Source: Phapecoctavirus DIJ07P2
Reading direction: 5' to 3' (one strand)
Length of the DNA stretch: 64,000 nucleotides
Sequence record: OZ035771.1
The notes beneath the pieces were generated by a model. That model was not told the DNA's origin. It saw only the letters and a list, made by a program, of their open reading frames with translations, and did no database searches. Both the position numbers and the translations under genes were made by a program. Shown here one piece after another: positions 1 through 64,000 of the stretch. Within the stretch, counting starts at the first letter, position 1; every line of letters begins with the position of its first letter.

Positions 1-681
1 AGCTTCTAAGTTATTCTTTAAGTTTGGTGTTTCGACATAACTTATGTTACCACCATTGCTAATCTGTGCAAAACCTGCTTCATAATCCCATTTTTCAAAA
101 GGATTTGTTACCAACCATACAGGTTGGTGAAAAGAGTTGGTAAGATAATCTCTTTCTACCAAACCTGGGTATTTTTCATTTAAAGCTGTTGCAAACTTAT
201 AGCACAAGGATTCTGCTGGAGTTCCATAAAGACTAAACGCCAAATTAGATCGTTCTTTAAACACAGCACACACATCTTTCATATGTTGCAGAATGCTTTT
301 ACCAAGTTCCTTTTTATCTTTTTCTTCTGGATAAAGGATTTCCAAAGCTTCGGCAAGACCTACATAACCAATACTAATAGAAGCATAACCACCTTCAAAC
401 AAAACACCAATTTCATCATTGGCATTTAAACGCGCTAAAGCCCCTTCCATGAAAAGAATAGGGTTTTCAGATGCTTTGGTATGCCTAATACGGTTTACAC
501 GTAACATGTGAGCATCGTAGGCTATCTCCATATGTTTATTAAGGAGGTCGGTGAAAGATTCTCCTTTACTTCTCGCTTCCGCAGCAATCAGAGGTAAATT
601 GATAGAAACTACTCCAAGGTTGAATCGTCCATCATATTTTTCTCCTTGCTCTGTTGCATAGTATGACAAGAAACTTCTACA
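1..681 (-). CDS. nrdD: Anaerobic ribonucleoside-triphosphate reductase NrdD, exon 2 (3' part; continues beyond window start)
   Basis: Minus-strand translation from 681 downward reads CRSFLSYATEQGEKYDGRFNLGVVSINLPLIAAEA ... GGNISYVETPNLKNNLEA with no stop before position 1; collinear with class III RNR as recalled from T4 NrdD. Confidence 0.85.
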
Positions 682-1451
682 CATTATGTTCAAAGTGGCT
701 CGCAAGGCCACTCCCGCACCATTACGTGCTGCTGCATGTCACCATGCAGATCAGACTATATCTTCATGCTTAAAGCATGTCTACCATTTGGGGTGTCATA
801 GGCTTACACCCTACGCTGCTACATTCATCACAGCTAGTCGTTAGGCATTTCGTAACAGAACTCATAATCATAATTATTTGGTGCTCCTTGCTTTAAGATT
901 GCAGATATTCTTTTTCTGTCCAACCCTAAAGCGTCAGCACAACATCTCAGACTTTTAAAGTAAAAAACTTCACCAGTAGCCTTATGAGTAGCTTTTACAC
1001 TGTGACACCTTGTGTAGAAAGCATAACAGTTATTATCGTAACCCTCTTGCGTGTTGTCTGGACAAGATCCCCACTCAAGATTGTATACACTGTTGTCTTT
1101 CCTATTGTCACCTTTATGCTTCACATAAGGTAAATTGTCTGGATTGGGTAAAAACGCTTCAGCTACAAGTCTGTGCACCCGAAAGCAAACAGTTTTCTTG
1201 TTTTTACGTATTCTGACAAGTTGGTATCCTGTGTTTATTTCTTCCCACGAGCGAAGGATTCTTTCATCCTTATACCTGGTACAATAAACATTTCCAAGCT
1301 CGTCAATTTCATACCCTTCAAAATCACGAATTTGTTTTCTCATATCAGTACCCCCTTCTTCTGTGTTGGGAGTTCTGTTACGTTTAGCACGGGATTGTCT
1401 CTGTTGAGAGTTCCCCCGTTTAGGCAGATTTTACATGAGCAGTTATAGTTT
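682..1451 (-). mobile_element. Group-I-like self-splicing intron interrupting nrdD, carrying an HNH homing endonuclease ORF
   Basis: nrdD reading frame breaks after ...TSMG (last exon codon GGT, ends in U) and resumes at CRSFL; intervening 770 nt begins with in-frame stop, contains core-like sequence CTAAACGGGGGAAC...AGACAATCCCGTGCTAAA and ends in ...AACATAATG (terminal G) before exon 2. Confidence 0.75.
834..1343 (-). CDS. HNH homing endonuclease (intron-encoded)
   Basis: 169 aa; GYEIDELGNVY N-terminal motif and HRLVAEAFLPNP...NLEWGS HNH-type motif; lies wholly inside the nrdD intron. Confidence 0.8.
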   Translation of the reverse strand: MRKQIRDFEGYEIDELGNVYCTRYKDERILRSWEEINTGYQLVRIRKNKKTVCFRVHRLVAEAFLPNPDNLPYVKHKGDNRKDNSVYNLEWGSCPDNTQEGYDNNCYAFYTRCHSVKATHKATGEVFYFKSLRCCADALGLDRKRISAILKQGAPNNYDYEFCYEMPND

Positions 1452-2324
1452 ACCCATACTCGTAACGGTACCATCTGCTGATCCCGTAACTTCTTTGTTC
1501 AAAGGGACAGAAATAAAATCTGGATAAATACGATCAGCACAACATGCCAAAGCTTGTTGCTTAAGGTCGTAGTTAGGATCACTAGGTTTCATGTTAACAC
1601 CTTCTTGTAAAAAGAAAATAACTTTAGGGAATACAGGCGTTACATGATCTTTGCCTAGACCGTTACTATGCACTTTAAGATAGTTAGCTGTGATCATTCT
1701 GCCAAAAACAGAGGTATCCAGACCCATACTGATTGTAATAAAAGGAGATTGTCCATTAACACTCATTAAAGTGTTAACCTGATACAAAAGAGTTTGCATA
1801 GCGTCATATACATCTTGTTCGGTCATTTCTAGGGCTTCTTTCCTTGCATAACAACCGTAGCGACGTTTGGTTATCTCCATGTTTTTAAGGAAACTGGCTT
1901 CAACATAAGGACTAAGACCTTTATCAATGTGCGCACACGTCTGACCTCCATACTGACTGGAGGCAACAGCTTGAATGATTTGAGTTAGCACTGTAGTAGC
2001 TACTCCAATAGATTTTGGTTTTTCTATCTGTGCAGCACCGATCTTAAAACCATTCTCTAACATATCTTGATAATTAACAAGACAACAGTTTGTAAGAGGA
2101 GAGAGTAGGTAATCCAAGTCGTGAATATGTCCAAAACCTTCTGTATGCCATTCTGACAAGTTTTTTGGCAGTATCTGTGTCATTGCCATATGTTTGCTTA
2201 AAATCCCCGCCAAGAGATCTCTATGCGTGTTAACGAGGTGGGAAGGTTTGTTTGCATTCTCTCTAGTGTATGTTTCTGAAGTGCGATCTAAAAAAGAAAA
2301 AACATCTTGGTACAAATCTTTCAT
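1452..2324 (-). CDS. nrdD: Anaerobic ribonucleoside-triphosphate reductase NrdD, exon 1
   Basis: N-terminal part RENANKPSHLVNTHRDLLAGILSKH...HIHDLD...NCCLVNYQDMLENGFKIGAAQIEKPKSIGVAT typical of class III RNR; track ORF 1443-2324 terminates in intron-encoded KL-stop. Confidence 0.88.
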
Positions 2325-2427
2325 TATTAATCCTTATTTTGTGAGTAGAACTATTATTCTACCTCTTCCAACCGAAAAAAGCTTTGAGGGAAATCAAAAA
2401 AGGCGCAAAGTGCGCCTTTAAGTTTTA

Positions 2428-3774
2428 TCATTTGGAGAGGAATTGTCTTCCCATGATCTTACCGTTCTTCACAGCAGTCCCATCGTGTCCATTGTAATCC
2501 CAGGTTCCATCGATATTACGCAAGAAGCTATCACGAACAGTATAGGCTTTACCGTTCTCTACTTTACTTTCTTCCACAATGATTGCCATAACAAGCTTAT
2601 TTTCAATTTCGGTAGTAACCGATTCTTTGATACCCTCTGTAACTTCACGATCATATTGGATATAAACTCGCTCCTCGGTTACTTGCACGTCTACCACATT
2701 TTTAAATGTGTAGGTCTGTTGCGTAGTGTAGAGGACACGAACGACACTCTTCTTACCTACTGGCGGCTTCTGACGACGCTTGCGGTAACGTGGAGACGGG
2801 TTAAGTTTAATATAACCTACAATATCTGATCCATCTCCAGAGTGGCTCCAATACAACGTCTCTGCCAACAAACCTTTTCCTTGGTCCCCATTTCGAAAAA
2901 GAACATTAACAGGACCATCACAAGGGCGTCTACCTCCGATGTGGGCTTGGTATTTTGCTGTTCTTGGGAGAACAAAATATTCTTCAATCTGCCATTCACT
3001 ATCGTATTTCTCCCATTCAAAGTGGTTGGCTTTACATACTTCTAAAACACCATTTTTGTAACGGACTTGAACAAAGTCTTCACAAGGTTGAATACCTGTA
3101 TTAGGAATATAGGTAGGCTCTGTGTCTTCTGGTTCAAAAGTCTCTTTTTGTTGTTCCACATCTTCCACTTTTCTTACATGCTTAGTATAAAACATATCTT
3201 TAAACTCCTGTGCTTCAACCTCAACTGCAAATTCATGTTCTCTGACAGCCGGAGGCACAAGGCTTCCACACTCAAGATGTAGAGCATCCAGACCTGCCAT
3301 TTTATCGTAAAAGATAACTTTTCGATACTTCTTACCGTCTTCTGGAATAGCAGGGTCTACTCGTTTAAGACGGGAAGCATCGCTTTTAGTCCAAAAACTC
3401 TTCCCTGTTGTATTATTGAAAGTAGTAATCATTTCTTCAATTTCTTCTTCAGAAAGGTTACTAGTGTCTGTGTAAACATCTTCAATTTTTAGCGTTTTAG
3501 TTTTCTTAAAAATTAAATCTAGCATTGCATCTCCTGTAAAACGTAGTTCATTATCTCCTACTGTCGGCTCTCCAGTAAATTCATCGGTCCCAACTGTGTG
3601 ACAGATGTATGGAAAATTTGTGCAACCGTGTAAAAGAGCATATTGTCCTGTAAGTTTAGGATCTGTCTCTTTAGTCCAACCATATGCAATCTCAATAGCT
3701 TTGCAAAGCCTATCAAACAAGCCACGATTGTTTGCCGCTGTTACCAAATCCTGTTTATGTGCATATACATTCAT
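2428..3774 (-). CDS. Hypothetical protein (448 aa)
   Basis: Long ORF in operon orientation with nrdD; no motif recognised by eye. Confidence 0.6.
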   Translation of the reverse strand: MNVYAHKQDLVTAANNRGLFDRLCKAIEIAYGWTKETDPKLTGQYALLHGCTNFPYICHTVGTDEFTGEPTVGDNELRFTGDAMLDLIFKKTKTLKIEDVYTDTSNLSEEEIEEMITTFNNTTGKSFWTKSDASRLKRVDPAIPEDGKKYRKVIFYDKMAGLDALHLECGSLVPPAVREHEFAVEVEAQEFKDMFYTKHVRKVEDVEQQKETFEPEDTEPTYIPNTGIQPCEDFVQVRYKNGVLEVCKANHFEWEKYDSEWQIEEYFVLPRTAKYQAHIGGRRPCDGPVNVLFRNGDQGKGLLAETLYWSHSGDGSDIVGYIKLNPSPRYRKRRQKPPVGKKSVVRVLYTTQQTYTFKNVVDVQVTEERVYIQYDREVTEGIKESVTTEIENKLVMAIIVEESKVENGKAYTVRDSFLRNIDGTWDYNGHDGTAVKNGKIMGRQFLSK

Positions 3775-4325
3775 AATAATCCTCCTCGTTTTATTGCAAT
3801 AGATGCCCTAGGCTCTGCGATACCAGTGGCGTATAAATATGGATGACCTTGTGGAGAAGTTCTCATCCCAAACGAACCTAATTCTAACCCATACATATCT
3901 TCCACGTCAAGACCAATATCTGTCTCTATGATTTGAGTTTGAACTTTGTAATACGTCCAAAAGAAATAGCGCATAGTTTCGGCATACTCTTTGATGGACG
4001 CTCCTGGATAAAACTCAATAATTTCCAACTTCAAGAAAATGTTAAAATGAACATCATCTAATTCTTCCTCTGTTCGGTAGCAAGGTGTTAGAGCCATATA
4101 AGGATGATCTGTTGAAAATTCAAAACCATCTTTCTCCATCTGGAGGAAAGACTGCTCTGCACTGGCTACGTAGAACTTACCATTAGGATGCCCCAAGGGG
4201 CGATCCTCTTTACCTTCTGGTAATGTATATGCAAGGATATCTGCATCTACAAGATAAGGGACTTCCAACATCTCCGCAAACCGTCCATAGTAATCAATAG
4301 CTTGAGCAATAACAGCTACGTTCAT
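3771..4325 (-). CDS. Hypothetical protein (184 aa)
   Basis: ORF with 4-nt overlap coupling to neighbours. Confidence 0.55.
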   Translation of the reverse strand: MNVAVIAQAIDYYGRFAEMLEVPYLVDADILAYTLPEGKEDRPLGHPNGKFYVASAEQSFLQMEKDGFEFSTDHPYMALTPCYRTEEELDDVHFNIFLKLEIIEFYPGASIKEYAETMRYFFWTYYKVQTQIIETDIGLDVEDMYGLELGSFGMRTSPQGHPYLYATGIAEPRASIAIKRGGLL

Positions 4326-4573
4326 GATCTTCCTCCTGTGCGGAAAGCGCGTTTAGTAATGTTGGACATAATGATTAAATCTTGTAAAGTCATATCTGGG
4401 AACTGTTGTTCTAAAACTCCCTCGACAGCCCCTATAATATCTGACAATTCAACAAGTTGCATTATTTTGCAATCCTGCTCAACAGCATCAAAAAGTTCTT
4501 CTACTTCCTCTTTAATCTTTTCTATGCTGCCATAAGGTTGTTTCTTAATGTCTGTTATGTGATACCCTGCCAT
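4322..4573 (-). CDS. Small acidic protein, possibly MazG-like nucleotide pyrophosphohydrolase
   Basis: 83 aa with EE..E...D...E..D acidic helix pattern (EEVEELFDAVEQD...LVELSDIIGAVEGVLEQQ); weak by-eye similarity only. Confidence 0.35.
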   Translation of the reverse strand: MAGYHITDIKKQPYGSIEKIKEEVEELFDAVEQDCKIMQLVELSDIIGAVEGVLEQQFPDMTLQDLIIMSNITKRAFRTGGRS

Positions 4574-7204
4574 TTAACGATCCTCTCTGATTTGATTAAT
4601 CTTACGAGCAAGGGCAGCTATAAGCTTATCTTCTTCAGATACAGGAGCCGTGCTCTTACCTAAACGATGCATGTCTAAAATCTCTTGAACAGTTCGGTTC
4701 CATTGCAGACATTTAATACAACGTGTATGTGCAACATACAGAAGATTTCGTTCTGATTCTTCAAGACCTACCCACTCACCCTTCTTATCGTAATTAGAAG
4801 GGAAGTCATTTGCAACAATAACCTGATCCCATTCCAAACCTTTTGATTTGTGGGCTGTAGTTAAAGTAACTTTAGCCGTTGGAGAGTTACGGTGCATACG
4901 TAAAGTGTATGCAATATTATTAGCTTTACCAGAAACAACAATGTTTAAAAGTCGTTTTGCATCAGGATCTGATTCTGCACACTCTACAAATTCTTCCCAA
5001 GAAGTGTAAGGTAGAACTGTCTCATGCTTAACTTTGTCCAAATCACCTCTACGTAAAGCATTAACACTATCAACCATAGAAATGAAATCTTTGGTATCTA
5101 CGTTAATAATAATCTCTTCTCCGTTAGCGATTCGATCCATTGCCTCCATAAGCAAGGTTAAATTCTTGCGAAAGATGATAGTGTAAGGTTTTGTATAGTC
5201 TACAACATCTGATTTGTAGCTACCTACTACAGTATCAAAGCCTTTACCAACCAAAGGATGACGCAAAGGTTCTTTATCGCTTAAAATCATATTGGCAATG
5301 TTTGCCACTTTGGGGCCAAAACGGAAGCAAGCAGTTAATGGAAGCTCTGCCCCATACTTAGCTGTTTCAATCATCATATTAGAGCTACCTCTAAATTGAT
5401 AAATGCAGTTGTGGCTAAGAATTTCATTGCCAAAGAAGTTAGCAGTATCCTCTACTTCAATATCATAATAGATACCCTCACTATCTACAATGTCCACAAT
5501 CTCTTCTGCCGTTACAGTATCACCATCTTTTACCAACACAGACATGCCTTTAAACAAACCCGCTGCCGGAATTAAGTTATATTTGGCAGTGTCTACAGAG
5601 GACATGCATTCTTTTAAAGATGCAAACGGAACTATTTCAAGGATCTTTTGTGCAAAACTCAATGCTTCACAATAAGAATTGAAATATTTACGTACACGGT
5701 AACGACCTTCCAATTTAGCAACACTTACGCTTACACCTGCTTTAATGAGTGAAGCATAGATCGGCATTTCACTTTCTGTCCACTCAAAACTGACTTGTGT
5801 TCCTTTACAACCTTGTGCTCGCAAAGTCACTGTTAACATTTTTCTTTCATCTACTGCACAATTGATGCTGTGCCAATGTGGATAAGCAAAATGATAGTCT
5901 TTATCCTCTAAAAGTTTAAAACCATTCTGTCCGAATTGTTCAAAGATGTTATTGATCCTTTCTTGATTAATGCCGCGTGAACTTGCTTCAAATACACAAG
6001 TAGGAATGCCATATTGTAAACTGTATGCCATTTCTTTTTCCATAGCAGCTTCGCGATTTTCAACAATGTCCAACACCCATAATTTCTGTGCTTTTTCAGA
6101 ACGTGTACGTTGCCCCAGTTTAGAAAAACCTTCTTTATCATCGAATTTGTTAGTGATCCCTACTCGGAAACCTAAATCTTTCCTCCACATTAGGTATACC
6201 ACCATCTGGTCATCTTTCAGAACATAAGATGAAGCCCAAATACGATGGTTATGTGTCATATCTAAAGTTTTACCTGTAGCAGTAATAATATTCCTACCTT
6301 TTGTACGTGTAGATAAAGTCTTATTTGTTACTTTTCTAAATGTAACTTTACCATTAGAATAAGACTCTACCTTATCACCGATTTGCAGGTCTTTCATTGT
6401 AACCTGACCATTCTCGGTGTTAAGTACCGTGTTTTCCGACACACATTGAAATTCATCACCCACAACAACAATACGTTTAGCCGATTTAGCATTACGAAGG
6501 ATAGACAGGAATGCAGGGTTAACATCCTGGAATTCATCTCCAAAAATAATATCGTATCCTAAATCTTCTTTGCTCAATTCAAAGAGTTTCACATAGGTGT
6601 CATGAGTCATAATGGTTTCTGATTTAGGATCAATACGCTCACGCCAAAGTTGCTTCGCATATTTAACAACTTCGTTAATAAGTTTTTGTTCGTTGATGTT
6701 TTTACGTTTTAGGTCTGACATGTGCACTTTAGGAAAATGTTTATGTCCGATATGTTCATCGTCAGAAAACTCATATTTAGCTAAAGTTTGTTTTACCATT
6801 AACCCGATCATTGCACGAGTCAGTAGCACTTTACCATTCTTATCGATCAAGTTCTGAATCTTAAATTTCTTGGCAATCTCACTACCAGTTCCAGCTACGT
6901 TAACATATTGACCTTCTGGACGAGATAATTTGTGTCGAAGGTTTTGTGGAAGACGCTGGTAACAGATAGAATGTAGCGTTCGGCACATAACATTGGGCGG
7001 CATTTTACGTCGAGCTTCCTCTGCCATACTTTTGTTAAATGCCAAATATAGAATACTATCATTTGTGCCATTAGCCAACATATACAGTGTTGACGTTTTA
7101 CCTGATCCAGATTTAGCTTGAATTGTAACGAAACGATTTTCTTTATACCCGCTTTCAATAGCGTATTGTTCATCAGTAGGTGTAAAACTCAATTGTGTAG
7201 ACAC
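4574..7204 (-). CDS. SF1 (UvrD/PcrA-like) DNA helicase containing an intein
   Basis: Walker A AKSGSGKTS, motif II IFGDEFQD, motif III VVVGDEFQ|CIYQFRGS split by insertion, C-terminal TAHKSKGLEW and VAHTRC motifs. Confidence 0.85.
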   Translation of the reverse strand: MSTQLSFTPTDEQYAIESGYKENRFVTIQAKSGSGKTSTLYMLANGTNDSILYLAFNKSMAEEARRKMPPNVMCRTLHSICYQRLPQNLRHKLSRPEGQYVNVAGTGSEIAKKFKIQNLIDKNGKVLLTRAMIGLMVKQTLAKYEFSDDEHIGHKHFPKVHMSDLKRKNINEQKLINEVVKYAKQLWRERIDPKSETIMTHDTYVKLFELSKEDLGYDIIFGDEFQDVNPAFLSILRNAKSAKRIVVVGDEFQCVSENTVLNTENGQVTMKDLQIGDKVESYSNGKVTFRKVTNKTLSTRTKGRNIITATGKTLDMTHNHRIWASSYVLKDDQMVVYLMWRKDLGFRVGITNKFDDKEGFSKLGQRTRSEKAQKLWVLDIVENREAAMEKEMAYSLQYGIPTCVFEASSRGINQERINNIFEQFGQNGFKLLEDKDYHFAYPHWHSINCAVDERKMLTVTLRAQGCKGTQVSFEWTESEMPIYASLIKAGVSVSVAKLEGRYRVRKYFNSYCEALSFAQKILEIVPFASLKECMSSVDTAKYNLIPAAGLFKGMSVLVKDGDTVTAEEIVDIVDSEGIYYDIEVEDTANFFGNEILSHNCIYQFRGSSNMMIETAKYGAELPLTACFRFGPKVANIANMILSDKEPLRHPLVGKGFDTVVGSYKSDVVDYTKPYTIIFRKNLTLLMEAMDRIANGEEIIINVDTKDFISMVDSVNALRRGDLDKVKHETVLPYTSWEEFVECAESDPDAKRLLNIVVSGKANNIAYTLRMHRNSPTAKVTLTTAHKSKGLEWDQVIVANDFPSNYDKKGEWVGLEESERNLLYVAHTRCIKCLQWNRTVQEILDMHRLGKSTAPVSEEDKLIAALARKINQIREDR
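5408..6445 (-). mobile_element. Intein (346 aa) within helicase motif III
   Basis: Starts CVSENTVLNTENGQVTMKDLQIGDKV (block A), has TLDMTHNHRIW (block B), ends YDIEVEDTANFFGNEILSHN followed by extein Cys; codon checks at 6443-6445 (Cys) and 5408-5410 (Asn). Confidence 0.8.
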
Positions 7205-7218
7205 GTATTTCTCCTCTC

Positions 7219-7734
7219 TTAATAAAAACTCTTGACAATCCTCATCATTTCCTTAGCTCTGCTGGCGTAAGGTTCTTTTAGATTAGGTGGCAAATGTGCA
7301 TTAATGTACCCCATTTGTTTTTCCCATGTCCACTTATCTTTAAATCTTGGCATGGTGTCTCCTGCTAAACTGTTTTCTTTTCGTGTTTGAATAATCCAAT
7401 TACATGGAAAATGCACACCACCTTTACGGAAGGGAATATAATGTCCCAATGTGAATGCCTTATTGTTCTTTAAACGTCCAGCTAAATTAAGATTAACAAT
7501 AAGACTACGAAACACGTAGTATTGATAAAGATTGTCAACAGTATATACAGAGTAGTATGCTCTAAGTGCATTATCTCTACTAAGATTACCAACATCCAAA
7601 CTGCACCAGTTTAAATTACTTGGATCGTAGTTGTGATTATCAATCCATTCTTCTCTTTCCTCAAATTCTGCATTAACAGCAGACTGCCCTGCTGTAGATA
7701 CAAAAAGAGAATTTGCATCAAAGAACATACTCAC
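7219..7734 (-). CDS. Hypothetical protein (171 aa)
   Basis: ORF in leftward operon. Confidence 0.55.
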   Translation of the reverse strand: MSMFFDANSLFVSTAGQSAVNAEFEEREEWIDNHNYDPSNLNWCSLDVGNLSRDNALRAYYSVYTVDNLYQYYVFRSLIVNLNLAGRLKNNKAFTLGHYIPFRKGGVHFPCNWIIQTRKENSLAGDTMPRFKDKWTWEKQMGYINAHLPPNLKEPYASRAKEMMRIVKSFY

Positions 7735-7742
7735 TCCCCCCT

Positions 7743-8096
7743 TTAGTTTACATCGTTTAGAGCATTACCAATCTTTAAGATAATAACATCGTTAAGAGCT
7801 TCTTCTCCATTAAGGCCAGAGAAAGCAGGAGTAACGAAAGTTACCATGTAATAATGGTCTTCTTGTAGGATTGCGATAACGCCGTCTAGTTTAACATCTC
7901 CTGTGAAACGAAAAACTTTCAACTTTTGTTCTAAAGGAAGATCTCCTTCGACATTTAAAACCATATCTCCGACACCAAACTTTTCTGCCCCGATGTAGAT
8001 GTAAGCTTGGTCCTCTTTTTTATGGTAATACAATGTTGCTTGTTTGTCTTGTAGTGTTGTGATACCAAACACATCTACATCAATAATATTTTTCAA
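7743..8096 (-). CDS. Hypothetical protein (117 aa)
   Basis: ORF in leftward operon. Confidence 0.5.
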   Translation of the reverse strand: MKNIIDVDVFGITTLQDKQATLYYHKKEDQAYIYIGAEKFGVGDMVLNVEGDLPLEQKLKVFRFTGDVKLDGVIAILQEDHYYMVTFVTPAFSGLNGEEALNDVIILKIGNALNDVN

Positions 8097-8209
8097 AAAA
8101 TTCTCCTCTTATTTTGTGTTGACCTTATTTCGCATTAACCTGTGGGATACAGAGTTGCGAGATCTGTTTAGAACCTTACCAATCCCTGCATGACTATACC
8201 CTTCACTAT

Positions 8210-8572
8210 TTAACCTAAACACATACGTGCGATCAGACCCTGGATGAGTTTATCTGCTTCTTCACGATCATAGTCGGTATCTTCTATACCACCATCTTCG
8301 TCACGATAAACTTTACCTTCCAGGTACCCAGCATCGATCAAACCAATAATCAAATCGAACTGCCAACAAGAATTACCGAAAGGACGTTTTCCACTGAAAC
8401 TGTCTTCTTCTTCCCAAAGTGTAGAGAGCAGTCGTCTGAAATATTCACGCACAGTAACAGTGCCAAGATCATCGTCTTCAAAAACAACATCTAAAGCATC
8501 TGGTTCAGCTTTATCTACAACAGGCACATAACGTTGACCATTAATAACAACATCTACAATCGTTTCTCTCAT
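8210..8572 (-). CDS. Hypothetical acidic protein (120 aa)
   Basis: ORF; overlaps next gene start by 4 nt. Confidence 0.5.
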   Translation of the reverse strand: MRETIVDVVINGQRYVPVVDKAEPDALDVVFEDDDLGTVTVREYFRRLLSTLWEEEDSFSGKRPFGNSCWQFDLIIGLIDAGYLEGKVYRDEDGGIEDTDYDREEADKLIQGLIARMCLG

Positions 8573-8928
8573 TTTTCCTCCTTCTTGTATTCTAAGAACA
8601 TGTCAACTTCATAAGCTGTCCGTTCATCAAATTTGCTAGGATCTACTAAAATAAAAAGTTGTTTATTTATATCTTGAAACTCTTTTACTACAATGTAAAG
8701 GTGTTTCTTACAAGAGAAGCCTGTTGCTTGATAAGCATCACCCCAATCATCCACACCTTTTAATGTTTCTACATACTTACATTTTATTTTATCTTTACCA
8801 TCTTGGTAAAGTGCTTCACCTCCGAACCATGTGAAGAATTTAGTGCGATCTGCCCCAACCTTGAAGCCGTCACGAGCAGAAGCACTGACAGACACCGCCA
8901 ACATTAGGACAAACAGCAACTTTTTCAT
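8569..8928 (-). CDS. Putative secreted protein or lipoprotein (119 aa)
   Basis: N-terminal signal-peptide-like MKKLLFVLMLAVSVSASA. Confidence 0.55.
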   Translation of the reverse strand: MKKLLFVLMLAVSVSASARDGFKVGADRTKFFTWFGGEALYQDGKDKIKCKYVETLKGVDDWGDAYQATGFSCKKHLYIVVKEFQDINKQLFILVDPSKFDERTAYEVDMFLEYKKEEK

Positions 8929-9236
8929 TACATCTCCTCGTCAGACTTTTTGTTTTTGTCGAAGACAACGTGCCACTGGCTACCACACCCATCGTTGATG
9001 TAGAACATGATGTAGTTATCATCTTCATCTACAGCATGTCGGTATTCCAATTCGTAGCTATACAGATGAACATTACCTTCGCAACTAGGAGGATTCCAAA
9101 AGTAGACTTCATCATGAGTTTCACACCACTTGTATTGGCTTAAGTCTTCAAATACCAGTGAAGAAGGGTTTGGATGATCCTTAACAGCTTCTTCGTATGC
9201 CTGGTGAACTTCCACTGCTTTCGTTAATGTGCTCAT
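8928..9236 (-). CDS. Hypothetical protein (102 aa)
   Basis: ORF; start overlaps upstream stop (TAATG). Confidence 0.5.
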   Translation of the reverse strand: MSTLTKAVEVHQAYEEAVKDHPNPSSLVFEDLSQYKWCETHDEVYFWNPPSCEGNVHLYSYELEYRHAVDEDDNYIMFYINDGCGSQWHVVFDKNKKSDEEM

Positions 9237-9409
9237 TATGCCTCCTCATAAGCCTTACAGATGACCAAACGCCAAGTCTGCTTGTAGTGTTCTCTTTTCG
9301 CAAGAGCCTCTTTGTAAGAGGGTATACGTTGCGACAGAAGCATCCATTCACAATCTGCACCCATTCTTCCATAAAGCGCGTAACGGATGTTACTTTGTTT
9401 ATCTCCCAT
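9236..9409 (-). CDS. Hypothetical small protein (57 aa), self-derived
   Basis: ATG preceded by TAAGGAGG RBS; MGDKQSNIRYALYGRMGADCEWMLLSQRIPSYKEALAKREHYKQTWRLVICKAYEEA; stop overlaps next start; preferred over track ORF 9181-9372. Confidence 0.5.
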   Translation of the reverse strand: MGDKQSNIRYALYGRMGADCEWMLLSQRIPSYKEALAKREHYKQTWRLVICKAYEEA

Positions 9410-9452
9410 AAATGCCTCCTTAATCTTGTTTACAAGTATACCCTCTAATTAG

Positions 9453-9650
9453 TTACACTTTTTCCCAAGTACCAAAAGCACAGGAAGGGTAGATTCCAAC
9501 TTGAGGGTTTCCGTTATCATCTTTGAAAGTAAAACTGTTGTTGTCTTTATCAAGAACTGTAGAATAAATCTTACCAACAGTAACGCAGTTGGAAGCTTGA
9601 CCCAGTTCAGTGAGAGTAAGACATTTCATTTTCTGTTTCTTTGTAGCCAT
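9453..9650 (-). CDS. Hypothetical protein (65 aa)
   Basis: ORF with AAGGAG RBS. Confidence 0.5.
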   Translation of the reverse strand: MATKKQKMKCLTLTELGQASNCVTVGKIYSTVLDKDNNSFTFKDDNGNPQVGIYPSCAFGTWEKV

Positions 9651-9732
9651 TTATAAAATCTCCTTAGTAAGTGAATCTTTATTCTACACAAAGAGCTTTG
9701 CACATGTCAAGTAACTCTTTGTCAGATTAGTC

Positions 9733-10002
9733 TTAATGATTGGTGATGTTGATCACAATCTTGGTTTCAACTTTAGCCCAACAGGAGTCTGCTTCATTAA
9801 AACGACTATTCACAATGTATTCTCCTGCACGAGAACCTGTTAAACACACTGCACCTGTATCTGTAGCCAAATAGTATTCTCGTTCTTGTTCATCTACTTC
9901 TGCAATGTAATAGTAGAAAACAGACATAGGTTCAATTTCAGATAAACGGTATAACTTTGGAACAGGGGATTTCTCGATAAACTCAACAGAAGTTTTACTC
10001 AT
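9733..10002 (-). CDS. Hypothetical protein (89 aa)
   Basis: ORF coupled to next gene. Confidence 0.5.
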   Translation of the reverse strand: MSKTSVEFIEKSPVPKLYRLSEIEPMSVFYYYIAEVDEQEREYYLATDTGAVCLTGSRAGEYIVNSRFNEADSCWAKVETKIVINITNH

Positions 10003-10235
10003 TTGTTTTCTCCTAGATCTAAACTAATTAAGAAGTCACGAAGGATGATCATTTGTTCTGTAGACAATGATAATACACCTTCTCCATAAATATCACCAGA
10101 CCATTCAGCAGTAAAATCTAACACACCAGTACCAGGGAACCAGTCTACTGTGATCTGATTACCATTAGAATCAGGTAGTACACCATTAACTAACATAACA
10201 CACTCTCCTATTATTGTTCTTGATCTTACGATCAT
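9999..10235 (-). CDS. Hypothetical protein (78 aa)
   Basis: ORF downstream of intergenic repeat. Confidence 0.45.
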   Translation of the reverse strand: MIVRSRTIIGECVMLVNGVLPDSNGNQITVDWFPGTGVLDFTAEWSGDIYGEGVLSLSTEQMIILRDFLISLDLGENK

Positions 10236-10307
10236 CTACCGATAAGAACAAGTACTTAAATCTCTGTTCTTCGAACATCTAACGATAGAGATTAATCTAT
10301 TACATAA

Positions 10308-10370
10308 TCTACACTCGCTATCGCTCGACCCTTCGGGGTTAGGGTAGCATATTTTTTGAAAAAAGTCAAC
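10308..10370. repeat. Intergenic repeat copy 1 (ACTCGCTATCGCTCG ... TTAGGGTAGCATATTTTTTGAAAAAAGTCAA)
   Basis: About 60 bp near-identical to 36054-36116; includes UUCG-type hairpin and, on minus strand, a TTGACT -35-like box. Confidence 0.6.
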
Positions 10371-10372
10371 AC

Positions 10373-10690
10373 TTATTTTTTGGTAAGTAGATAAATCAAT
10401 TGTTCACCTGCTTCTGGTGCATATAGTGCTTTAGTATCGAAGTCAAAGAAGTGAGTGACCCCTGTTACTTTGGATACCCGGATAGATAATCGTGCAAGCT
10501 TAAGCAGATTATCCATTTCCGCAATCTTTGCACGAAACACTGCACGTGTAGCGTCAAAAGCTGCATGTGGCATGTATTTACGATTTAGACTACTACGTTT
10601 AAATTTACGATAATCTGCAATGATCTTGTTGCGTTCTTTGTTCAAGTGCTTTACCAGTGCAGTGTATACATGTGGTTCTTTGTTAGCCAT
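10373..10690 (-). CDS. Hypothetical basic protein (105 aa)
   Basis: Start moved to internal ATG (MANKEPHVY) preceded by GAGGAG RBS. Confidence 0.5.
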   Translation of the reverse strand: MANKEPHVYTALVKHLNKERNKIIADYRKFKRSSLNRKYMPHAAFDATRAVFRAKIAEMDNLLKLARLSIRVSKVTGVTHFFDFDTKALYAPEAGEQLIYLLTKK

Positions 10691-10895
10691 TGTTAATCTC
10701 CTCTTCATATGTTGGTAGTGCATGGTATGCGATCACAGGTGCCAAGTCAAAATAAAAATGACCATTGATAACAGCTATCGTGCCATTGCGTGTTTTGTTA
10801 ACTTCACAGAATCCCTTCTTGCCGTTTGCCATGATTACAAGCCACTCTCCGATAGGAACATCCTCGGTACCAGATACTTTAATCCATCCACTCAC
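10683..10895 (-). CDS. Hypothetical protein (70 aa)
   Basis: ORF overlapping neighbours by a few nt. Confidence 0.45.
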   Translation of the reverse strand: MSGWIKVSGTEDVPIGEWLVIMANGKKGFCEVNKTRNGTIAVINGHFYFDLAPVIAYHALPTYEEEINNG

Positions 10896-11149
10896 TTTAC
10901 TTCCCCTTTGTAATCGGACACTATACCAGGTCTTACTTTTGCCTTAAGATGTTTCAACTCTACCATAGGAGTTGCCACTTGTATAGGGCTAACTTCAACC
11001 TTGTAGATAGTATATTCATAAGTCGCATATTTACCGATGGAATGCAAATACTTAATTGCGTGTTCAGGGGAATCTGCTTCAACATACCCTAAATCTTTCG
11101 TAGTACGACCTTCGGTATCGCCTTCAGTGGTTACGTGATAAAGTGTCAT
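10892..11149 (-). CDS. Hypothetical protein (85 aa)
   Basis: ORF with ATGA coupling. Confidence 0.5.
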   Translation of the reverse strand: MTLYHVTTEGDTEGRTTKDLGYVEADSPEHAIKYLHSIGKYATYEYTIYKVEVSPIQVATPMVELKHLKAKVRPGIVSDYKGEVK

Positions 11150-11469
11150 AAAACCTCCTTCTGGTTGGCTGCTTCAATCATAACGTTAAGAGTCTCCATA
11201 CCGCTTTCAACTGCTTGAGCAATCTCTTGGAACACTGTTTTCTTAAAGATGTATAAAGATCCTGCCTGTAAGCGTTGCACACAGCATAAGAGGGTTTGGT
11301 GATCCATAACAAAGTCTCCATAAGCACAATCAATTTTCCCTGTGATTGGGTTGTCTCGTGAGCGAGGATCGTATTCTAATGTGATATGCGTTACACCAGG
11401 TAAAGTAACAAACTGACAACGGATGTTGACACGTGGTGCAATTGACACGCTAAACAAACTGTTTGACAT
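11146..11469 (-). CDS. Hypothetical protein (107 aa)
   Basis: ORF with ATGA coupling. Confidence 0.5.
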   Translation of the reverse strand: MSNSLFSVSIAPRVNIRCQFVTLPGVTHITLEYDPRSRDNPITGKIDCAYGDFVMDHQTLLCCVQRLQAGSLYIFKKTVFQEIAQAVESGMETLNVMIEAANQKEVL

Positions 11470-11616
11470 TTAAACCTCCTCGTAGTAAGGCAAAGCTTTG
11501 ATCAGCTGTTCTGAAGTGCCATTCTCTGTCCATGTAACCCCGTTGTCAAGAGAAACATACCCTTTCTTATCGATAAATTTACGGAGACAACCAGTGAACT
11601 TGTTTTTGTAGATCAT
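11470..11616 (-). CDS. Hypothetical small protein (48 aa), self-derived
   Basis: MIYKNKFTGCLRKFIDKKGYVSLDNGVTWTENGTSEQLIKALPYYEEV; stop immediately precedes next start. Confidence 0.4.
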   Translation of the reverse strand: MIYKNKFTGCLRKFIDKKGYVSLDNGVTWTENGTSEQLIKALPYYEEV

Positions 11617-12047
11617 TTCTTCTTTCCTTTCTTTAATTTGTTGTGACCTTTACCCTTATAAAGCTTGTGATTACGAGCAGATGGGTTATTTTGGTTCTCC
11701 AGTCGGCTAACAGGTGTATTCCAAAGATTTCCTGCTACAAAAGATGCTGCCACAAGTTCTTCCAGGTATACGAAATCCAAAGCAGGTATCTTTGTTTCCC
11801 TCATCTTGCGTTCTACATTAGACAACACGCCTTCTTCCTTACTGTCTTCTTTTTCAATTACAGACCAACCCTCTTCCTGCCAAGCTTCCCCTCTGAACCA
11901 AGTTTCCATGTTATAACCGTGTTCGTCGAGAATAACACCATCTCGCATCTCAAACCATTCACCACCGCAAAAATAGCTGTGCTCAACACGTCTACCTTCC
12001 TTCATTGCTTCTTTAGCTTCGGTCCAAGTCAGTTTGATGTTTTGCAT
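11613..12047 (-). CDS. DUF2829-like protein (possible Tad2-type anti-Thoeris sponge) with basic tail
   Basis: WTEAKEAMKEGRRVEH...GGEW...WFRGEAW..EGWSV pattern recalled for DUF2829; first gene downstream of a leftward promoter. Confidence 0.35.
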   Translation of the reverse strand: MQNIKLTWTEAKEAMKEGRRVEHSYFCGGEWFEMRDGVILDEHGYNMETWFRGEAWQEEGWSVIEKEDSKEEGVLSNVERKMRETKIPALDFVYLEELVAASFVAGNLWNTPVSRLENQNNPSARNHKLYKGKGHNKLKKGKKK

Positions 12048-12077
12048 TTGTTTTCTCCTCTCGTTTTGTATGAGTTG

Positions 12078-12105
12078 ATCTTAACAGGACTAAAAAGCAT
12101 GTCAA
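12078..12105 (-). promoter_or_regulatory. Leftward sigma70-type promoter (-35 TTGACA, 16-nt spacer, -10 TAAGAT)
   Basis: Reverse complement of 12078-12105 reads TTGACATGCTTTTTAGTCCTGTTAAGAT; followed by GAGAGGAG RBS and the 11613-12047 ORF. Confidence 0.5.
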
Positions 12106-12108
12106 TAC

Positions 12109-12137
12109 TTGATCTGAAATTATTTTCAGGTATCATA
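12109..12137 (+). promoter_or_regulatory. Rightward sigma70-type promoter (-35 TTGATC, -10 ATCATA/TATCAT)
   Basis: Divergent from the leftward promoter; precedes first rightward gene at 12162. Confidence 0.4.
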
Positions 12138-12161
12138 TATGAATATTAACAAGAGAGGTAG

Positions 12162-12455
12162 ATGATGAACATTACTTTAGCAACTAAGAATATTTCTGAA
12201 ACAATTAACGGTTTTGGTGTCATTGTAGCCTTACACGGTAACAACGAGAAATGGTTGGCTTCTTTTGAAGAGGATCGTCAGCACAACATTATTTTAGATG
12301 CTCCTATAAAAATTATGCATATTGTTGGTGAAAGCAAAGTGCTCACTTCCTCCCGTTCAAAAGAACAAATTACAAATGAATTAGTAAAACTGCTTGACAA
12401 TGTTCTTAACATGTTTGATAATGCACCCATCGATACAAAACGTGTCTTAATGTGA
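12162..12455 (+). CDS. Hypothetical protein (97 aa)
   Basis: First ORF of rightward block. Confidence 0.5.
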   Translation: MMNITLATKNISETINGFGVIVALHGNNEKWLASFEEDRQHNIILDAPIKIMHIVGESKVLTSSRSKEQITNELVKLLDNVLNMFDNAPIDTKRVLM

Positions 12456-12467
12456 GAGGAGAACAAA

Positions 12468-12752
12468 ATGTACTATTCACAAGACGAAGCAGCAAACATT
12501 AAACTGGCAGTTGGCGATCTTATTGTGTCACCTAACTACCATTGGGATAACACAGATTTGGTTGAAGTAGTAACTCATGTTGGGTTTGAGGGCGTTGTGC
12601 TCTACACCCTGGGCGGAGGTGTTGTTGGGGAAATGGAACGTTATACAACAACGAAGAAACTGGTAAGCTCTTATCGCATGTTTTTACACCAAGGTTCGGA
12701 AGAGTATACAGCTTTCTTGTTGAAATTAGACGCAGATCGGGAGAAGGCATGA
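12468..12752 (+). CDS. Hypothetical protein (94 aa)
   Basis: ORF with GAGGAG RBS. Confidence 0.5.
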   Translation: MYYSQDEAANIKLAVGDLIVSPNYHWDNTDLVEVVTHVGFEGVVLYTLGGGVVGEMERYTTTKKLVSSYRMFLHQGSEEYTAFLLKLDADREKA

Positions 12753-13108
12753 TGAAAATTGTACACGATGAAATTCAAATAGAAGAAAGTGACCTGATGG
12801 ATTTGGATGCAGCTTTGGGGAAGGTAATCTATGCAGGAATTAAAGCCTTCCGTGAGAAGGCAAACAATAGCACGTTTGTCATGATCCCCACTAAACTGAT
12901 GCGTGTTTTGTATCCAAATAGAAGTGCGCCGTATACAGATGAAGAAGAGGAGACAGGTAGAAGGGAGTGGTTAAATATTTTAGAAAAGATGGAGAATGCT
13001 TTTATTGATAGCGGTAATCCAGAAATCGTGTATGCTGAAGATCAAAGGAAGGCACGATTAGAGGGCCGTCTTTTATTCGCTAGTTATTTTGATAATCTTT
13101 GGAGCTAA
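12749..13108 (+). CDS. Hypothetical protein (119 aa)
   Basis: ATGA-coupled ORF. Confidence 0.5.
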   Translation: MMKIVHDEIQIEESDLMDLDAALGKVIYAGIKAFREKANNSTFVMIPTKLMRVLYPNRSAPYTDEEEETGRREWLNILEKMENAFIDSGNPEIVYAEDQRKARLEGRLLFASYFDNLWS

Positions 13109-13110
13109 AT

Positions 13111-13287
13111 ATGTCTGAATTCTTCACAATGGCTTTCTTAGGGATCTATCTGATTATTAGTGCTGTTGGCTTAATCATGTCTCTAATAGAAGAAATGGGA
13201 ATTAATTGGAATTGTGCATTCGGTATAGCTCTTATGCTCACTCCGGTTTGGATCTACATCTGCAAAGCAGTTGAACTAATTGGTTAA
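13111..13287 (+). CDS. Small membrane protein (58 aa)
   Basis: Start at ATG (MSEFFT); hydrophobic stretch FLGIYLIISAVGLIMSLI. Confidence 0.45.
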   Translation: MSEFFTMAFLGIYLIISAVGLIMSLIEEMGINWNCAFGIALMLTPVWIYICKAVELIG

Positions 13288-13298
13288 TAGGGGGTAAT

Positions 13299-13550
13299 AT
13301 GATTCAGTTCCAAAAAGGTCAAAAGATGACGGTATACGACGCAAAAGATATGGAATTTGCACTTGAACTTCTCGAAGATGCAGGTTTTGTGTGGATCAAC
13401 GGCGGAGAGAAGCCTACGGCTTGGCTTCCACATGAAAAAGTAGTCAACCACACCTTTCCTGACAGTATCAACTGGCATTCTGATGGTAAGATTTGCCGTG
13501 GAAGTTACCCAACAGGTGTCGAGTGGACCATTAAATTAGGAGGGCTTTAA
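13299..13550 (+). CDS. Hypothetical protein (83 aa)
   Basis: ORF with purine-rich RBS. Confidence 0.5.
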   Translation: MIQFQKGQKMTVYDAKDMEFALELLEDAGFVWINGGEKPTAWLPHEKVVNHTFPDSINWHSDGKICRGSYPTGVEWTIKLGGL

Positions 13551-13551
13551 T

Positions 13552-13890
13552 ATGTTTAGTAAAGAGATGAGAGACGTAATTGCCACTCTGGTAGTTGATC
13601 ATGGTGTTGAAGTTGAGCGTCACGTTTGGAAAGATGAGCCTCCTTTCTTTGATTTGGCATCACGGGCTAAAAGTCACATGTATCTCCTTGAAGACGATAA
13701 GGATTTTATTCTGCGTATGCGTTATGATCGAGAGTTTAGAATTCCTCTTGACACAGATCCTGATGATGTAGTATTGTGGTTGGCAGAGCATTTCGCATTT
13801 AACGCTCTACACGGAAGAAGTTTTGGTAATGAACGTTGGGATACCATTTGTCGTAAACATAATATTGAACCAGAATACGGGAGTCTTTAA
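13552..13890 (+). CDS. Hypothetical protein (112 aa)
   Basis: ORF in operon. Confidence 0.5.
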   Translation: MFSKEMRDVIATLVVDHGVEVERHVWKDEPPFFDLASRAKSHMYLLEDDKDFILRMRYDREFRIPLDTDPDDVVLWLAEHFAFNALHGRSFGNERWDTICRKHNIEPEYGSL

Positions 13891-14141
13891 TGCTAAATAT
13901 CAAGCCTAAGATGATTACTGAAGATCAAAAAGATTACATTTATAAATGTGGTCGGGTGTGGAAAGAATACACTAAAGGTAATGAAGTTATTGTAGTTACG
14001 GAACATGCTATTTCTTTATCAGATCTTTTTGGTGATTATTTGCAAGTCATTAAAATTGGTATTGACAGAGGTTTGGTGCAGGTGTTAACATTATCCCAAG
14101 TTGAAGCAGAACACTTAGACAAAATCATTGTCGAGTTCTAA
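13890..14141 (+). CDS. Hypothetical protein (83 aa)
   Basis: ORF with TAATG coupling. Confidence 0.5.
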   Translation: MLNIKPKMITEDQKDYIYKCGRVWKEYTKGNEVIVVTEHAISLSDLFGDYLQVIKIGIDRGLVQVLTLSQVEAEHLDKIIVEF

Positions 14142-14154
14142 GAGGAGAAAGAAT

Positions 14155-14319
14155 ATGATCTCTTTAGAATCAATAGCTTTTAAGAAGGGGTATACCGCAG
14201 GGTTCAAGTTTGGTATGTTTAATAAAGTAAATCCATATTGTCCAAAGACACACAAAAAGGAATTCGAAGAATGGGAAGATGGATTTTCTAAAGGCTACCA
14301 GGCAAAGGGTTGGTTGTAA
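14155..14319 (+). CDS. Hypothetical protein (54 aa)
   Basis: Start at internal ATG after GAGGAG RBS. Confidence 0.4.
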   Translation: MISLESIAFKKGYTAGFKFGMFNKVNPYCPKTHKKEFEEWEDGFSKGYQAKGWL

Positions 14320-14328
14320 GGAGAGAAT

Positions 14329-14493
14329 ATGATTTTAAACTTCATCATCAACTTGTGTTTGACATTGGGACTACTCTGTGCAATAGTATCCCCTCTGGTT
14401 GGTGAATATTTTTCTGAACTGGCGATGTTTATAGTTCTTGGTGCGGCTGTTGCTAACATGTTTGTCGCTGCGATTTGTATGTTGTGGGAATAG
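14329..14493 (+). CDS. Small membrane protein (54 aa), self-derived
   Basis: TAAGGAGAG RBS; two hydrophobic segments (MILNFIINLCLTLGLLCAIV..., ...AMFIVLGAAVANMFVAAICM). Confidence 0.45.
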   Translation: MILNFIINLCLTLGLLCAIVSPLVGEYFSELAMFIVLGAAVANMFVAAICMLWE

Positions 14494-14504
14494 GAGGGAA
14501 GTTT

Positions 14505-14861
14505 ATGAAAAAATTAATCTTAGCCACATTGCTGGCTACCGTAAGCTTCACCACTTACGCTCAAAAATTTGTAGCAGTTAAAACAGATATTGGTAAAGAT
14601 GTTGTGATCACAGGCAACAAGTTTTACTATACACCTGGGAATGGTGTTCTAGAAGAGTGCAAAGATGTTGAGGCATATACAGGAAAAGAAGATAACACGG
14701 AACGTCCTTTTTATTCGATTATAGCTACTTGCAAAAATGAAATAGTAGCTATTAAACAATACAAAGATGCACCTGGAGGAGAGTACTTATTAATCAAGAA
14801 TATTAAGAGTGAAAAAACTGCAAAGTTTACAGTAATTATTTTAAAAGGAGAAACGTTCTAA
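14505..14861 (+). CDS. Putative secreted protein (118 aa)
   Basis: Signal-peptide-like MKKLILATLLATVSFTTYAQ after AGGAGGG RBS. Confidence 0.55.
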   Translation: MKKLILATLLATVSFTTYAQKFVAVKTDIGKDVVITGNKFYYTPGNGVLEECKDVEAYTGKEDNTERPFYSIIATCKNEIVAIKQYKDAPGGEYLLIKNIKSEKTAKFTVIILKGETF

Positions 14862-16000
14862 TGAAATACACTATTTTTGGAGATGTGGCTGTTGTAAATA
14901 AGGAATATGGTGTTGAAGCTAATAAACTTCCTGCTGGAGTTTGGGTTGTCAACTGCGATCCGCACGGTAACTACTCTTTAGTGCGTGGCGAAAGTTTCTC
15001 TCTTCCGAACACTCTTTATGGGGAAACTAAAGACCGCGCCGCACATATTATTAAAACATTTGCTCGTCGTAGTAAAGAAGGTAAAAATACTGGGGTGTTA
15101 CTGACAGGGACAAAGGGCAGTGGTAAGACGATGTTAGCTAAACTGATTAGCATGTCCCTAATGTCCACAGAAGGTTTAGGTATTCCAACCATTTTGGTGA
15201 CACAGCCTTACACAGATGCTGGATTCTTAGAATTTATGAGTAAAATTACAGATCGTGCTGTTGTTTTATTTGACGAGTTTGATAAAGTGTACGCTAAGAA
15301 AGAAGATCAGGAAGCACTGTTGACCTTGTTGGATGGAACAGGAAGTGGAAATAAACTTTACATCCTCACTAAAAATAGTGGCTATATCTCGGAATATTTT
15401 GTAAACCGTCCTAGTCGTATCTACTACAGTTTCAATTACGATAAACTGTCTAGTGAAACTATGTTAGATTACTTGGATAAGAACTTGGTAAATAAAAAGC
15501 ACGTAGATAACTTCCAACGTTTATGGGATGTTAGCACAGAGTTGTCTTTCGATGTTATTCAAGGCATTGTAGAAGAATTGAATTTCTATCCAAAAATGAC
15601 TTTTAAAGAATGTCTGGAAATGATGGGTATTTCTTTAGGCAACGATGCTAAATGGAATGTGGCTTCTATCGTAGCTAATGGCAAAACACTGAAGGTGAAT
15701 TGGATCAATAACTGGCACGACTTCACCCCTACTAAGTTTTTGTCGGGTGCTTGTTCCCTGAACATCTATCTGCAAAGCTTGAAAGATGATGAAGTTGAAG
15801 CAATGGAAACCAACAGTTATGTTATCCTGGATGAAGATGGTGATCCACATATTGATCTATGTGCAACGGCGGATGGTCTAACTTGTGATCTGATTGAAGG
15901 TGGTAAGATTCTGGTTATGAGCACTACACCAGGAAACACTCTGCGAGTGGTGCTGGAGCCTGTAACACAACGTTCCACCACACTGGGTAGCGTGTTCTAA
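14861..16000 (+). CDS. AAA-family ATPase
   Basis: Walker A GTKGSGKT, Walker B VVLFDEFDK, sensor-like ILTKN. Confidence 0.7.
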   Translation: MKYTIFGDVAVVNKEYGVEANKLPAGVWVVNCDPHGNYSLVRGESFSLPNTLYGETKDRAAHIIKTFARRSKEGKNTGVLLTGTKGSGKTMLAKLISMSLMSTEGLGIPTILVTQPYTDAGFLEFMSKITDRAVVLFDEFDKVYAKKEDQEALLTLLDGTGSGNKLYILTKNSGYISEYFVNRPSRIYYSFNYDKLSSETMLDYLDKNLVNKKHVDNFQRLWDVSTELSFDVIQGIVEELNFYPKMTFKECLEMMGISLGNDAKWNVASIVANGKTLKVNWINNWHDFTPTKFLSGACSLNIYLQSLKDDEVEAMETNSYVILDEDGDPHIDLCATADGLTCDLIEGGKILVMSTTPGNTLRVVLEPVTQRSTTLGSVF

Positions 16001-16017
16001 TAAGGCTACCTTATTAA

Positions 16018-16039
16018 ACCCGCTTCGGCGGGTTTTGTT
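16018..16039 (+). terminator. Intrinsic terminator (ACCCGC-TTCG-GCGGGT + T-tract)
   Basis: GC hairpin with UUCG loop followed by TTTTGTT just after AAA ATPase stop; same hairpin recurs at 39114 and 45251. Confidence 0.6.
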
Positions 16040-16077
16040 ATATTGATTTCAGTTTAATAGGAAGAGAATTGTTAGAT

Positions 16078-17076
16078 ATGCCAGTAAAGAAGAGTATTGA
16101 AACATATATGGAAGAATGTAAGCCGATAGCTGAGGCTAAAGGGATTACCATTCTCGGCACGTATGGAGAAGATAAAGGTGTGCATACGAAGATGATCAAT
16201 AGTTGTGAGCATGGTCATGAATGGAATACTACAACGTTTCACAGTTTTAAAGATGGTCGAGGTTGTCCTAAGTGCGCCTACAGGGAACGTTCGAAAAAGA
16301 GAAGCAAAGCTATCACTATTCCAGACCAGCAACACATACAAGATTTTATGAAGGTAGGTAAATTTAAGGAAGGCACTATTTTCACCAATACAGGGGAACG
16401 TAAAGGGTGTGATATAGTATGGATGGTTGAATGTCCTGTTTGCTCTCATGATGAATATGTGGAAGCTGGGGTGTGTGATGGTAAATTCTATGCTACCGGA
16501 AGTCATCTTAAACGTGGGTGTCTCCCTTGCCGCTGTTCTACGAGTTACAAATACACAGAGGATCAGACCACCTATAGAACAAGAAAGGAAGTAGAAAGGA
16601 GAGGATATATATTGGTAGGATGGATCGGTAAACCTTCAACAATGGGTAAGTTTAAATATAGATGTAAGGAGCACGGGGAACAGATAGGGCGTGCAGATGG
16701 TTTGCTACATAAGGGGAGTGGGTGTCCGCAGTGCGGGGGCCAAAATCAACAACAATGTTACATTAATCATATTTATGATGAAGATGGTATTCTTTGTGCA
16801 CTGAAGTTTGGTATTGCCAATAGTAGTGATCGCCGTATCAAAGAACAGAATAGCCGCAATGTGTTTACTATGAGACAAGTTCAAGTGTGGCAGTTCCCCA
16901 CTGTGAAGCAGTGTAAAAATTCAGAAAAGTATTGCAAAAAGGTGTTAGACACAGAAGCAGTGAGCAAATATGCTATGCCAGACGGCTACACAGAAACAGT
17001 GGAGCTATCTTGTCTGGCATCAATACAAAACATTTATAAACTTTATGGTGGAATATTACAGGAGGAAACATGTTAG
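16078..17076 (+). CDS. Cys-rich protein with repeated G-x-G-C-P-x-C zinc-ribbon-like motifs; possible nuclease
   Basis: DGRGCPKCAY, KRGCLPCRC, GSGCPQCGG repeats; function not assignable by eye. Confidence 0.5.
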   Translation: MPVKKSIETYMEECKPIAEAKGITILGTYGEDKGVHTKMINSCEHGHEWNTTTFHSFKDGRGCPKCAYRERSKKRSKAITIPDQQHIQDFMKVGKFKEGTIFTNTGERKGCDIVWMVECPVCSHDEYVEAGVCDGKFYATGSHLKRGCLPCRCSTSYKYTEDQTTYRTRKEVERRGYILVGWIGKPSTMGKFKYRCKEHGEQIGRADGLLHKGSGCPQCGGQNQQQCYINHIYDEDGILCALKFGIANSSDRRIKEQNSRNVFTMRQVQVWQFPTVKQCKNSEKYCKKVLDTEAVSKYAMPDGYTETVELSCLASIQNIYKLYGGILQEETC

Positions 17077-17435
17077 TTGACGTTCAAATTATGCGCAACG
17101 AAAGAATGGACTTCTTTGAAGCAGTAGAGAAACATCTGATCAGATGGGACTATGAATTTGTTCCTGCTGGATGTGGACCAGTAGAGCATTTAGCGGAAGA
17201 CGACGATGTATACATGATCATTCGTCAAGTGTACCAGACAGACCAGTGTGAAGAAACTCCCGAACTGATTTTGTTTGAGTGTAAAGATCTTGCAAAATAT
17301 TTTGACTATGGCGGAAAAGAGGGTCATAATCTCTCCAGATACAATAAACGTCTACTTATCTTAGACTACATGCGGAACAATAAACACAAACTCATCGACG
17401 CAGACGCAGTTTATGGCTACTGGTGGATGGATTAA
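17070..17435 (+). CDS. Hypothetical protein (121 aa)
   Basis: ORF overlapping upstream stop. Confidence 0.5.
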   Translation: MLVDVQIMRNERMDFFEAVEKHLIRWDYEFVPAGCGPVEHLAEDDDVYMIIRQVYQTDQCEETPELILFECKDLAKYFDYGGKEGHNLSRYNKRLLILDYMRNNKHKLIDADAVYGYWWMD

Positions 17436-17448
17436 CAAAGGAGAAACT

Positions 17449-17628
17449 ATGGCACGTTTAGCAGACCATGAAATCTTTAAACCTATTCTGAACCACTATG
17501 ATGAACTTAAAGCAGTGTTGGATTGTTATAGAGAGGATGAAGAACGTTTGGAAGTCAATCTTAAGATAGTTCTGATGAAAGCTTTTCAAGACGGGCAAGC
17601 TAAAGTTTTAGAAGGCATGAAAAAATGA
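17449..17628 (+). CDS. Hypothetical protein (59 aa)
   Basis: Start at ATG (MARLADH) after AAAGGAG RBS. Confidence 0.45.
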   Translation: MARLADHEIFKPILNHYDELKAVLDCYREDEERLEVNLKIVLMKAFQDGQAKVLEGMKK

Positions 17629-18167
17629 GAATAACTGATGAATATGTATTCTTCTTTTCACATAAAGATGTGTTTAGTAATTGGTATATTGCACCCTTTA
17701 CAGAAACTGAACCAGGTTACAATGAGACTTTCTGTTGTGTTGAGCAATATATGATGTGGCGTAAGGCTTTGCTGTTCAAGGATCATGCGATTGCAGCAGC
17801 TATCCTTGATCACTCAACTATACGTGACAACGAGAGGAAACAAGCATACTACAAACGTATGGGTCGAGCGGTATCTGGTTTTAATAATGATATGTGGGAA
17901 GAGAACCGTGAGCGTATTGTTATGCGAGGTTTATGCTTGAAATATGTACAGAATCCAGATTTGTATGCAGACTTACACCTTTACCAATACAAAACGTTTG
18001 TTGAAGCAAGTCCTTACGATAAGGTTTACGGTATTGGAATGGGAATGTATGAACCAGGGGTGCTAAATCCGGTCAACTGGAAAGGGCAAAATCTTTTAGG
18101 TAAATATCATAACAAACTGATCGAAATACTTTTCCCAGACAAAATACCGCAAAGACGATATTTGTGA
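17625..18167 (+). CDS. NADAR-domain (YbiA/DUF1768-like) protein
   Basis: FFFS..DVFSNWY, CCVEQYMMWRKALLF, VEASPYDKVYGIGMG, GQNLLGKYHNKLIEIL match the NADAR pattern as recalled. Confidence 0.65.
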   Translation: MRITDEYVFFFSHKDVFSNWYIAPFTETEPGYNETFCCVEQYMMWRKALLFKDHAIAAAILDHSTIRDNERKQAYYKRMGRAVSGFNNDMWEENRERIVMRGLCLKYVQNPDLYADLHLYQYKTFVEASPYDKVYGIGMGMYEPGVLNPVNWKGQNLLGKYHNKLIEILFPDKIPQRRYL

Positions 18168-18223
18168 TATTTTAACTTTTTTCATTTTTAGAACAAAGGT
18201 GTCACTTTGTAGCACAGAAATAA

Positions 18224-18259
18224 GGCTCCTACAGCACCGTAGAGAGCCTATTATTTTGT
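18224..18259 (+). terminator. Putative intrinsic terminator after the NADAR gene
   Basis: AGGCTC...GAGCCT stem followed by ATTATTTTG. Confidence 0.45.
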
Positions 18260-18390
18260 CCTATACAAACCCTTGTCTTTTTCAGTTTGCATCACTAGGA
18301 TTCGATCTGAGTGGGTTCCTGAAGGTCTGCCAATAAGATTAAAGGTTATCTCAAATTCCCACTACCTATTATCTCAAAAATCCCTCAAAT

Positions 18391-18456
18391 TATTTAAACT
18401 TTTTAAGAATTTACAAAAGTGAAAGTTGAAAACCAAAATTTAAAGTTTAGGAAAAT
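18391..18456. repeat. AT-rich direct repeat, copy 1
   Basis: TATTTAAACTTTTTAAGAATTTACAAAAGTGAAAGTTGAAAACCAAAATTTAAAGTTTAGGAAAATT; near-duplicate at 18529-18593. Confidence 0.6.
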
Positions 18457-18528
18457 TATCTTAAAATGTCAGATACAAAACAAAACTCAAAAGTCAAGGA
18501 AAATTTTAAAAATTTTGCGCGCCCACAG

Positions 18529-18593
18529 TATTTAAAGTTTTTTTGCTTTTACAAAAATGAAAGTACAAAAGCAAAATTTAAAGTTTACAAAAA
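18529..18593. repeat. AT-rich direct repeat, copy 2
   Basis: TATTTAAAGTTTTTTTGCTTTTACAAAAATGAAAGTACAAAAGCAAAATTTAAAGTTTACAAAAATT. Confidence 0.6.
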
Positions 18594-18607
18594 TTTATGC
18601 AGATGGG

Positions 18608-18655
18608 AATGAGAAGAGTTCTCATATGGAAATGCAAATGATAATGATTCGCATT
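18608..18655. promoter_or_regulatory. Fur-box-like palindromic operator candidates (AATGAGAAGAGTTCTCAT; AATGATAATGATTCGCATT)
   Basis: Resemble the 19-bp Fur consensus GATAATGATAATCATTATC as recalled. Confidence 0.35.
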
Positions 18656-18693
18656 TAGGTTTATAAATGAGATTGATTCTTATTTGATAAGGT

Positions 18694-18714
18694 AAATGAT
18701 AATCATTCTCATTT
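18694..18714. promoter_or_regulatory. Fur-box-like operator candidate (AAATGATAATCATTCTCATTT)
   Basis: About 15 of 19 positions match the Fur consensus by eye; shares ATCATTCTCAT core with sites at 28963 and 29141. Confidence 0.4.
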
Positions 18715-18972
18715 AGAGAATGACGCGCAGGGGCGGTGTTTGTCTCGCGCTCCCGTGTCCCCTCGCCATGTAATAAGAATAACAGATCCAGCCAGGAAAG
18801 CAAGCGATTATTTTATCTTTACATTTCTTTACAAATATATAGCGCCCAGCCTACCGGCGATCAACCTTCCAACCAGCGCCCTGGTATGTTAGCCCCGCCT
18901 TTACGCCGTGGGGGTGGCGCTTCCTCTTCTGTATGTAAAACAGTATAAGCCCGATCCCTGGGCTTGTCAAGA

Positions 18973-19239
18973 TTATTTTTTGTTTTCTTGCCAGGTTAGG
19001 ACACCTAGCCAAAAATGAATATCACCTTTTCCCCAATGTGGTATATTGCTTTCTTTCCCACCTTCACGCGCCCAGGTAAAACCGCCCGTGTAACTTTGTA
19101 ATTGATAACTATCCTCGACCTTATAATCTGATAGGTTGAGAACTGTTTCAACCTTTAAGCCCGTTGCGCTTGCTACCTGGTGCACCGTGCCGCCTTGCCA
19201 GCCCAATGAGTGCATAAGGTGTAATGTAGTATTTGTCAT
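18973..19239 (-). CDS. Hypothetical protein (88 aa) in GC-richer spacer
   Basis: Only leftward ORF in this region; weak RBS. Confidence 0.3.
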   Translation of the reverse strand: MTNTTLHLMHSLGWQGGTVHQVASATGLKVETVLNLSDYKVEDSYQLQSYTGGFTWAREGGKESNIPHWGKGDIHFWLGVLTWQENKK

Positions 19240-19348
19240 GGTGTCGCCCTTTCTTTGTTGTGCGCCCTGGTTGGCGCGGTAGAAAGATGATAGCCCTTTC
19301 CTTTATATATAGCAAGCAAAAAGAAAATAAAAAAGATTGAAAAAGTGA

Positions 19349-19407
19349 TTGACGTTCGCCAGGTGGCGGCATAATATTTACCACGTAGGGCGGCAATGGT
19401 GCCGCTC
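19349..19407 (+). promoter_or_regulatory. Promoter + 5' stem-loop cassette (-35 TTGACG, -10 TAATAT, hairpin GCGGC-AATGGT-GCCGC)
   Basis: 17-nt spacer; hairpin starts a few nt after predicted +1. Confidence 0.55.
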
Positions 19408-19426
19408 ATTATTTGGAATTAAGATC

Positions 19427-19624
19427 ATGGCAACATTGCACATTGTGGCGAAAGCTGGACAAATCAACGTAGTAGTAAACGGTTTTACTGAGTTCAGTCA
19501 TCCCCAGGATGATCATGAAACGGTTTTATCTTTCATTGATTCACTGTTAGAAATGGGAGTCATTACAGAAGACCAGCACGCTACAAAATGCAAACGCGTT
19601 AATCAGATTGCAGGAATAGAATAA
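19427..19624 (+). CDS. Small hypothetical protein (65 aa)
   Basis: First ATG downstream of cassette hairpin; track start at 19349 lies upstream of the promoter. Confidence 0.5.
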   Translation: MATLHIVAKAGQINVVVNGFTEFSHPQDDHETVLSFIDSLLEMGVITEDQHATKCKRVNQIAGIE

Positions 19625-19630
19625 AAAGTA

Positions 19631-19689
19631 TTGACAACAACCAACAACCTGATAAGATGTATCACATAAGGCGGGAAATGGTTTCCCGC
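19631..19689 (+). promoter_or_regulatory. Promoter + 5' stem-loop cassette (TTGACA, TGnTAAGAT, GCGGGAA..TTCCCGC)
   Basis: Extended -10; hairpin followed by ACAACAGAAGAGAG RBS region. Confidence 0.55.
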
Positions 19690-19713
19690 TCACAACAGAA
19701 GAGAGAAATCATC

Positions 19714-19986
19714 ATGGCATCATATAGCGCAACAATGATCGTAGCTGGTACCACTGGTAAACCTATGAGCGGTGGCGGATCTTTCGCTAATATTAATATT
19801 GATGGGCGTTTATCCCTGGACGCAGCGATCACCGTGGCGCGGGAAACATTTAAGAAAGAATGTGATTTCAACAAGCAAGATTATTTAGGTTTTGCTATTG
19901 AAAAAACGGCGCGTTTTGTTGATTATAAAAGTCCGAAAATGGTTGATACTACACTAAAAGCGCAAGATGTAGCCTTTTTGCTTTAA
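19714..19986 (+). CDS. Small hypothetical protein (90 aa)
   Basis: ATG (MASYSATMIV) after cassette and AGAGAG RBS. Confidence 0.5.
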   Translation: MASYSATMIVAGTTGKPMSGGGSFANINIDGRLSLDAAITVARETFKKECDFNKQDYLGFAIEKTARFVDYKSPKMVDTTLKAQDVAFLL

Positions 19987-19989
19987 GGC

Positions 19990-20045
19990 TTGACATTAAC
20001 GAATAATTTGTTAATATGTTACATAAAGCGGGAACTATTCCCGCT
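19990..20045 (+). promoter_or_regulatory. Promoter + 5' stem-loop cassette (TTGACA, TAATAT, AGCGGGAA..TTCCCGCT)
   Basis: Same architecture as other cassettes. Confidence 0.5.
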
Positions 20046-20062
20046 ATTTGTAAGGTGGTAGA

Positions 20063-20320
20063 ATGTTTTACATCAAATTAAAAGGTCACGTGATCGCGTT
20101 CAAGGATAACGCTTTTTACAGATTAGCAAAATATGCGTTAATACATCCCCATTATGTTTATATAAGGGGGCGTGATGAAATAAATATCTTTGATCAAACA
20201 ACATGCGAGAACATCGAGATCCGCAAGGTTGGCGTACGTGACTATCGTACATCTTTCTACCCTTGCAAGGATTCAGCAAGTCTTTTTAAAGTATGCCAAT
20301 TGTTGAAAAAAGGTGGTTAA
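20063..20320 (+). CDS. Small hypothetical protein (85 aa)
   Basis: AAGGTGG RBS. Confidence 0.5.
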   Translation: MFYIKLKGHVIAFKDNAFYRLAKYALIHPHYVYIRGRDEINIFDQTTCENIEIRKVGVRDYRTSFYPCKDSASLFKVCQLLKKGG

Positions 20321-20321
20321 T

Positions 20322-20879
20322 ATGGGCCGCGAATATGTGATCCAGTCTTGGGTAAAACATGAAGCAGATGATCCGCGCATCATTCCTGATTATCTTGTCG
20401 ATGAATCCACGGGCTATAGCGGGGAGCAAATAGGTAACAGATTAGCACGTAGTAACGGCAACGTAAAAGCGCGTTATGTGCGCCCTGGCTGGCTGGCAAA
20501 TGGTAACGCTGATTTATCCAGTGCGGAAGATGCGAGCGACGGCGCGAAAGATAATCCTTTGTACAAAGTTGATCCGGCTTTTCGTGTCCTGGATGAATAC
20601 CCCAGCAAGATAGCGGCGCTCGATCAGGCCCTGGAAAGTAAGCGCATCACCTGGACCGCTTACAACATGGCAAAAAACGTACTTGATGGTAAATTGATTC
20701 AAGCTGAAAGAAAATTAGCCAAAATTGCAGCCATAGCCCAGGAGGAAGACGAGGAGACAACGGAAGAGGAAGAGTACGAAGAGATCCCGCCGTTGTTGTG
20801 TGTTGATGCTTTTCCTGATTATCAGCCGACAGAGGAAGAAAAAAGGATCGCACTAGAAAACTTTGAAAATAGTCTTTGA
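20322..20879 (+). CDS. Hypothetical protein with acidic C-terminal tail (185 aa)
   Basis: ATG after AAAAGGTGG RBS; C-terminus EEDEETTEEEEYEE. Confidence 0.5.
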   Translation: MGREYVIQSWVKHEADDPRIIPDYLVDESTGYSGEQIGNRLARSNGNVKARYVRPGWLANGNADLSSAEDASDGAKDNPLYKVDPAFRVLDEYPSKIAALDQALESKRITWTAYNMAKNVLDGKLIQAERKLAKIAAIAQEEDEETTEEEEYEEIPPLLCVDAFPDYQPTEEEKRIALENFENSL

Positions 20880-20932
20880 CATATCGCCGCCACTGGCATA
20901 ATATTTACCACGTAGGGCGGCAATGGTGCCGC
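20876..20932 (+). promoter_or_regulatory. Promoter + 5' stem-loop cassette (TTGACA, TAATAT, GGCGGC-AATGGT-GCCGC)
   Basis: Near-identical to cassette at 19349. Confidence 0.55.
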
Positions 20933-20962
20933 TCATAGTGAAATTATGCAAGAGGCTTACAA

Positions 20963-21058
20963 TGATTAATAAAGGAAATAGCTTGACGGTTGGAACGATT
21001 AACGCTATCATTCTCGCCGTTCCATTTTGGGTTGTAGTAGCGGCTATTATTTTCTAAA
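20963..21058 (+). CDS. Micro-ORF, hydrophobic peptide (31 aa), self-derived
   Basis: AAGAGG RBS 6 nt before ATG; MINKGNSLTVGTINAIILAVPFWVVVAAIIF. Confidence 0.4.
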
Positions 21059-21066
21059 AAATATTC

Positions 21067-21127
21067 TTGACAACGTTTTTTAATCTGATAAGATGTATCA
21101 CATAGGGCGGCGGAATACTTCCCCGCC
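21067..21127 (+). promoter_or_regulatory. Promoter + 5' stem-loop cassette (TTGACA, TGATAAGAT, GGGCGGCGGAA..TTCCCCGCC)
   Basis: Conserved block TAAGATGTATCACATAGGGCGG. Confidence 0.55.
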
Positions 21128-21148
21128 AAAACAAAAAAGGGTAACACA

Positions 21149-21511
21149 ATGAGCAAGCAAATCAATACTATCATGTTTAATCTGGTATCTTTCCGCGATG
21201 ATATGAAAAATTTACCACGTGAAACGGTTGATATTCATGTTTCAGCTTATCGCGCCCTTATTGACATGTTACCGCTAAAACGTGATCAACATGCCGCTAA
21301 TATGATGCTTAATGCTATGCTTAAAAAGATGATTCAAACGGATCTCACCCTGGCATATGAGTATCAAGGGCGCTTATATGCAAATTACAACAGAGCGGTA
21401 CCTGGTCTGGGAAGTACTGAAGAGTTGCACGGCTTAAACCTGGATCAAAACACTTGGGATAGTATGCGCCGCGTTATGGTATGGGCCGAAAGCGGTAAAA
21501 TTTACGAATAA
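21149..21511 (+). CDS. Small hypothetical protein (120 aa)
   Basis: ORF after cassette. Confidence 0.5.
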   Translation: MSKQINTIMFNLVSFRDDMKNLPRETVDIHVSAYRALIDMLPLKRDQHAANMMLNAMLKKMIQTDLTLAYEYQGRLYANYNRAVPGLGSTEELHGLNLDQNTWDSMRRVMVWAESGKIYE

Positions 21512-21517
21512 AAACGG

Positions 21518-21575
21518 TTGACACTGTTTTTTATTCTGGTATAGTTTATCACGTAGGGCGGCAATGGTGCCGCCA
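21518..21575 (+). promoter_or_regulatory. Promoter + 5' stem-loop cassette (TTGACA, TATAGT, GGCGGC-AATGGT-GCCGCC)
   Basis: Same architecture. Confidence 0.5.
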
Positions 21576-21594
21576 ACAATAAAAGGTTAACATC

Positions 21595-21774
21595 ATGACC
21601 ATCATTGCAAAAACTGAGATTATAGGTTTAGATTCGATCCTCCTGGCTTATGAGGAAACTTTAAAAATGTATGTAGTGACCTATGGTGATTATGTGCGTG
21701 AATACGAATACATTGATCTTGCTTTCGAATGTTACATTCGCCAGGTCAATAAAGCCTATAACGATTATCGTTAA
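21595..21774 (+). CDS. Small hypothetical protein (59 aa), self-derived
   Basis: ATG after AAAAGG RBS; MTIIAKTEIIGLDSILLAYEETLKMYVVTYGDYVREYEYIDLAFECYIRQVNKAYNDYR. Confidence 0.45.
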   Translation: MTIIAKTEIIGLDSILLAYEETLKMYVVTYGDYVREYEYIDLAFECYIRQVNKAYNDYR

Positions 21775-21793
21775 AAGTTTTAGTCTTATACTA

Positions 21794-21846
21794 TTGACAA
21801 TGAGTGATAGTATAAGCATAATAACTTTTATCGGGAATACTTCCCA
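21794..21846 (+). promoter_or_regulatory. Promoter + imperfect 5' stem-loop cassette (TTGACA, CATAAT)
   Basis: Hairpin CGGGAA-TAC-TTCCC(A) degenerate. Confidence 0.45.
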
Positions 21847-21870
21847 CTAACCAAAAAAGAGAGTAATATC

Positions 21871-22236
21871 ATGGCTATTAATATCAATGTTTCCTCTTAT
21901 GCTACCCTGGCTGACACGGCTAAAATTGAATTATCCAGCATTGAGGCGGTGCATATTAGCGCCCGTCGTTGGTTTCAACAGTCCTACGGTAACACATATT
22001 TTTCTTTAATGGTTGACGTTGAGATCGGCGGTAAACTGATCGAGGTGGTTAACGTTCCGTTTCAATATGGTTATGGTGATCATTTTGATACCGTCGCCCT
22101 GGAAGAATTTAGCAAGGTTATTAATATGGAAGGTAAAGAGTTTTCACGCGGCGCGTATCTTTCCCGTTTTTGCCGTGATAATGGGATCACTGTATACAGT
22201 CATGCGAGCGATGTTAAACGTAAAAAAGATTTATAA
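21871..22236 (+). CDS. Small hypothetical protein (121 aa)
   Basis: ORF after cassette; N-terminus MAINI shared with 22744 ORF. Confidence 0.5.
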   Translation: MAININVSSYATLADTAKIELSSIEAVHISARRWFQQSYGNTYFSLMVDVEIGGKLIEVVNVPFQYGYGDHFDTVALEEFSKVINMEGKEFSRGAYLSRFCRDNGITVYSHASDVKRKKDL

Positions 22237-22243
22237 AAAGCAT

Positions 22244-22302
22244 TGACAGCACGAATAAAAAGAGTAAACTGTATTACATAGAGAGCGGGAACACTTCCCG
22301 CC
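22244..22302 (+). promoter_or_regulatory. Promoter + 5' stem-loop cassette (TTGACA, TAAACT, GCGGGAA..TTCCCGCC)
   Basis: Conserved block TAAACTGTATTACATAG. Confidence 0.5.
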
Positions 22303-22326
22303 TCACTGAAAAAAGAGATTAACATC

Positions 22327-22566
22327 ATGGCTAAATCAAAAATGTTCTTAGGTCACAAAAATAAAACTCATTGGAATGTAAGCCTTTGGATTAATAACGA
22401 TGAATCGTTATATCGGTTGGCGAAAGAATTTATCGCCGCTAATACTAATCGTAATGATGCTGCCCGTGATATGATGTTATTCCTGGAACAAACTGGACAA
22501 GATAAAACTCCAGACGGTTTCAAGTATAGCACTACAGCGATCCGCGCCGCGATGGTTGGAATGTAA
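22327..22566 (+). CDS. Small hypothetical protein (79 aa)
   Basis: ORF after cassette. Confidence 0.5.
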   Translation: MAKSKMFLGHKNKTHWNVSLWINNDESLYRLAKEFIAANTNRNDAARDMMLFLEQTGQDKTPDGFKYSTTAIRAAMVGM

Positions 22567-22661
22567 AGGAGATATAAAAATGAAACATCGTTCTACCTAT
22601 CTAACAAAACGTTTTAGCTTAGATCATAAATTGGGCTATTACGGAAGAAATAGAAAATAAT

Positions 22662-22721
22662 TTGACAACGTTTAAAATTAGTGTAAGATGTATCACATAG
22701 GGCGGGAAGTGGTTTCCCGCC
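22662..22721 (+). promoter_or_regulatory. Promoter + 5' stem-loop cassette (TTGACA, TAAGAT, GGGCGGGAA..TTCCCGCC)
   Basis: Same architecture. Confidence 0.55.
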
Positions 22722-22743
22722 AACAACAGAGAGATTAAAGATT

Positions 22744-22971
22744 ATGGCTATCAATATTGTTCGCGTATCCGGCACCGTTGGCACTTCCCAAGTTATTGCA
22801 GTTGTAACAAACAAAAAGATTAATGATGTATGTGAAAGCTTGAATAAGTGGGCTATTGTTAATTTTGGGGAATATGCAAGCGTCGAGTACATCGAATCCT
22901 ACCAGGTGCCAACCATCAGCCTAACCGATCTCAACGTTGATCGCTTGTTGTGCCTGGATGAATTAATCTGA
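22744..22971 (+). CDS. Small hypothetical protein (75 aa)
   Basis: ORF after cassette. Confidence 0.5.
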   Translation: MAINIVRVSGTVGTSQVIAVVTNKKINDVCESLNKWAIVNFGEYASVEYIESYQVPTISLTDLNVDRLLCLDELI

Positions 22972-22982
22972 AAAAAGATTGT

Positions 22983-23037
22983 TGACACCGGAAAGAAAAA
23001 GAGTAGAATATATTACATAGGGCGGCAATGGTGCCGC
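22983..23037 (+). promoter_or_regulatory. Promoter + 5' stem-loop cassette (TTGACA, TAGAAT, GGCGGC-AATGGT-GCCGC)
   Basis: Same architecture. Confidence 0.55.
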
Positions 23038-23062
23038 TCACAACAGAAGAGAGATTATCACG

Positions 23063-23278
23063 ATGGCTAATATCCGCACTTTACTGAAAAATGCAAGTCA
23101 AGTTTTATTTTCAGATGATGAGTATTTCAATAAAGACATTACAGGCGTGAAAAATTTAAAAGACGTGAAGGATGTTATCGGTATTCGTGGATCTTTACGT
23201 AAAGGTGACTACTATGGTAACAAGGTGCAATATAAACTGTCAAAGGATTACAATTTTACTTTGACAATTATTTCATAA
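23063..23278 (+). CDS. Small hypothetical protein (71 aa)
   Basis: ORF after cassette. Confidence 0.5.
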   Translation: MANIRTLLKNASQVLFSDDEYFNKDITGVKNLKDVKDVIGIRGSLRKGDYYGNKVQYKLSKDYNFTLTIIS

Positions 23279-23283
23279 AACCG

Positions 23284-23345
23284 CTTGCAATACTGCAAAA
23301 ATAAAGTAAACTGTATTCATCAAGGCGGTGGAATAGCCAACCGCC
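23284..23345 (+). promoter_or_regulatory. Promoter + 5' stem-loop cassette (CTTGCA, TAAACT, GGCGG..CCGCC)
   Basis: Weaker -35; hairpin retained. Confidence 0.45.
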
Positions 23346-23369
23346 TAACAAAGAGAAGAGGAAAACATC

Positions 23370-23537
23370 ATGATCACTTTCGCTACCCGTGAAGCCGCTC
23401 GCAACGTTGCACGTAAAGTTAACGCCGCCAACCTGGGCGCTACGCTTAAAGCTCCGGTAAAAGATGAATCAGGCAAATGGATCTTCCCTGGTCTGCGTCA
23501 TGCTGACAAGTTAGGTACTTTAAGCCTTAAAAAATAA
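23370..23537 (+). CDS. Small basic protein (55 aa), self-derived
   Basis: GAGAAGAGG RBS; MITFATREAARNVARKVNAANLGATLKAPVKDESGKWIFPGLRHADKLGTLSLKK. Confidence 0.45.
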   Translation: MITFATREAARNVARKVNAANLGATLKAPVKDESGKWIFPGLRHADKLGTLSLKK

Positions 23538-23540
23538 TCG

Positions 23541-23580
23541 TTGACTTTTCGTTATAGCGCCTTACAATGGGCGCTATAGA
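23541..23580 (+). promoter_or_regulatory. Promoter variant (TTGACT, TTACAAT) with hairpin AGCGCC..GGCGCT overlapping the -10
   Basis: Differs from canonical cassette in that the stem-loop spans the -10 element. Confidence 0.4.
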
Positions 23581-23612
23581 GAAGAGAAACCACTACTAAC
23601 AAGGAAACCATT

Positions 23613-23834
23613 ATGATCACTTTCGCTATTGTCGCCGTTGTTGCTGGTCAAGTTTACGTAAATGAGACATTTACTACAGAAGACAAGGCAGCAGGAGATA
23701 TAACCGCCGTTTACAATGAGTGCAAGGCAGTAGAAAGGATGTTAGCGCCTTGTATGCTAATGAGTGAACGCCAGGACGGAATAACAGTATTTACTAACAT
23801 TGGAACAGGGTACCAAATGGTAGTAACAAAATAA
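23613..23834 (+). CDS. Small membrane-anchored protein (73 aa)
   Basis: N-terminal hydrophobic MITFAIVAVVAGQVYV. Confidence 0.5.
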   Translation: MITFAIVAVVAGQVYVNETFTTEDKAAGDITAVYNECKAVERMLAPCMLMSERQDGITVFTNIGTGYQMVVTK

Positions 23835-23837
23835 AGC

Positions 23838-23895
23838 TTGACACCGATTTAATTTTTAGTAAACTGTTACACGTAGGGCGGGAATAGTTCCCGCT
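23838..23895 (+). promoter_or_regulatory. Promoter + 5' stem-loop cassette (TTGACA, TAAACT, GGGCGGGAA..TTCCCGC)
   Basis: Same architecture. Confidence 0.55.
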
Positions 23896-23913
23896 CAAAA
23901 AGAGAGAAAGATC

Positions 23914-24267
23914 ATGAAAGCACAAAATGCAATTAAAGAGTACATCCTTGCCGCTATCGGTTTTAATGATTACGGTATTACAACAGAAAAAGAGAAGATC
24001 GCGGAATTGATGCGCCGTTTTAATTCCGAGTACTGGTACCCTGATAACCAATCACGTTTTAATTATAGTATTGTTAAAGCACTTGCATCATGGTTACAAG
24101 GTTTGCCATCAGATATTAATATCGCTTTCGAATATTGGGAAGTGGATCGCTTGTTAACATCCTGGGGATACATTAAAGAGAATAGCAGCGATGATAAAAT
24201 CCAACGAGAAAGGGAAAATTATTGGCTTTATATTGCAGGCGTGATCCTTGCTTGCTCTTATGAATGA
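23914..24267 (+). CDS. Small hypothetical protein (117 aa)
   Basis: ORF after cassette. Confidence 0.5.
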   Translation: MKAQNAIKEYILAAIGFNDYGITTEKEKIAELMRRFNSEYWYPDNQSRFNYSIVKALASWLQGLPSDINIAFEYWEVDRLLTSWGYIKENSSDDKIQRERENYWLYIAGVILACSYE

Positions 24268-24273
24268 TAAACC

Positions 24274-24328
24274 TTGACAATTTTACAAAACAGTTTAAAT
24301 TAACAATATAGCGGCAATGGTGCCGCTC
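24274..24328 (+). promoter_or_regulatory. Promoter + 5' stem-loop cassette (TTGACA, hairpin AGCGGC-AATGGT-GCCGCT)
   Basis: -10 less clear (TTTAAAT/TAACAAT). Confidence 0.45.
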
Positions 24329-24346
24329 ATATAAAGAGGAAACAAA

Positions 24347-24493
24347 ATGAATACATCTAATCGCGCAGAAAAAATTCAATCTTCCAAGATCCGCAAGGCC
24401 TGGAACGAGGAAGTGATCCGCAAAGGCGACAAGCGTAATAAAACAAAGCGCGGGAAGAGTGACAAATATAATTGGATGGATTTAGAGGATTAA
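24347..24493 (+). CDS. Small basic protein (48 aa), self-derived
   Basis: AAAGAGG RBS; MNTSNRAEKIQSSKIRKAWNEEVIRKGDKRNKTKRGKSDKYNWMDLED. Confidence 0.45.
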   Translation: MNTSNRAEKIQSSKIRKAWNEEVIRKGDKRNKTKRGKSDKYNWMDLED

Positions 24494-24500
24494 CATAACA

Positions 24501-24527
24501 AGGGCGCACCAAGCGCCCTTTCTTTTT
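24501..24527 (+). terminator. Intrinsic terminator (AGGGCGC-ACCAA-GCGCCCT + TTTCTTTTT)
   Basis: GC stem followed by T-tract directly after stop at 24493. Confidence 0.65.
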
Positions 24528-24548
24528 ATATGCAGAGGATAAACAAAG

Positions 24549-24734
24549 ATGACTTTAAACGAGCTTAAAACAGCCTACAACGCAACATTAAAAATAGCCG
24601 TGCGTTACCGTGATGCGTATGGTTTTATCGCGCAGGGCGTGATCCTGGGCTTTTCTGACGATGGTTTGATCTATGTTGATGCACATCACAACAAGGTTAA
24701 ACCTGAAAACGTCATTAATATAAAATATCTTTAA
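24549..24734 (+). CDS. Small hypothetical protein (61 aa)
   Basis: ORF after terminator, no cassette upstream. Confidence 0.4.
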   Translation: MTLNELKTAYNATLKIAVRYRDAYGFIAQGVILGFSDDGLIYVDAHHNKVKPENVINIKYL

Positions 24735-24740
24735 AAATGG

Positions 24741-24800
24741 TTGACACCATAACCGGACCTGTTAAACTGTATTACATCAGGCGGGGAATAGTTCCCCACC
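24741..24800 (+). promoter_or_regulatory. Promoter + 5' stem-loop cassette (TTGACA, TAAACT, GCGGGGAA..TTCCCCAC)
   Basis: Same architecture. Confidence 0.55.
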
Positions 24801-24819
24801 ATACAAAAAGGTAAATATT

Positions 24820-25026
24820 ATGATCACCGCAAAACAAGAAAAAATCATTATCGACGTTGCAGCCGTTGCCGCTATCGCTATTATTGGATCTTATTATGAT
24901 ACCCGTTTCCCGTCGGCTATGCATGAGGTCGCCGCCGTTGCATCAGTTGGCGTACTGTTTTACGTTGGTAAACGCTATTTATCACCAATGATTAACAAGC
25001 TGACACCGTGGAAAAATAAAGGTTGA
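24820..25026 (+). CDS. Small membrane protein (68 aa)
   Basis: Hydrophobic IIIDVAAVAAIAIIGSYY and VAAVASVGVLFYVG segments. Confidence 0.5.
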   Translation: MITAKQEKIIIDVAAVAAIAIIGSYYDTRFPSAMHEVAAVASVGVLFYVGKRYLSPMINKLTPWKNKG

Positions 25027-25078
25027 TCCTGTTTTACATTATGTTATAGTTATCGTGTAGGGCGGCAATGGTGCCGCG
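25023..25078 (+). promoter_or_regulatory. Promoter + 5' stem-loop cassette (TTGATC, TATAGT, GGCGGC-AATGGT-GCCGC)
   Basis: Same architecture; track ORF start at 25068 falls inside the hairpin. Confidence 0.5.
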
Positions 25079-25097
25079 CCCCTTTGAGGATGCAATC

Positions 25098-25382
25098 ATG
25101 AGTAAAGCTAACACCGTGCTAATGTTTTCCCTGATTAATGATCTCGCTTACTTGTCCAACATGACGCAGGAGGGTAACACATTAACGGCAACATTCACCA
25201 ATAAGCTTGACCGAGTGATCATCGTCTCACTGAAAACAGTTAGTAAAGGCTTTTACTTGTTAGCTTATCATTGTATCACTGATACCGATGAGACAAGCCA
25301 GGACTATAGCGCCCCTTTCCCTGAATCAATGGCACGGGAGATCATCGCCGCCGTTGTAAATGATGGTTTGTTTACTGCATAA
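25098..25382 (+). CDS. Small hypothetical protein (94 aa)
   Basis: Start moved to ATG (MSKANTVL) downstream of hairpin. Confidence 0.5.
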   Translation: MSKANTVLMFSLINDLAYLSNMTQEGNTLTATFTNKLDRVIIVSLKTVSKGFYLLAYHCITDTDETSQDYSAPFPESMAREIIAAVVNDGLFTA

Positions 25383-25400
25383 AATAATTTAGAAAAAGGC

Positions 25401-25460
25401 TTGCAATCATTTTGAGATAGTGTATATTTAATTCATAGGGCGGCGGGAATAGTTCCCAAA
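25401..25460 (+). promoter_or_regulatory. Promoter + imperfect 5' stem-loop cassette (TTGCAA, TATATT)
   Basis: Hairpin GGGCGGCGGGAATAGTTCCC degenerate. Confidence 0.4.
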
Positions 25461-25480
25461 GCAAACGAGAGGATTACACG

Positions 25481-25600
25481 ATGAGCAAGTACACAGTAGA
25501 ATACACGGTAGAGAATCCGGCAGTATCCGAAGGTAAAAAGATGACATTTACCATCAGTATAATCGCTTTCGTTGTCACTATCTTATCAATCATCTTATAA
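25481..25600 (+). CDS. Micro-ORF, single-pass membrane peptide (39 aa), self-derived
   Basis: GAGAGG RBS; MSKYTVEYTVENPAVSEGKKMTFTISIIAFVVTILSIIL. Confidence 0.4.
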   Translation: MSKYTVEYTVENPAVSEGKKMTFTISIIAFVVTILSIIL

Positions 25601-25610
25601 GGTGCACACC

Positions 25611-25772
25611 ATGAAAACAACAGATATTATCAAAGAGATCGCCCTTGCCGCTGGCGTTGAGATCGAGGAAGTGATCGCGCTCAATCTTACAGAAAACGAT
25701 CTGCGCAACTATGAAGCGGAAAGCGTGAAAGCAAGTGGCGCGGTCCTGGCATATAATCCGGCTAACAAATAG
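25611..25772 (+). CDS. Small hypothetical protein (53 aa)
   Basis: ATG (MKTTDIIKEI) after AAGGTG RBS. Confidence 0.45.
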   Translation: MKTTDIIKEIALAAGVEIEEVIALNLTENDLRNYEAESVKASGAVLAYNPANK

Positions 25773-25773
25773 T

Positions 25774-25830
25774 TTGACAAGCTGAATCAACCTGATAAGA
25801 TGTATCACATAGGGGCGACAAGCGCCCCGC
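25774..25830 (+). promoter_or_regulatory. Promoter + 5' stem-loop cassette (TTGACA, TGATAAGAT, GGGGCG-ACAA-GCGCCCC)
   Basis: Same architecture with different hairpin sequence. Confidence 0.55.
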
Positions 25831-25849
25831 CTAACAGAGAGATAGAATC

Positions 25850-26128
25850 ATGACCATCGCCAAATTATCCGCCGAAGAAATCGAACAAGTGCTAACTACT
25901 AACCTGGAACAATGGAAACGTGAGGCAGATATACAATCAGCACAATGGCTTAACGAGAAGTTAACACCGGATGATCTGAGTAAGATTATAGATCCTCAAT
26001 TCTACGAAGATATTCACGACACCGTTTTAAGCGTCGAGGATGTACTTGATAAGCATTATATTGCTACTGATTTGCAGGTTTACGGGCGTAAAAACTTTAT
26101 TACTATTCACGACATTTACAATAACTAA
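25850..26128 (+). CDS. Small hypothetical protein (92 aa)
   Basis: ORF after cassette. Confidence 0.5.
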   Translation: MTIAKLSAEEIEQVLTTNLEQWKREADIQSAQWLNEKLTPDDLSKIIDPQFYEDIHDTVLSVEDVLDKHYIATDLQVYGRKNFITIHDIYNN

Positions 26129-26136
26129 GGGATAAC

Positions 26137-26265
26137 ATGAATCCGAAAGATATGCAAGCATGGAAAGGGTACGACGATCTAAGCGCCTTGCGCAATAAGT
26201 CAAGCCGTAACCTTAGACGGTTAGAAGCAAAGAAAAAGAAAAAACAGTTTGACAAGTCCGCTTAA
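26137..26265 (+). CDS. Small basic protein (42 aa), self-derived
   Basis: MNPKDMQAWKGYDDLSALRNKSSRNLRRLEAKKKKKQFDKSA; 3' end overlaps next cassette -35. Confidence 0.35.
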   Translation: MNPKDMQAWKGYDDLSALRNKSSRNLRRLEAKKKKKQFDKSA

Positions 26266-26306
26266 TCTGGTAAAGTGTATCTCGTAGGGCGGCAATGATG
26301 CCGCTC
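26249..26306 (+). promoter_or_regulatory. Promoter + 5' stem-loop cassette (TTGACA, TAAAGT, GGCGGC-AATGAT-GCCGC)
   Basis: Same architecture. Confidence 0.55.
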
Positions 26307-26325
26307 ACAAGAAGAGAGAAAAATC

Positions 26326-26610
26326 ATGAAGATCACAAAAAGCCTAACTAATTATGCAGCACGTCGCGGATTATGCTTAACCGTTGAAAACTCAGGGAAA
26401 GAAGACTTTTTGTGTTTTTGGGAGCTTGAAAATGATTGCGAGTGGATGTTTTCTTATTCTATCTGCGAAGATCAAAACGGTTGTTTGTTAACCTGGCGCG
26501 GTAATATCTATTTACCGGAAGAAATTAAAGAAGAGTTACCAGGTACGATCATGACAGAGAGACAGCTTAAGGAAGTGATCAATTTTGTAGGGCAAAACAT
26601 TAAAAAATAA
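26326..26610 (+). CDS. Small hypothetical protein (94 aa)
   Basis: ORF after cassette. Confidence 0.5.
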   Translation: MKITKSLTNYAARRGLCLTVENSGKEDFLCFWELENDCEWMFSYSICEDQNGCLLTWRGNIYLPEEIKEELPGTIMTERQLKEVINFVGQNIKK

Positions 26611-26611
26611 T

Positions 26612-26674
26612 TTGACAGCACGCAAACAACGTAGTAAAGTTTACCACATAGGGCGGCGGAATGGTCCACCGCTC
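26612..26674 (+). promoter_or_regulatory. Promoter + 5' stem-loop cassette (TTGACA, TAAAGT, GGGCGGCGGAATGGTCCACCGCTC)
   Basis: Same architecture. Confidence 0.5.
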
Positions 26675-26695
26675 ACAACAGAAGAGAAACAAATC

Positions 26696-26866
26696 ATGAT
26701 CCCGACTATGTTTTATGTATCGCGCAAAGGTCACAATATTTTTTGGTCTGAAGATTTAAATGAAGCCATGACGTTTGCCCGTGATCGTGTTGCTATCGGT
26801 GGCGTTAACATCACCGTAACCGATGAAAATGGCATTGAATACTATAACGGCGACGATGAAGAGTAA
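26696..26866 (+). CDS. Small hypothetical protein (56 aa)
   Basis: Start moved to ATG (MIPTMFYVS) downstream of hairpin. Confidence 0.45.
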   Translation: MIPTMFYVSRKGHNIFWSEDLNEAMTFARDRVAIGGVNITVTDENGIEYYNGDDEE

Positions 26867-26931
26867 TTAATAAGGCGGGGAATACTTCCCGCCACGCAGT
26901 GAATTTTCCGTTTGGGAAGTAAAAAATAAAT

Positions 26932-26993
26932 CTTGACGATAATTTGTTATCTGATAGAATGTATTTCGTAGGGCGGGGCAATAAGGCAAGCCC
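26932..26993 (+). promoter_or_regulatory. Promoter + 5' stem-loop cassette (TTGACG, TAGAAT, GGGC..GCCC)
   Basis: Same architecture; a second hairpin (GCGGGGAATACTTCCCGCC) sits just upstream at 26875-26895. Confidence 0.5.
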
Positions 26994-27010
26994 ACAAAGA
27001 GGAAAATAAA

Positions 27011-27379
27011 ATGAGCAAATCAGCAATTAAAGCACTTGAAAAAGCACAAGAAGTGATCGCAACGTCAACCACTGGCGCAAAGGTTAATCTCGTTTGTTAT
27101 CTGACAGATGAAACTATCCGTAAAAATTGGCGTAATGCTGATTTACTGGCTTGCTTATTGATTAATAGTGTCGCTAATGCTTTCCAGTGTGAAACAGCCG
27201 AGAGCCTGGAGGAAAACTTGTTTGATAATATGGATCAAGCCATTGAAACCTATATACAATCAAACCTGGATAGCTGGAACAGTAAAACATGGCCCGACAA
27301 TTTACGCGATACAACTGATCAACTGATCCGCCTTGCCCTGATGGTTGAACGCGATAACGTTTACAACAGCACAAAGTAA
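27011..27379 (+). CDS. Small hypothetical protein (122 aa)
   Basis: ORF after cassette. Confidence 0.5.
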   Translation: MSKSAIKALEKAQEVIATSTTGAKVNLVCYLTDETIRKNWRNADLLACLLINSVANAFQCETAESLEENLFDNMDQAIETYIQSNLDSWNSKTWPDNLRDTTDQLIRLALMVERDNVYNSTK

Positions 27380-27388
27380 GATTATACA

Positions 27389-27410
27389 AGGGCGCACTAA
27401 GCGCCCTTTA
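27389..27410 (+). terminator. Putative terminator hairpin (AGGGCGC-ACTAA-GCGCCCT)
   Basis: GC hairpin after stop; weak T-tract. Confidence 0.4.
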
Positions 27411-27443
27411 ACGTAAAGAAATGTAAATAATGCGCTATCCCTA

Positions 27444-27470
27444 TTGACAGGGGATCGGCGTTATATTATA
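27444..27470 (+). promoter_or_regulatory. Sigma70-type promoter without stem-loop (TTGACA, TATATT)
   Basis: Last promoter of the array, precedes 27518 ORF. Confidence 0.45.
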
Positions 27471-27517
27471 TTTAACTTACTGGCAGCAAACAACGAAACG
27501 AAACAAAGGACAACATC

Positions 27518-27937
27518 ATGAACATTAAATCAAATAATCCAGCTTACTCCTTCGATAACGCTTTTTGTCACGGTAGCGCCGCCAAAGGCTTCGAAATCGA
27601 TGGTAAATTGGTTATCGTGAACGTTGACGGGGAAGAGGTTGCAGTGTATCCGGTAAACGATGTTAAAAGCCGTTTACAATGCCGCATGGATGTTACCGCA
27701 TATCAGCTTGATCCGGTCCGTGTAGTTGCCCTGGTATTAGAGGAAGAGATCAAAGCAATGCATCACAGTAATAAGTTTATTGGTGACGCGCAGGATAATA
27801 TGAACGTTTGCCGCCATAAAGTTAATGAAGCATTGAAAGAATGCGGTTTTAAGGATCTGATGATTAAACGTGATGAAAAATTCCGCTTTCGTAATGACCT
27901 GGCAAACCGGATCTACTCAATCTATGAAGCTTTATAA
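27518..27937 (+). CDS. Hypothetical protein (139 aa)
   Basis: Last ORF of the array, followed by strong terminator. Confidence 0.5.
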   Translation: MNIKSNNPAYSFDNAFCHGSAAKGFEIDGKLVIVNVDGEEVAVYPVNDVKSRLQCRMDVTAYQLDPVRVVALVLEEEIKAMHHSNKFIGDAQDNMNVCRHKVNEALKECGFKDLMIKRDEKFRFRNDLANRIYSIYEAL

Positions 27938-27952
27938 TCGACAACAAAACAA

Positions 27953-27979
27953 GGGGCGCACAAAGCGCCCTTTCTTTTT
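27953..27979 (+). terminator. Intrinsic terminator (GGGCGC-ACAAA-GCGCCC + TTTCTTTTT)
   Basis: GC stem plus T-tract after stop at 27937. Confidence 0.65.
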
Positions 27980-27989
27980 GCCCGAACAA

Positions 27990-28900
27990 TGTTGATAGCT
28001 TTCGCCTATGAAAAACCGACACAGAACAAAACTGAATAAATCGCGGTATCGAGCTAATCAACCAGCAAACGAATAACCATACCTCCCAGGGTTACAGGCT
28101 GTTAGAGAGCCATTTAGAGCGGTTAAAATCGATCAACAACCAACAACAAACCATCAAAAACACCCTTTTACCTCCTTTCTAGTGCAATGATAACCATTAT
28201 CATCTACCCATGATTATCTATGCAATATAAGCGCATAATTATAATGTTGATAATAGTTCGCAACAACTAACCAACAAACAACATAAAACAATAAGCAAAC
28301 TAATCATAATCAAAGGAATAATAGCAAGATGATTGATAACGACAAACAATCGAACCATGATGAATACTAAGCAAGATAACGATAACACGACAAAACAACC
28401 AACTAACGAACAATAACAAACGAAACCATTAAAATAATAACTATTAGCAAAATAGTGCCTGAATGAAATCATTACAAAACGAATCATTCACAGAGTCATC
28501 ATTAGCACGCTATGCCGGACACATAGCGAGCTAATAATAAGCCAACTACACCCCAACAATCATAACCATCGGTGACGGTTATTTCTTGTTACTGCGTAGC
28601 TTGCAATAATTGCAAGCGTAATGACGCTTACACTTATTGCGCTGGCTTATTATTAGCATTATATGTAATTACCAAGATCATAACATTAGCGCAATAACAA
28701 TAGTCATTGTAATAATTACATGAGTTATCACTATCGTTCAGTGTGATCATCATTAGCACAGTGAATAATTGCACGTAGCAACATGAGCGAATAGCGACAG
28801 GTTGCATAGTGTGCACATAGTGTATAAACATACAAGAAAATAAAGGCTAATCTTTTGGGGGCGAATACTATCGCGTAGCGATATGTTGAGCACCTTCTCT
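27990..28900. other. Non-coding region with strong A+C strand skew, GATAA-type hexamers and palindromes
   Basis: Plus strand dominated by A/C (e.g. CAACAACCAACAACAAACCATCAAAAACACC); palindromes TGATAACCATTATCA (28188-28202) and CTTGCAATAATTGCAAG (28600-28616); no convincing ORF. Confidence 0.5.
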
Positions 28901-28962
28901 TAAACGTAAATAAAATCAGAAAATTCTTGATTTATTTTAGTTTTTATGTTAATAAACGTTTA

Positions 28963-28980
28963 AATAATAATCATTCTCAT
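28963..28980. promoter_or_regulatory. Fur-box-like operator candidate (AATAATAATCATTCTCAT) followed by TATAAATA
   Basis: Shares ATCATTCTCAT core with 18694 site. Confidence 0.35.
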
Positions 28981-29140
28981 ATAAATAATAGTCTGCTTGT
29001 CATGAGCGGGATTAGTTGACAATGTTCCGTCATATGATGAAGTTGCCAAGCCATTGATAAATAAGTGTTTGTGTGATTTATAATCAGGTGGCCCACCTTG
29101 TCGCTATGTTGGCATGAGCCTTGCATAAGTCATTGAATAC

Positions 29141-29161
29141 GAATGATAATTATTCTCATTC
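29141..29161. promoter_or_regulatory. Fur-box-like palindromic operator candidate (GAATGATAATTATTCTCATTC)
   Basis: Near-palindrome; matches Fur consensus at most positions by eye. Confidence 0.4.
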
Positions 29162-29501
29162 GCATGATATTTGGGAATTGTCGCTGCGTGGACCTGACGG
29201 CCCGAAAATTCGCGTTAAGCACTTCTTACGTATACGCCATGATTTTTGCCATATGATATTGATTCTATTAGATATTCTTGCCATTATTGCCATGAAACAT
29301 GGTGTCCCGAAATAATCTCTCCCCGTAGATATTTTGGGTTACTTTTTATACAAGAGTGGGGTGTCAAAAATAATCAGTATATATGGGATAATTGATAGGA
29401 ATCCCCTATGATAATTCGATTGTAATTCCCTAAGATTGATCGTATGATGTTGGTGATTGATGATTGCCATGAAAGATGGCTAACGATGAGAGGAGATTGT
29501 C

Positions 29502-29876
29502 ATGCAAGAGAGTAAAAATGTTCCGTTGAGTAGTGCAACATTGCTTCGCTTCTATAAAGCATGGATTGCCAACTATCCTGCAATGAATCGCACAACGAGT
29601 GGCTTATGTGGTTGTCTGGTAGATTATGTAAATGATTTTGTTGGTGAGACAACTAGAGAAGAAGATAGAAGATGGCGGGATAGTTTGTTGGACCGTTTGA
29701 AATATGAAATGAGGAAACAATTTACATGTGCAGGGCTGGACTATAATCTTCCGTTCAATGCAGATTGCATGGATTACCTTTCAGAGTGTATAAACTTGGC
29801 GTGTCATACCAACACGTTACGTCTTCAGTGGGTGAAAGACAGAATTGAAGATGCAAATAATGCTTGCATTGAATAA
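29502..29876 (+). CDS. Hypothetical protein, paralog family member A (124 aa)
   Basis: GAGGAG RBS; shares GLCGCL, LPFN and RLQWVKDRI motifs with ORFs at 33354 and 34659. Confidence 0.55.
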   Translation: MQESKNVPLSSATLLRFYKAWIANYPAMNRTTSGLCGCLVDYVNDFVGETTREEDRRWRDSLLDRLKYEMRKQFTCAGLDYNLPFNADCMDYLSECINLACHTNTLRLQWVKDRIEDANNACIE

Positions 29877-29925
29877 AGATGTTTGTATAATGGATGACAT
29901 AACAGATAGCCAATGAGGAGATGAA

Positions 29926-30135
29926 ATGAAGAATTTGAAAACTGTCACAATGTTCTTGACTAATCCTACACGTGTGCAAGCACTGGCTAAAGCCAGCCGT
30001 GTAGCTGTAGAATTCCAAAACTTTAAGCCGTCCGTTGTGACAGGCAGTGAAACGTGTGTTATCGATTTCATTAACGAATACTTCCGAGGGAATCCGGTTG
30101 GTCGTTACTTTATTAAGGGTCTGAAGGATGCATAA
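29926..30135 (+). CDS. Hypothetical protein (69 aa)
   Basis: ORF with GAGGAG RBS. Confidence 0.5.
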   Translation: MKNLKTVTMFLTNPTRVQALAKASRVAVEFQNFKPSVVTGSETCVIDFINEYFRGNPVGRYFIKGLKDA

Positions 30136-30358
30136 CATGAAACGCATGAAAATTCGTATTGAGAATGATGGTGGTTATAAAGGATTGGCACATGCAAAAT
30201 TTCCACTTGTGTTGGAAGCTACGGTGGAATACAGTGGGCTTGCTCATGTGCGATTCTCGAAGATGATGGAAGTGCAGGAATGGTTTTGGGACGAGATAGA
30301 TGCACGAGAAGGAGAAGATTATGTTTTCTTTCCTCACGAATATAACATTGTCTATTAA
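30128..30358 (+). CDS. Hypothetical protein (76 aa)
   Basis: Overlapping-coupled ORF. Confidence 0.5.
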   Translation: MHNMKRMKIRIENDGGYKGLAHAKFPLVLEATVEYSGLAHVRFSKMMEVQEWFWDEIDAREGEDYVFFPHEYNIVY

Positions 30359-30370
30359 AGGTTGTGTGCA

Positions 30371-30610
30371 ATGATCACACCACAACAGAATGAAGCAGCA
30401 ATGGATCTTCTTGATAGTTTGTATTTCGATAATTGGTACTCTGAATGTGAATGGATGAATATGCAAACTCTGAAAGAGAAGACAAAAGCGTTGATTACAG
30501 TAGATCAATTTCTTGCAGAGACGGAAAGAATGAATTATGATATGGCATCTCGCGCACGACGCGTTTCCATTTTCAATAAAATGTTAGCATTATGGGGAGG
30601 TAGAAAATGA
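30371..30610 (+). CDS. Hypothetical protein (79 aa)
   Basis: Start at ATG (MITPQQ). Confidence 0.5.
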   Translation: MITPQQNEAAMDLLDSLYFDNWYSECEWMNMQTLKEKTKALITVDQFLAETERMNYDMASRARRVSIFNKMLALWGGRK

Positions 30611-30834
30611 GACAATTCACTATACTGGAAGCACATGTGCAATGTGTTGCAGATTATGTCAAAGAACATTCAAGTTTGTTGGATGTAACCTGTGCAGTGC
30701 AAAATGATGTAGGTATTGTCTGTGTGCAACATATCCTATCTGAAACTCGTTACGAAGTATTCCGTGCTACCTTGTTTGGATGTGATCGTGTGAACTGGGT
30801 AAAAGAACGTGTAGCAGAAGAAATAATTGGTTGA
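30607..30834 (+). CDS. Hypothetical protein (75 aa)
   Basis: ATGA-coupled ORF. Confidence 0.5.
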   Translation: MRQFTILEAHVQCVADYVKEHSSLLDVTCAVQNDVGIVCVQHILSETRYEVFRATLFGCDRVNWVKERVAEEIIG

Positions 30835-30859
30835 CAGAAGGATCTGTCTTTGTCATAAT
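30831..30859 (+). promoter_or_regulatory. Sigma70-type promoter (TTGACA, 17 nt, CATAAT)
   Basis: Precedes ORF at 30889. Confidence 0.45.
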
Positions 30860-30888
30860 CATCTCATCGAAACAGAGAGGAGAAAATC

Positions 30889-31302
30889 ATGAAAAAGTTT
30901 ATTTGCACCCGTTCCACTAACAGTGATATCCTTGTAGGTAAGGTTATCAAAGGAGAACTCTTCCATGCAAACGGTAAGAAATATATTCTGCTGAAAGATT
31001 CTTTCAACGGGGAATATCCGCGCTGCACTTTCTTCAATTACAACACTCCATTTGCTTTAGAAGGAGATGCTTGGGAATGGGCTGAACTCAATCCTTGTTG
31101 TGAGGAAGAAGAATCTATGTTCTTAGGTTTAAACGTTTACCGTGTAGATTACACCATGTGCGGAGCGGAACATTCTGTTCGCGTAGAAGCCGAATCCAAA
31201 CTACAAGCACCTTTCAAGGCAGGATTGACTTTGGGTCATTGTTTGGCAAACATTGAAGATGTTGTGATCCAAAGAGTTGTTTTAGAGAAAGAGGCTATTT
31301 GA
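30889..31302 (+). CDS. Hypothetical protein (137 aa)
   Basis: GAGAGGAG RBS. Confidence 0.55.
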   Translation: MKKFICTRSTNSDILVGKVIKGELFHANGKKYILLKDSFNGEYPRCTFFNYNTPFALEGDAWEWAELNPCCEEEESMFLGLNVYRVDYTMCGAEHSVRVEAESKLQAPFKAGLTLGHCLANIEDVVIQRVVLEKEAI

Positions 31303-31327
31303 CAGAAGACGGTACAATATTTAAAAT
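31299..31327 (+). promoter_or_regulatory. Sigma70-type promoter (TTGACA, 17 nt, TAAAAT)
   Basis: Precedes ORF at 31357. Confidence 0.45.
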
Positions 31328-31356
31328 ATAAAGATTAACCACAAAAGGAGAGAAAC

Positions 31357-31656
31357 ATGCAAGTTGAAGACCTGATCAAGATTCTGAATAAAGCCAAAGA
31401 GAAGGGTGCTATCAAAGACTGGAAACGTGAAACAAGTGAAGATTTATCTCATTGTTGTCGAGAATTTTACATTGAAGGTATTGCTAACGATCATTATACT
31501 ATTGAATGGTATATTAACTTAATGACTCTTAAACACGGTTCATTTGAGGTTTGGTTTGATGACATTGATGTAAATGGTTTTCATCCTGGCTATAAAATCG
31601 CTATGCAGTTATCTTATCGTAGAGAAGTTGTAGCACATTTGGGTTTACATAACTAA
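31357..31656 (+). CDS. Hypothetical protein (99 aa)
   Basis: AAGGAGAG RBS. Confidence 0.55.
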   Translation: MQVEDLIKILNKAKEKGAIKDWKRETSEDLSHCCREFYIEGIANDHYTIEWYINLMTLKHGSFEVWFDDIDVNGFHPGYKIAMQLSYRREVVAHLGLHN

Positions 31657-31666
31657 GGAGAAAAGA

Positions 31667-31990
31667 ATGCAAGCAGTTGTTAACGAAGCTATTATGAACT
31701 TATCCTTCTTGTTAGCTGGTTTAGGAGGTGTTCTCATAGGTTTGGCTCTTATCTGGTGTATTCGTCGATTAATCGGGTACCGACAAAAAGGTGTTTCATG
31801 TTTTGTATCTTACAATTTTACAACTGCTTACAGCAATGAGGTTGGATCTGGTAATGCTCAAGCATTTTTACCAACATATCCTCCTACGGTGGAGGATATT
31901 CGAAACTTGGAAGTAGAACTTATGGGACTAAGTGATAACTATACATCTCTCGTTATTCAAAATATTTTTCGACTAAAACAGGAGGCGTGA
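31667..31990 (+). CDS. Membrane protein (107 aa)
   Basis: TM segment LSFLLAGLGGVLIGLALIWCI. Confidence 0.5.
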   Translation: MQAVVNEAIMNLSFLLAGLGGVLIGLALIWCIRRLIGYRQKGVSCFVSYNFTTAYSNEVGSGNAQAFLPTYPPTVEDIRNLEVELMGLSDNYTSLVIQNIFRLKQEA

Positions 31991-32203
31991 ATGAAGGCAC
32001 ATTACCCTCATCCCTTTGATCCTAAAAACAAAGCCGTAATTCTTCGTCAGTGGCAACGGGTTTGTCGTACTAAATGTCCAATTAATAGCCAACACAATGT
32101 GGACAAGGATTATCTTGGGACATTTGTTGAATACACTTACATAGACAAAAACAAGCGTAAACAACATGTCGAGGAATACTGCTTAAAAGTAGAATGGCTG
32201 TAA
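31991..32203 (+). CDS. Hypothetical protein (70 aa)
   Basis: ORF coupled to upstream gene. Confidence 0.5.
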   Translation: MKAHYPHPFDPKNKAVILRQWQRVCRTKCPINSQHNVDKDYLGTFVEYTYIDKNKRKQHVEEYCLKVEWL

Positions 32204-32215
32204 ATAATAAATACC

Positions 32216-32244
32216 TTGACAAGTGTTTATTCGTTTTGTAAAGT
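32216..32244 (+). promoter_or_regulatory. Sigma70-type promoter (TTGACA, 17 nt, TAAAGT)
   Basis: Precedes the recombinase gene. Confidence 0.45.
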
Positions 32245-32273
32245 GAGAATACAGCAATGGTTTAGGAGTGGTT

Positions 32274-32945
32274 ATGAAAAAGTTTGTTGTTTACAGTCGT
32301 CTTTCTAAACAGAAAAAAGGTGAGGCACAATATGGTATGGAGAGCCAAGAGAACGATATCCGTTACTTCTTAGACTCTGTGCCTGATGCTGAAGTTATTG
32401 GTCAATTTTCTGAATACTATTCGGGTAAGGGCGATTGGAAGCAACGTAAGGAACTGGTTAAAGCGGTTGAAATGTGTAAAGCTACCGGAGCAACTTTATT
32501 GGTAGCTAAAGTTGACCGCTTGGGTCGTAACAACGCATCCGTAGCAACTCTTCTAGAAATGATTGATGTTAAGATAGCCATCATGCCAGACGCAGATAAA
32601 ATGGTTATACAGCTTCTGTCTGTTCTGGCTGAACAAGAAGTTAGAGGTATTGCTGATCGTATTAAAAAGGGTCTTGCTGTAGCAAAAAGCAAAGGTGTTT
32701 TATTAGGCAGTGCTAATCCTAAAACTGCTGCTGCACGTAGAAAAGGAAAAATGGAATACAATTCTGTTAAAGCAGACGCTTTTGCAGAGACATTTCGTGA
32801 ACGCTTGGAGATCCTTAGAGATTTAAATACACCTTACAAAACTATTGCTGAAAAATTCAATAGTAAGAAAATAGCAACAGCACGTGGTGGTAAATGGGAT
32901 GCTAAAACTGTTTCTCGTTTGTGTGCCAGACTTAACATTAAATAG
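32274..32945 (+). CDS. Serine recombinase (resolvase/invertase family)
   Basis: YSRLS N-terminal motif, LVAKVDRLGRN, AEQEVRGIADRIKKGLAVAKSKG match resolvase catalytic-domain motifs as recalled; C-terminal HTH-like region. Confidence 0.65.
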   Translation: MKKFVVYSRLSKQKKGEAQYGMESQENDIRYFLDSVPDAEVIGQFSEYYSGKGDWKQRKELVKAVEMCKATGATLLVAKVDRLGRNNASVATLLEMIDVKIAIMPDADKMVIQLLSVLAEQEVRGIADRIKKGLAVAKSKGVLLGSANPKTAAARRKGKMEYNSVKADAFAETFRERLEILRDLNTPYKTIAEKFNSKKIATARGGKWDAKTVSRLCARLNIK

Positions 32946-32953
32946 GAGAGGAT

Positions 32954-33376
32954 ATGAAACAAGAAAATGAATCTGTAGATCACTTAATCATGCTGTCAGC
33001 CCTTTTTGCCGGATGGGACGTATTTTTTGAAAATTTATTCAATTCTGCTACAGATGGTTCCGATTTTATGCGGCAGTTTAAACGACGAACTGTTGAGGAC
33101 TATGCTTTCTATTCAGGTCGGATTGAAAAAGGTTACGAAGATACAAATACAACACTCACCATTAAAGTTTTAGATGTGATGTTTAGTGTTATAGATGCTA
33201 TCGACGAAAGTCTTCCGATCCTAGACAATTGTAATACGAAAGCCTATGTTTACAAAATAGCTCGTGCTTATGTGTCTGCAAACAGTTGTCTTCTTTCCAC
33301 CCAGATTGCCGTGAACAATCTTGCCAACTTGTTTGACGAAGGAGAAACTTTTTATGACAATCGATTTGAAGTGTAA
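32954..33376 (+). CDS. Hypothetical protein (140 aa)
   Basis: ORF with GGAGAGG RBS. Confidence 0.5.
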   Translation: MKQENESVDHLIMLSALFAGWDVFFENLFNSATDGSDFMRQFKRRTVEDYAFYSGRIEKGYEDTNTTLTIKVLDVMFSVIDAIDESLPILDNCNTKAYVYKIARAYVSANSCLLSTQIAVNNLANLFDEGETFYDNRFEV

Positions 33377-33719
33377 GAGGATTCTTTTAGATTTCTATAA
33401 TAATTGGTTAGAACACCTCCGTCTCTTTCCAAGAGAAAGTGGTTACGCTGATGTTGGCTTATGCCGAGGTCTGCGTATGTATATAAGTGATGAATTTCGG
33501 GCCGAGCATTCTTTAGCATATTCTGTTTATGGTATGCAATTAGCCAGTTTTGAAAACGCTGGCTTAGATACAACTTTCCCATTTAACACAGCAAAATCTT
33601 TTGAGCAAGAGTGTAAGGAAAAACGTTGCATGTTTAATGAAAAACGTGTACAGTGGGTTAAGGATCGAGTTAAACAACTGGAACAAGAGTTGGATTTCTT
33701 TTATGACGAGGCAGAATAA
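33354..33719 (+). CDS. Hypothetical protein, paralog family member B (121 aa)
   Basis: Start at MTIDLK after AAGGAG; contains GLCRGL, GLDTTFPFN, RVQWVKDRV. Confidence 0.5.
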   Translation: MTIDLKCKRILLDFYNNWLEHLRLFPRESGYADVGLCRGLRMYISDEFRAEHSLAYSVYGMQLASFENAGLDTTFPFNTAKSFEQECKEKRCMFNEKRVQWVKDRVKQLEQELDFFYDEAE

Positions 33720-33991
33720 TGGATAGACAAACCTTAAAAACAATGGCAGATGCTACTAATTCCCCGTACTTTGAAAAAGTAAGTAAATTGGTAGTTCAAG
33801 CCGCAGAGGAAGGATATTATAACATAAACATCCACAACCCAAATCTTATACTAGAAATGCCAAGTGATAAGAAGATACAAGAGAGTATCTGTGAAGGTAT
33901 TGTTAGTTACTGGCGCGAGCGTGGGTGTGGTGCAAACATGGCTTTAGACAGTGCAAACATTGTAAGATATATAAATATTTCTTGGGGATGA
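33719..33991 (+). CDS. Hypothetical protein (90 aa)
   Basis: TAATG-coupled ORF. Confidence 0.5.
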   Translation: MDRQTLKTMADATNSPYFEKVSKLVVQAAEEGYYNINIHNPNLILEMPSDKKIQESICEGIVSYWRERGCGANMALDSANIVRYINISWG

Positions 33992-33995
33992 TTTT

Positions 33996-34607
33996 ATGAT
34001 TCAATGCACTCATATCCAAATTACTTGGAGAGATGAACTTTACCATTTGGGACAATTTACTGTAGGGGAAACATACCTTGTCATTAAACATAATCCTAAC
34101 ATCGCAAACTTTGACAGGATGGTTCTTGTTGAGGACGATCTAGGTCAAACTTATTCTTTAGATCTAAAATATCCGTTTTCTTACGGCTACGATTGGATCG
34201 TTACTTTTGAAGACGTGGAGGAAAATAAAACAATGAACGAAAAAAATTCTTGGTATTATCGTTGTGAACTGCCGCCAGTAGGTGAAAAGGTTATCTTTGT
34301 TCCTGATTTGGAAAGATATTCTTGGGACAGTTCTTATTCTGTTCCTAAAGAAGGCACCGAAGTTGAAGTTATTGCACATCGCACAACTTCGCATGGTAAC
34401 GATGTAGCAGTTGTTTTCTGGGATGATGAAGGCGCTGCTTGTGCAGGTGGCTTTGTTGCAGGTAATTTTGAACCGCTGCCAGATCCTTTGAAGGAGGCAA
34501 TTTTAGGCGTAGCTTCTTTTGGACTCTCTTACACATCTGCACAAGAGATCGTAGAAGGTATTTTAAACGGTACCGTTCCAAACGAAATTTTTAAACAGAT
34601 TAAATAA
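33996..34607 (+). CDS. Hypothetical protein (203 aa)
   Basis: ORF followed by terminator. Confidence 0.55.
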   Translation: MIQCTHIQITWRDELYHLGQFTVGETYLVIKHNPNIANFDRMVLVEDDLGQTYSLDLKYPFSYGYDWIVTFEDVEENKTMNEKNSWYYRCELPPVGEKVIFVPDLERYSWDSSYSVPKEGTEVEVIAHRTTSHGNDVAVVFWDDEGAACAGGFVAGNFEPLPDPLKEAILGVASFGLSYTSAQEIVEGILNGTVPNEIFKQIK

Positions 34608-34612
34608 TAGTT

Positions 34613-34637
34613 GCACCCCGTTCTGCGGGGTGTTATT
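34613..34637 (+). terminator. Intrinsic terminator (CACCCCG-TTCT-GCGGGGTG + T-rich)
   Basis: Hairpin immediately after stop at 34607. Confidence 0.55.
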
Positions 34638-34658
34638 GTATACGTAAAGGAGGCGCTA

Positions 34659-35019
34659 ATGTATTACACTGAAGACTACATATTGTATAACTTTTTTAAA
34701 GGCTGGTTGAAATGGGCTGAACAAGCTCCTGTCGGAGATTGTGTTTTTCCTTGGGATTCTCGTCAAGGTTTGTGTCGTTGTTTGGAAGATTGGCTTATAA
34801 CCACAAACTACAACTCAGAAACTAAGAAATCTACATCACAGAGACTAAAAAATGTTATTTGAAGAAGATGGTTTAGATCCGATTTATCCTTTCGGTGAGG
34901 AAAGTTTCCACAATGGTCTTTTCCTTGGCACTCAACATTATGATAAAGATCGTGTAGATTGGGTAAAAGAAAAGGTAGCACAGTATGAATGGGGGTTAAG
35001 AATTATCACCGCTGGTTAG
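34659..35019 (+). pseudogene. Paralog family member C with +1 frameshift (possible pseudogene, programmed shift or sequence error)
   Basis: Frame 0 encodes ...GLCRCLEDW... to stop at 34862; +1 frame from 34861 encodes GLDPIYPFG...DRVDWVKEKV, the conserved C-terminal half; A6 run near junction. Confidence 0.45.
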
Positions 35020-35189
35020 AAAGCTATCTTAAGAAATGCGAACTTGGTGTTCCAGGTTATACTTACGACACGGACGAGATTCTTGATGAAATGGAAGTTT
35101 GGTTTAAAGAGCCTCGTGAACTATTGGCAAATATTCTAATGGCTTGGGATGGTACGGCACAAAGCATCGAAGGAGGTAGAAATGAGTAA
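34989..35189 (+). CDS. Hypothetical protein (66 aa)
   Basis: ORF overlapping the end of the frameshifted paralog. Confidence 0.45.
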   Translation: MGVKNYHRWLESYLKKCELGVPGYTYDTDEILDEMEVWFKEPRELLANILMAWDGTAQSIEGGRNE

Positions 35190-35316
35190 GAAATTGTTTA
35201 ATATTCGTGAGAATCGTGATGGATCGTTCTCTGTAGTCAATGAATTTAACGTTTCGGTTGGGACTTTTATTACTAAACGTCAAGCAGAACAAGTAAGAGA
35301 TACTTTAAACAAGTAA
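35182..35316 (+). CDS. Small hypothetical protein (44 aa), self-derived
   Basis: GAAGGAGG RBS; MSKKLFNIRENRDGSFSVVNEFNVSVGTFITKRQAEQVRDTLNK. Confidence 0.45.
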   Translation: MSKKLFNIRENRDGSFSVVNEFNVSVGTFITKRQAEQVRDTLNK

Positions 35317-35333
35317 GTTTTTAAGGGGGACTT

Positions 35334-35753
35334 ATGTTAGGTAAGATCAAAGCTTTTTTCAAACGTGTTATTGAAGGAAGTCCAACAGAAGGTGCATTAG
35401 GAAGATCCCTAACAGGAGAACCACTTGCCATAATTTCTATCAGTCGGCATGGTGGATATTCCATTCGACAAACACCTTTAGGTATAAAAGGTAGTATGCT
35501 TTCTTGGACAATATCTCAAGTTGGTGATAACAGGCTTGCAGCTATAGCATTGCTTCGTGGGGAGTATGACTATTGTTTATCAGCATCTTGTAAAAAGCAC
35601 CTTATAGAGCACATTAGAGACAGAGTAGAAAGAGAAGGCGGATACTTCTTCGAAACTAAGAGAAACCAACAAGGGACTCTTGACTTCACTAAGGTTTACT
35701 GGGACAATCATACTCGTCAAACTGTTGAACAAATTCTGGAGGAAAGATGTTAA
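35334..35753 (+). CDS. Hypothetical protein (139 aa)
   Basis: AAGGGGG RBS. Confidence 0.55.
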   Translation: MLGKIKAFFKRVIEGSPTEGALGRSLTGEPLAIISISRHGGYSIRQTPLGIKGSMLSWTISQVGDNRLAAIALLRGEYDYCLSASCKKHLIEHIRDRVEREGGYFFETKRNQQGTLDFTKVYWDNHTRQTVEQILEERC

Positions 35754-35956
35754 AAGCTTTTGCTATATACTCTACTGTAGGATTCTTTTATTGGATTATA
35801 GTTATTGTTGGATGTTGGTTAGGTTCTTGTGTTGTAATGGGAGAATGGTTAACATACAATGTATTTGAATGGGATGTAGTTTGTAGATCATTACTTGTTA
35901 TATGGACTGTTATTGTTTGTTGGATAACTGTTAGTCTAACATTGGATCTATACTGA
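35747..35956 (+). CDS. Small membrane protein (69 aa)
   Basis: Two hydrophobic segments. Confidence 0.45.
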   Translation: MLKAFAIYSTVGFFYWIIVIVGCWLGSCVVMGEWLTYNVFEWDVVCRSLLVIWTVIVCWITVSLTLDLY

Positions 35957-36053
35957 TTAATAGATGGTAGATAGATGATCATAGTTTATCTACCTTCACT
36001 TACGTTTCATACCTCACTATCGTGAGTAACATGAAACATTATTATATAGAAAT

Positions 36054-36116
36054 CTACTACTCGCTATCGCTCGTAAACATATGTTTAGGGTACCATATTT
36101 TTTTGAAAAAGTCAAT
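36054..36116. repeat. Intergenic repeat copy 2 (ACTCGCTATCGCTCG ... TTAGGGTACCATATTTTTTTGAAAAAGTCAA)
   Basis: Near-identical to 10308-10370, same orientation. Confidence 0.6.
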
Positions 36117-36249
36117 GCTGATTCACCTATCAATTATCTGTTTAAGATAAGTCTTACCTATCAATCTAAGTCTTAACTAGTATTGCACCTATAGTAAGAC
36201 TATTCCTATAGTTATTAACCCTCTTCTTCTGTAGAATGTAATTAGATCC

Positions 36250-36278
36250 TTGACAAACTCACAAAACTTGTGTTACAT
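36250..36278 (+). promoter_or_regulatory. Sigma70-type promoter (TTGACA, 17 nt, TTACAT)
   Basis: Precedes ORF at 36317 with AGGAGG RBS. Confidence 0.45.
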
Positions 36279-36316
36279 TGTGTCTCACAGGTGAATAATA
36301 CCGAACAGGAGGAAGA

Positions 36317-36532
36317 ATGAGTTCCAATTTTCTATACAAAGCAAAAGATTCACGAGATGGAGAGAACCATTGGTGGTTGATCACAGAAGATGGTGTTATC
36401 ATCCTACCGTGGGACGGAGAGACGAAAGTTCAAATATTAGAGAAAGTAAAAGGTGTTAGTTTTAATGTTAGTCATGACATAACAACTTTCAAAGCTTTTG
36501 CTATGAATCCTAGTCTTGTTGCTGAATGGTAA
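36317..36532 (+). CDS. Hypothetical protein (71 aa)
   Basis: ORF after promoter. Confidence 0.55.
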   Translation: MSSNFLYKAKDSRDGENHWWLITEDGVIILPWDGETKVQILEKVKGVSFNVSHDITTFKAFAMNPSLVAEW

Positions 36533-36545
36533 TCCAGGAGAAAAT

Positions 36546-36764
36546 ATGACTAAAATGTATGCAGCCGTTGATAAGCTGGATGGGTCTGATTCTGTTTTTA
36601 TTTTGAATAAAATGGGTGTCTTAGTTTATGCCCGAACTTCTCAAAACATAGAACACCAAGTGGAAGCAGCACAAATTTTAGAGCAAATAACCCCTCCATA
36701 CCTATACTCAAATGTTGAGCGTTTTAACGATGCACTTGGTTTGACGTTAATAGCGGAATGGTAA
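36546..36764 (+). CDS. Hypothetical protein (72 aa)
   Basis: Start at MTKMY after AGGAG. Confidence 0.5.
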   Translation: MTKMYAAVDKLDGSDSVFILNKMGVLVYARTSQNIEHQVEAAQILEQITPPYLYSNVERFNDALGLTLIAEW

Positions 36765-36964
36765 TAATGGCGAAAATGTTGGAAATTGATAATGTCGTAA
36801 CAATCACTACGTCCATACCTTGTCCTCCTATGCCTTGCCCCTATTGTGGTGGTGCAGGATATGTTATGGCGGATGTAGGTCAAATTTACGAGTGTAACCC
36901 GTGCAAAACCACAGGCTATATCGAAATAGAATCAGAGGAGAAACACTATGAGCCAAAACGCTAA
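36758..36964 (+). CDS. Small Cys-rich protein (68 aa)
   Basis: CPPMPCPYCGG...CNPCKTTG zinc-ribbon-like. Confidence 0.5.
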   Translation: MVIMAKMLEIDNVVTITTSIPCPPMPCPYCGGAGYVMADVGQIYECNPCKTTGYIEIESEEKHYEPKR

Positions 36965-37397
36965 AGAAAAAGAAGTAATCACGGTAATCCGTCAGATGGA
37001 AGGTGCCGAAAACAATGCTTTTGTTACTAAGATTCTTCTTAATATCTTTGAAGATATTATTTTAAACAATCCTGGTCATAAAGATTATCAGTATGATGTT
37101 ATGATGGGTGCTTTGCTTGAGATTAACAAAAACACTTTTGCTGAATATGAGCAACACATGCTTTTACCAGAGGAAGATCAGGATTATTTGTTATCTGGTG
37201 CTTTAAGTGCACAAGAAAATTTCTACCACGTTCTTAATATGGCTTATGCAGATGAACTTGCTGTTTCCCTTGAAGAGCGTATTCAAATGGTTCGTGATGT
37301 GATGAATGAACAAATCCAAGAAGTTGAAGACTTGGTAGCAGAACCTTTAGCAGAAATTCGTGCAGCTATTGAAAAACAAAAAGGAACTCAATCATGA
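36948..37397 (+). CDS. Hypothetical acidic protein (149 aa)
   Basis: ORF in operon. Confidence 0.55.
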   Translation: MSQNAKEKEVITVIRQMEGAENNAFVTKILLNIFEDIILNNPGHKDYQYDVMMGALLEINKNTFAEYEQHMLLPEEDQDYLLSGALSAQENFYHVLNMAYADELAVSLEERIQMVRDVMNEQIQEVEDLVAEPLAEIRAAIEKQKGTQS

Positions 37398-37561
37398 TGC
37401 AAGTAGGTGATGTGGTTTGCCTTAAAGGTGCAAACAAACAAATGACAGTAATAGAAAGTTATGGTGAATCTTGTAAAGTAACTTGGTTCGATGAAAACGG
37501 GGAATTGCAACACGCCATATTCGATCAAAAAGCTTTGAGGAAGGTTGAAGAAAAAGAATGA
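37394..37561 (+). CDS. Small hypothetical protein (55 aa), self-derived
   Basis: AAGGA RBS; ATGA coupling to next gene. Confidence 0.45.
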   Translation: MMQVGDVVCLKGANKQMTVIESYGESCKVTWFDENGELQHAIFDQKALRKVEEKE

Positions 37562-37821
37562 GCCATCCGTCAATATTTTTCTGTTTTGTAGATCTTGAAA
37601 ACGAGTCTTTAATCGTTGATAGTGAGGGTTACTTCACTTATTGGGAATCCGAGCACGAAACTATAAGCGTAGTGAAAGAAATTATGCAAACTAATCCAAA
37701 CCTACCAGCACATAAGTACGGTATTGCAAAAGTGTTTGTTACTAAAACAGAGTACACAAAAGAGCGAAGCACTTTGTATCATAATATTGAAGTGATTCAC
37801 TATTTCAAAGATGTTATTTAG
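37558..37821 (+). CDS. Hypothetical protein (87 aa)
   Basis: ATGA-coupled. Confidence 0.5.
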   Translation: MSHPSIFFCFVDLENESLIVDSEGYFTYWESEHETISVVKEIMQTNPNLPAHKYGIAKVFVTKTEYTKERSTLYHNIEVIHYFKDVI

Positions 37822-37829
37822 GAGGTTAT

Positions 37830-38438
37830 ATGGAAGAGAAGATTTGGGATGGTAAAGATCCTTTAGAAGTGGGACATGTAGCACGTGTCAAAAAATCTAC
37901 TACAGGCCCTGGTTTTTCTGGTTCGTATCATATACCAGAAGAGGGTCAGCACGTTACAATTTTGGCTCGTGACAAACAAAACGGAGCAACGCCTGTGTGG
38001 ATTGTTCGTTGGTATGACAAAGATCTTAACATTTGCTTGTCACCTATTATGGCTCATTTGCTGGAAGCCCCTTGCTCTGAAGAAGCTCTCATTTTTGTTT
38101 CGGCTTTTCAGAAAGCCACAGGTTTAACATTAGATGCAAAAGATGTGCAAAAAGCATTTGACATTATTCAGGAAGACAACGATACTACATCTAACGACGA
38201 ACTGGTTGAAGTTACAATCTTATCTTCAGCAGATATTCGAGAGATTGATAATTGTGATTTTCCAATCACATTTAAAATGTCACAGAAAGACGTGCAGTCA
38301 TCTGGAAGTTGTTTTGGTATACCTCGTTGGTTTTTTGATTCTATCAAAAATTCTACTACAGAGGGATCAGATTATGATCAAGATGACATGCTTTGGTTCT
38401 TAAAAAACCGAGAGATTGTTCTCTCACCACTTAAGTAA
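37830..38438 (+). CDS. Hypothetical protein (202 aa)
   Basis: GGAGG RBS. Confidence 0.55.
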   Translation: MEEKIWDGKDPLEVGHVARVKKSTTGPGFSGSYHIPEEGQHVTILARDKQNGATPVWIVRWYDKDLNICLSPIMAHLLEAPCSEEALIFVSAFQKATGLTLDAKDVQKAFDIIQEDNDTTSNDELVEVTILSSADIREIDNCDFPITFKMSQKDVQSSGSCFGIPRWFFDSIKNSTTEGSDYDQDDMLWFLKNREIVLSPLK

Positions 38439-38447
38439 GGAGAAATA

Positions 38448-38549
38448 ATGGTTTCATTTATCGTAGGTGTAGTTGTAGGCTATCTTATTAACAAATATCA
38501 AGACGTTATCACGGCAAAAGTAAAAGACATTTTAGACTCATCTAAATAA
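38448..38549 (+). CDS. Micro-ORF membrane peptide (33 aa), self-derived
   Basis: AAGGAG RBS; MVSFIVGVVVGYLINKYQDVITAKVKDILDSSK. Confidence 0.4.
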   Translation: MVSFIVGVVVGYLINKYQDVITAKVKDILDSSK

Positions 38550-38574
38550 TCTATCAAAGCTGCATCTTCAATAG

Positions 38575-38775
38575 GTGCAGCCTTTTAAAAGGAGATACGG
38601 CATGACTAAACGCACTGATTTTAAATGTATGCATTGTGGGAAATCTTTTGGGGATCATCAAGCTCGCACATTCAATTGTCCACGTAAAGGTCGCGGAAAT
38701 TTTAAAGGTTTTAATACCGCACATGTTTATTCTCCAGATTACGATAAACCAGAAGAAGAAAAATTTGTTATTTAA
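38575..38775 (+). CDS. Small Cys-containing basic protein (66 aa)
   Basis: CMHCGKSFGDHQARTFNCP zinc-finger-like. Confidence 0.5.
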   Translation: MQPFKRRYGMTKRTDFKCMHCGKSFGDHQARTFNCPRKGRGNFKGFNTAHVYSPDYDKPEEEKFVI

Positions 38776-38787
38776 TAAGGAGGTAAT

Positions 38788-39069
38788 ATGGAACTCGTTC
38801 AAGAACTGTATAATGCTTTAGGAGCAAAAGGAAAAGATTGGCCCGAACATGCGCTTATTGCTATAAGAGACTCCGATGGTGAGATTAAGTTTTCAAGCGT
38901 AAGTAAAGAGCACATTGTACAAACAAAACTGGGTATTTATATGCGTGGAACTTATTGCTTATTCAACACCAGAATGGTAGAAGCCCCTGTTATCGAGGAT
39001 GGAACAAAAGGTTGCCCCACAATCGTAACAAAAGCTGAATATGAGAAGTTTTTCTACGCTAAGGCTTGA
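38788..39069 (+). CDS. Hypothetical protein (93 aa)
   Basis: AAGGAGG RBS. Confidence 0.55.
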   Translation: MELVQELYNALGAKGKDWPEHALIAIRDSDGEIKFSSVSKEHIVQTKLGIYMRGTYCLFNTRMVEAPVIEDGTKGCPTIVTKAEYEKFFYAKA

Positions 39070-39113
39070 CACAGAAACAATACTATAGGATAGTGATTCT
39101 ATCGTAGCAATAG

Positions 39114-39136
39114 AACCCGCTTCGGCGGGTTTTTTC
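39114..39136 (+). terminator. Intrinsic terminator (ACCCGC-TTCG-GCGGGT + TTTTTT)
   Basis: Identical hairpin to 16018; strong T-tract. Confidence 0.65.
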
Positions 39137-39160
39137 ATATCTGTAGCAATAGGAGGTCGT

Positions 39161-39391
39161 GTGTTAAATAAAATCGAAGAAGGTTGTATGGCATTTTTGG
39201 TAGATAACCCGTTTCCGTTTATGGTTAAGATCCACATAGGAGAGTATTTAGGTAATGACGAATGGGATTGTAGTATCAATAGTGAAATGCACCACTACCA
39301 ACCAACAATCCTTAAGACGGATCAAATGGCGCGTATTACAGTAGAGGATGAATTGATTATTGAGTTATACGAGAGAGCACTACACAAGTAA
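39161..39391 (+). CDS. Hypothetical protein (76 aa, GTG start)
   Basis: AGGAGG RBS. Confidence 0.45.
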   Translation: MLNKIEEGCMAFLVDNPFPFMVKIHIGEYLGNDEWDCSINSEMHHYQPTILKTDQMARITVEDELIIELYERALHK

Positions 39392-39460
39392 GCTAGAACC
39401 CACCTAAATCAAACAGAGACGCTCTAAAATAGGAAAGGCACCCAAGTGGGTGCCTTTATT

Positions 39461-39733
39461 TTATTCTTCGTTAGATTGCGTTTCAGACGCGTTAAATTCG
39501 GTTTCAGTACAACTTGCTAGGTAACTTATGTTTTGCATCACTACAACTACAGGTGTTTTAAGTTTATCTTCTAGCCCAGCAGCCACTTGAGCCAAGGCAT
39601 TATCAATATTTGATTTCCTAACACCTGTTCCATGCCCTGTTGCCAAGTAAAGATTACCTTCCCCTTTTTGTGTAGCATTAGCAAAGTAGTAAACGTAATG
39701 TGCAAGGTAGTAATCACGGATTTCTTCAGTCAT
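39461..39733 (-). CDS. Hypothetical protein (90 aa)
   Basis: Last gene of the leftward block. Confidence 0.5.
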   Translation of the reverse strand: MTEEIRDYYLAHYVYYFANATQKGEGNLYLATGHGTGVRKSNIDNALAQVAAGLEDKLKTPVVVVMQNISYLASCTETEFNASETQSNEE

Positions 39734-39747
39734 TTTATTCTCCTAAT

Positions 39748-39767
39748 AAGAAAGGGGCCGAAGCCCC
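39748..39767 (-). terminator. Intrinsic terminator on minus strand (AGGGGC-TTCG-GCCCCT + T-tract)
   Basis: Lies between SIR2 stop and next RBS. Confidence 0.55.
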
Positions 39768-39776
39768 TTGAGTGGT

Positions 39777-40577
39777 TTATTTGTTTAAATGGTCTTCAAC
39801 CATTTTGATAAAGCCTTCATCACTGAAGACTGTTCCTGCTTTCTCTCGGTAGACAAGCACTCCACGTTCTTCGTAGAGAGTTTGTTCTACAAAATTCAAA
39901 CCTGGGTTAACTACAACCATCTTAACCCCAATATTCAGGGCAGGGAAGAGTTCCCAGTTGAAGTTGATTACTTGGTTAGAGCAGCCTACAACGATAACCA
40001 TATCTTGTGATGTTAGTTGATCCAGTTTGTGATACATGTCTGTGTAGAGCGGTGCATTCTCACCAAAAAACACCACATTAGGCTTCACATATTTGTAATC
40101 GTCTACATCAATAGCTGCGTAACCCACATCTTTGATAATTTTGTTATCAACAACAACTTCTGGCAAGAAACCATGAACGTGCAATATTTCTTCTCTATCG
40201 ATTCCAGCGCGTTCTAATAGATCGTCAACGTTAGTAGTGATGTTAATAATCCTTTCTGCACCGTATTTTTCGAACCATTCTCCAATCTGAAGATGTGCTG
40301 GATTCGGGTCAACTTTCTCTAATTCCACGCGACGTTTATTGTAGAAGTCGTGAGTTTTACGGTAGAGGTTATATCCTTCCACATCTAAGCCACCCATAGC
40401 ATCAGGAATACCCTGTTCTTGCTGATAACCGGCACGGAAGTTGAAAATGTCACAAACCTCAGAAAGATCATAAGAAGACCATAACGCCTCCCCTGAAGAA
40501 GTATCTGTTCTAAAAGCTGGGATACCGCTATCCACAGATAGTCCTGCGCCAGTTATGAATATGACTCTACGCGGCAT
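39777..40577 (-). CDS. SIR2-family (sirtuin-like) NAD-dependent protein, zinc-ribbon-less
   Basis: GAGLSVDSGIPAFR, TTNVDDLLERAG, LHVHG, VVFFGE, VVGCSNQV motifs; no CxxC pairs. Confidence 0.7.
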   Translation of the reverse strand: MPRRVIFITGAGLSVDSGIPAFRTDTSSGEALWSSYDLSEVCDIFNFRAGYQQEQGIPDAMGGLDVEGYNLYRKTHDFYNKRRVELEKVDPNPAHLQIGEWFEKYGAERIINITTNVDDLLERAGIDREEILHVHGFLPEVVVDNKIIKDVGYAAIDVDDYKYVKPNVVFFGENAPLYTDMYHKLDQLTSQDMVIVVGCSNQVINFNWELFPALNIGVKMVVVNPGLNFVEQTLYEERGVLVYREKAGTVFSDEGFIKMVEDHLNK

Positions 40578-41307
40578 AAATCTCCTCCTTATATTTTTCG
40601 CAAATGCTTTTATTTGCAGGTTTATATTTTTCTTTCATCACCTTCAATCTTAGCTTCTCCAGAGCTATAGCACATCTCTCTGGATCGTTGAAACCATATT
40701 TGCAATACGTGGTCTTGTCAAACACAAACTTGAAAAAGAATGTTCTCTCTCTTGTTGCCACAAACACACAACTTAATCCTGAAGTGTTATCTATACGCTT
40801 CTTTTCTTTTTTGATATAAGATCCTTTCAAAATTTCTTGTTTTGCTAAAGCTCTAGCTACAATAGCTTCCTCTTTAGTTTTGAAACCTGAAACAGAGAAA
40901 GTTTCTTGGTTGTAGTTTATAACCCAAAGAAAAACACCATCCTTTTCATAAATACCTTCTAACCCATCCACATGTCTATTATTATTATTTAATAAATAGT
41001 TACTATCTAATAAATTACTTTCCGCATTATTAAGTTTATTGCCGTCGTCATGGTCTATAACATCTGGACAGTAATTATGGTACATTTTAAAACAAACTCT
41101 GTGCTCCAAGTATACAATACCATCTATTTTGACATGAGAGTAACCAACTTTATCAATAGTCCCTGCAATCTTCCCTGCGTATCTGCTATTCCACCTTTTG
41201 TTCTCTTTTGTTGTAGAAGGTTTAGGTTTCCAAACAAGACGACCATTCTCCACACTAAACCTTGATAACAAGTAATCTCTATCTGGTAAGGGTTTTCGTT
41301 CTATCAT
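40567..41307 (-). CDS. Freestanding homing endonuclease (HNH with AP2-like DNA-binding domain)
   Basis: HRVCFKMYHN...IDHDDGNKLNN HNH-like motif and VSGFKTKEEAIVARALAKQE AP2-like segment; overlaps SIR2 start by 11 nt. Confidence 0.65.
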   Translation of the reverse strand: MIERKPLPDRDYLLSRFSVENGRLVWKPKPSTTKENKRWNSRYAGKIAGTIDKVGYSHVKIDGIVYLEHRVCFKMYHNYCPDVIDHDDGNKLNNAESNLLDSNYLLNNNNRHVDGLEGIYEKDGVFLWVINYNQETFSVSGFKTKEEAIVARALAKQEILKGSYIKKEKKRIDNTSGLSCVFVATRERTFFFKFVFDKTTYCKYGFNDPERCAIALEKLRLKVMKEKYKPANKSICEKYKEEIYAA

Positions 41308-41792
41308 TCACCCTCGTCCTCCTCAAATGGATCATAAGAATCATATTCGTAAGTATCATCTTCTGAAAATTCTACTTCAAAGTAAATATCAAACTCTGCA
41401 AACAAACGTAGAATGTTGGACATGCTGTAATAGTTATCATAAGCTTCCTCTGCTTCATAGTAGAGGCGTAGCAAACGTTCAGCTTCTTCATCTTCTACCC
41501 ATTTATGATCGACATAGACAGAAGCAGCGTAGGTATTGTAGGCTTGTTCCCGAATATCGACAAGATTTCGGCTCAACAGTTCAGGGAAGTCCTTATAATT
41601 TACATTCAGTCTTCCGCATAACCACAAAGCAATATCATGCCAATCTGCATCCATACCACTAAAGCAACTTGCTTCTTCTCCAAAAGAAGCTTCTCCTAAA
41701 TCACCACTAATACGAACAACATTAGATGAATTATAGCCACACGTTTCACAATCAGAGTAACTATTATGCACATTGATATTTACTTGAAACAT
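41304..41792 (-). CDS. Hypothetical acidic protein (162 aa)
   Basis: ATGA-coupled. Confidence 0.5.
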   Translation of the reverse strand: MFQVNINVHNSYSDCETCGYNSSNVVRISGDLGEASFGEEASCFSGMDADWHDIALWLCGRLNVNYKDFPELLSRNLVDIREQAYNTYAASVYVDHKWVEDEEAERLLRLYYEAEEAYDNYYSMSNILRLFAEFDIYFEVEFSEDDTYEYDSYDPFEEDEGE

Positions 41793-41803
41793 ATTCCCTC
41801 CTA

Positions 41804-41835
41804 TAAAAGAAAAGCCCCCTGAAACAGGAGGCTTT
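41804..41835 (-). terminator. Putative minus-strand terminator hairpin
   Basis: AGCCTCCTG-TTTC-AGGGGGCT then TTTCTTTT on minus strand. Confidence 0.45.
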
Positions 41836-41850
41836 GTTCAGATGTTGGCA

Positions 41851-42501
41851 CTATACCAGACTTTGTAGGTATTTGTCAAGGGCTTCTTGATCACCTTGGC
41901 AAACATAGCAACGAAAGTCTTTAACAGATGGTACTTTATTCTCATCCCAGTCCCACATTATATTACCTTTGTAACGTGAACTAGGGAAGTCGAAAAATGC
42001 TGTATGGGTGATGTGGTGTGGACCGCCCCAAACCTCTGTAAAGGTGAACTGCGGATACGCTACCTTCACCGCCTCCATAAACCAAGCTTTACGAATCAAA
42101 GCATTGTTGATAAAATGCGCGTGACGTTCCATTTCTTCCCAGTTCTTCCACACACTTTTCTCGTCAAGGGAGAATACAAGATCCTCTTCAATATACAAGC
42201 CATCTTCGCATTCATCAAAATCTGCCTCAAGACCTCCTACAGGTTCGTCGAGTCTAACACCATCAAAAGCAGAATATACCCACCAACCATCTTCCAGTAA
42301 GGCTTTGATAGGGACGAAGCCTTTATCAGCATATTGATCGAATTGTTTGACACGGTGGCTTGTGCAGTCTTCAAACTCACATTCTAAACGATATGCACCT
42401 TTTCGACGAGCCTCAAGACCGTGTGTACTGAAAATAACAACACTTCCTTCACCATCATTACGATCTACTTGATAAGCAACCACTGGTTTTGAATTTGACA
42501 T
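41851..42501 (-). CDS. Hypothetical protein (216 aa)
   Basis: ORF in operon. Confidence 0.55.
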   Translation of the reverse strand: MSNSKPVVAYQVDRNDGEGSVVIFSTHGLEARRKGAYRLECEFEDCTSHRVKQFDQYADKGFVPIKALLEDGWWVYSAFDGVRLDEPVGGLEADFDECEDGLYIEEDLVFSLDEKSVWKNWEEMERHAHFINNALIRKAWFMEAVKVAYPQFTFTEVWGGPHHITHTAFFDFPSSRYKGNIMWDWDENKVPSVKDFRCYVCQGDQEALDKYLQSLV

Positions 42502-43184
42502 TATTTCTCCTTATCTAGAAGATTGTTAGACAAAAACACTGCACGAGCAAAACCACGTGCGGTTAGTGATCTAAGTTGTTTTGTTTTTGCACTAGCTCCA
42601 CCTAAGCTTTTCCAACCCCAGAAGCAGCCTATATGATCTACTGGTTTCTTCACTGGTTGAACAAAACCATTGCCGTGCCAAATACAAGTTTTCTTTGTAT
42701 ACCCATCACGGGTAGGCATTTTAGGATGAAAGCTTCCTTCCTCTTCAAACAAATACCCACCATACTCATAAGGATCAAAGTAAAAATCTGGTTTACGCCA
42801 TAAGGTTGAAAGTTTACCTACTGGGTTCTCAATCATCCAAGGAACATTATATTTGTTACCCAAAGCTTCCACTACACGAATATTAGCTAAAGCTTCATCT
42901 AATTCCTCTGTGCTACGTTCGTGTTTGCTACCACTACCTGCTAACATAGTGCAAGGTGGAAATCCAAAAATAATATCGGGTTTAGGTATTCCATGATCTT
43001 CAGGGTTGAATGTAGAATCTATCCAAGCATTCACATAGGTTATGTTTGGGTGCTCCATCCTAACCTCGTATTTACCGTGATCCCCTTCATCAGCGTTTAC
43101 ACAAAAACACTTGTGACCTGCTTCGGCATAACGTAACACCATGATCCCAGATCCGTCAAACATAGACAAAACTGTTTTACTCAT
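42501..43184 (-). CDS. Short C5-methyltransferase-like protein
   Basis: Motif I-like SMFDGSG, motif IV-like FGFPPC (Pro-Cys), motif VI-like ENPVG; only ~227 aa; start moved to M15 after GGAGGGG RBS. Confidence 0.45.
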   Translation of the reverse strand: MSKTVLSMFDGSGIMVLRYAEAGHKCFCVNADEGDHGKYEVRMEHPNITYVNAWIDSTFNPEDHGIPKPDIIFGFPPCTMLAGSGSKHERSTEELDEALANIRVVEALGNKYNVPWMIENPVGKLSTLWRKPDFYFDPYEYGGYLFEEEGSFHPKMPTRDGYTKKTCIWHGNGFVQPVKKPVDHIGCFWGWKSLGGASAKTKQLRSLTARGFARAVFLSNNLLDKEK

Positions 43185-43575
43185 TACCCCTCCATTCAAG
43201 ACAAGCCATAACTTTACGCCAATCACTTTCTGTTAGGAAGATCTGTTCTGAACTGATCCACAAATCTAAATCTTCTACATCTGGAAGGCGGTAGCGTAAC
43301 TCCAAGAGATCATGTTCTTCAGGAGAAATGTATCCCAAATGTTCTGCCATATCGTGGAACCAAGCCCAACCGTGCATATTTTTAACTACATGCTCTCGTT
43401 GCGTCATGACTTTACGTTTCAGTCCAAACCAAGAAGTGATTACCACTTTACTCTCTCGGAGACGTTTGTCAATAGCCACTGTTTCTTTTTCGATACTCAA
43501 CAACTTCACTCTTGCTTTGTTGAGATCCGCATGTGTTACTTTGAAGTAACTTTGTGACTGATCACACCAACCCAT
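43177..43575 (-). CDS. Hypothetical protein (132 aa)
   Basis: ORF in operon. Confidence 0.5.
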   Translation of the reverse strand: MGWCDQSQSYFKVTHADLNKARVKLLSIEKETVAIDKRLRESKVVITSWFGLKRKVMTQREHVVKNMHGWAWFHDMAEHLGYISPEEHDLLELRYRLPDVEDLDLWISSEQIFLTESDWRKVMACLEWRGNE

Positions 43576-43576
43576 A

Positions 43577-44248
43577 TCAATAACCTCCTTCGTAAGGTTT
43601 CACCTTAGCCCTATCATAATATAACATCTCTGCCTCCTTCCGTTTACGAATAGCTTCTTCTTTACTGTTACCATAGTATAAACTAATATGCTCTCCATTG
43701 ACTCGGATGTATGCAATCCATTTGCCCCTATCTTTTCTGTATTTTACCCCACAAATACCGGATAGATTATCTTTCCTTAGTTTTTGATCATAAGATTGCA
43801 TTGCGAGTGAAGCCCACTCACAGGTTTCTTTGCTATAAACATCAGCAGAATTAATTCTGTTTAAGGTTGTGTTTTGTGGTCTACTACCCATATCCTCAAC
43901 GAAATTCAAAAAACCTAAGTCCCCCTTCTCTAACCATCTACAGCATACAGAAACTCCACTACCTCCATACTTAGGATAATTCGGTGAGTTCTCATTGGTG
44001 CACCTGTCTATCATGGCATTGTAGGAATTATATGTATATCTATCCTCAATGAACTTGTAATGGTAACGCTCACAACCACAAGATTTAGTTTTACCAGATT
44101 TTAATCTTTCGGCTGTAGTAACAAACTTCTCACCGCAATGACAAATACAATTCCATTTTGTAGATCGTCCAGTCTCCTTAATTGCTACATCAAGAACTGT
44201 TATACCATTGAATACCATTCCAGACAGGTTTTCTAATTTCCTCCCCAT
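43577..44248 (-). CDS. Freestanding homing endonuclease-like protein with AP2-like domain
   Basis: Cys cluster CICHCGEKF...SCGCE and ICGVKYRKDRGKWIAYIRVNGEHISLYYGNSKEEAIRKRKE AP2-like segment; start moved to M27. Confidence 0.55.
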   Translation of the reverse strand: MGRKLENLSGMVFNGITVLDVAIKETGRSTKWNCICHCGEKFVTTAERLKSGKTKSCGCERYHYKFIEDRYTYNSYNAMIDRCTNENSPNYPKYGGSGVSVCCRWLEKGDLGFLNFVEDMGSRPQNTTLNRINSADVYSKETCEWASLAMQSYDQKLRKDNLSGICGVKYRKDRGKWIAYIRVNGEHISLYYGNSKEEAIRKRKEAEMLYYDRAKVKPYEGGY

Positions 44249-44249
44249 A

Positions 44250-45185
44250 CTATTCCTCAAAAGGTTTAAGTAAGTGTTTATTAGCGTGGAATCTTTTGAT
44301 GTAATCATCTTCTCCCATACTTTCATAAAGCTTCATCACGACATGGAAGGATTCATAGGCATATTCACGAAACCAACCACTAGTGATAGATGTGCAAACT
44401 TTAGATAAAGCCATCATAAAACTTTGCTTAGGTGTTGGACCTCCGATCTCTTCACCGAAAGGAATTTGTGAACGTTCCAAAGCCAAAACACACGCTTCTT
44501 CATAAACACCTAACAGGCGCACATGTTTTGGTTGAGCAAAAAACTTTTCTTTGCTGGTCATAACTTCACTTCCATCTTTCATATAAGATTTATATGCTGG
44601 AGCATCCATTACCGCGATTGCTTCATGGATAGAATCATGATCATAAACATACGGAACCTCATCACCTTTAAAGAAGTCTTTACTTTTTACGTTTAAGTTC
44701 GGATGAGAGTAAGTGTATGTTTCTTTCTCACGCAACTCATAAATACTCTTAAGATTTTCTGGGATCTTTGCGCCCAGTGACCGCATGAAATGAATATCTT
44801 TCATAGTTTTAAAGAAGTGAGGACTATCCTTTTTAAAACGATGACTCATTTTAAGAAGGTAGAGCACATCTAAAGGAGCAACAACATGTCCAGCGTAAGT
44901 TCGACGAACATCATCAGAATCTTCACAATAACTAATCAAAGCTTCTGTGCTATCTCCTTGAGAAGCAATATCGTATTCCAAATGTGCACCAGCTATCATT
45001 TTGACGTGGCCTTTGTTCCCTTTACGTTCTACAAGTTCAACAAACTCGTCTTGAGAGAACATTTTTGATAATTCTTCCCACTCTTGTTCTGTACAGAGAT
45101 AATCTAAATCTACACAAGGGCGATACAAGTCTTTTCCCATGTCCATAGCATGAATTTGTAATGCACGGCTACCAATTAACACCAT
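44250..45185 (-). CDS. Hypothetical protein with possible Pol-beta-type nucleotidyltransferase motif
   Basis: LIGSRALQIHAMDMGKDLYRPCVDLDY loosely resembles GS...D.D signature; speculative. Confidence 0.4.
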   Translation of the reverse strand: MVLIGSRALQIHAMDMGKDLYRPCVDLDYLCTEQEWEELSKMFSQDEFVELVERKGNKGHVKMIAGAHLEYDIASQGDSTEALISYCEDSDDVRRTYAGHVVAPLDVLYLLKMSHRFKKDSPHFFKTMKDIHFMRSLGAKIPENLKSIYELREKETYTYSHPNLNVKSKDFFKGDEVPYVYDHDSIHEAIAVMDAPAYKSYMKDGSEVMTSKEKFFAQPKHVRLLGVYEEACVLALERSQIPFGEEIGGPTPKQSFMMALSKVCTSITSGWFREYAYESFHVVMKLYESMGEDDYIKRFHANKHLLKPFEE

Positions 45186-45245
45186 AATATTTCTCCTCTA
45201 TTGGTTGATAGGTTAAGTTTATCAAGCTTCCAGATTTCTGTCAAT

Positions 45246-45266
45246 AAAAAACCCGCCGAAGCGGGT
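45246..45266 (-). terminator. Intrinsic terminator on minus strand (ACCCGC-TTCG-GCGGGT + T-tract)
   Basis: Third copy of the same hairpin as 16018/39114, inverted. Confidence 0.6.
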
Positions 45267-45275
45267 TATTATTTA

Positions 45276-45548
45276 CTAACACATTGAGGAAGAAGAGATC
45301 CAAACACCTCTTGTGGTTAAACCATTTTCATCCAACTCTACACCATAATCTTCACAAATGAAATCAATATAGTGATCTGCGGCTGGCGTTCCTGTAGGGT
45401 AATAAGTTTCTCCGTTACCGTAGTCACCTATCCAAGCTTGTTCCTGAAACTGTTCACAAAGTTCTTCGATTTCCTTACGAAACTTTCTTTGTGCTTGTTC
45501 CATCTCTTTAACTTTCTTTTTTATCAGCAGTTCGCCTTCAGACTCCAC
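45276..45548 (-). CDS. Small acidic protein, W-SSS-C-tail family member 1
   Basis: Ends ...GVWISSSSMC. Confidence 0.55.
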   Translation of the reverse strand: MESEGELLIKKKVKEMEQAQRKFRKEIEELCEQFQEQAWIGDYGNGETYYPTGTPAADHYIDFICEDYGVELDENGLTTRGVWISSSSMC

Positions 45549-45557
45549 AATCTCTCC

Positions 45558-45773
45558 TTAACAGCTACTACTGTGCCAAACGCCTTGAGAATTAACGACG
45601 AAACCATCATCACCTTCACCATAACAAGAAGAGGATTGCCAATCTTCAAAACAGATTGCGTTATCTTCTAAACTAAGACCAAAACCAGCATCTTCAGCTT
45701 CTTTTGTAAGTTCGTCCACTAAAGCCATAATAGCTTGGGCTTTTTCAGTTAATTCTTCAACATTACGATCACT
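45558..45773 (-). CDS. Small acidic protein, W-SSS-C-tail family member 2
   Basis: Start moved to MSDRNVEEL after GGAGGAG RBS; internal EDWQSSSC and C-terminal GVWHSSSC. Confidence 0.55.
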   Translation of the reverse strand, partial: SDRNVEELTEKAQAIMALVDELTKEAEDAGFGLSLEDNAICFEDWQSSSCYGEGDDGFVVNSQGVWHSSSC

Positions 45774-45775
45774 CA

Positions 45776-46051
45776 TTAGTATTTCTCCTCCGGTTGGAAA
45801 ACTGAACGACAAGCCCACATACTAGCTTCTTTTAAATGTTTAATAGCACAACGGATTTGATCAATACGCTCGTATGCAACATCTAATTCTTTTTCTGTGC
45901 CGTCAAAAGACCCATGATATGCTTCACAATACTCTTCCTCTAAAGCTTTGAAGATTAAACCTAAACGCTCTTCTGCATCTTTAATAGCGTTAACCTTGCC
46001 AATCTTATCGTCAGTATGCGCCTTATAACCTTTGATATCTTCGATTCCCAC
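45776..46051 (-). CDS. Hypothetical protein (about 91 aa, GTG start)
   Basis: AGGAGG RBS 5 nt before GTG. Confidence 0.45.
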   Translation of the reverse strand: MGIEDIKGYKAHTDDKIGKVNAIKDAEERLGLIFKALEEEYCEAYHGSFDGTEKELDVAYERIDQIRCAIKHLKEASMWACRSVFQPEEKY

Positions 46052-46062
46052 TTTACCTCCTA

Positions 46063-46260
46063 TTAACAACTTAAAGAAGATGGATGCCAATTTGTCCCAG
46101 TATTCTCATTTTCATCTTCTGGATCATAATAACCACCCATCCCATATTCAGGGGAGAAACGGAAACCTTCTCCAGTCTCGTCTGCTAACTGCTCTGCTTC
46201 CGCTAAAGCATCATAAGCTGCTTTTACGGCTTCTTCTACTGTTTTAAACTTGGTCGTCAT
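46063..46260 (-). CDS. Small acidic protein, W-SSS-C-tail family member 3
   Basis: Ends ...TNWHPSSLSC; GGAGAGGAG RBS. Confidence 0.55.
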   Translation of the reverse strand: MTTKFKTVEEAVKAAYDALAEAEQLADETGEGFRFSPEYGMGGYYDPEDENENTGTNWHPSSLSC

Positions 46261-46534
46261 AAAATTTCTCCTCTCCTAAAGACATGGTGACATGAAATGC
46301 ACGATATGTAAATTCGTTGTCCGTTGTATTTGAATAAAACTCAAATTGAACAACACCGTCTTGAGAAGACAAATACATGCCAATTTGAACTGTACCTTCT
46401 GGTACTAGGTAAGCATACTCTGGGCGTAGTGTTACATTGTAAAAATAAAGTTCACCAACACCCATTTCATCCCAAGCTTCCCAAGCGGTAACGAAGTTAC
46501 TTTCAAAACTTGTTACTGATCCGAACTCTGCCAT
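46244..46534 (-). CDS. Hypothetical protein (96 aa)
   Basis: ORF in operon. Confidence 0.5.
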   Translation of the reverse strand: MAEFGSVTSFESNFVTAWEAWDEMGVGELYFYNVTLRPEYAYLVPEGTVQIGMYLSSQDGVVQFEFYSNTTDNEFTYRAFHVTMSLGEEKFYDDQV

Positions 46535-47025
46535 AAAACCTCCTCAATTTTGTAGTTTGACTCCATCTCCAACACATTTCCACGAACGTCTCTCCGAAGA
46601 AAGGCATAAGCTTTATTAGGTATTGTAGACTCATATTTAACCATATCTGGCACAGCAAAAGATACTACTACTCCTGCTGGGCTTCTGTCAAGAGCCTTAT
46701 TAATATTTCTAAGGATATCGTTAGCCAAGATTTCTGCCAATTCTCCAAGAACAGTTTCTGTTATATCTTTATATCCCATTAAGTATTTGTTGATATCTTT
46801 CATCTCCGTATTGTTCAGAGTATAGTCCAAAGGATAGAAATTCAAAGCGGAGTCACTTTTATGTGTCCACATGAAATGCACCCGATCCGAGCAGAATCGT
46901 AACCCTCTTTGAAGAATATCTTCTACAACAGGCAGAATTTCTTTTGTCACATCATTAACCATGTTGTAATCTAAGATTTCTGCCAAGTTTGTTCTTTGTT
47001 CACCACGTTTACGTTTAGGAATCAC
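46513..47025 (-). CDS. Hypothetical protein (170 aa)
   Basis: ORF in operon. Confidence 0.5.
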   Translation of the reverse strand: MIPKRKRGEQRTNLAEILDYNMVNDVTKEILPVVEDILQRGLRFCSDRVHFMWTHKSDSALNFYPLDYTLNNTEMKDINKYLMGYKDITETVLGELAEILANDILRNINKALDRSPAGVVVSFAVPDMVKYESTIPNKAYAFLRRDVRGNVLEMESNYKIEEVLWQSSDQ

Positions 47026-47620
47026 TTGTTATTGCCCTCATTACCAAAGGTCGTAGAAAATCGTAAATCTCTTGTTTTGTTTTCCCACGAATGTTTAAAC
47101 AAGGAACATTATTGGCTTTAGCTATCTTCCAAGCCGTAGCTGTTCCACCTTTTGCATCTCCATGTTTATCAGTATTAGCACAAGCCAACAAGAAACATGA
47201 TGGAGCAGGATTCTCCAAATCTCTACCTAACACTTGATGCACATTACGTTGGTGCAATTTTCTAGCACCCTGCTTAAGCTTTTCATAGGCTGGGTGAACA
47301 TCTTTGATCCATTGCACAGAGATAGCATAGTTCATTGTATCTGGTTTTGCAAGAACAATAACATCCCCTGGAATCTGATTACCTTTGAAATTTTCCCAAG
47401 GAACATAAATCTCCTTGTTAGTAGGATTTTCAGACTCTTGGACACCTGTTTCAAAAGCAGAATCACTACCCTCTGCCTTCCCAGACCTTAATTTAAACCC
47501 AAGGTTTGAAAGCCATTTCCCTATGCCTACCATCAAAGCCCACTCTTCTTCGGATATGTCTCTACTTCCAACTCCCGTATAGAACAGTTCTGCCATAATC
47601 ACCTCAACAAGTAATTTCAA
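47015..47620 (-). CDS. DprA/Smf-like (SLOG Rossmann-fold) protein
   Basis: YTGVGSRDIS, LRSGKAEGSDSAF, HQRNVHQVLG, GGTATAWKIA segments resemble the DprA fold as recalled. Confidence 0.4.
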   Translation of the reverse strand: MKLLVEVIMAELFYTGVGSRDISEEEWALMVGIGKWLSNLGFKLRSGKAEGSDSAFETGVQESENPTNKEIYVPWENFKGNQIPGDVIVLAKPDTMNYAISVQWIKDVHPAYEKLKQGARKLHQRNVHQVLGRDLENPAPSCFLLACANTDKHGDAKGGTATAWKIAKANNVPCLNIRGKTKQEIYDFLRPLVMRAITSDS

Positions 47621-47912
47621 AAGGTGTATAGGGTTCCGTATTTCTCATGATCCAAGGACTGCTAGGATTGCTCGGATCATAAGGACCAAAAGGTTTTATG
47701 GTAGGTTGTGTTTCTTTCTTCTGAATCTCTTCAAAAATACGACGAAGTTCAGAATATTCTTGATCCACCATAAGATTCGGTGCATCTGATTCTACAGCTT
47801 GCAGATTATCTTCCTTAAAAAGAATCTCACGAACAAGATTAACATCTTCTGTTTCTAAGATAACTTCTTTACGGATATTGCCTACACTTTGAATAATTGT
47901 AATCTTATACAT
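47604..47912 (-). CDS. Hypothetical protein (102 aa)
   Basis: ORF in operon. Confidence 0.5.
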   Translation of the reverse strand: MYKITIIQSVGNIRKEVILETEDVNLVREILFKEDNLQAVESDAPNLMVDQEYSELRRIFEEIQKKETQPTIKPFGPYDPSNPSSPWIMRNTEPYTPFEITC

Positions 47913-48655
47913 TAATCCTCCTCAAGAGTTGAATAAAATTGAAGACCACCGTCCATATCGAAATAAGCAAATGTTAAGTTATTATTGAACACAGATCCAG
48001 TATCCATATAAACACGATTCGCATTGATAATAGGTGTTTTTACATAAGAGTGTCCATGAAACACATAGTCCACACCCATCACAACAGGAAGTTTCATTCC
48101 CTCTTTAGCACAGTCCACCATATCTCTGTCCCACATAAGTGCTTCAGCAAAACGGTTTTCCTGTGTTTTTGTCATCTTCAAAGTGTATTCTGGAATATCT
48201 GTTACAGGGAGATATTCCAAAGAAGATGGATACCCACCATGAATAAACGCAAGTTTCATGCCTCTGTAGTTAACAATGAGAACAACAGGTAAATCTTCTG
48301 TCATCATTGCTAAGGCTGTAGCTCCTTCTTCACCACATTCTTCAAGGACTGTATATCCTCCATTTTGATACCAACACTCGAAGTAGCTACGATCTCCTTC
48401 CAGCATAGCTTTAATCATCATGTCTTCATGATTTCCACGAATAGCATAGCGATTGTGTTTACGAGTAAATTCTAAAACACAACGAAAGTTTTGCTTTCCA
48501 CGGTCAGTAAGATCTCCTAAAGATACAACTACATCTGTATCTCGGATACCTAACTTTGCCTTTCCTTTTTCATACAAATTATAACAACCGTGCAGATCTC
48601 CAATTATAAAAAGATCTTGATCGCTTTTAACAGTAATTTCTCTATGTATGATCAC
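47912..48655 (-). CDS. Ser/Thr protein phosphatase (metallophosphoesterase)
   Basis: GDLHG, GDLTDRG, GNHE calcineurin-like motifs. Confidence 0.8.
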   Translation of the reverse strand: MIIHREITVKSDQDLFIIGDLHGCYNLYEKGKAKLGIRDTDVVVSLGDLTDRGKQNFRCVLEFTRKHNRYAIRGNHEDMMIKAMLEGDRSYFECWYQNGGYTVLEECGEEGATALAMMTEDLPVVLIVNYRGMKLAFIHGGYPSSLEYLPVTDIPEYTLKMTKTQENRFAEALMWDRDMVDCAKEGMKLPVVMGVDYVFHGHSYVKTPIINANRVYMDTGSVFNNNLTFAYFDMDGGLQFYSTLEED

Positions 48656-48981
48656 TTATCCTCCTCAAAATCTAAGAAAATAAAAATATTCACCTTTCCT
48701 TCAATCTTTTGTTCTAAAACAAGATCGGCAAATTCTGCATAAGCTTTCTCTTCAACTTTTTCAATATGCTCTGCGGCATCTTTAAAAGGTGTATCCCCAT
48801 CCACCTTTACTAATAAGAAAAGAGATCGCATTTCGACGCTTTTACTGTTACGAGGAAGGAAATCTACAGCTTCAACAATTCTCCAACCCAAATAGCCAGG
48901 AGTTTTATGAATCTCCCCTAAATGCTTTTCTAAGATTTTACGACCCTCGTCGATAAGGGCTTGTTCTGTAGTAATTTCCAT
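48652..48981 (-). CDS. Hypothetical protein (109 aa)
   Basis: ATGA-coupled. Confidence 0.5.
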   Translation of the reverse strand: MEITTEQALIDEGRKILEKHLGEIHKTPGYLGWRIVEAVDFLPRNSKSVEMRSLFLLVKVDGDTPFKDAAEHIEKVEEKAYAEFADLVLEQKIEGKVNIFIFLDFEEDK

Positions 48982-48991
48982 TCCTTCCTCC

Positions 48992-49582
48992 TCAAATTAT
49001 TAACGAAACCGCATGACTAAATTTTGGTTCAGATATAACCTCTGCTACAGTCACATATGTATCGTGCAGCCAAAAAGATTCTACTCTACAAACACAAATA
49101 CCGTTGATAATGAAATCTACACAGGCTTTATTATTTTCGCACACTTGTTGTCTATAAACAACCCCTAAAGAGTCATAAAGTGATCTCACTGTTGCTACCA
49201 TTTCATCTGTTTCATCTTCGTGCGAAACAAAGAAAACGAATACAGACAAGTTGTTAGCGAAAGTACTGCTATTCTCTACTTCAACCGACTTACAAGGTAA
49301 AAAGGAGTAATATTTACCGTTAGGTATCAATTTCGCCTCAACCTGGTTAAGTATGCTTTGAGATGGTTTTGTTACATAAAAAAGATTTTCTGTTGGGTTT
49401 TCAACATTACTCCTTACTATGCAACGAGTGGGGTTCGAAGGATCAAAAACATGATCGAAATCGACACACACAGGTAAGTTAACAACTTTAAACTTTTTGC
49501 TAAGAATGCTTACTGCGGTAAAAATCAAACCAGCGTTTATTTTGCCAGTGAAAGTTGAACGCATAACTACTCCTCGGATCAT
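48992..49582 (-). CDS. Hypothetical protein (196 aa)
   Basis: ORF in operon. Confidence 0.5.
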   Translation of the reverse strand: MIRGVVMRSTFTGKINAGLIFTAVSILSKKFKVVNLPVCVDFDHVFDPSNPTRCIVRSNVENPTENLFYVTKPSQSILNQVEAKLIPNGKYYSFLPCKSVEVENSSTFANNLSVFVFFVSHEDETDEMVATVRSLYDSLGVVYRQQVCENNKACVDFIINGICVCRVESFWLHDTYVTVAEVISEPKFSHAVSLII

Positions 49583-49773
49583 TCTACCAAAGAGAATTCC
49601 GCCTCTTCCAGGTAGATTACAGACCTTGTTGCATGATATTTAACGCTCCAGAAATTACCTTCGCGCCGTAAAAGTATCTCATTCACATCAAGATTACTTA
49701 GAAAAACCATATAACTTAAAGCTTGTTGACGCGTTGAGAATTGTTTCTCTAAAAGTTCTTCTCCGCTCTGCAT
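49579..49773 (-). CDS. Hypothetical protein (64 aa)
   Basis: ATGA-coupled. Confidence 0.45.
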   Translation of the reverse strand: MQSGEELLEKQFSTRQQALSYMVFLSNLDVNEILLRREGNFWSVKYHATRSVIYLEEAEFSLVE

Positions 49774-49783
49774 AATCCCTCCT

Positions 49784-49810
49784 TAAAAATACTCCCTCCG
49801 AGAAGGGAGT
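49784..49810 (-). terminator. Putative minus-strand terminator (ACTCCCT..AGGGAGT + T-tract)
   Basis: Hairpin followed on minus strand by ATTTTTAA and GGAGGG RBS. Confidence 0.45.
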
Positions 49811-50021
49811 ATAAGTATATCACGTAGTTGTTATGTTGTCTTCTTGGATACCAGAATCCACTTCTGCAAACATATCTTCTGCACTGTAATTATTTCCAGT
49901 CCAGCGTGATAGAAGGATAGCACCAATCTCTTTTGCATGAGATTCAGACTCCGCATAAACGTTAGTCCCAGTGTCACCTTTTTCTTTTCATGTGCATAAA
50001 TGCAGTAATAATTGTAAGCCA

Positions 50022-50258
50022 TTAGTCTTCCCAGTCATTGTTCTCGGTAGAGTGAACCAAAGCTCGCACGATGCCGCCATAGTCTACTGCTTGGTTTGCA
50101 GCATGTTCGGCATAAACTTCAATAGCTTTTTTGAAGAAAAGAGCAGTAGCTGCTTCAATATTATCCATTTCACCCTCTACATCAGTAGAAAGTGAAAGGT
50201 TGAGGCTTTCATCTACTTCATCAAAATCAATAGCCACTGTCATAATTAGTTTACCCAT
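50022..50258 (-). CDS. Hypothetical acidic protein (78 aa)
   Basis: ORF in operon. Confidence 0.5.
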   Translation of the reverse strand: MGKLIMTVAIDFDEVDESLNLSLSTDVEGEMDNIEAATALFFKKAIEVYAEHAANQAVDYGGIVRALVHSTENNDWED

Positions 50259-50270
50259 AGTTCACACTCC

Positions 50271-50780
50271 TTAAACAAAATAAAATGGTTGAGAGAGGCC
50301 CAAACGATTCTTTGGGTCGTATACATACCAAGCGTATGCTGTCTTATCTGTTCCACCTGCAACAAACGAAGGCCGTTCTGAAAGAACTATAAGGTTTGTC
50401 GGTGGATTCTTTTGATGGAACTCTCGTCGTTTCTTTGACTCCAAGAAGCCCAACCGAAGAAGATAAATACAAACATCCGCCTCTTTTAAGCTCTTTTCCA
50501 AGAACTCCATTGCTAACTTAAATGGAGGGTTTGTGATTATAATGTCGGGACGATTTTCCCACTCGTGACTAAAATAATCCTTACCTTCTTCAAGTTCACA
50601 ATATTCTGAACCTTCAGGAAAATGGCGATAAATCGCTTCAGCTTCACCTCTGCAAGGTTCTGCAAAAACCCAACCTTCTTCCTTTAGATTTTTGAAATCT
50701 ATAACACTAAACAAACTATTGATTGCTTTTTGCGGTGTAGGATAATAATCGCTCGTTGGGCGATCATAATCTAATGCCAT
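50271..50780 (-). CDS. Small N6-adenine DNA methyltransferase-like protein
   Basis: IIITNPPF motif (N/DPPF/Y catalytic motif IV); 169 aa. Confidence 0.45.
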   Translation of the reverse strand: MALDYDRPTSDYYPTPQKAINSLFSVIDFKNLKEEGWVFAEPCRGEAEAIYRHFPEGSEYCELEEGKDYFSHEWENRPDIIITNPPFKLAMEFLEKSLKEADVCIYLLRLGFLESKKRREFHQKNPPTNLIVLSERPSFVAGGTDKTAYAWYVYDPKNRLGLSQPFYFV

Positions 50781-51198
50781 CTAAAATCTCCTCTTTTGTA
50801 ATATTATCCAACTCTTTAAAAGATGAAATCTCGTTTAATAATCCTATTTGATCAGCCTCTAGAGGATAAGTGTTTTTATCTGTTTTTCTAGACAAAATAT
50901 CCTCAACAAACTTATCAATAGCCAAAGAAGAATCATAAAATTTTAAAAGTTGGTAATCCATAGGAGATATTTTGTCATCTCTTAGAAATATTTCTAACAT
51001 GTTTTCAGGAGTATCGTGGTTTAGTTTATGTTCACCAAAAATATTAACTTCGTAAACATCTTTGCCAAACCAACGTTTCTTCTTTTCAACAGTATAGGTT
51101 TTTGCCACCAGACCATCTAAACAGTTTCTTGCCCTCTTACATGTTTGACGGTAAGAGTGGATAGCGCCTTCAACAAACTTAGCAGGAACTTGTAACAT
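50764..51198 (-). CDS. Hypothetical protein (144 aa)
   Basis: ORF in operon. Confidence 0.5.
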   Translation of the reverse strand: MLQVPAKFVEGAIHSYRQTCKRARNCLDGLVAKTYTVEKKKRWFGKDVYEVNIFGEHKLNHDTPENMLEIFLRDDKISPMDYQLLKFYDSSLAIDKFVEDILSRKTDKNTYPLEADQIGLLNEISSFKELDNITKEEILDGIRL

Positions 51199-51216
51199 TA
51201 TTAATCTCCTATGTTT

Positions 51217-51238
51217 AAGAAATGCCCCCGAAGGGGCA
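51217..51238 (-). terminator. Minus-strand terminator (TGCCCC-TTCG-GGGGCA + T-tract)
   Basis: Between HslV-like stop and next RBS. Confidence 0.5.
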
Positions 51239-51243
51239 GTTTG

Positions 51244-51936
51244 TTAAATAGCGGTTCCTTCGAAATCCGCCACATTTACGAGATTAATATTTTCAGATTT
51301 AGAAGTCAAGTTGTTTTCTGCAACAGATTTTTCTTCAGTATCCGCCTCGTTACCTGCCACGTTACGAGGTTCTTCTTCACCGTAGGGATTACCGAATTTC
51401 AAAAGATTGATTAATTCTTCTTTGGAGAAGTTTTCTAAATCATCGTCTGTTAATTCAATAATCTCGTCTTGTTCTTCAATAAATGTTTCACCACCAGAAA
51501 AAGCATCTCGCTTTTTAGCTACTTCCATAGCTTGTTCTGGTGTTGCCCCTGCATCAAGAGCAGCTAAAGCAAAGTCTGACCCACTTCCTACTGCATAATA
51601 TTCTTCATCAATCGGATATGCACGTGTTGGATTGTTACCTTCGTGCAGGAAAATACGTCCGTCTGGATGAACAACAAGCGCAATAAACTCTTCATCTTCT
51701 TTATCTGGATCAGAATGAATCATCAAACCAGGGACAGCATCACGTGCTGCTTCGCACTGTAGGTTTTGTTCAAACCATTGAAAGAAAGAAAGCACGGAGG
51801 TCAGACGACCAGCACCACCTACAAGGTAATCTCCAATTTTTCGGACCTTTTTGAAATTAATAGAATCTACACGTCCGCCAAAAGTTACCTTACCATCACT
51901 CAAAATCTTATTCTTGGTTGCAATAATTGTCGTCAC
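51244..51936 (-). CDS. HslV/proteasome-beta-like Ntn peptidase with acidic C-terminal extension
   Basis: MTTIIA N-terminus (Thr after Met), FKKVRKIGDYLVGGAG and YYAVGSGSDFALAAL resemble HslV; about 60-aa acidic tail. Confidence 0.6.
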   Translation of the reverse strand: MTTIIATKNKILSDGKVTFGGRVDSINFKKVRKIGDYLVGGAGRLTSVLSFFQWFEQNLQCEAARDAVPGLMIHSDPDKEDEEFIALVVHPDGRIFLHEGNNPTRAYPIDEEYYAVGSGSDFALAALDAGATPEQAMEVAKKRDAFSGGETFIEEQDEIIELTDDDLENFSKEELINLLKFGNPYGEEEPRNVAGNEADTEEKSVAENNLTSKSENINLVNVADFEGTAI

Positions 51937-52439
51937 TATTCTTCCTCCTCTGTTAATGTTTTAAGAACCGCTTTCCCGCCATTCACATATTTGCAGATGT
52001 ATTCTATCGCACGTAGTGTCTCTTTGTCAACAAAAATTTGATCAGACGTTGCGAGCGGGTTATTAAGAAGATCACTGCAATCACGAACAAGCAGTGCTTT
52101 CTTATTAAACAAATTACTTAAGAACAGTAACTTCGCCTCTTCTTCTGTTATGTGCAGAAGGCTAGGATCGGAGCCAGCTATTCCTATTATACAATCAAAC
52201 AAGCTTTCTTTACTATCAGAAAGTTCTTGAAAATGGTTTAAAAGCCAATCTTCTCCTAGACACCAACATTTAAACATTTCCAGTTTATCTCGGAGGGTCA
52301 TATTCTCTAAAGTAAGAGCAATCTCTTTTTCAATATGGTTTACACAAATTTGACGAAATTCGTTAGGTTTTACGAGTCCCGTTTGATAGCACTCATCTAT
52401 ACCACTTCTTCCGATAGCTATTGTTGCTACACCCATCAA
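51936..52439 (-). CDS. Hypothetical protein (167 aa)
   Basis: Stop-start overlaps HslV-like gene. Confidence 0.5.
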   Translation of the reverse strand: MMGVATIAIGRSGIDECYQTGLVKPNEFRQICVNHIEKEIALTLENMTLRDKLEMFKCWCLGEDWLLNHFQELSDSKESLFDCIIGIAGSDPSLLHITEEEAKLLFLSNLFNKKALLVRDCSDLLNNPLATSDQIFVDKETLRAIEYICKYVNGGKAVLKTLTEEEE

Positions 52440-52471
52440 TCCTCCTTATAAATGGCTTCCCTGCCACGTTA

Positions 52472-53230
52472 TTAAATAAACACTTCAGTAATCAGTTTAG
52501 ACAAACGTCCACGTTTATTATCGTCCGTTGTCAGTTCAACATATCCAATAAAATCTACAATTGGCTCACGAACACCTTCTTCATTTTCTGGATATAAAAG
52601 TTCCAAAATTTGATGCAGACCATTGCTACGTTTTTTAATTGCATATGTCTGGCGAACATCGCCTAATACAATAACATGCGTATTAATACCTGCACGTTCA
52701 ATAAGAAGTTTAAGTGTTTCTGTTGACATAAGTTGTGCTTCGTCAATAATGACAATTGTATTATCCAGGGTAGCTCCCAACAAATAGTTAGGAATATTCA
52801 ATTCGATCTTACCTGATCCAATATCATTTTCCAATTTATTGGCTGTCATGAATTGCTGGAAAATACGTTTTGTAGATTCGTAGTGTGCTGCTAGTTTATC
52901 TGTTTTATCCCCAGACAAGAAACCAATCTGGTCATCTCCGACTTCAGTAGGGTTCTTGATAAAAAGTAGTTTACGGAAGTCTCCTGAACGAAGCATCTGC
53001 AAAGCTTTCCATAAAGCAACAGAGGTTTTACCAGTCCCTGCCGGAGCATTTACAACAGTCAGATCATTCCAAATCATGCTTTGAACAATCTTATTTTGGT
53101 CCCCTTCAGGCATAAATTCATCTAAACGGTAATCGTCATTACCTACCGCTTTTGCTGCATAACGGCTTTCAATCTTTGCTGAATTAGCCAGTTTCTGCCG
53201 TTGTGTTTTAGCTGCGGTTTTATTTCCCAT
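52472..53230 (-). CDS. phoH: PhoH-like ATPase
   Basis: Walker A PAGTGKTS and Walker B VIIDEAQ; start moved to MGNK after AAGGAG. Confidence 0.85.
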   Translation of the reverse strand: MGNKTAAKTQRQKLANSAKIESRYAAKAVGNDDYRLDEFMPEGDQNKIVQSMIWNDLTVVNAPAGTGKTSVALWKALQMLRSGDFRKLLFIKNPTEVGDDQIGFLSGDKTDKLAAHYESTKRIFQQFMTANKLENDIGSGKIELNIPNYLLGATLDNTIVIIDEAQLMSTETLKLLIERAGINTHVIVLGDVRQTYAIKKRSNGLHQILELLYPENEEGVREPIVDFIGYVELTTDDNKRGRLSKLITEVFI

Positions 53231-53246
53231 AGTAGCACTCCTTTTA

Positions 53247-53266
53247 GAAGGGGCCGAAGCCCCTTT
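53247..53266 (-). promoter_or_regulatory. Conserved GGGGC-CGAA-GCCCC stem-loop between lysozyme and phoH
   Basis: Same hairpin as at 39754 and 58609, here without minus-strand T-tract. Confidence 0.4.
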
Positions 53267-53267
53267 A

Positions 53268-53768
53268 TTAGTTGTAAGCATCTAAAGTTCCAGAAGTCAG
53301 AACTTTAATTACTCGTTCAGCACGGTTTGGCGTCTGGCTATACCATCGGCTTTTACGCATGTTTTTACCTGCTTGAGTATAATATGCATTGCTGATTAAA
53401 GTCAAGCTATTTTTAAACCCTTCAGCACCTTTTAACCCCAACTGGAAAACCATGTTGATTATTCCCAATTTACGAGTATCACTCACCTTATCATAGATTG
53501 GTGATAAGATAGCACTGTTTTTTATGTCTCTCTTCACTTTTGCAACATCGTCAGCAAAGATTTGACGGGCTTCTTTTTCTGTGATAACTCCATTGGTCTT
53601 ACGACCAAGGAGATTATCTAAGATTTGAATAGCCTTTGCTTTATCTTTTATTTTAGTCAGAAGGTGTCCTATGCCGACTGTCCAATAACCAAGATGGTCT
53701 TGATAAACAGTAAGCTTCAGTCCTTCATCGACTCGTAGCATATCAAACTCATCTACTACTTTAGCCAT
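53268..53768 (-). CDS. T4-type lysozyme (endolysin)
   Basis: FDMLRVDEGLKLTVYQDHLGYWTVGIGHLLTK and NMVFQLG...SRWYSQTPNRAERVI closely parallel T4 lysozyme as recalled. Confidence 0.9.
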   Translation of the reverse strand: MAKVVDEFDMLRVDEGLKLTVYQDHLGYWTVGIGHLLTKIKDKAKAIQILDNLLGRKTNGVITEKEARQIFADDVAKVKRDIKNSAILSPIYDKVSDTRKLGIINMVFQLGLKGAEGFKNSLTLISNAYYTQAGKNMRKSRWYSQTPNRAERVIKVLTSGTLDAYN

Positions 53769-53775
53769 TTACTTC

Positions 53776-53925
53776 CTATTCGTCATCTCCTACTCCGTGA
53801 TCCAACTCGTTAAACAACAGGTGTTCTGGAGAAGTTTCACGTTTTGGTTTCGTTTTCTTTATGTTGGACTTCAGCTCATTTGCCAAAGCACGAGAAAAGA
53901 TCTTACGTTTCTGTTTACTTTTCAT
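53776..53925 (-). CDS. Small basic protein (49 aa), self-derived
   Basis: MKSKQKRKIFSRALANELKSNIKKTKPKRETSPEHLLFNELDHGVGDDE. Confidence 0.35.
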   Translation of the reverse strand: MKSKQKRKIFSRALANELKSNIKKTKPKRETSPEHLLFNELDHGVGDDE

Positions 53926-53930
53926 AATTG

Positions 53931-54191
53931 TTACTCCGCAATTTGAGCCATGAGATCACGCAGTTCGGTAAAACCGCCTACGTATGTTACCTCCCCGTTC
54001 ACTTCAGACAGAATTTGTGGAAATGTGCGTGGAGGAACTCCGGTAAGATCAACAACTGTTTTAGTCATTGATTCTAAATCGTAGTCTTGGTCAAGACTTA
54101 AATATTCAAACTGTTTATTGCGCATGGTTAATAGTTGTTTTGACATTTCGCAAAATTGACAGTTAGGTTTACCAAAAATTACAAATTCCAT
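53931..54191 (-). CDS. Glutaredoxin/thioredoxin-like redox protein (probable RNR reductant)
   Basis: 86 aa with CQFC active-site motif; lies between rmlD and lysozyme in the nrd operon. Confidence 0.6.
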   Translation of the reverse strand: MEFVIFGKPNCQFCEMSKQLLTMRNKQFEYLSLDQDYDLESMTKTVVDLTGVPPRTFPQILSEVNGEVTYVGGFTELRDLMAQIAE

Positions 54192-55033
54192 TACCTCTCC
54201 TTATTAAGTAATACTGCTAAAGACCGTTCAATACCTTTATTTAAATCTGATTTTGTAAGATAGTGACTGGTTACTAATTGTGACTTCACCGGACGTGCTG
54301 CTGGAGCATTATAGGTTGAAGCTGATACCGCCGATATCTTAACAGGTTCTGGCATCTGTGTCAAGATCTTTTCCGCAAACTCCGCCCAAGAAATAAGATG
54401 GCTTCCTGCAAAATGGTAAGTCTTTACAGATCTTGACCAACCTGTTTTTAATACTTCAAAAATAGCTTCTGCTAAATCTGGGGCATATGTTGGACAAGAG
54501 AACTGATCAGCAACAATAATAAAATCACGTTGTCCATCATTATAGCGAGACAACATGGTTTTTAGAAAGTTATTTCCAAATTCACTATATACAGACGCTG
54601 TTCGAATAATATATGCGTTTGGGTTAACTCCTCGCACCATTTTTTCACCGAGTTCTTTCGTATACCCATAATTGTTTATCGGGTTAGGTGTAGTGTCTTC
54701 AAAAATAGGATGAGAATAATTAAAAATATAGTCTGTAGAAATATGCACAAAATCAATTTTAAGTTTGCTGCACACTGCCGCAATATTTGCAGGGCCATAG
54801 GCATTAACAGCCAAAGCAGTAGCAAAATCCTGTTCTGCTTTATCTACAGCCGTATAAGCAGCGCAATTAATAACACCATCTACATAATCTTCAACAATAG
54901 CGTTTCGCACAGCTTCAAAATTTGTAATATCTACACGTTCTTTAGGATAAATTAAAGACACATTTGAAGGAGCCACTTTACGTAAAGCTTGTCCCAGTTG
55001 TCCATTACCACCCAATACCAGATATGTTAGCAT
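54191..55033 (-). CDS. rmlD: dTDP-4-dehydrorhamnose reductase
   Basis: LVLGGNGQLG Rossmann motif, STDYIF and YGYTK motifs. Confidence 0.8.
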   Translation of the reverse strand: MLTYLVLGGNGQLGQALRKVAPSNVSLIYPKERVDITNFEAVRNAIVEDYVDGVINCAAYTAVDKAEQDFATALAVNAYGPANIAAVCSKLKIDFVHISTDYIFNYSHPIFEDTTPNPINNYGYTKELGEKMVRGVNPNAYIIRTASVYSEFGNNFLKTMLSRYNDGQRDFIIVADQFSCPTYAPDLAEAIFEVLKTGWSRSVKTYHFAGSHLISWAEFAEKILTQMPEPVKISAVSASTYNAPAARPVKSQLVTSHYLTKSDLNKGIERSLAVLLNKER

Positions 55034-55593
55034 ACACCCTCGCTACGTAGCTGTTGAAAAGACTTAGCCATTGCATCTTTTGTTGATAAGATAGGTTTAA
55101 AATCTTCGTCAAAAATCATATCGAAGCCCCAATCAATCCCTATATCAGGATCATCCCAACGTAAACTTTGTTCGCTGGAAGGGTCGTATGGAGTTGTGCA
55201 TTTGTATTCGAAGATAGCATCCATACTCAACACTATAAAACCATGCGCCAAACCAGGTGGAAGCCAGAACTGTGTATGGTGTCGTGCACGAAGAACAACA
55301 CCGTCCCAAGCACCGTAAGTAGGACTATCTTTACGTAGGTCTACAGCGAAATCCAATACTTCCCCACTTACACAACGAACAAGCTTACCTTGCGGATTAT
55401 TTGTTTGAAAGTGCATTCCTCGCAAAACACCGAAGTTTGATTTAGACATGTTATCTTGAACGAAAGTTTGTCTACCGATGATATCTTCGTATTTTTGTTC
55501 ATTATATGTTTCTAAAAAGAAACCACGATCATCTTTATAAACGTCTGGTTTGATAATTACCGCACCTTCAATTTTTGTTTTTTCTACTTTCAT
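55027..55593 (-). CDS. rmlC: dTDP-4-dehydrorhamnose 3,5-epimerase
   Basis: KIEGAVIIKPDVYKDDRGFF, GMHFQ, WLPPGLAHGF cupin motifs; start moved to MKVEKTK after GGAGAG. Confidence 0.8.
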   Translation of the reverse strand: MKVEKTKIEGAVIIKPDVYKDDRGFFLETYNEQKYEDIIGRQTFVQDNMSKSNFGVLRGMHFQTNNPQGKLVRCVSGEVLDFAVDLRKDSPTYGAWDGVVLRARHHTQFWLPPGLAHGFIVLSMDAIFEYKCTTPYDPSSEQSLRWDDPDIGIDWGFDMIFDEDFKPILSTKDAMAKSFQQLRSEGVC

Positions 55594-55737
55594 TTTCTCT
55601 CCGCTAATTTGAGTAGGTATTGCCCGTACTCTGTTTTCTTCAGTGAGTTTCCATGATATACCAAAGTCTCTAAAGAAATCCACCCTTTTTTGAAAGCAAT
55701 TTCTTCCAGGCACGCAATCTTCAACCCTTGACGGTTC

Positions 55738-56658
55738 TCAATAGTTTGCACTCCAACCCAGTTCAGACTCTATCTTAGAAGGATTGATTTCATAACGCAA
55801 GTCATGCCCTTTACGATCTTCAACAAAAGTTATCAAGTTGGAAGAAGGGTAGGTTCCTGCTTCTGGATGTACAGCATCCATGTAGTCACAAACCATATAG
55901 ATGATCTCCATATTGGTTTTGGGATTACGTGTTCCCACATTATACGTTTTACCTGGTTCTCCACCTGTTGCCACTTGAAGAATAGCTCGCGCATGATCCT
56001 CAACAAAAAGCCAGTCTCGCACCTGATCGCCTTTACCATACACCGGAATCTCTTTATTCGTCAAGATACTTGTGATGATTTTTGGGATCAGCTTTTCTGG
56101 ATGTTGATAGGGTCCAAAGTTATTGGAGCAGTTGGTTATCACAACAGGCAAATCGTAGGTACGGTGCCAAGCTTTCACAAGATGGTCAGATGCTGCCTTA
56201 GACGCACTGTATGGGCTTGAAGGGGCATAAGCTGTCTCTTCGGTAAAGGGAACGCCAGAGTCTGCCATATCGCCGTACACTTCGTCTGTGGAGACGTGTA
56301 CGAACATCTTCAGTTTATTCTTTGGGAGGAGCCTTGCAGCTTCCAATAAATTGTATGTACCAATAATATTGGAGTCGATGAAAACTCGTGGATTCTTGAT
56401 AGAATTATCCACATGACTCTCTGCCGCTAAGTGAATGATGAAATCGGGATTGCACTCTACTACTAAACTTTTTACTTGGGCTTCGTTTGCCAAATCTGTC
56501 ATGCTTAGTTTAACGTGAGTGATATCGCCTACATTCTCAATATCTGCTGCATAGCTCATCTTATCAACGACAAAAACTTCGTTATTAGGATCTTGACAAA
56601 GAGAGCGCACCACGGCACTCCCAATAAAACCAAGACCACCTGTTACCAGATAGCGCAT
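55738..56658 (-). CDS. rmlB: dTDP-glucose 4,6-dehydratase
   Basis: MRYLVTGGLGFIGS, YSASKAASDHLV (YxxxK), HVSTDEVYG. Confidence 0.85.
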   Translation of the reverse strand: MRYLVTGGLGFIGSAVVRSLCQDPNNEVFVVDKMSYAADIENVGDITHVKLSMTDLANEAQVKSLVVECNPDFIIHLAAESHVDNSIKNPRVFIDSNIIGTYNLLEAARLLPKNKLKMFVHVSTDEVYGDMADSGVPFTEETAYAPSSPYSASKAASDHLVKAWHRTYDLPVVITNCSNNFGPYQHPEKLIPKIITSILTNKEIPVYGKGDQVRDWLFVEDHARAILQVATGGEPGKTYNVGTRNPKTNMEIIYMVCDYMDAVHPEAGTYPSSNLITFVEDRKGHDLRYEINPSKIESELGWSANY

Positions 56659-56667
56659 CAGTTCTCC

Positions 56668-56994
56668 TTACCAGACGTTTTGTGATACTAATGTTTCAGT
56701 TTCAATATTATACTTATTAAGCAGTTCAAAATAGATCTCATTCGCTTTTTTATTTAAGCTTGTGAGGTCTATGGCACAAGCACCACAGCCGCTACACAGC
56801 TTGACACCGAAGACACAATCTTCAGGATCTGCATCGTACCACGGGGAAATGTTTTCCAAGCCCAAACCTTCGCAGAGAAACCAATTAAAGTCCCCATCGA
56901 ACTGGTCTTCAACTTGTGGGTCGTCTCCAAATATTTCTTTCCATTTATCATATGGTGCACCCTGTAACATACGCCATTCGATATCAATACCCAT
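56668..56994 (-). CDS. Cys-containing small protein (108 aa)
   Basis: CSGCGAC cluster; upstream of rmlB. Confidence 0.5.
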   Translation of the reverse strand: MGIDIEWRMLQGAPYDKWKEIFGDDPQVEDQFDGDFNWFLCEGLGLENISPWYDADPEDCVFGVKLCSGCGACAIDLTSLNKKANEIYFELLNKYNIETETLVSQNVW

Positions 56995-57148
56995 TATTCA
57001 TCTCCTCCTCTTCTTGAGCAGCTTTAATAATTGCTTCATAAATATCGTAAGCAATACCTCCACAACATCTAGCTTCGAAAGCTATTGCTTCTGCAATGTG
57101 ATCTGTTAATTCTCGTGGAATGCGGACATACTCTTTTTCACTCTCCAT
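56984..57148 (-). CDS. Small protein (54 aa), self-derived
   Basis: MESEKEYVRIPRELTDHIAEAIAFEARCCGGIAYDIYEAIIKAAQEEEEMNNGY; overlaps both neighbours. Confidence 0.4.
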   Translation of the reverse strand: MESEKEYVRIPRELTDHIAEAIAFEARCCGGIAYDIYEAIIKAAQEEEEMNNGY

Positions 57149-57290
57149 CTTCTACCTCCAACCCTTCTTTTTCAAAGACTACTACTCGCCCCTCACCATG
57201 ACAATTCAGGCAAGGAAATGTTACCATAATTTCCACTTCCATTTGTCCAGTCCCACCACACACAGGACAAAAAATAAGTTTTTCAGCCAT
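57138..57290 (-). CDS. Zinc-ribbon micro-protein (50 aa), self-derived
   Basis: AGGAGG RBS; CPVCGG...CLNCHG two CxxC pairs; TAATG overlap with upstream stop. Confidence 0.45.
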   Translation of the reverse strand: MAEKLIFCPVCGGTGQMEVEIMVTFPCLNCHGEGRVVVFEKEGLEVEDGE

Positions 57291-57499
57291 TATTCCTCCT
57301 TAATTATTTCAAACTTGGCAACACCATTTACAATAATATGACCACAAGACATAACTCCTAGCCAAGGATCGCCGTTTTTCTTCAGGCGTTTACCGAATAC
57401 ATCACAAAAACCATTCTTCATTTCAGAGGCTTCATAAGAAGCCCCTTTATCAAAAACGTCTTTGAATGTGTCGATTATACCAACACATTTCAAAATCAT
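57290..57499 (-). CDS. Hypothetical protein (69 aa)
   Basis: ORF just downstream of nrdB. Confidence 0.5.
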   Translation of the reverse strand: MILKCVGIIDTFKDVFDKGASYEASEMKNGFCDVFGKRLKKNGDPWLGVMSCGHIIVNGVAKFEIIKEE

Positions 57500-58584
57500 T
57501 CGAAGTCAAGCTCCTCATCATCAGAGAGATCTTTGTTAGCTGAATTTAATTTGTAGTTAGTTAACTGAATCTCTTGGGCTGCTGACTGAATCAAATCAGG
57601 ATTCAACCATTTTTCCATCCAAGCTAAAGGACTATGTTTAGGTGCTTTAAACTTGGCTTTCATTTTCAATCGACGATAAATAGGAGCAGCATTGAAATAA
57701 ACCCATTGTTTAGACAATTCGGCGTTAAGACCTACAATAAAACGCCCTTCACTAAACAGGTAGTCACACCACTGTTCCTCTTGTTCAACAACAGTGTCGA
57801 GAATCAAAGTCAACTCTTCGATATTGTCTTCGTAAATTTTACGCCAAATTGGGTCATGCATCAATGCATCAATTACAGCATAATCCATCTTAACATGCAA
57901 GATTTCATCTAGCATAATTTTCTGGATCAGTTTACAAGCTCCAACAAACAGTTGTTGTTCTGCCATAGCAAAAGTAGCAGAGAAGGAAGATATAAACTGA
58001 ATACCTTCTAACCCAATCAGGGCTACCATCCCTTTAAGAATCAGCAGTCGAAGTTCATCGTTAGCTTCAATCAATCCTAGAGCATACTTATGACCAGCTT
58101 CTTCCAACTGACCCATGATATCAGCAATGATACCCATACGATTGAAAATTTTATCATTAATCATAATCTGATTGATGACTTCGATTGGATCTGGAGTACA
58201 TTGACGGATTATTTCAGAATACGTTAACGCATGGAGAACTTCCATTTCACTCTGCTTCATCATCATAGCACAGGCTTCATTGTTACTCAAGAATGGAGAG
58301 AACAAAGTGATGATTGATTTTGCAAGAGAATCATTTTCCCATTGGAACGATAAGTTTTTAATCATAACATCATAGTTGTTTTTAGAACAAGCTACGAAAT
58401 CTTTACGTGTCTGATCCAAGTTAACTTCGTTTTCATCCCAATCTTGTGCTTTTTGAAGTTTGTAGAGTTTGTGCATTTCTGGATAAGTCACGTTAACAGA
58501 ATCAAAGATCCCTAATTGTTCCCCTAAAAATACTGGATATTTTCCTGTTTTGTAAACTTCATTGTGTAAATTAATTGCTGCCAT
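57496..58584 (-). CDS. nrdB: Ribonucleotide reductase small subunit (class I)
   Basis: 362 aa with E..H iron-ligand motifs (EMEVLHALTYSE, LEGIQFISSF, EILHVK). Confidence 0.9.
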   Translation of the reverse strand: MAAINLHNEVYKTGKYPVFLGEQLGIFDSVNVTYPEMHKLYKLQKAQDWDENEVNLDQTRKDFVACSKNNYDVMIKNLSFQWENDSLAKSIITLFSPFLSNNEACAMMMKQSEMEVLHALTYSEIIRQCTPDPIEVINQIMINDKIFNRMGIIADIMGQLEEAGHKYALGLIEANDELRLLILKGMVALIGLEGIQFISSFSATFAMAEQQLFVGACKLIQKIMLDEILHVKMDYAVIDALMHDPIWRKIYEDNIEELTLILDTVVEQEEQWCDYLFSEGRFIVGLNAELSKQWVYFNAAPIYRRLKMKAKFKAPKHSPLAWMEKWLNPDLIQSAAQEIQLTNYKLNSANKDLSDDEELDFE

Positions 58585-58601
58585 TTAAAATTCTCCTCGA
58601 T

Positions 58602-58622
58602 AAAAAAGGGGGCCGAAGCCCC
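58602..58622 (-). terminator. Minus-strand terminator (GGGGC-TTCG-GCCCC + TTTTTT)
   Basis: Between endonuclease stop and nrdB RBS. Confidence 0.55.
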
Positions 58623-58629
58623 TTTATAT

Positions 58630-59286
58630 TTAGCCTCGAAACACTGTTTTTGTTTCAGCCAGATGCCAATAGAAATCCGCCTTGTTTACAAGAGTGTTGT
58701 ACACCTCTTGATAAAAATGTTCTTCCTCTTTGTAACGATCCGCTGTTTCCCTGATTGACTTAGCTTTATCCTTTAGCCAAGCGAAGTGTGCCTCTTCCTC
58801 TGTAGCGAAGTAACCTAAATGCTTACCTTTGCTCCCAGAAGCTTTGGCATAAATCTTACCATCTTTCCTAACATGTGCTCCTAGTAAGTATTTTCTTTCA
58901 TACCTCTTAGCATAACTTAAGAGTGTATTTATGTAAGGAGGAACAAACCTACAATATTCAGGACAGTAAACAGTATTTCCTTCAAGAACAAGATCTTTAT
59001 CTAAAACAAAGCCTTCCACGTTATGTTCTTGATACCAGTTATCAAAGTTTGAAAAGGTGAACCAAGCATCACACACGGTAACATCTTTATAACCTGGTCT
59101 AATGTTTTCCATACGATATGCGCGATTAAACATGCCTTTCCAAGCTGCATAGGAAGGATCTATGAATGTATTAACCCTTTTTCCATTGATAACACCACCT
59201 TCCCACAATCTACGTTCAACATCCACAATCAAGGGGATTTCTCCCCTCTCTGTGAGAACGGTAACTTTACGTTTACCCTTCTTCAT
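58630..59286 (-). CDS. Freestanding homing endonuclease-like protein (AP2-like domain) between nrdA and nrdB
   Basis: GKHLGYFATEEEAHFAW AP2-like segment; intergenic position between nrdA and nrdB. Confidence 0.55.
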   Translation of the reverse strand: MKKGKRKVTVLTERGEIPLIVDVERRLWEGGVINGKRVNTFIDPSYAAWKGMFNRAYRMENIRPGYKDVTVCDAWFTFSNFDNWYQEHNVEGFVLDKDLVLEGNTVYCPEYCRFVPPYINTLLSYAKRYERKYLLGAHVRKDGKIYAKASGSKGKHLGYFATEEEAHFAWLKDKAKSIRETADRYKEEEHFYQEVYNTLVNKADFYWHLAETKTVFRG

Positions 59287-59297
59287 CTGTTCTCCTA

Positions 59298-61541
59298 CTA
59301 CATTTTACAGGCACTACACCCTTCGTCTTCAGAATCTTCTTGTGCTAAAGAATCTGCTGATTTTGTTCTACTGTTAAGATAATACAACGACTTGCCACCC
59401 AATCTAGCAAAATTCAGAATAAACTGCATCTCGGCTTTCACTGATAAACGTCCACCTACCAATTTAGAATAATCTAGCCAAGAATCACAAGAAATTCCTT
59501 GGTCTGTAAACTTGGTAAAGATACCATACATTTCTGCAAGGTCTTTAGCCGGAGTATCCCAGGCGGATTGGTAGAACATTTTCAGTTTTTCGTAGTCTGG
59601 AACAATAAATAATACACTACCTTTCTGACTTTGTTTATACATAATAGTATCACGAACAGGGTACAGAGAGTTAGTAGTATTGCTTACCAAACTGCTGGAC
59701 TCATTAGGTGCAATAGCAGCCAAGACACTATTACGGATACCACCTTGTTCAATGATTTCAGCACGTAAACCTTCCCAGTCCATTTTAAGATCAAAGTTAC
59801 CGACACTATCTACTGCTTTAGCATAGGTGTCAATCGGTAGCCAACCTTGAGGCCATTTGGTCTTATCGATCCATTCTGCATTACCTTTTTCCTTAGCCAG
59901 ACGCAAAGAGGCTTTTGCCAACCAAAAGTAATGACGTTCTGCAAGTTCATGCATTAATTTTTTAGCATAATCATCTGAATAATTTACAAAATTACTTGCC
60001 AAGTAATGTGCTAAGTTTGTAATGCCTACACCAATAGATCTACGTGCTTTAGCAGTTATTTCGTTATGTTTAAATGGATAATCCATTGTTTCAATAACGT
60101 TGTCAATTGTCAATACAGTGTAGTATGCAACATCCTCATATTCTTCAGGTAATACACGACCAGCAACAATAGAAGATAAGAAACATAAAGCCAATTCTTG
60201 ATCTTCTGTATTTTCACCAGTAAAGAGATCCGGCATACTGTGAAAAGCTTTAGTTGGTAAGAAGATCTCTTGACACAGGTTTGATTGATACACCGTATCC
60301 AAGAAAGGTGTATGGTTGTTAACGTTGTCAGCAAAGAACATGTAAATACGTCCTGTTTCTGCACGTTGAACAATAATCTCTGTCAGAAGATCACGAGCCT
60401 TAACAAATTTTTTCTTAATGCGACGTCGGCTTACTTTGTCATAAACTGCATCAAACTCTTCTTCACTTTTATACAAAGCTTCATAAAGTTCAGGAGCATC
60501 ATCACAACTAACTAACATCCAGTCTTCGTTTTTTGCTGCTCGACGCAAGAACGAACGGTTAACAACAATAGAATAATCCAGTTTGTCTACTCGTTTATCT
60601 ATAGGTGTTGTTGGATTCTTCAGTCGAATCAGATCGTCGAAGTCTGGTTCAAGTATGGTAAAGGTAACTGTAGCACTACCTCCACGGCTTGCTTGCTTCG
60701 AAGCTCCAACACTATCTTCCATCCATTTCAGATACGGAAGAAGACCACCGTGAATAATACGATTATTCTTAACACCTTGACCTGTGGCACGAGTTTGAAG
60801 ATTAACACCAATACCTGCGTTATTCAATGTATACTCATGAGCTAAGTAATTAGCAATGGCTAAAGATTCTGCCGTATCGTCTGCACGGAATAAACAACAA
60901 GACGCACTTCCTTTGATTGGAGTTCGTAGAGTCGTCAGATACGGCGATGGCAGATTAATCTTAAGATCGCTAACATAAGTATAAAGTTTTTTAATATCTT
61001 CTATACGGCGTTCTTTTGGTTGGATCTCCATAACCTTCATTGCGATACCAATGAAAAGAAACTGTGGAGACTCATGCACCACATCGTTTACTGCATCTCG
61101 AATAAGATATTTATCTACCATCTGACGTAAAACAGAATAACCATAAGTTAGATTTTTATTATGCTTTACAATCTTACCGATTTCTTTGATCTCTTCGTCA
61201 GTATAATCCATTTTAGCCCAATGTCCACGTTCTACCATATCATGATAAAAGGTATTCAGTGAAGGGATACTGTGGTATCCCCCATGAGCCTGTTTGTAAA
61301 TCATACCCAGAAGAAGTCTTCCTGCCATATCACTGTAAGCTTGTGTTTTCTTGTCAATACACGCTGCAATCATTGCTTTATGCAGATCACGTGTAGACAC
61401 ACCGTCATAACACCGCTTCACAGCTTCTAATTCAATTTCAGACCAGTTTAGTTTACCTGCTGCAAATTCAGACCACTTGCGAAGTTTTTCTGGATTAAAC
61501 TCCTCTGTCTTACCGTTAGATTTAGTTACAAAACGAATCAA
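59298..61541 (-). CDS. nrdA: Ribonucleotide reductase large subunit (class Ia)
   Basis: 747 aa; N-terminal ATP-cone-like segment, catalytic-core similarity by eye. Confidence 0.9.
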   Translation of the reverse strand: MIRFVTKSNGKTEEFNPEKLRKWSEFAAGKLNWSEIELEAVKRCYDGVSTRDLHKAMIAACIDKKTQAYSDMAGRLLLGMIYKQAHGGYHSIPSLNTFYHDMVERGHWAKMDYTDEEIKEIGKIVKHNKNLTYGYSVLRQMVDKYLIRDAVNDVVHESPQFLFIGIAMKVMEIQPKERRIEDIKKLYTYVSDLKINLPSPYLTTLRTPIKGSASCCLFRADDTAESLAIANYLAHEYTLNNAGIGVNLQTRATGQGVKNNRIIHGGLLPYLKWMEDSVGASKQASRGGSATVTFTILEPDFDDLIRLKNPTTPIDKRVDKLDYSIVVNRSFLRRAAKNEDWMLVSCDDAPELYEALYKSEEEFDAVYDKVSRRRIKKKFVKARDLLTEIIVQRAETGRIYMFFADNVNNHTPFLDTVYQSNLCQEIFLPTKAFHSMPDLFTGENTEDQELALCFLSSIVAGRVLPEEYEDVAYYTVLTIDNVIETMDYPFKHNEITAKARRSIGVGITNLAHYLASNFVNYSDDYAKKLMHELAERHYFWLAKASLRLAKEKGNAEWIDKTKWPQGWLPIDTYAKAVDSVGNFDLKMDWEGLRAEIIEQGGIRNSVLAAIAPNESSSLVSNTTNSLYPVRDTIMYKQSQKGSVLFIVPDYEKLKMFYQSAWDTPAKDLAEMYGIFTKFTDQGISCDSWLDYSKLVGGRLSVKAEMQFILNFARLGGKSLYYLNSRTKSADSLAQEDSEDEGCSACKM

Positions 61542-61557
61542 CTTCTCCTCCCTATTA

Positions 61558-61812
61558 TTAATGCATATTCAAAACATCTACATCATAACCGAACTTCATT
61601 TCATTAAAAAGTCCATTAGCATATAGAAAACCTTCAAAATGAGTTATGTCATCAAACCCTTTTGCTTTTGCTCGACGGTCTGCTTCTTGTCTTTTAGGAG
61701 ATAAACGTTTTGAAGTGTCTAGAATTACAGTTACATTACAACCAACAGTTTCATCAAAATAGACTTCGATTTCACAGCCTTCATATTTATTATCAGTCAT
61801 TGTCCCTCTCAT
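61558..61812 (-). CDS. Hypothetical protein (84 aa)
   Basis: ORF upstream of nrdA. Confidence 0.5.
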   Translation of the reverse strand: MRGTMTDNKYEGCEIEVYFDETVGCNVTVILDTSKRLSPKRQEADRRAKAKGFDDITHFEGFLYANGLFNEMKFGYDVDVLNMH

Positions 61813-62219
61813 TGATTAGCATCATCTGCTTTCGCAGGATCATAAGAGTTACCGAAATCATCCATCTTAATATGTGACGCACCCCAACCTGTAAATTCTT
61901 CATCACCAAAATGAAAAATATCATTTTCTTGATAGATTCGTTTAAAACCACAATTAGGTGAAACAGGGAAAGTGAAAAGCGTTGTATTTGCAAACACTAC
62001 TCGCTTATCGTTATTGCTTCGGATATTCACATTACGCTCAACAGAATAGTGTGAATCTTCAGCCATACCCAGCATTACAAGCGACGCTCTAATAATAGCA
62101 TTTTGTTTCTCGTGTGGGATATTGCCATTGTGTTTATTTGATTCTAGTTTCCAGATAGGGGTAGACATTACAGTAGACATGCTTACGGTAGCCCAAGTTG
62201 TAGTATTTACTAATGACAT
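61809..62219 (-). CDS. Hypothetical protein (about 136 aa)
   Basis: Start moved to MSLVNTT after AAGGAG. Confidence 0.5.
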   Translation of the reverse strand: MSLVNTTTWATVSMSTVMSTPIWKLESNKHNGNIPHEKQNAIIRASLVMLGMAEDSHYSVERNVNIRSNNDKRVVFANTTLFTFPVSPNCGFKRIYQENDIFHFGDEEFTGWGASHIKMDDFGNSYDPAKADDANQ

Positions 62220-62318
62220 ATTTTCTCCTTCATTTTGAATGGGAGGACTCACCTCCTCCCAGTATTGTGCTATATTATACTAAAACTAATACTAAAGTCA
62301 ATAACTATTTAAAACAGA

Positions 62319-63317
62319 TCACCATTTAGTATGATTTGTTAAAAGTTGACGATGTTGAATCCAGCCTTTGAAATTGCCAGACCAAAACTTACCATTACGA
62401 TCTACATGGGTAATACCTGGCTCCCAAGAGTTAAAATCCCAGGGAGCATTGATAAACCAATCTTCAAAACAATTCTCTCCGTATTGTTCGCATGTTTCTT
62501 GCATTGGGGTGGCTTGATGTTCAAACGGAGAAGCATGAACCTTGCGCCCAGTCAGCAAACGACCATAGATATCTAAAGCTTTATCTTTAGTTGCATTTAA
62601 ACGACGATAGCTAACCTGTGCACAACACGACGCTGAAATAGCTTTAGCTTCTTCCAAAGTAAGCATAACAACTTCTCCAGATTCGTCTTGAACACAGTAT
62701 CCACCAAAAACAAAATGATCATCACCTTCTGTGCCAATATTATCGTAGAAATGATCTACATAAGGTGTATGCCATTGTCCTGGTTCCAGCACTTCTGGTG
62801 TAGATTCTTCATACTCTTTGTGCATCTCTTTAGCCAAAGCTTCGATAGTAGGATCAGCTTCTTTGTCATCACGTAGCCACCAGAAATTTTCATACTCTGT
62901 TGCTGTCAGAACTGTTTTAATTCGTTGGAAAGGTTCCAGAAGACGGTTTGCAACTTGTTTGTGGTACCCTGCCAAAGAGAATTCTTCTGCGAAACGTGCT
63001 GCACTAAGCGCGGCAAGATCCCACCACTCTTGAGCAGTATAACCTGCATCAATAAGAGCGTCATGATCAACACCTTTATCCTGCATACCAGGTTGGTTAG
63101 CCCCAAAACGATAAGGACGAGCAGGTTGATTTCGCACCATTTCAATCAGTGTTTTAACAGGTATAGCACGGCTAGAAGCAGCATTACGACTGAACAGGCG
63201 GTGAGTCATCAATTCTGAATGAATAATACGTGGATATTCCAGTTCAAAAGTTACAATCTCTTTTCCGTCTTCAGTGATGGAATGCGCAATAATACTAGCC
63301 GAAATCTGTTTTGTCAT
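62319..63317 (-). CDS. thyX: Flavin-dependent thymidylate synthase
   Basis: ThyX signature-like THRLFSRNAASSRAIP (RHR...S..R). Confidence 0.8.
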   Translation of the reverse strand: MTKQISASIIAHSITEDGKEIVTFELEYPRIIHSELMTHRLFSRNAASSRAIPVKTLIEMVRNQPARPYRFGANQPGMQDKGVDHDALIDAGYTAQEWWDLAALSAARFAEEFSLAGYHKQVANRLLEPFQRIKTVLTATEYENFWWLRDDKEADPTIEALAKEMHKEYEESTPEVLEPGQWHTPYVDHFYDNIGTEGDDHFVFGGYCVQDESGEVVMLTLEEAKAISASCCAQVSYRRLNATKDKALDIYGRLLTGRKVHASPFEHQATPMQETCEQYGENCFEDWFINAPWDFNSWEPGITHVDRNGKFWSGNFKGWIQHRQLLTNHTKW

Positions 63318-63326
63318 TTTTTCTCC

Positions 63327-63935
63327 TTAGTTTTTAAAATTGTTCAAAGTGTTAAAAACGTCCAAACATGTTAGCCACTGATCTTCTAAACCTGTGATCA
63401 CAACATTTGGTTTTTTCTTTAGTTCTTCTAGATGGTTATCTTTATAAGGTGTATTAAAATATATTTTAACCACTTCATCTGGAAAATATAGTAGGTTATC
63501 AGCCCTGTCATCTATTGCTATATCACAAGGCAATAAATATTTTTCTTTTGTAGCAAAAAAGCCGTTACCAGATCCTTTGCTAAAATCAATCGTATCTAAT
63601 GTTCTTAAAACATGTTTATGCTTGGAACTCAAGTGACCACCTTTTGTCACACTTGCGATCAAAATATTGCTGCCTTTCCTTGAAACACACTTTAAGAAAT
63701 CTGGCATACCTGTAACAAAACCCATTGTATCATAGAGATGAGGATTATCCAGGAATCCGTAAGGATCTATATTGAACTCCTCCCTGAAACCAGGGAAGTA
63801 GTTGGTAAGATCGTAGTCTGCATTTTTTGTGAATGTGTCTATCTTAACACCAAGTCCACTAATCTTATTCAACCATTCTAACCAAGCAACATCTAATGGA
63901 GCCACAACTAAATCCCAATCACATACGATCTGCAT
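63327..63935 (-). CDS. HAD-superfamily 5'(3')-deoxyribonucleotidase-like protein
   Basis: N-terminal IVCDWDLVV (DxD) and overall length typical of NT5C-like nucleotidases. Confidence 0.5.
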   Translation of the reverse strand: MQIVCDWDLVVAPLDVAWLEWLNKISGLGVKIDTFTKNADYDLTNYFPGFREEFNIDPYGFLDNPHLYDTMGFVTGMPDFLKCVSRKGSNILIASVTKGGHLSSKHKHVLRTLDTIDFSKGSGNGFFATKEKYLLPCDIAIDDRADNLLYFPDEVVKIYFNTPYKDNHLEELKKKPNVVITGLEDQWLTCLDVFNTLNNFKN

Positions 63936-64000
63936 AAAACCTCCTCTCTCTTTTAGTATAGTTATCTTATACTAACTTTCAATTTCCTGCAATAGGATTT

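Follow-up and report, generated by a model that had tools for sequence, protein, structure and literature searches.

What does the interruption of nrdD mean in the genome of Phapecoctavirus DIJ07P2 (sequence record OZ035771.1): are two partial proteins made from a broken gene, or is the intervening sequence removed from the transcript? The stretch of DNA analysed here, referred to as the window, is 64,000 nt long and the interrupted gene lies at its beginning. An earlier note on this DNA had read the interruption as a group-I-like intron with an HNH endonuclease ORF. We compared the locus with filled and empty nrdD sites of other phages, modelled the fold of the insert and followed its distribution among related phages.

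Boundaries of the insert and its site in nrdD

The frame of exon 1 extends in the ORF list from 2324 to 1443 on the minus strand, stopping three codons past the exon end, and the sequence of exon 2 on the same strand, CRSFLSYYATEQ..., is open from its first base and continues without a stop off the window start (Table 1). The minus-strand location of the gene was absent from the earlier note. ESCO13, an intron-less Phapecoctavirus, carries an uninterrupted nrdD of 604 aa (...ACGAGTATGGGT followed directly by TGTCGT...), as do most relatives. Comparison with this empty site revealed an insert of exactly 770 nt; alternative boundaries failed to restore the empty site, and the sister phages without the intron have GGT followed by TGY with nothing intervening. 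Exon 1 was collinear with ESCO13 nrdD, and both exons were open and shared 95-99% identity with intact genes lacking the intron. The Pfam NRDD profile matched exon 1 with its positions 1-263 (E=7e-69) and exon 2 with positions 264-486, and no profile position was lost or duplicated between 263 and 264, indicating that the exon pieces abut exactly in the family profile. In Escherichia phage nepoznato, which is 98.8% identical to the window over this region, exon 2 is 942 nt long. The earlier note had exon 1 ending in GGU, exon 2 restarting in frame at CRSFL, a continuous NrdD formed by the two, and an insert of 770 nt with a terminal G; each of these held to the base, the terminal G being G682, as fixed by the empty-site comparison, and the preceding exon base being U.

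Table 1. Features of the nrdD locus (all on the minus strand; coordinates are those of the window)
Feature	Position	Strand	Remarks
nrdD exon 1	1452..2324	(-)	291 codons, Met1-Gly291; ends ...AGT ATG GGT (RNA AUGGGU)
Predicted group I intron, subgroup IA2	682..1451	(-)	770 nt; after exon U1452; omega-G at 682
nrdD exon 2, first 227 codons	1..681	(-)	from Cys292; 3' end beyond the window start
Putative co-converted tract	649..681	(-)	Justusliebigvirus-type; exon 2 +1..+33
P1	1435..1457	(-)	exon AUGGGU 1457..1452 with guide GCUCAU 1440..1435; U.G wobble at the 5' splice site
Candidate P10 guide strand, CUAUA	1444..1448	(-)	pairs with exon 2 UGUAG 681..677 (first five bases); read from sequence
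P3, 5' strand, UCUGCC	1423..1428	(-)	partner GGUAGA 785..780; 4/6 pairs compensatory, 100% paired
P4 (ACGGGG/UCCCGU) around P5 (UCUC/GAGA)	1389..1419	(-)	covariation and RNAfold
P6a, 5' strand, CGUAACAGAACUC	1370..1382	(-)	13 bp with 863..851 (GAGUUCUGUUACG), perfect complement
P7, 5' strand, GACUA	835..839	(-)	partner UAGUC 758..754; pseudoknot with P3; guanosine-binding helix
P7.1 (815-834) and P7.2 (791-811)	791..834	(-)	compensatory 4/5 and 4/6; also RNAfold
P8 hairpin, CAUGCU-UUA-AGCAUG	765..779	(-)	5/6 pairs compensatory; also RNAfold
P9 (732-749, GUGA tetraloop), P9.1 (716-729), P9.2 (694-712)	694..749	(-)	covariation and RNAfold
HNH homing endonuclease ORF, I-HmuI-like	834..1343	(-)	169 aa; in the P6a loop
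Hairpin ACUCCC...GGGGGU	1350..1373	(-)	predicted to sequester the Shine-Dalgarno of the ORF; extended stem covers the AUG

The insertion is in phase 0, between codons Gly291 and Cys292. A stretch of 100 aa over the junction aligned with residues 258-359 of T4 NrdD (PDB 1H78 and others, E=7e-18), with the Gly-Cys pair falling on G289 and C290. The junction, which the earlier note had placed in a conserved NrdD segment, thus breaks the M-G-C finger-loop motif between G and C, within the barrel core. C290 of T4 NrdD we take, by that residue number, to be the finger-loop cysteine that bears the thiyl radical. The intron sits at the codon that is best conserved in the enzyme, and homing introns typically insert where the coding sequence of an enzyme is under the strongest constraint (PMC2988022).

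Inteins too occur commonly in ribonucleotide reductase genes, with catalytic residues and the neighborhood of Cys as frequent sites (PMC3653736), a preference that speaks for an intein or another protein-level insertion at this place. This explanation is ruled out: the exon 1 frame stops 9 nt into the insert, and the 169-aa ORF, with a start and a stop codon of its own, is fused to neither exon. A Pfam search gave no match to a Hint domain.

Alternatively, nrdD may be a split gene that is not spliced, the insert being a free-standing HNH cassette and the two NrdD products reassembling, as do the products of Aeromonas phage Aeh1 nrdA, which is split by mobE (PMC3653736). This precedent counts in its favor, as do the records of nepoznato, VEcB and SYGMH1, which list two NrdD CDSs together with a hypothetical protein or endonuclease, and the stop that follows exon 1 after three extra codons. 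Furthermore, within 24 nt of its 3' end the insert contains in-frame TTG and ATG codons with an upstream GGAG, for which the phi92 record gives an RBS and a CDS. However, a joined CDS, 'spliced variant', is annotated in the phi92 record as well, P9.1/P9.2 contain the putative RBS and start, and a break inside the M-G-C finger-loop in the barrel core is a poor site for a two-piece enzyme. Further evidence against an unspliced split gene comes from the RNA fold.

Fold of the insert

To the covariation analysis we brought homologues at the same nrdD site from Justusliebigvirus VEcB, phiWec187, pEC-M2929-1AR.1 and phi92, Vequintavirus SYGMH1, Avunavirus 19-1-2, Felixounavirus ph2-2 and Vibrio phage F89, and homologues at the T4-type site from T4 and Mosigvirus G2285. 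The alignment comprised nine distinct cores with the P6a loop masked, P6a itself standing outside the column test. Across 63 modelled pairs in 12 helices, 97.1% of the cells were paired and 32 pairs carried changes on both sides, i.e. compensatory changes. None of 500 shuffles reached the observed covariation values, and when the 3' partners were slid by 1-3 columns pairing was 32-46%, with 1-6 compensatory pairs. The core helices P3-P8 were 94-100% paired in the nine homologues (15 of 29 pairs compensatory), and P3, P5, P7.1, P7.2, P8 and P9.2 had three to five compensatory pairs apiece. Folding of a natural ORF-less allele of 290 nt by RNAfold (minimum free energy, z=-2.83) predicted all nested helices of the model, namely P3, P4, P5, P6, P6a, P7.1, P7.2, P8, P9, P9.1 and P9.2. 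The secondary-structure modelling that the earlier note had called for thus recovered a group I fold with P1 and P3-P9.2, including the P3/P7 pseudoknot, with covariation support.

P1 was formed by six of six pairs in all nine homologues, with the U.G pair at the splice site invariant (9/9). P2 is absent, P3 beginning 6 nt past P1, and P6 consists of GC/GC. P6a closes the 506-nt loop that holds the ORF and is predicted by RNAfold in the ORF-deleted allele as well; its stems differ by lineage and are all perfectly paired (CGGU/ACCG, CAGC/GCUG, GAUGUA/UACAUC, CAAAGUAUU/AAUACUUUG). P7 of 19-1-2 reads GACCA/UGGUC, the sole compensatory pair in this helix. The extra hairpins P7.1 and P7.2, positioned between P7 and the 3' strand of P3, indicate subgroup IA2, to which the T4-type phage introns belong. 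The 3' tail of the intron terminates in G.

P10 was read by eye in three lineages and not scored by alignment column, because MAFFT does not align the guide strands of the lineages with one another. Equivalents of the window pairing were CUCUAUA/UGUAGAG in ph2-2 and GGCA/UGCC in Vibrio phage F89, which co-vary. Against the window P10 it counts that it has 5 bp only and that 3 nt lie between it and P1. A search by eye for P10 in the T4 intron gave none that was convincing.

Searching with the Rfam group I model (RF00028), we obtained 70.4 and 70.6 bits for the ORF-less alleles, the core of which is 99% identical to that of the window, 79.8 bits for 19-1-2 and 105.3 bits for the T4 intron, the gathering score being 50. 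The covariance-model search that the earlier note had proposed gave a divided answer for the window copy itself. At a permissive threshold Intron_gpI matched 732..971 (-) with 39.7 bits and E=2.3e-8, placing the core-like element of that note in this region, and at Rfam gathering thresholds no match was obtained in the whole window, so that the window copy was missed. In the permissive alignment the 3' half was good and the 5' half was wrongly put inside the ORF. The sub-threshold score counts formally as a miss for the window copy; it is probably due to the inability of the model to bridge the 532 nt between the P6 strands and not to a defective core. The E-value-threshold scan of the window found only the nrdD locus, hence no second recognisable group I intron, and the extra matches in a search for the J8/7-P7 core motif were at chance level only.

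Together, the covariation, the ORF-less alleles above the Rfam threshold and an ORF of I-HmuI type strongly support the assignment of the insert, by comparison of sequences, to the group I introns, subgroup IA2, in line with the group-I-like reading of the earlier note; agreement with the elements listed there is far beyond chance. A split gene that is not spliced would leave unexplained the 12 helices kept by compensatory change in about 260 nt of non-coding flanks, as well as ORF-deleted alleles that keep a complete ribozyme, and we regard it as extremely improbable.

The endonuclease ORF and movement of the intron among phages

The 169-aa HNH ORF of the earlier note was found full-length and of I-HmuI type. 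It aligned end-to-end with I-HmuI (PDB 1U3E; residues 3-166 versus 4-172, E=8.7e-9), with H76, N88 and N97 on I-HmuI H75, N87 and N96, and matched PHROG 59 (HNH endonuclease) with E=3.8e-34. Pfam HNH_3 was just under its cut-off (22.0 versus 24.8), and the C-terminal NUMOD-like domain PF22083 scored 25.4 bits against a cut-off of 27, with PHROG 3855 (HTH) matching at E=2.6e-4. As in I-HmuI, which comes from a phage group I intron as well (DNA polymerase intron of Bacillus phage SPO1) and has 174 aa, an N-terminal domain, an HNH motif and, in the window ORF as a candidate, a C-terminal helix-turn-helix/NUMOD-like domain follow one another collinearly. The two proteins differ in their target genes, their identity is low, and a caveat is that Lys75 takes the position of I-HmuI Asp74, a metal ligand.

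Comparison with the copy of SYGMH1 (Vequintavirus) showed 79 nucleotide differences and a dN/dS of 0.044, indicating strong purifying selection on the ORF. A 50% identical ORF occupies this loop in the intron that Vibrio phage F89 has at the corresponding site, and both ORFs end in ...EMPND. The last 10 codons of the ORF and its stop double as the 3' strands of P6a and P6, J6/7 and the 5' strand of P7, the stop codon UAG (836..834) overlapping the latter. Given that T4 has this core sequence without any ORF, the ORF has extended into the core.

Upstream of the ORF, the hairpin predicted to sequester the Shine-Dalgarno (-14.2 kcal/mol, z=-3.8) has a compensatory counterpart in SYGMH1 (stem ACUCCU/AGGAGU). 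The buried ribosome-binding site suggests that translation of the endonuclease is probably limited to a subset of transcripts or folding states, by analogy with the ORFs of T4 introns, which are known to be translationally restricted. A scan of 500-2500 for sigma-70 promoters and terminators gave nothing above shuffle inside the intron (8 sites versus 5.0 +/- 2.1), so that no separate endonuclease promoter can be claimed.

In the phage collection, the intron was also covered in only 10 of the 303 records matching this nrdD region, and empty, ORF-less and ORF-containing alleles were seen across three genera. Justusliebigvirus has ORF-containing introns of 770 nt, ORF-less introns of 279 nt (phi92 type, deletion across CTG microhomology) and 290 nt (pEC-M2929 type), and empty sites side by side. 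The two ORF deletions are independent and P6a is spared in both. Filled and empty alleles are both present in Vequintavirus as well. Of the 770 intron positions, 4 separate the window from Justusliebigvirus VEcB (99.5-99.7% identity), whereas the exons are ~75% identical, a figure taken from ungapped comparison using only the bins nearer the junction because indels break the register (30-60% identity beyond ~240 nt in several pairs).

Differences around the junction were unevenly distributed. Exon 2 of the window has in +1..+33 ten synonymous differences from intron-less Phapecoctavirus and is identical to Justusliebigvirus there, and by +39 it is Phapecoctavirus sequence again. In exon 1 the native sequence reaches the junction: going upstream, the first mismatch to ESCO13 is at -55 and that to VEcB already at -7. 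Likewise, Vequintavirus navn (with intron) and rV5 (empty) are identical over 100 nt upstream and differ at 16 positions in +3..+35, including two amino-acid changes, with one more difference up to +100. Filled and empty Justusliebigvirus sites differ only at +3, +4 and +6 (TGC CGT to TGT AGA), changes that create the P10 pairing UGUAG/CUAUA. From this pattern of sequence differences we concluded that the window phage probably acquired its intron recently from a Justusliebigvirus-type donor. Furthermore, the two co-conversion tracts point to an endonuclease that may act in exon 2 no farther than about 35 nt from the junction. With a break within ~35 nt, this stretch would lie between it and the insertion site and would necessarily be co-converted. 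The proposed place of action, up to about 35 nt downstream, would distinguish the window enzyme from I-HmuI, which nicks one strand near the insertion site.

It is conceivable that the element has decayed, an inactive ribozyme or endonuclease leaving either an nrdD pseudogene or an intron that splices and is no longer mobile. Loss would be tolerable since the anaerobic ribonucleotide reductase is dispensable in many phages, the endonuclease gene is often lost, as judged by the frequent ORF-deleted alleles in relatives, and Lys stands at the Asp74 position. However, all helices are intact and the window core matches those of several independently isolated phages at 99-100% identity; both exons have stayed open and close to the intact intron-less genes; and the full-length ORF combines its low dN/dS with a genus boundary crossed with only 4 substitutions. 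A decayed element is therefore very unlikely.

We consider it highly probable that the insert is a mobile self-splicing IA2 group I intron in nrdD, that it homes by means of the HNH enzyme encoded in P6a, and that it originates from a Justusliebigvirus-type phage. The steps of splicing are proposed from structure and homology. Transcription of nrdD would continue through the insert, and the RNA would adopt the P3-P9 core. P1 would then form between the guide GCUCAU and the AUGGGU that ends exon 1, external guanosine would attack after U1452, and CUAUA would align the 3' exon by pairing with UGUAG of exon 2 (P10). Ligation of the exons after G682 would yield an mRNA for a single NrdD of ~604 aa, with the predicted junction ...AGUAUGGGU joined to UGUAGAAGU..., 770 nt shorter than the genomic DNA. 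For homing, the evidence is comparative and the biochemistry is deduced from it: in a mixed infection the endonuclease would nick or cut an intron-less nrdD some 35 nt or less into exon 2, and recombinational repair would copy the intron together with a stretch of exon 2 into the recipient.

Relation to known introns and to existing annotation

The closest characterised relative is the intron of T4 nrdD (sunY), which self-splices; it is 1033 nt long and recorded as a group IA intron encoding I-TevII. It interrupts the same gene and has an identical guide, GCUCAU, and like the window intron it has no P2, has P7.1/P7.2 and P9.1/P9.2, and ends in a similar 3' tail. The alignment of the two runs through the guide, P3-P9, P9.2 and the 3' tail, with 72% identity over the aligned core and the stretch GCUCAUGUAAAAUCUGCCUAAA identical. 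Their sites differ: the T4 intron lies after ...AFQAYE, with the 5' exon AUGAGU, ~110 codons upstream of the site in the window, and the Gly-Cys site of T4 (G289 and C290) is empty, CCGATGGGT being followed by TGCCGT. Their endonucleases also differ, since T4 carries the GIY-YIG ORF of I-TevII between P9 and P9.2, whereas the window has its HNH ORF in the P6a loop. The shared guide and core indicate one ribozyme lineage at two nrdD sites, colonised by two unrelated endonuclease genes.

The 5' exon hexamers of the two sites, AUGAGU (T4-type) and AUGGGU (window), are one base apart, with the pairing kept. It is possible, though we hold it to be rather doubtful, that an ORF-less core moved between the nrdD sites by guide-directed reverse splicing and that endonucleases later colonised each site; if true, phages would here have preserved a natural record of transposition by reverse splicing. 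AUGRGU occurs by chance about once per gene, and there could be other reasons for retention of the guide.

At the Gly-Cys site itself, phi92 (Justusliebigvirus) has essentially the same ribozyme, with a joined CDS annotated; its copy is 279 nt with the endonuclease ORF deleted, whereas the window copy, in another genus, has the full 770 nt. Other phage ribonucleotide reductase introns resemble that of the window in carrying HNH genes, with their host genes and sites being different: the introns of Twort nrdE and the RB3 nrdB intron all lie beside functionally critical residues (PMC1865063, PMC3653736). The RB3 intron encodes I-TevIII, which differs from the window ORF in being a larger, dimeric, double-strand-cutting HNH enzyme (PMC1865063).

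Phage ribonucleotide reductase group I introns with homing endonucleases, that of T4 nrdD included, are textbook knowledge, and a general survey covers such elements (PMC3653736). Already known, too, is the ORF-less allele at the Gly-Cys site, which the phi92 record marks as a 'spliced variant'. Our search of the literature yielded no paper describing a group I intron at the nrdD Gly-Cys site; nrdD of Felix O1-like phages is reported as split and 'interrupted by a homing endonuclease' (PMC4837284). The records nearest to the window, those of nepoznato and nieznany, have no intron annotated. Instead of one presumably spliced gene and a homing endonuclease, these records, VEcB, SYGMH1 and many others present two NrdD fragments and a hypothetical protein, a probable misannotation that is repeated in Phapecoctavirus, Justusliebigvirus, Vequintavirus, Avunavirus, Felixounavirus and a Vibrio phage.

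The finding leaves the existing knowledge of group I introns unchanged. It provides a full natural series of the homing cycle, with empty and ORF-containing sites, two independent ORF deletions, cross-genus transfer and a sharply bounded co-conversion tract, which makes a good, if unsurprising, worked example. Since this series predicts where the HNH enzyme would act, the nrdD intron may offer a convenient coliphage system for an enzyme of the I-HmuI type.

Intron modules and further interruptions of nrdD

The 3' end of the 770-nt group I intron in nrdD, comprising hairpins P9.1 and P9.2 and the tail, was found to resemble part of the terminase-gene intron of rV5, a vequintavirus whose own nrdD site is empty (see table). 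Unannotated stretches of Klebsiella phage IME184, phage kvi and Shigella phage JK32 match the same segment at 77-83% identity. Introns in different genes seem to share peripheral modules.

In relatives, nrdD carries further interruptions. In Escherichia phage 19-1-2 (Avunavirus) the intron at the Gly/Cys site is followed further downstream by a second split of the gene. This second gap contains the group I core motifs CTAACGACTA ... GATATAGTCT and is probably a second, different intron; it gave no Rfam match at the gathering threshold. nrdD of Vibrio phage F89 is interrupted twice, each insert carrying an HNH endonuclease ORF, and the second insert is a homologue of the intron studied here, occupying the same site.

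Positions of the features discussed
Feature	Sequence	Position	Gene or context	Identity
Intron 3' end	window	682-762 (-)	nrdD	85% to the rV5 counterpart
rV5 counterpart	DQ832317	58834-58913	terminase large subunit gene	85%
Second split, phage 19-1-2	OK181860	about 1942-2300	nrdD
First insert, phage F89	g2, OZ195773	210-1368	nrdD
Second insert, phage F89	g2, OZ195773	1873-2691	nrdD
Second AUGGGU	window	1722-1727 (-)	nrdD exon 1, ..ISMG/LD..
Hairpin	window	2399-2419
Upstream gene	window	2428-3774 (-)	448-aa protein

Annotation of neighbouring genes and of related records

The stretch that separates the start of nrdD from its upstream neighbour contains a GC-rich hairpin with a perfect 9-bp stem, followed by T-runs on both strands, which looks like a terminator. 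The protein encoded by this upstream gene is named 'ribonucleotide reductase' in the RefSeq entries of nepoznato, a near-identical phapecoctavirus, and of the intron-less ESCO13, at odds with the accompanying note in both, which calls it a hypothetical protein; the name may have been transferred from the adjoining gene.

With 600-nt nrdD probes, many of the GenBank MG0656xx 'Campylobacter phage' records that are labelled as Campylobacter jejuni phages showed 91-99% identity to E. coli Stephanstirmvirinae and Vequintavirinae, a likeness that extends to the intron alleles, and their Campylobacter host labels look doubtful.

A second guide-matching hexamer in exon 1

Another copy of AUGGGU, the hexamer at the end of exon 1 that pairs with the intron guide sequence GCUCAU, is present within exon 1. 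It would likewise pair with the guide, and the site is unoccupied, which is relevant to the choice of intron insertion site.

Follow-up and report, generated by a model that had tools for sequence, protein, structure and literature searches.

Inteins in UvrD/PcrA helicases have been listed in bacteria (16 cases), in a survey that does not discuss their endonuclease type (Novikova et al., 2016, PMC4760082). The GIY-YIG nuclease class has been reported as not known in inteins, and its homing endonucleases are encoded in introns (I-TevI, I-BmoI) or are free-standing, as are the Seg proteins of T4-like phages. A free-standing protein that derives from an intein is also described, namely the yeast HO endonuclease (Taylor and Stoddard, 2012, PMC3384342). 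Closest to the case presented here is an element of phi92-like coliphages (Justusliebigvirus), found in phi92 gp198 and also in the BASEL phage PaulScherrer, where bas60_0082 is annotated as 'intein-containing UvrD / Rep family helicase precursor'.

The window, i.e., the whole stretch of 64,000 nucleotides of Phapecoctavirus DIJ07P2 that was analysed (record OZ035771.1), carries the same 1038-nt element, with 96-99.6% nucleotide identity to the phi92-like copies, the same insertion point and the same Cys+1. Unlike those copies, it lies in a host gene and a genome of the Phapecoctavirus type, and it has brought along a donor-type extein tract of 273-275 nt. The intein itself is not new, being already annotated as such in BASEL phage records, and on its own it would be a matter of routine annotation, as GenBank records of related phages already label the element. 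The window is of interest because it very probably preserves a clean natural example of an intein that recently passed from one phage genus to another; each breakpoint is placed within 3 nt, and a second, independent event is available for comparison. Such examples help to work out homing in lytic phages and the role of nucleases in phage mosaicism. Furthermore, the domain nested within the intein belongs to a family without a Pfam or PHROG counterpart, which may be the first GIY-YIG-type endonuclease inside inteins and, if active, a new source of long-target nucleases.

The intein and its host helicase

The helicase precursor gene (UvrD/Rep-type, SF1) occupies positions 4574..7204 on the minus strand and, according to the open reading frame listing, comprises 876 codons plus stop with a GTG start; a plus-strand reading of the region is full of stops and was rejected. 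The precursor matches the Pfam models UvrD-helicase (E=6e-13, 49.5 bits) and UvrD_C (E=1.6e-10, 41.4 bits), both above the cut-off, as well as AAA_19. Both the N- and the C-terminal UvrD helicase domains are present, and the translation contains the motifs GSGKT, GDEFQD and GDEFQ/CIYQFRGS (the slash marks the insertion point), the last of which we take to be motif III from what is established for UvrD motifs. The N-extein (amino acids 1-253; 6446..7204, minus strand) ends in VVVGDEFQ, the first half of this motif.

The first-pass annotation had proposed, from the letters alone, that an intein of 346 residues is inserted exactly between GDEFQ and CIYQFRGS of a UvrD-like helicase. The coordinates 5408..6445 are upheld, on the minus strand, which had been left unstated; they correspond to precursor codons 254-599 and run from Cys1 to His345-Asn346. 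All of the canonical blocks that it named are present. The N-terminal part of the HINT splicing domain (intein residues 1-72; 6230..6445, minus strand) holds Cys1 of block A and block B as T64-H-N-H67, with C1 and H67 conserved in 100% of 94 family representatives. The C-terminal part (residues 296-346; 5408..5560, minus strand) holds D328 of block F and, as block G, H345-N346, conserved in 88% and 100% of the representatives, respectively, and followed by Cys+1 (TGC; 5405..5407, minus strand), which is Ser (AGT) in the intein-free Phapecoctavirus alleles. The HINT fold is present as well, and the Pfam scores lie close to the cut-offs (Intein_splicing 33.6 bits versus 35.8, Hint 29.7 versus 29.7).

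The comparison with intein-free homologues bears this out. In the phage database, 64 helicase records of the Phapecoctavirus type have 90-95% identity to the spliced gene, and the best 60 of the 64 match it in one unbroken piece and thus lack the intein. Accordingly, deletion of 5408-6445 leaves a gene of 1593 nt that is colinear and ungapped with these best 60 records. The in-frame segment could instead be a lineage-specific accessory domain that is kept in the mature helicase, a reading that homologues retaining it as a conserved non-splicing domain would support; since close homologues precisely lack it, and since it also splits an invariant motif, has every splicing residue and a HINT fold and is 99.6% identical between genera whose flanking helicase is about 75-80% identical, we give this reading next to no weight. 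The insertion site is shared too: 88 of 93 related inteins sit at GDxxQ/[SC]IYxFRG, and in those 88 residue +1 is Ser or Cys. With the listed bacterial UvrD/PcrA inteins the window intein shares the host protein family, and with the relatives recovered here also this site and the nested domain; unlike the bacterial inteins, it is phage-borne. We therefore consider it practically certain that 5408-6445 is a class-1 intein within motif III of a UvrD-like helicase.

The 876-residue precursor would be translated whole, and the intein would then excise itself through an acyl shift at Cys1, attack by Cys+1 and cyclisation of Asn346. This would yield a UvrD/Rep-type helicase of 530 residues with motif III rejoined as GDEFQ-C-IYQFRGS. 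Since the helicase depends on splicing at this motif, splicing could limit the helicase supply in intein-bearing phages.

Probable transfer between two phage genera

The full-length intein is carried by 38 phage records of the database, none of which joins it to a Phapecoctavirus-type N-extein; no second intein of the same family was found elsewhere in the window. It is 96-99.6% identical across phages whose exteins share only about 64-80%, alleles with and without it exist in related genomes, and its similarity conflicts with the host phylogeny. The window copy is 99.6% identical to that of phi92 gp198, from which it differs at four of 1038 nucleotides, one of them giving Arg259 to Cys.

Over its first 25 kb, the window is about 95% identical to Phapecoctavirus genomes, and the sequence that flanks the intein and the adjoining tract is of the Phapecoctavirus type (about 99-100%), with 99-100% identity to Phapecoctavirus P3322 for the N-extein and 98-100% for the remaining C-extein through the stop codon (4574..5132, minus strand). 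Next to the intein, the C-extein begins with 273-275 nt (5133..5407, minus strand) that are 100% of the phi92 type and have about 64% identity to P3322. All informative sites from 6446 to 5135 are donor-type, and from 5132 onward they are recipient-type. The change from recipient to donor is clean and falls between 6449 and 6446, and the change back between 5135 and 5132. This pattern argues for a recent transfer from Justusliebigvirus to Phapecoctavirus, which we regard as highly probable, in which the recipient would have been a phAPEC8/P3322-like Phapecoctavirus and the donor of the intein with its 273-275 nt of C-extein a phi92-like Justusliebigvirus.

The mosaic has a counterpart. A second recombinant in metagenomes (P0013; contigs L004 and L005), seen on three contigs from different samples, carries a different intein allele (96.3%) with the same 5' breakpoint, and its donor-type tract, again on the C-extein side, is only 51-58 nt long (L004). 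It is an independent event. Pattern scans for further intein-bearing Phapecoctavirus contigs gave 0, 0 and 1 match in IMG/VR and 0 in JGI metagenomes, nothing of use, so that the case for one-sided co-conversion rests on two events. Since phages of the two parental types have E. coli as a host and might turn up in one sample, the mosaic might have arisen by chimeric assembly of their genomes. This is very improbable, considering that the parents share few identical bases at either breakpoint, not enough for a k-mer assembler to bridge, that two independent public contigs, one of them 143 kb long, encode exactly this 876-residue product, and that the second recombinant is a different one and recurs across samples.

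Judged from these junctions, the mosaic in the window looks like the product of homing with one-sided co-conversion, a feature shared with GIY-YIG homing endonucleases; Mueller and colleagues reportedly described asymmetric co-conversion in I-TevI homing in 1996. In this scheme, the nested endonuclease would cut intein-free helicase alleles of co-infecting relatives, and the repair would then copy the intein in; the transfer into the window genome would likewise have begun with a cut by the intein's own endonuclease. If the nuclease is of the GIY-YIG family, the one-sidedness hints at a cut that is displaced to the C-extein side. A neighbouring free-standing nuclease was considered as the driver of the transfer and rejected. 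The upstream open reading frame of 171 residues (7219-7734) has counterparts of equal size and position in both genera, and the window lacks phi92 gp199; no Pfam nuclease match was obtained for either of the two. A search of 1-9000 with Rfam gave no group I intron close to the helicase gene or to nrdD. A foreign base composition was rejected too, the GC content being 37.2% in the intein, 37-38% in the exteins and 38.7% in the window. We consider it likely that the account holds as a whole, that is, a splicing intein with a nested homing endonuclease that came from a phi92-like phage.

The nested central domain

The central part of the intein occupies the usual endonuclease insertion point of the HINT fold and appears to consist of a GIY-YIG-like nuclease core and an alpha/beta module. 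Its absence of an obvious LAGLIDADG motif had already been remarked on, and indeed neither the motif nor a Pfam LAGLIDADG match was found down to E=10 in the central 229 residues. With the LAGLIDADG intein endonucleases PI-SceI, PI-PfuI and PI-PkoII, only the HINT part (about 130 residues) aligns, whereas the nested domain does not. The beta-beta-alpha-metal motif of HNH homing endonucleases is likewise lacking, as judged with the Pfam HNH models. More generally, the domain has no usable Pfam match down to E=10, no PHROGs match and, in a single-sequence search, no PDB match; profile searches of PDB sequences with two alignments (A4 and A5) gave nothing usable, the sole match of A4 being SPAG1, a low-complexity helical one.

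Nevertheless, the domain is far from eroded. Hundreds of helicase inteins at the motif III site (several hundred sequence clusters) contain it, and its dN/dS of 0.05-0.13 is as low as that of the HINT part. Together with L85, the conserved core residues are Y84, M86, G92, R94, G96, R113, E117, W123, E138 and P148, these ten being 96-100% conserved across the 94 representatives. Thus, the central ~220 residues are a conserved non-LAGLIDADG module that is not degenerate. Of the two options left by the first-pass annotation, a degenerate endonuclease or one of another type, the latter is favoured by this strong purifying selection, by the family-wide conservation, by the retention of the domain in free-standing forms (see below) and by the GIY-YIG-like core.

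The putative core (intein residues ~76-158; 5972..6220, minus strand) is delimited by predicted structure, conservation and weak family matches. In the predicted model (pLDDT mostly above 90), it is built of beta81-88, beta92-98, alpha109-116, beta121-128 and alpha131-145, which matches the beta-beta-alpha-beta-alpha order and the three-stranded sheet of the GIY-YIG superfamily. GIY-YIG is also the only recurrent family signal, with matches that are weak and below every curated threshold but repeated. In the register of the Pfam match, the candidate motif residues are V83-Y84-L85, [F/Y]93-R94-V-G96, R113 and E138, all 96-100% conserved apart from F93, which reaches 73% and is replaced by Tyr in some of the other members. 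On this register, conserved Tyr, Arg and Glu would be shared with I-TevI, I-BmoI and the Seg proteins, as would a two-part design, in which the nuclease core is joined to a separate, presumably DNA-binding part. In the window, the latter (residues 159-295; 5561..5971, minus strand) combines a short pair of helices with an alpha/beta module; it presumably serves DNA recognition and has no confident fold assignment.

Unlike known GIY-YIG nucleases, the window domain has atypical motifs, no match at curated thresholds, no NUMOD or zinc-finger module detectable by Pfam search and no intron-encoded or free-standing setting. For instance, GIY-YIG nucleases usually have His or Tyr four residues after the Arg, where E117 follows R113 here. 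The comparison by hhalign gave a probability of 0.1%, both for I-TevI alone and for a shallow alignment of few I-TevI-type relatives, and is a weak test, because the homologue search meant to supply GIY-YIG reference sequences yielded no more than 9 close relatives of I-TevI. An active homing endonuclease of a new family, whose fold is unrelated to GIY-YIG and resembles it through convergence on a small alpha/beta topology, is an alternative that we consider unlikely. On the predicted model, a GIY-YIG-derived core is the reading towards which we lean, with modest confidence.

Free-standing relatives and probable nuclease activity

Eight relatives of the intein (P0004, P0005, P0067, P0079 and others) are free-standing. 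All of them lack Cys1, and most have lost His67 and Asn346, while the residues of the central domain are kept in all eight, save for E117, lost in one. They are placed directly downstream of intact helicase genes. Like HO, they are intein-derived proteins that lost the splicing residues and kept the nested domain; unlike HO, they come from phages or bacterial metagenomes, are not of the LAGLIDADG type and adjoin the very helicase gene into which the intein form is inserted. The window copy, also in contrast to HO, is a normal inserted intein.

The intein might splice and yet contain a domain with a DNA-binding, structural or regulatory role, its transfers being due to general homologous recombination or to another phage nuclease. 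This alternative is improbable, if a little less so than an unrelated fold. In both independent recombinants, the exchanged tract lies tight around the intein and has the same 5' breakpoint, at most 3 nt from the insertion site, and parents with just 64-80% identity there are a poor substrate for general recombination. Moreover, the nuclease-like pattern of Tyr, Arg, Glu and Glu is nearly invariant over the hundreds of clusters and outlasts the loss of the splicing residues, and the sole recurrent family signal is that of a nuclease family, GIY-YIG. On these sequence grounds, the nested domain is probably a functional homing endonuclease. More tentatively, and with somewhat less than even confidence, it may represent a large, undescribed GIY-YIG-derived family of intein endonucleases that is active now in coliphages, has moved at least twice from Justusliebigvirus to Phapecoctavirus and is also the source of the free-standing, splicing-dead genes. 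The intein-free helicase genes beside those free-standing relatives carry Q-A-IY, with Ala at position +1, at the motif III site.

The helicase gene and its intein

The UvrD-like helicase gene is a single continuous ORF on the minus strand (4574-7204, GTG start, 876 aa), within which 346 uninterrupted codons (CVSENTVLNTENG...FFGNEILSHN; 5408-6445, minus strand) form the insert; the plus strand of the same interval carries many stop codons. Script placement located the insert at ORF residues 254-599, exactly between VVVGDEFQ and CIYQFRGS, which reproduces the coordinates and junction of the first-pass annotation; that observation stands, with the strand to be corrected to minus. The host protein named there was also recovered by Pfam: the flanks match UvrD-helicase, AAA_19 and UvrD_C, whereas the insert matches Intein_splicing and Hint. 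The canonical blocks it listed are present, the splicing residues being complete (Cys1, T64xxH67, D328, H345-N346, Cys+1), and none of C1, H67 and N346 varies among 94 aligned family representatives.

As a query for orthologues, we used the helicase gene minus exactly 1038 nt. This 1593-nt intein-free gene was matched end to end, ungapped and in a single piece by all 60 of the top records listed, among which every record with a named genus belongs to Phapecoctavirus (phAPEC8, ESCO5, ZCKP1, P3322 and others). In P3322, the intein-free junction reads ...GAATTTCAG-AGT-ATTTATCAG..., that is, GDEFQ-S-IYQFRGS. Homologues retaining the segment as a conserved non-splicing domain would have spoken against an intein; the outcome was the opposite, the orthologues being precisely without it. 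Four independent tests thus agree that the window segment is an intein; the insertion, splicing residues, HINT fold and intein-free alleles are all directly established, and, judging from the sequence, the precursor would splice to a 530-aa helicase.

A HMMER search of 1.84 billion representatives placed 1166 clusters in the intein family at E<=1e-3, of which 489 also pass E<=1e-10. The insertion site GDxxQ-[S/C]IYxFRG (insertion at the hyphen), which is motif III of UvrD/Rep/PcrA helicases, is common to 88 of the 93 full-length family matches, with a few in other helicase motifs. In two representatives, P0064 and P0080, the intein interrupts motif II or immediately follows it (DE-CQD, DEAQDLNK-C). 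Others, such as P0014 (2433 aa), P0015 (2308 aa) and P0017 (2536 aa), are very long helicase-like proteins with two to four intein copies; in P0015, one intein is in motif III and a second elsewhere.

The intein as first described is correct, yet it had been annotated earlier in close relatives. Its DNA is 99.6% identical to that of gp198 of the Justusliebigvirus coliphage phi92, which its record calls simply a helicase of "2 discontinuous domains", and 96-98.6% identical to that of about 30 other phage records. The record of the BASEL phage PaulScherrer, also a Justusliebigvirus, reads "intein-containing UvrD / Rep family helicase precursor" and marks an intein mat_peptide at this position; the JohannJBalmer and ZYD phage records carry a similar label. 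Inteins were identified in the BASEL paper through comparative annotation (PMC8594841), and bacterial UvrD inteins are already listed (PMC4760082). The window copy extends this known element to a further host lineage.

Probable transfer across genera

Phapecoctavirus genomes match the first 25 kb of the window at ~95% identity, and the intein-bearing records with taxonomy checked are all Justusliebigvirus (phi92, PaulScherrer, PHB05). A Phapecoctavirus-type N-extein (the N-terminal helicase part) joined to the intein occurs in no phage record, the best whole-gene identity being 89%. The window was aligned with phi92 and PaulScherrer (donor type) and P3322 (recipient type). The upstream genes and N-extein are 99-100% identical to P3322 and about 55-88% to phi92; the intein, absent from P3322, agrees with phi92 at 1034 of 1038 nt; the first ~270 nt of the C-extein are 63-69% identical to P3322 and 100% to phi92; and the rest of the helicase gene is again 98-100% identical to P3322 (phi92, 76-82%). 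Parent-informative sites are unbroken recipient type down to 6449, donor type from 6446 to 5135 and recipient type again from 5132. Because donor-type sites run only from 6446 to 5135, the imported block consists of the intein and 273-275 nt of C-extein, its 5' exchange point lying at most 3 nt from the insertion site. An assembly chimera is very unlikely, since at both breakpoints the parents have only a few identical bases in common and two public contigs, one of them 143 kb long, encode the identical 876-aa protein. The mosaic and its breakpoints are directly established, and the helicase gene of the window is very probably the product of a recent transfer across genera.

The representative search yielded a second recombinant, P0013, likewise of 876 aa, which pairs a Phapecoctavirus-type N-extein with an intein that shares 98% protein identity with that of the window. 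Three contigs carry the P0013 DNA, one of them a metagenome contig of 151.6 kb (loci L004 and L005). The two inteins differ at 38 of 1038 nt, and that of P0013 shows no greater similarity to phi92 or PaulScherrer. Its 5' breakpoint is identical to that of the window (6449/6446), and its 3' donor tract, of only 51-58 nt, ends between window-equivalent positions 5357 and 5349. Since both the donor and the tract length differ between the two recombinants, Phapecoctavirus must have received the intein at least twice. Co-conversion is confined to the C-extein side in both recombinants, as would be expected if a double-strand break arose at the insertion site or slightly downstream of it and an intein-plus genome served as the template for repair; two events are too few to prove the asymmetry. 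The break was probably made in both transfers by the intein's own nested domain.

The sole amino-acid difference between the window and phi92 inteins is at residue 259 (5669-5671, minus strand), Cys in the window and Arg in phi92, PaulScherrer and P0013 (CGT to TGT). Just downstream of the helicase, at 3800-4460 (minus strand; genes 3771-4325 and 4322-4573), identity to P3322 falls to 75-94%, and the sites are a mix of phi92-type and other, with nearly the same pattern in L004; this is another mosaic patch, with apparently no connection to the intein transfer. Justusliebigvirus has an extra 158-aa gene (phi92 gp199, 4802-5278 of the phi92 locus; no Pfam match) between the helicase and a conserved 171-aa upstream gene, and a C-terminal helicase extension of ~48 aa; the window (7205-7218 region) and P3322 are without both.

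The nested domain and its free-standing relatives

Inside the HINT fold, residues ~73-295 of the intein matched nothing in Pfam, PHROG or PDB sequences and gave no LAGLIDADG and no HNH signal, in agreement with the first-pass annotation as to LAGLIDADG. Of its two suggestions, a degenerate endonuclease domain or one of another type, the second is favoured: dN/dS is 0.05-0.13 among phage alleles, at or below that of the HINT part in most comparisons, so the domain is under purifying selection and not decaying. Across the 94 representatives, Y84, L85, M86, G92, R94, G96, R113, E117, W123, A134, E138, S142 and P148 are 93-100% conserved. The domain occurs outside helicase inteins too, in the intein of a family-11 glycosyltransferase (P0011, 550 aa; Pfam PF01531); a phage DNA methyltransferase is among its Foldseek matches.

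The order of elements in the predicted model (beta81-88, beta92-98, alpha109-116, beta121-128, alpha131-145) is that of the GIY-YIG core. Foldseek against viral models returned many annotated GIY-YIG endonucleases (E about 1e-2), and when 49 relatives were scanned singly, GIY-YIG (PF01541) was the sole Pfam family matched by more than one member (4 of 49, best E=0.0022), the alignment spanning the VYLM motif through the E138 helix and profile positions 2-69 of 78. Every GIY-YIG score is under the curated thresholds, the candidate motifs are atypical (VYL, [FY]RVG, R-x3-E), and hhalign against an I-TevI-type profile, itself shallow, was negative. On balance, we lean towards a GIY-YIG derivation of the nested domain, and tentatively suggest a GIY-YIG-type endonuclease family residing inside inteins. 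This class was not known in inteins to Dassa et al. 2009 (PMC2677866), and we found no description of one in the open-access literature, an earlier description being possible. Residues 159-295, a helical pair and an alpha/beta module that matched nothing with confidence, are assumed to bind DNA, and the nested domain would cut intein-free alleles.

Eight family members (302-366 aa) are complete ORFs consisting of the intein-like module alone. Cys1 is absent from all eight, Asn346 is lost in seven and His67 is replaced by Q or C in six; all eight nevertheless retain Y84, G92, R94, G96, R113, W123, E138 and P148, and seven retain E117. The four genomic contexts looked up agree: an intact helicase gene with no intein (483-499 aa) ends 11-48 nt upstream of the ORF, and motif III of that helicase is GDxxQ-A-IY, with Ala at +1. 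The free-standing genes in metagenome loci L011 (3001-4002), L013 (3001-4053), L014 (1943-2929) and L016 (3001-4014) encode 328-350 aa with a complete nested domain but neither Cys1 nor terminal Asn, and that of L011 is preceded by a perfect consensus sigma-70 promoter, TTGACA-N17-TATAAT. Since the nested domain is kept in these splicing-dead relatives, selection on it does not depend on protein splicing, and it also remains linked to the helicase gene, which suits a homing endonuclease better than a splicing accessory; the genes could encode free-standing homing endonucleases that arose from inteins. All eight might belong to one clade, and so might reflect just one or a few splicing losses.

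At the window start (1-2324, minus strand), nrdD, the gene for anaerobic ribonucleotide reductase, is divided between two ORFs (Pfam NRDD positions 1-263 and 263-486), with a 169-aa I-HmuI-like HNH endonuclease ORF between them; the ORFs of the region are 1443-2324, 834-1343 and 1-738, all on the minus strand. Because Rfam shows no group I intron there, nrdD looks split by a free-standing homing endonuclease.

Follow-up and report, generated by a model that had tools for sequence, protein, structure and literature searches.

The window, i.e., the whole 64,000-nt stretch of DNA analyzed here, belongs to a Phapecoctavirus, a phAPEC8-like myovirus and large E. coli phage; members of the Stephanstirmvirinae (phAPEC8, phi92 and relatives) are often isolated for therapy. 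It harbors two copies of an element, located at 10308-10370 (copy A) and 36054-36116 (copy B), which have the same orientation and are separated by 25.7 kb. The copies reside in intergenic gaps, at 10197/10236-10372 and 35957-36316, respectively. Number, coordinates, orientation and intergenic position had all been given in the original prediction and were borne out by comparison of the sequences.

Copy A is oriented in agreement with a minus-strand operon. On that strand the predicted leader of copy A has a total length of ~138 nt, and the part of it that follows the box discussed below (10197-10313) extends to an AGGAGAG ribosome-binding site and an ATG at 10196, where, according to the gene call, the first downstream gene begins (9999-10196, minus strand, 65 aa, phrog_25113, with no assigned function). 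The surroundings of copy B are different: a 69-aa gene with two predicted membrane segments (35747-35956, plus strand) is convergent with the element, and a promoter-like sequence on the plus strand, TTGACA-18-TACATT with a TG (36250-36279), diverges from it toward a gene that starts at 36317. The 69-aa gene is real, with 41% amino-acid identity to its phiWec181 homologue. A 64-aa minus-strand open reading frame behind copy B is not conserved, while the overlapping plus-strand reading frame is.

The two copies share a left block, ACTCGCTATCGCTCG, which is identical at 10313-10327 and 36059-36073, and a right block with 28 identities in 31 positions (TTAGGGTAGCATATTTTTTGAAAAAAGTCAA versus TTAGGGTACCATATTTTTTTGAAAAAGTCAA). 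These blocks agree with the consensus that had been proposed, but the 13-nt gap assigned between them is really a variable segment of 11 nt that precedes TTAGGG, and the T/A run was written one base short. Because this run differs between the copies (T6-G-A6 in one and T7-G-A5 in the other), the literal pattern yields no matches. The corrected, promoter-form pattern, TTGACT-N14-TGN-TACCCT, identifies exactly the two window sites at zero mismatches, compared to 0.49 matches in shuffled sequences when up to two mismatches are allowed; a search of the window with the box pattern discussed below also returns copies A and B only. The element recurs elsewhere: BLAST finds it in 136 phage records at 323 places, with two places in each Phapecoctavirus genome and a maximum of three in those of the sister genus, and diverged copies are abundant in metagenomes and IMG/VR. 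This conservation across phage records and metagenomes excludes a chance origin. The module is kept in every relative, where both loci are occupied in all genomes without presence/absence polymorphism; in Klebsiella-type relatives it is found upstream of a gene for a small acidic protein. Rfam 15 covariance models gave nothing above E = 1 with either copy on either strand, and in the literature searched we found neither a description of the module nor a transcriptome of a related phage.

Conservation was evaluated in an alignment of 31 copies, 23 of them distinct, from several phage lineages. In copy A the pattern search and the alignment place a -35 hexamer, TTGACT, at 10364-10369 (minus strand), followed after a 17-nt spacer by an extended -10 element, TGC plus TACCCT, at 10341-10349; in copy B the pattern search places the corresponding TTGACT at 36110-36115 and TGG plus TACCCT at 36087-36095, also on the minus strand. 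The hexamer matches the sigma-70 consensus TTGACA at five of six positions in both window copies, and each of the 31 aligned copies has either TTGACT or, in one lineage only, TTTACT at the -35 position. The spacer is fixed in length (17 nt in 30 copies, 18 nt in L059) and free in sequence. Downstream of it, TGcTACCCTAA is invariant across the 31 copies; TACCCT agrees with TATAAT at three of six positions only, yet the T at -12, the A at -11 and the T at -7 are present, so that the form is TAnnnT preceded by TGn. The seventh base after the -10 element is a purine in all 23 distinct variants and is preceded by a pyrimidine in 22 of these. This purine conservation puts the predicted transcription start at the G at 10334 in copy A and at the A at 36080 in copy B (both minus strand). 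The small dyad of the original prediction is present in both copies, as ACCCTTCGGGGT (10328-10339), which spans the predicted start of copy A and is weakly supported across the family, and as a perfect palindrome, TAAACATATGTTTA (36074-36087), across that of copy B.

The predicted start is followed by an invariant box of 13-14 nt, on the minus strand CGAGCGA(T)AGCGAG, which in copy A is CGAGCGATAGCGAG (10314-10327, minus strand) and would occupy approximately +8 to +21 of the transcript in the window copies and +7 to +22 across variants. The box closes a hairpin with covarying flanks, in which a C-G pair, tandem G.A, a G-C pair and a C-G pair are capped, in copy A, by a GAUA loop. Changes of the box are tolerated in the loop only (GAUA, GAA, GAAA), which fits a hairpin and does not fit a DNA operator with two half-sites. 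The flanking pair is AU in five types and CG in five, and the covariation score of the hairpin, 0.338 versus 0.136, was reached by none of 500 shuffles. The tandem G.A is found on the minus strand, while the opposite strand would have pyrimidine mismatches. The helix starts at the predicted +1 in approximately half of the variants. The second hairpin also displays strong covariation, and its U.G pairs are kept in 9/9 and 8/9 sequences. These pairs would become A.C mismatches on the other strand, and the structured RNA is therefore assigned to the minus strand. In A-type leaders, 97.8% of the cells are paired, whereas shuffles reach 86.7% and sliding of the partners gives 40-51%, and double changes occur at seven pairs, i.e., base pairs are kept by compensatory change above the level of the controls. 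A Shine-Dalgarno sequence and an ATG are located 10-25 nt past the second hairpin in the A-type copies.

In copy B the box (36060-36073) and its flanking U.G, U-A and A-U pairs form the hairpin at 36057-36076. It is followed by hairpin 1 (36003-36038), GUUUCAU...CUCAC-GAUA-GUGAG...AUGAAAC, which has two compensated pairs relative to phiWec181 and homologous hairpins in other lineages, and by hairpin 2 (35966-35994), GGUAGAUA...UAUCUACC, at the end of the conserved non-coding block (all on the minus strand). This block of ~150 bp is 82% identical to that of a distant relative, phiWec181, compared to 48% for the adjacent coding sequence, and because the non-coding block is better conserved than the neighboring gene, copy B is probably a small RNA gene.

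What was observed is a conserved repeat, a promoter-type pattern, a defined strand and covariation in both hairpins, and we consider it likely that each copy combines a minus-strand sigma-70 promoter of the extended -10 type with a conserved structured 5' leader. The best explanation of the whole, in which we have reasonable confidence, is that copies A and B are ancient paralogues of one such promoter-plus-leader module. The same phage has about 16-20 further TTGACA promoters. In each case a covarying GC hairpin is located no more than a few bases downstream, ahead of a gene, and the combination of a promoter and a 5' hairpin is therefore a house style of this phage. In the proposed mechanism, the host RNA polymerase-sigma-70 holoenzyme would fire each copy on the minus strand, and the transcript would begin ~7 nt past TACCCT. 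Its first 25-35 nt would form a stem-loop with the invariant box as its top (a C-G pair, tandem G.A/A.G, G-C and C-G pairs and a G(N)NA loop), and a two-tier second hairpin would follow 15-30 nt beyond it. The 5' stem-loop may stabilize or mark the transcript, and its invariant top may be recognized by some factor. Copy A would then be an internal promoter of a long minus-strand early/middle operon, with a leader that continues into the next gene, while copy B would most likely yield a short structured RNA of ~115-130 nt that is convergent with the neighboring plus-strand gene.

Several observations do not fit readily with the promoter-plus-leader model. The -10 element agrees with the consensus at only half of its positions, as noted above, and its invariant CCC is not accounted for by a promoter alone. 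The complementarity of the dyad, which pairs -6 to -1 with +2 to +8, could not form within an RNA that begins at +1. In Phapecoctavirus the 5' hairpin has a weak lower stem: copy B has 4-5 unpaired 5' nucleotides, and copy A an alternative fold. In addition, copy B opposes the surrounding plus-strand genes and does not have a canonical terminator, and the same is true of its counterpart in phage VEcB.

It is doubtful, although worth considering, that the box acts also as DNA, i.e., that an exceptionally stable GCG(N)NAGC mini-hairpin in the non-template strand is read by a protein, leading either to antitermination (through a new reader, either outside the NusG family or highly diverged) or to an R-loop start of replication. 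By sequence, the rule GC-G-N(1-2)-A-GC for such hairpins (PMC13037366) accommodates the core of the window, GCGATAGC, which belongs to the GCGNNAGC mini-hairpin class, as well as GCGAAGC and GCGAAAGC in relatives. In the form in which an ops-like hairpin recruits a NusG-family antiterminator (RfaH or a functional analogue) to counteract pausing or Rho over a long operon, the proposal appears quite unlikely. The box does reside in the promoter-proximal leader, in the non-template strand and thus in the same sense as the RNA, the three cores share the hairpin class of RfaH GCGGTAGC and UpxY YGCGNAGCR sites (PMC11213015, PMC13037366), the operon behind copy A exceeds 30 kb in relatives, and there is a precedent in plasmids that carry their own RfaH paralogue together with an ops-like site just past a promoter (PMC11880322). 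The ops 12-mer, GGCGGTAGCGTG, has a C3:G8 hairpin with G5 and T6 in its loop. Nine of its 12 positions are shared by the window box, which aligns as AGCGATAGCGAG and has A at positions 5 and 11. Of the changes assayed at these positions, G5A abolished recruitment of RfaH in vitro and T11G gave one of the strongest defects in vivo, the T11A change not being among them (PMC5995543). The pause-inducing T11-G12 is replaced by A-G, and the sequence past the box is variable. The T that is flipped out by RfaH is absent from the GCGAAGC of most other lineages. No RfaH homologue was found with tblastn in any Stephanstirmvirinae record, and the Pfam matches listed for 109 open reading frames of the window include no NusG or KOW family. 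The covarying, G.U-rich lower stem spans 25-35 nt, more than a transcription bubble could accommodate, which argues for RNA, and copy B does not have an operon to antiterminate. Similarly improbable is a role of the modules as origins of the T4 oriF/oriG type, where the promoter RNA would remain as an R-loop and very stable, SSB-resistant mini-hairpins of the displaced strand would prime or load the phage replisome. An origin would account for the conserved non-coding block of copy B regardless of gene direction and for the two to three copies per genome; the first ~30 transcribed bases are rich in purines, both window copies have an A/T-rich stretch just past the box, and G-N-A or G-N-N-A loops closed by C-G follow the rule for stable DNA hairpins, which occur at the priming sites of phages G4, St-1 and alpha3 and at RSF1010 ssiA (PMC13037366). 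However, the conserved U.G (G.T) pairs and the heavy use of G.U suit RNA more than DNA, the second hairpin of A-type copies is held at a fixed short distance from the ribosome-binding site as in an mRNA leader, and the GC skew shifts only at changes of gene strand and at neither copy.

The original prediction of a shared minus-strand promoter/terminator module with a TTGACT box is thus supported for the promoter, given TTGACT-N17-TACCCT, the TGn, the start purine and the structured leader, and is not supported for the terminator. The minus-strand hairpins have no U-tract, and it is very unlikely that the plus strand forms an intrinsic or bidirectional terminator, in which the complement of the box would pair with that of the -10 element around a variable hairpin ahead of a T-run. 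The plus strand of copy A does fold to -16.9 kcal/mol (z = -2.75), pairing GCUAUC with GGUAGC ahead of AUAUUUUUU, a terminator scan lists 10328-10345, and copy B is flanked by plus-strand genes, but copy B does not fold better than shuffles do (-6.2 kcal/mol, z = +1.49) and its G-to-C change in TAGC disrupts the outer stem without compensation. The stem and the T-run are separated by 3 nt, the T-run is only the promoter spacer and is missing from diverged copies (L049, L059, L142, L184), the U.G pairs conserved in the second hairpin belong to the opposite strand, and copy A, like all A-type copies, is in this sense antisense to every neighboring gene. That the copies serve as DNA sites at which recombination takes place or a homing endonuclease acts, as was also proposed, is scarcely credible: two direct repeats 25.7 kb apart, a T-run/A-run dyad within the spacer and genes in other parts of the window for a resolvase-family protein and for an HNH endonuclease are in line with such a role, but neither copy adjoins an endonuclease or recombinase gene, the loci are fixed in all relatives, the sequence of the A/T-rich spacer dyad varies among copies, and the pattern of conservation is that of a promoter plus a folded RNA.

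The T7 A1-A3 and T5 N25-class promoters are strong early promoters recognized by E. coli RNA polymerase, and the element resembles these in its sigma-70 type, TTGAC(T/A) at -35, 17-nt A/T-rich spacer, multiple copies and conserved initial transcribed sequence. Another promoter family of this phage (19349-26933) resembles T7 A3 around the start (GAT-GTAyCACAT). Unlike the T7 and T5 promoters, the element has TACCCT with TGn rather than a TATAAT-like -10 sequence and only two or three copies per genome, and its transcribed part contains the invariant box of 13-14 nt together with two hairpins that show covariation. Known stem-loops at the 5' end guard E. coli mRNAs from RNase E, and as in stabilizers of the ompA 5' UTR type, many variants of the element have a hairpin that begins at the predicted 5' end or within a few nucleotides of it. 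A simple stabilizer of this kind does not require an invariant sequence, and the invariance of the hairpin top across lineages therefore suggests specific recognition. The leader position, the non-template GCG(N)NAGC core and the 9/12 identity to ops are shared with ops/RfaH and Bacteroides opsX/UpxY (PMC5995543, PMC11213015), from which the element differs in that the TG pause dinucleotide is not conserved and the box is set in a longer, RNA-type stem. Like nutL/nutR of lambda and putL/putR of HK022, it comprises two near-identical cis elements with a box and hairpin(s) just past early promoters. In contrast to these, its copies point the same way, one has no operon and there is no Rfam match; the variable hairpin differs between copies A and B, unlike lambda boxB, and the transcribed strand has no CGCTCTTA-like boxA. 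The exact GCGAAGC and GCGAAAGC of relatives are found also in G4-type priming sites and promoters of the N4 virion RNA polymerase, which act in single-stranded DNA for primase or a phage RNA polymerase (PMC13037366), while in the element the motif resides within approximately the first 25 transcribed bases (the box beginning at ~+7 to +10) downstream of a sigma-70 promoter and the stem extension uses G.U pairs.

For these phages, the element supplies two precise candidate early start sites, a new conserved leader/small-RNA motif that is absent from Rfam, and, in the 13-14-nt box, a defined candidate target for a reader. As an RNA element it would be a candidate stabilizer or operator of early phage messages and a compact engineering part. 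If the box is read as a non-template hairpin, ops-type control would extend to phages, and if it works as DNA, the element would be the first example of ops-type or mini-hairpin-type control to be described for a large virulent coliphage.

The repeat lies at 10308-10370 (copy A) and 36054-36116 (copy B), in the same orientation and, as originally predicted, in gaps between open reading frames. A segment that is identical in both copies, ACTCGCTATCGCTCG (10313-10327 and 36059-36073), is followed by 11 variable nucleotides and then by a 31-nt block in which 28 of 31 positions agree. The consensus in the original prediction described a real repeat, but its gap was given as 13 rather than 11 nt and its right half, taken literally, has no match in the window because a T/A run was written one base short; with the corrected pattern, the two sites are the sole matches in 64 kb.

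The window derives from a Phapecoctavirus, i.e., a phAPEC8/ESCO13-like myovirus of ~150 kb in the Stephanstirmvirinae, and is 95-99% identical to many database records. A BLAST search with a 75-nt query around copy A returned 323 places in 136 phage records. Phapecoctavirus genomes have 2 places each, those of Justusliebigvirus (phi92-like) have up to 3, and those of related Klebsiella phages have 1-2. The 78 kb examined of the related phage VEcB contain only two full copies, and the third Justusliebigvirus place was not located. In the database entries checked, the element is unannotated or overlapped by "hypothetical protein" calls only. Broad pattern scans of IMG/VR and metagenomes gave mostly chance matches, and filtering for the full motif left 23 distinct variants. 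A further distant variant is found in L243, a 243.6-kb contig of a metagenome-assembled genome (MAG; CBCTJT010000005.1), at reverse-complement position ~628, where the module is complete (TTGACT-17-TACCCT, a box with a GAAA loop and a two-tier hairpin with tandem GA); the ~1.5 kb that follow contain no convincing open reading frames, tRNAs or Rfam matches. Apart from this relative, the bacterial-genome scan yielded only phage contamination and chance matches to an unrelated repeat. Two assemblies, a Proteobacteria MAG (L242) and Lysobacteraceae JHOS43 (L244), contain copy A in flanks that hardly differ from those of the window, most likely through phage contamination or co-assembly, and another short JHOS43 contig (L246) gave a pattern match as well. 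Neither Rfam at permissive thresholds nor tRNA/tmRNA scans gave a match to either copy.

Read on the minus strand, the aligned copies share the arrangement TTGACT, 17 nt, TGC-TACCCT-AA, 9-14 variable nucleotides and CGAGCGA(T)AGCGAG (the box). Both hexamers and the TG are invariant, except that one lineage has TTTACT instead of TTGACT at -35; the spacer is 17 nt long in 30 of 31 copies while its sequence is free to vary. At the seventh position downstream of TACCCT all 23 variants have a purine, and the base just before it is a pyrimidine in 22 of the 23. Judged from sequence conservation, this pattern is that of an extended -10 sigma-70 promoter with its start site, and it differs from what a terminator, a recombination site or a protein operator would show; the recombination-site reading in the original prediction is not supported. 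The terminator reading fares no better, as the conservation pattern is not a terminator's and the + strand T-run corresponds to the A-rich promoter spacer; this run is lost in L049, L059, L142 and L184. The -10 region, GCTACCCTAA, resembles the sigma-S-preferred KCTAYRCTTAA. The small dyad of the original prediction spans the inferred start (10334 in copy A, 36080 in copy B). In copy B its 7 bp match perfectly and are significant, but it is only weakly enriched family-wide, with a mean best stem of 3.9 compared to 2.7 in shuffles. Here, the six bases before the inferred start are complementary to bases just after it, and an RNA starting at +1 could not contain such a dyad; its complementarity is left unexplained, as are the invariant CCC of the -10 element and the fact that, on the + strand, it is partly complementary to the box, a pairing that copy B breaks without compensation.

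The box can form a hairpin with the pairs C-G, G.A, A.G, G-C and C-G, closed by a loop that is GAUA in the window, GAA in most other lineages and GAAA in L243. Across lineages, changes in the box are confined to this loop, as expected of a hairpin but not of paired DNA half-sites, which need a fixed spacing. The first flanking pair covaries (A-U in five types, C-G in five), and 85.9% of the box-hairpin cells are paired, versus 73.5% in shuffles and 13-48% with the partners slid; roughly half of the variants have a helix that reaches the predicted first RNA base. A second, two-tier hairpin follows 15-30 nt beyond. In nine leaders of the A type, i.e., counterparts of copy A, 97.8% of its cells are paired with changes on both sides at seven pairs, and two U.G pairs persist, one in 9/9 and the other in 8/9 sequences. 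Since these U.G pairs, like the G.A pairs within the box, are possible only on the minus strand of the window, the functional strand is fixed. In several lineages, this hairpin resembles the box in having a tandem-GA internal loop and an apical G-N-A or G-N-N-A closed by C-G. A covariance model from the A-type leaders (R1) found counterparts of copy B (B-type) only weakly and mis-registered copy A, and its alignment (A5) was therefore left out of the pair counts. The simplest reading is that the leader would provide a 5' stem-loop protecting or marking the transcript, and the invariance of the top of this stem-loop suggests recognition by a specific reader. Hairpins with the box core also occur in environmental bacteria (an Ardenticatenaceae MAG, L130/L247, and also L166 and L170), e.g., CATTCC-GAGCGAAGCGAG-GGAATC; the Ardenticatenaceae MAG has another copy in inverted orientation at a distance of ~110 bp, an arrangement reminiscent of miniature transposable element ends. 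These are probably unrelated to the phage element beyond the stable hairpin core.

A minority possibility is that the box acts at the level of DNA, i.e., in antitermination or R-loop priming. By sequence, its core (GCGATAGC in the window, GCGAAGC in most relatives, GCGAAAGC in L243) belongs to the mini-hairpin class GCGNAGC/GCGNNAGC (PMC13037366), which forms the non-template-strand hairpin of the RfaH recruitment (ops) sites (GCGGTAGC) and of the Bacteroides UpxY sites (YGCGNAGCR) (PMC11213015, PMC5995543). The window box matches ops, GGCGGTAGCGTG, at 9 of 12 positions. It has, however, A at positions 5 and 11; at these positions, G5A prevents RfaH recruitment altogether and T11G ranks with the strongest defects (PMC5995543). 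In most lineages the box is without the T that is flipped out in ops, and its lower stem is covarying, G.U-rich and too long for a transcription bubble. No RfaH homologue was found in Stephanstirmvirinae records by tblastn, and no NusG among the window Pfam matches listed. The box was therefore rejected as an RfaH ops site, and GC skew displayed no origin signal. Elsewhere in the window, an 11/12 match to the E. coli ops 12-mer (43286-43297, + strand, GGCGGTAGCGTA) is antisense inside a minus-strand gene (43177-43575) and was judged to be chance.

Within the promoter-and-leader reading, the two copies occupy different settings. Copy A lies 1.7 kb inside a minus-strand gene block (834-12047 in the window, >30 kb in VEcB); as the upstream gene terminates 3 nt ahead of the -35 element, it is an internal promoter. 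Its inferred leader extends over 138 nt to AGGAGAG and an ATG at 10196, and in A-type copies from Justusliebigvirus, Klebsiella-type and metagenomic sequences the second hairpin is followed, at 10-25 nt, by a ribosome-binding site and the start codon (ATG) of a small membrane protein. Copy B sits within a + strand block (12162-38438), 2.4 kb ahead of its end, and is directed against it, as is the B-type copy of VEcB (7824-7858) with respect to + strand genes. The minus-strand transcript of copy B would fold into three hairpins, namely the box hairpin at 36076-36057, hairpin 1 at 36038-36003 and hairpin 2 at 35994-35966. The region from -35 through the third hairpin (36117-35966) is 82% identical to the related phage phiWec181, whereas adjacent coding DNA is 48% identical, indicating that copy B is a selected non-coding unit of ~150 bp. 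A 64-aa minus-strand reading frame behind it (35788-35982) is not accepted as a gene, being of low complexity and shortened to ~22 codons in phiWec181, while the overlapping + strand frame is conserved. The inner hairpin of hairpin 1 (36013-36029; CUCAC-GAUA-GUGAG) resembles the box (36060-36076; CGAGC-GAUA-GCGAG) and is fully Watson-Crick; with loop and closing pair in common, the RNA would display two similar C-GAUA-G loops. Short direct repeats lie between copy B and the divergent + strand promoter (36125-36212), i.e., ACCTATCAAT at 36125 and 36156, TAAGTCTTA at 36148 and 36167, and CCTATAGT at 36188 and 36205; they may be regulator sites, their 10-mer is not enriched window-wide, and CCTATCAATTAT is also present upstream of the phiWec181 B copy. 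In Klebsiella-type relatives, the B-type module is followed by a second promoter and a gene for a small acidic protein with no homologue in the window or VEcB. This protein (L184 2001-2216 and L049 800-1048; phrog_26791/8760) has ~70-80 residues and a strongly acidic tail, MSYCMFENTSNDMQDIIDKMYED...EEEDED; speculatively, it could be an early protein of the DNA-mimic type.

A regex scan identified ~16-20 further promoters on the + strand at 19349-26933, each composed of an A-rich upstream region, TTGACA, 16-17 nt, TAAGAT/TAAACT/TAATAT and then (GTAyCACATAG), within a few bases, a GC-rich hairpin with covarying stems (GGCGGCAatggTGCCGC, GCGGGAAatggTTTCCCGC, GGGGCGacaaGCGCCCC), followed by a ribosome-binding site (CACAACAGAAGAGAGA) and the ATG of a small gene. 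Their start region resembles that of the T7 A3 promoter. A bulk Pfam scan of reading frames of at least 70 aa placed an HNH/NUMOD endonuclease at 834-1340; the window matches listed also include NrdD together with intein/Hint matches, an Acb2/Tad1-type hairpin domain, SIR2, NADAR, CapR, Phage_tudor, PhoH, a resolvase and dTDP-rhamnose pathway enzymes.

The literature searched for this phage group together with promoter/transcriptome terms or the box sequences contained no description of the element, and the GenBank records examined do not annotate it. From the units at 19349-26933 it becomes apparent that a promoter plus a 5' hairpin is the usual build of early genes in this phage, and the two-copy element forms a separate class within this design, a probable phage early promoter with a conserved leader. 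As such it is a familiar kind of thing and of moderate interest, which would be higher if the box did act as a DNA hairpin.
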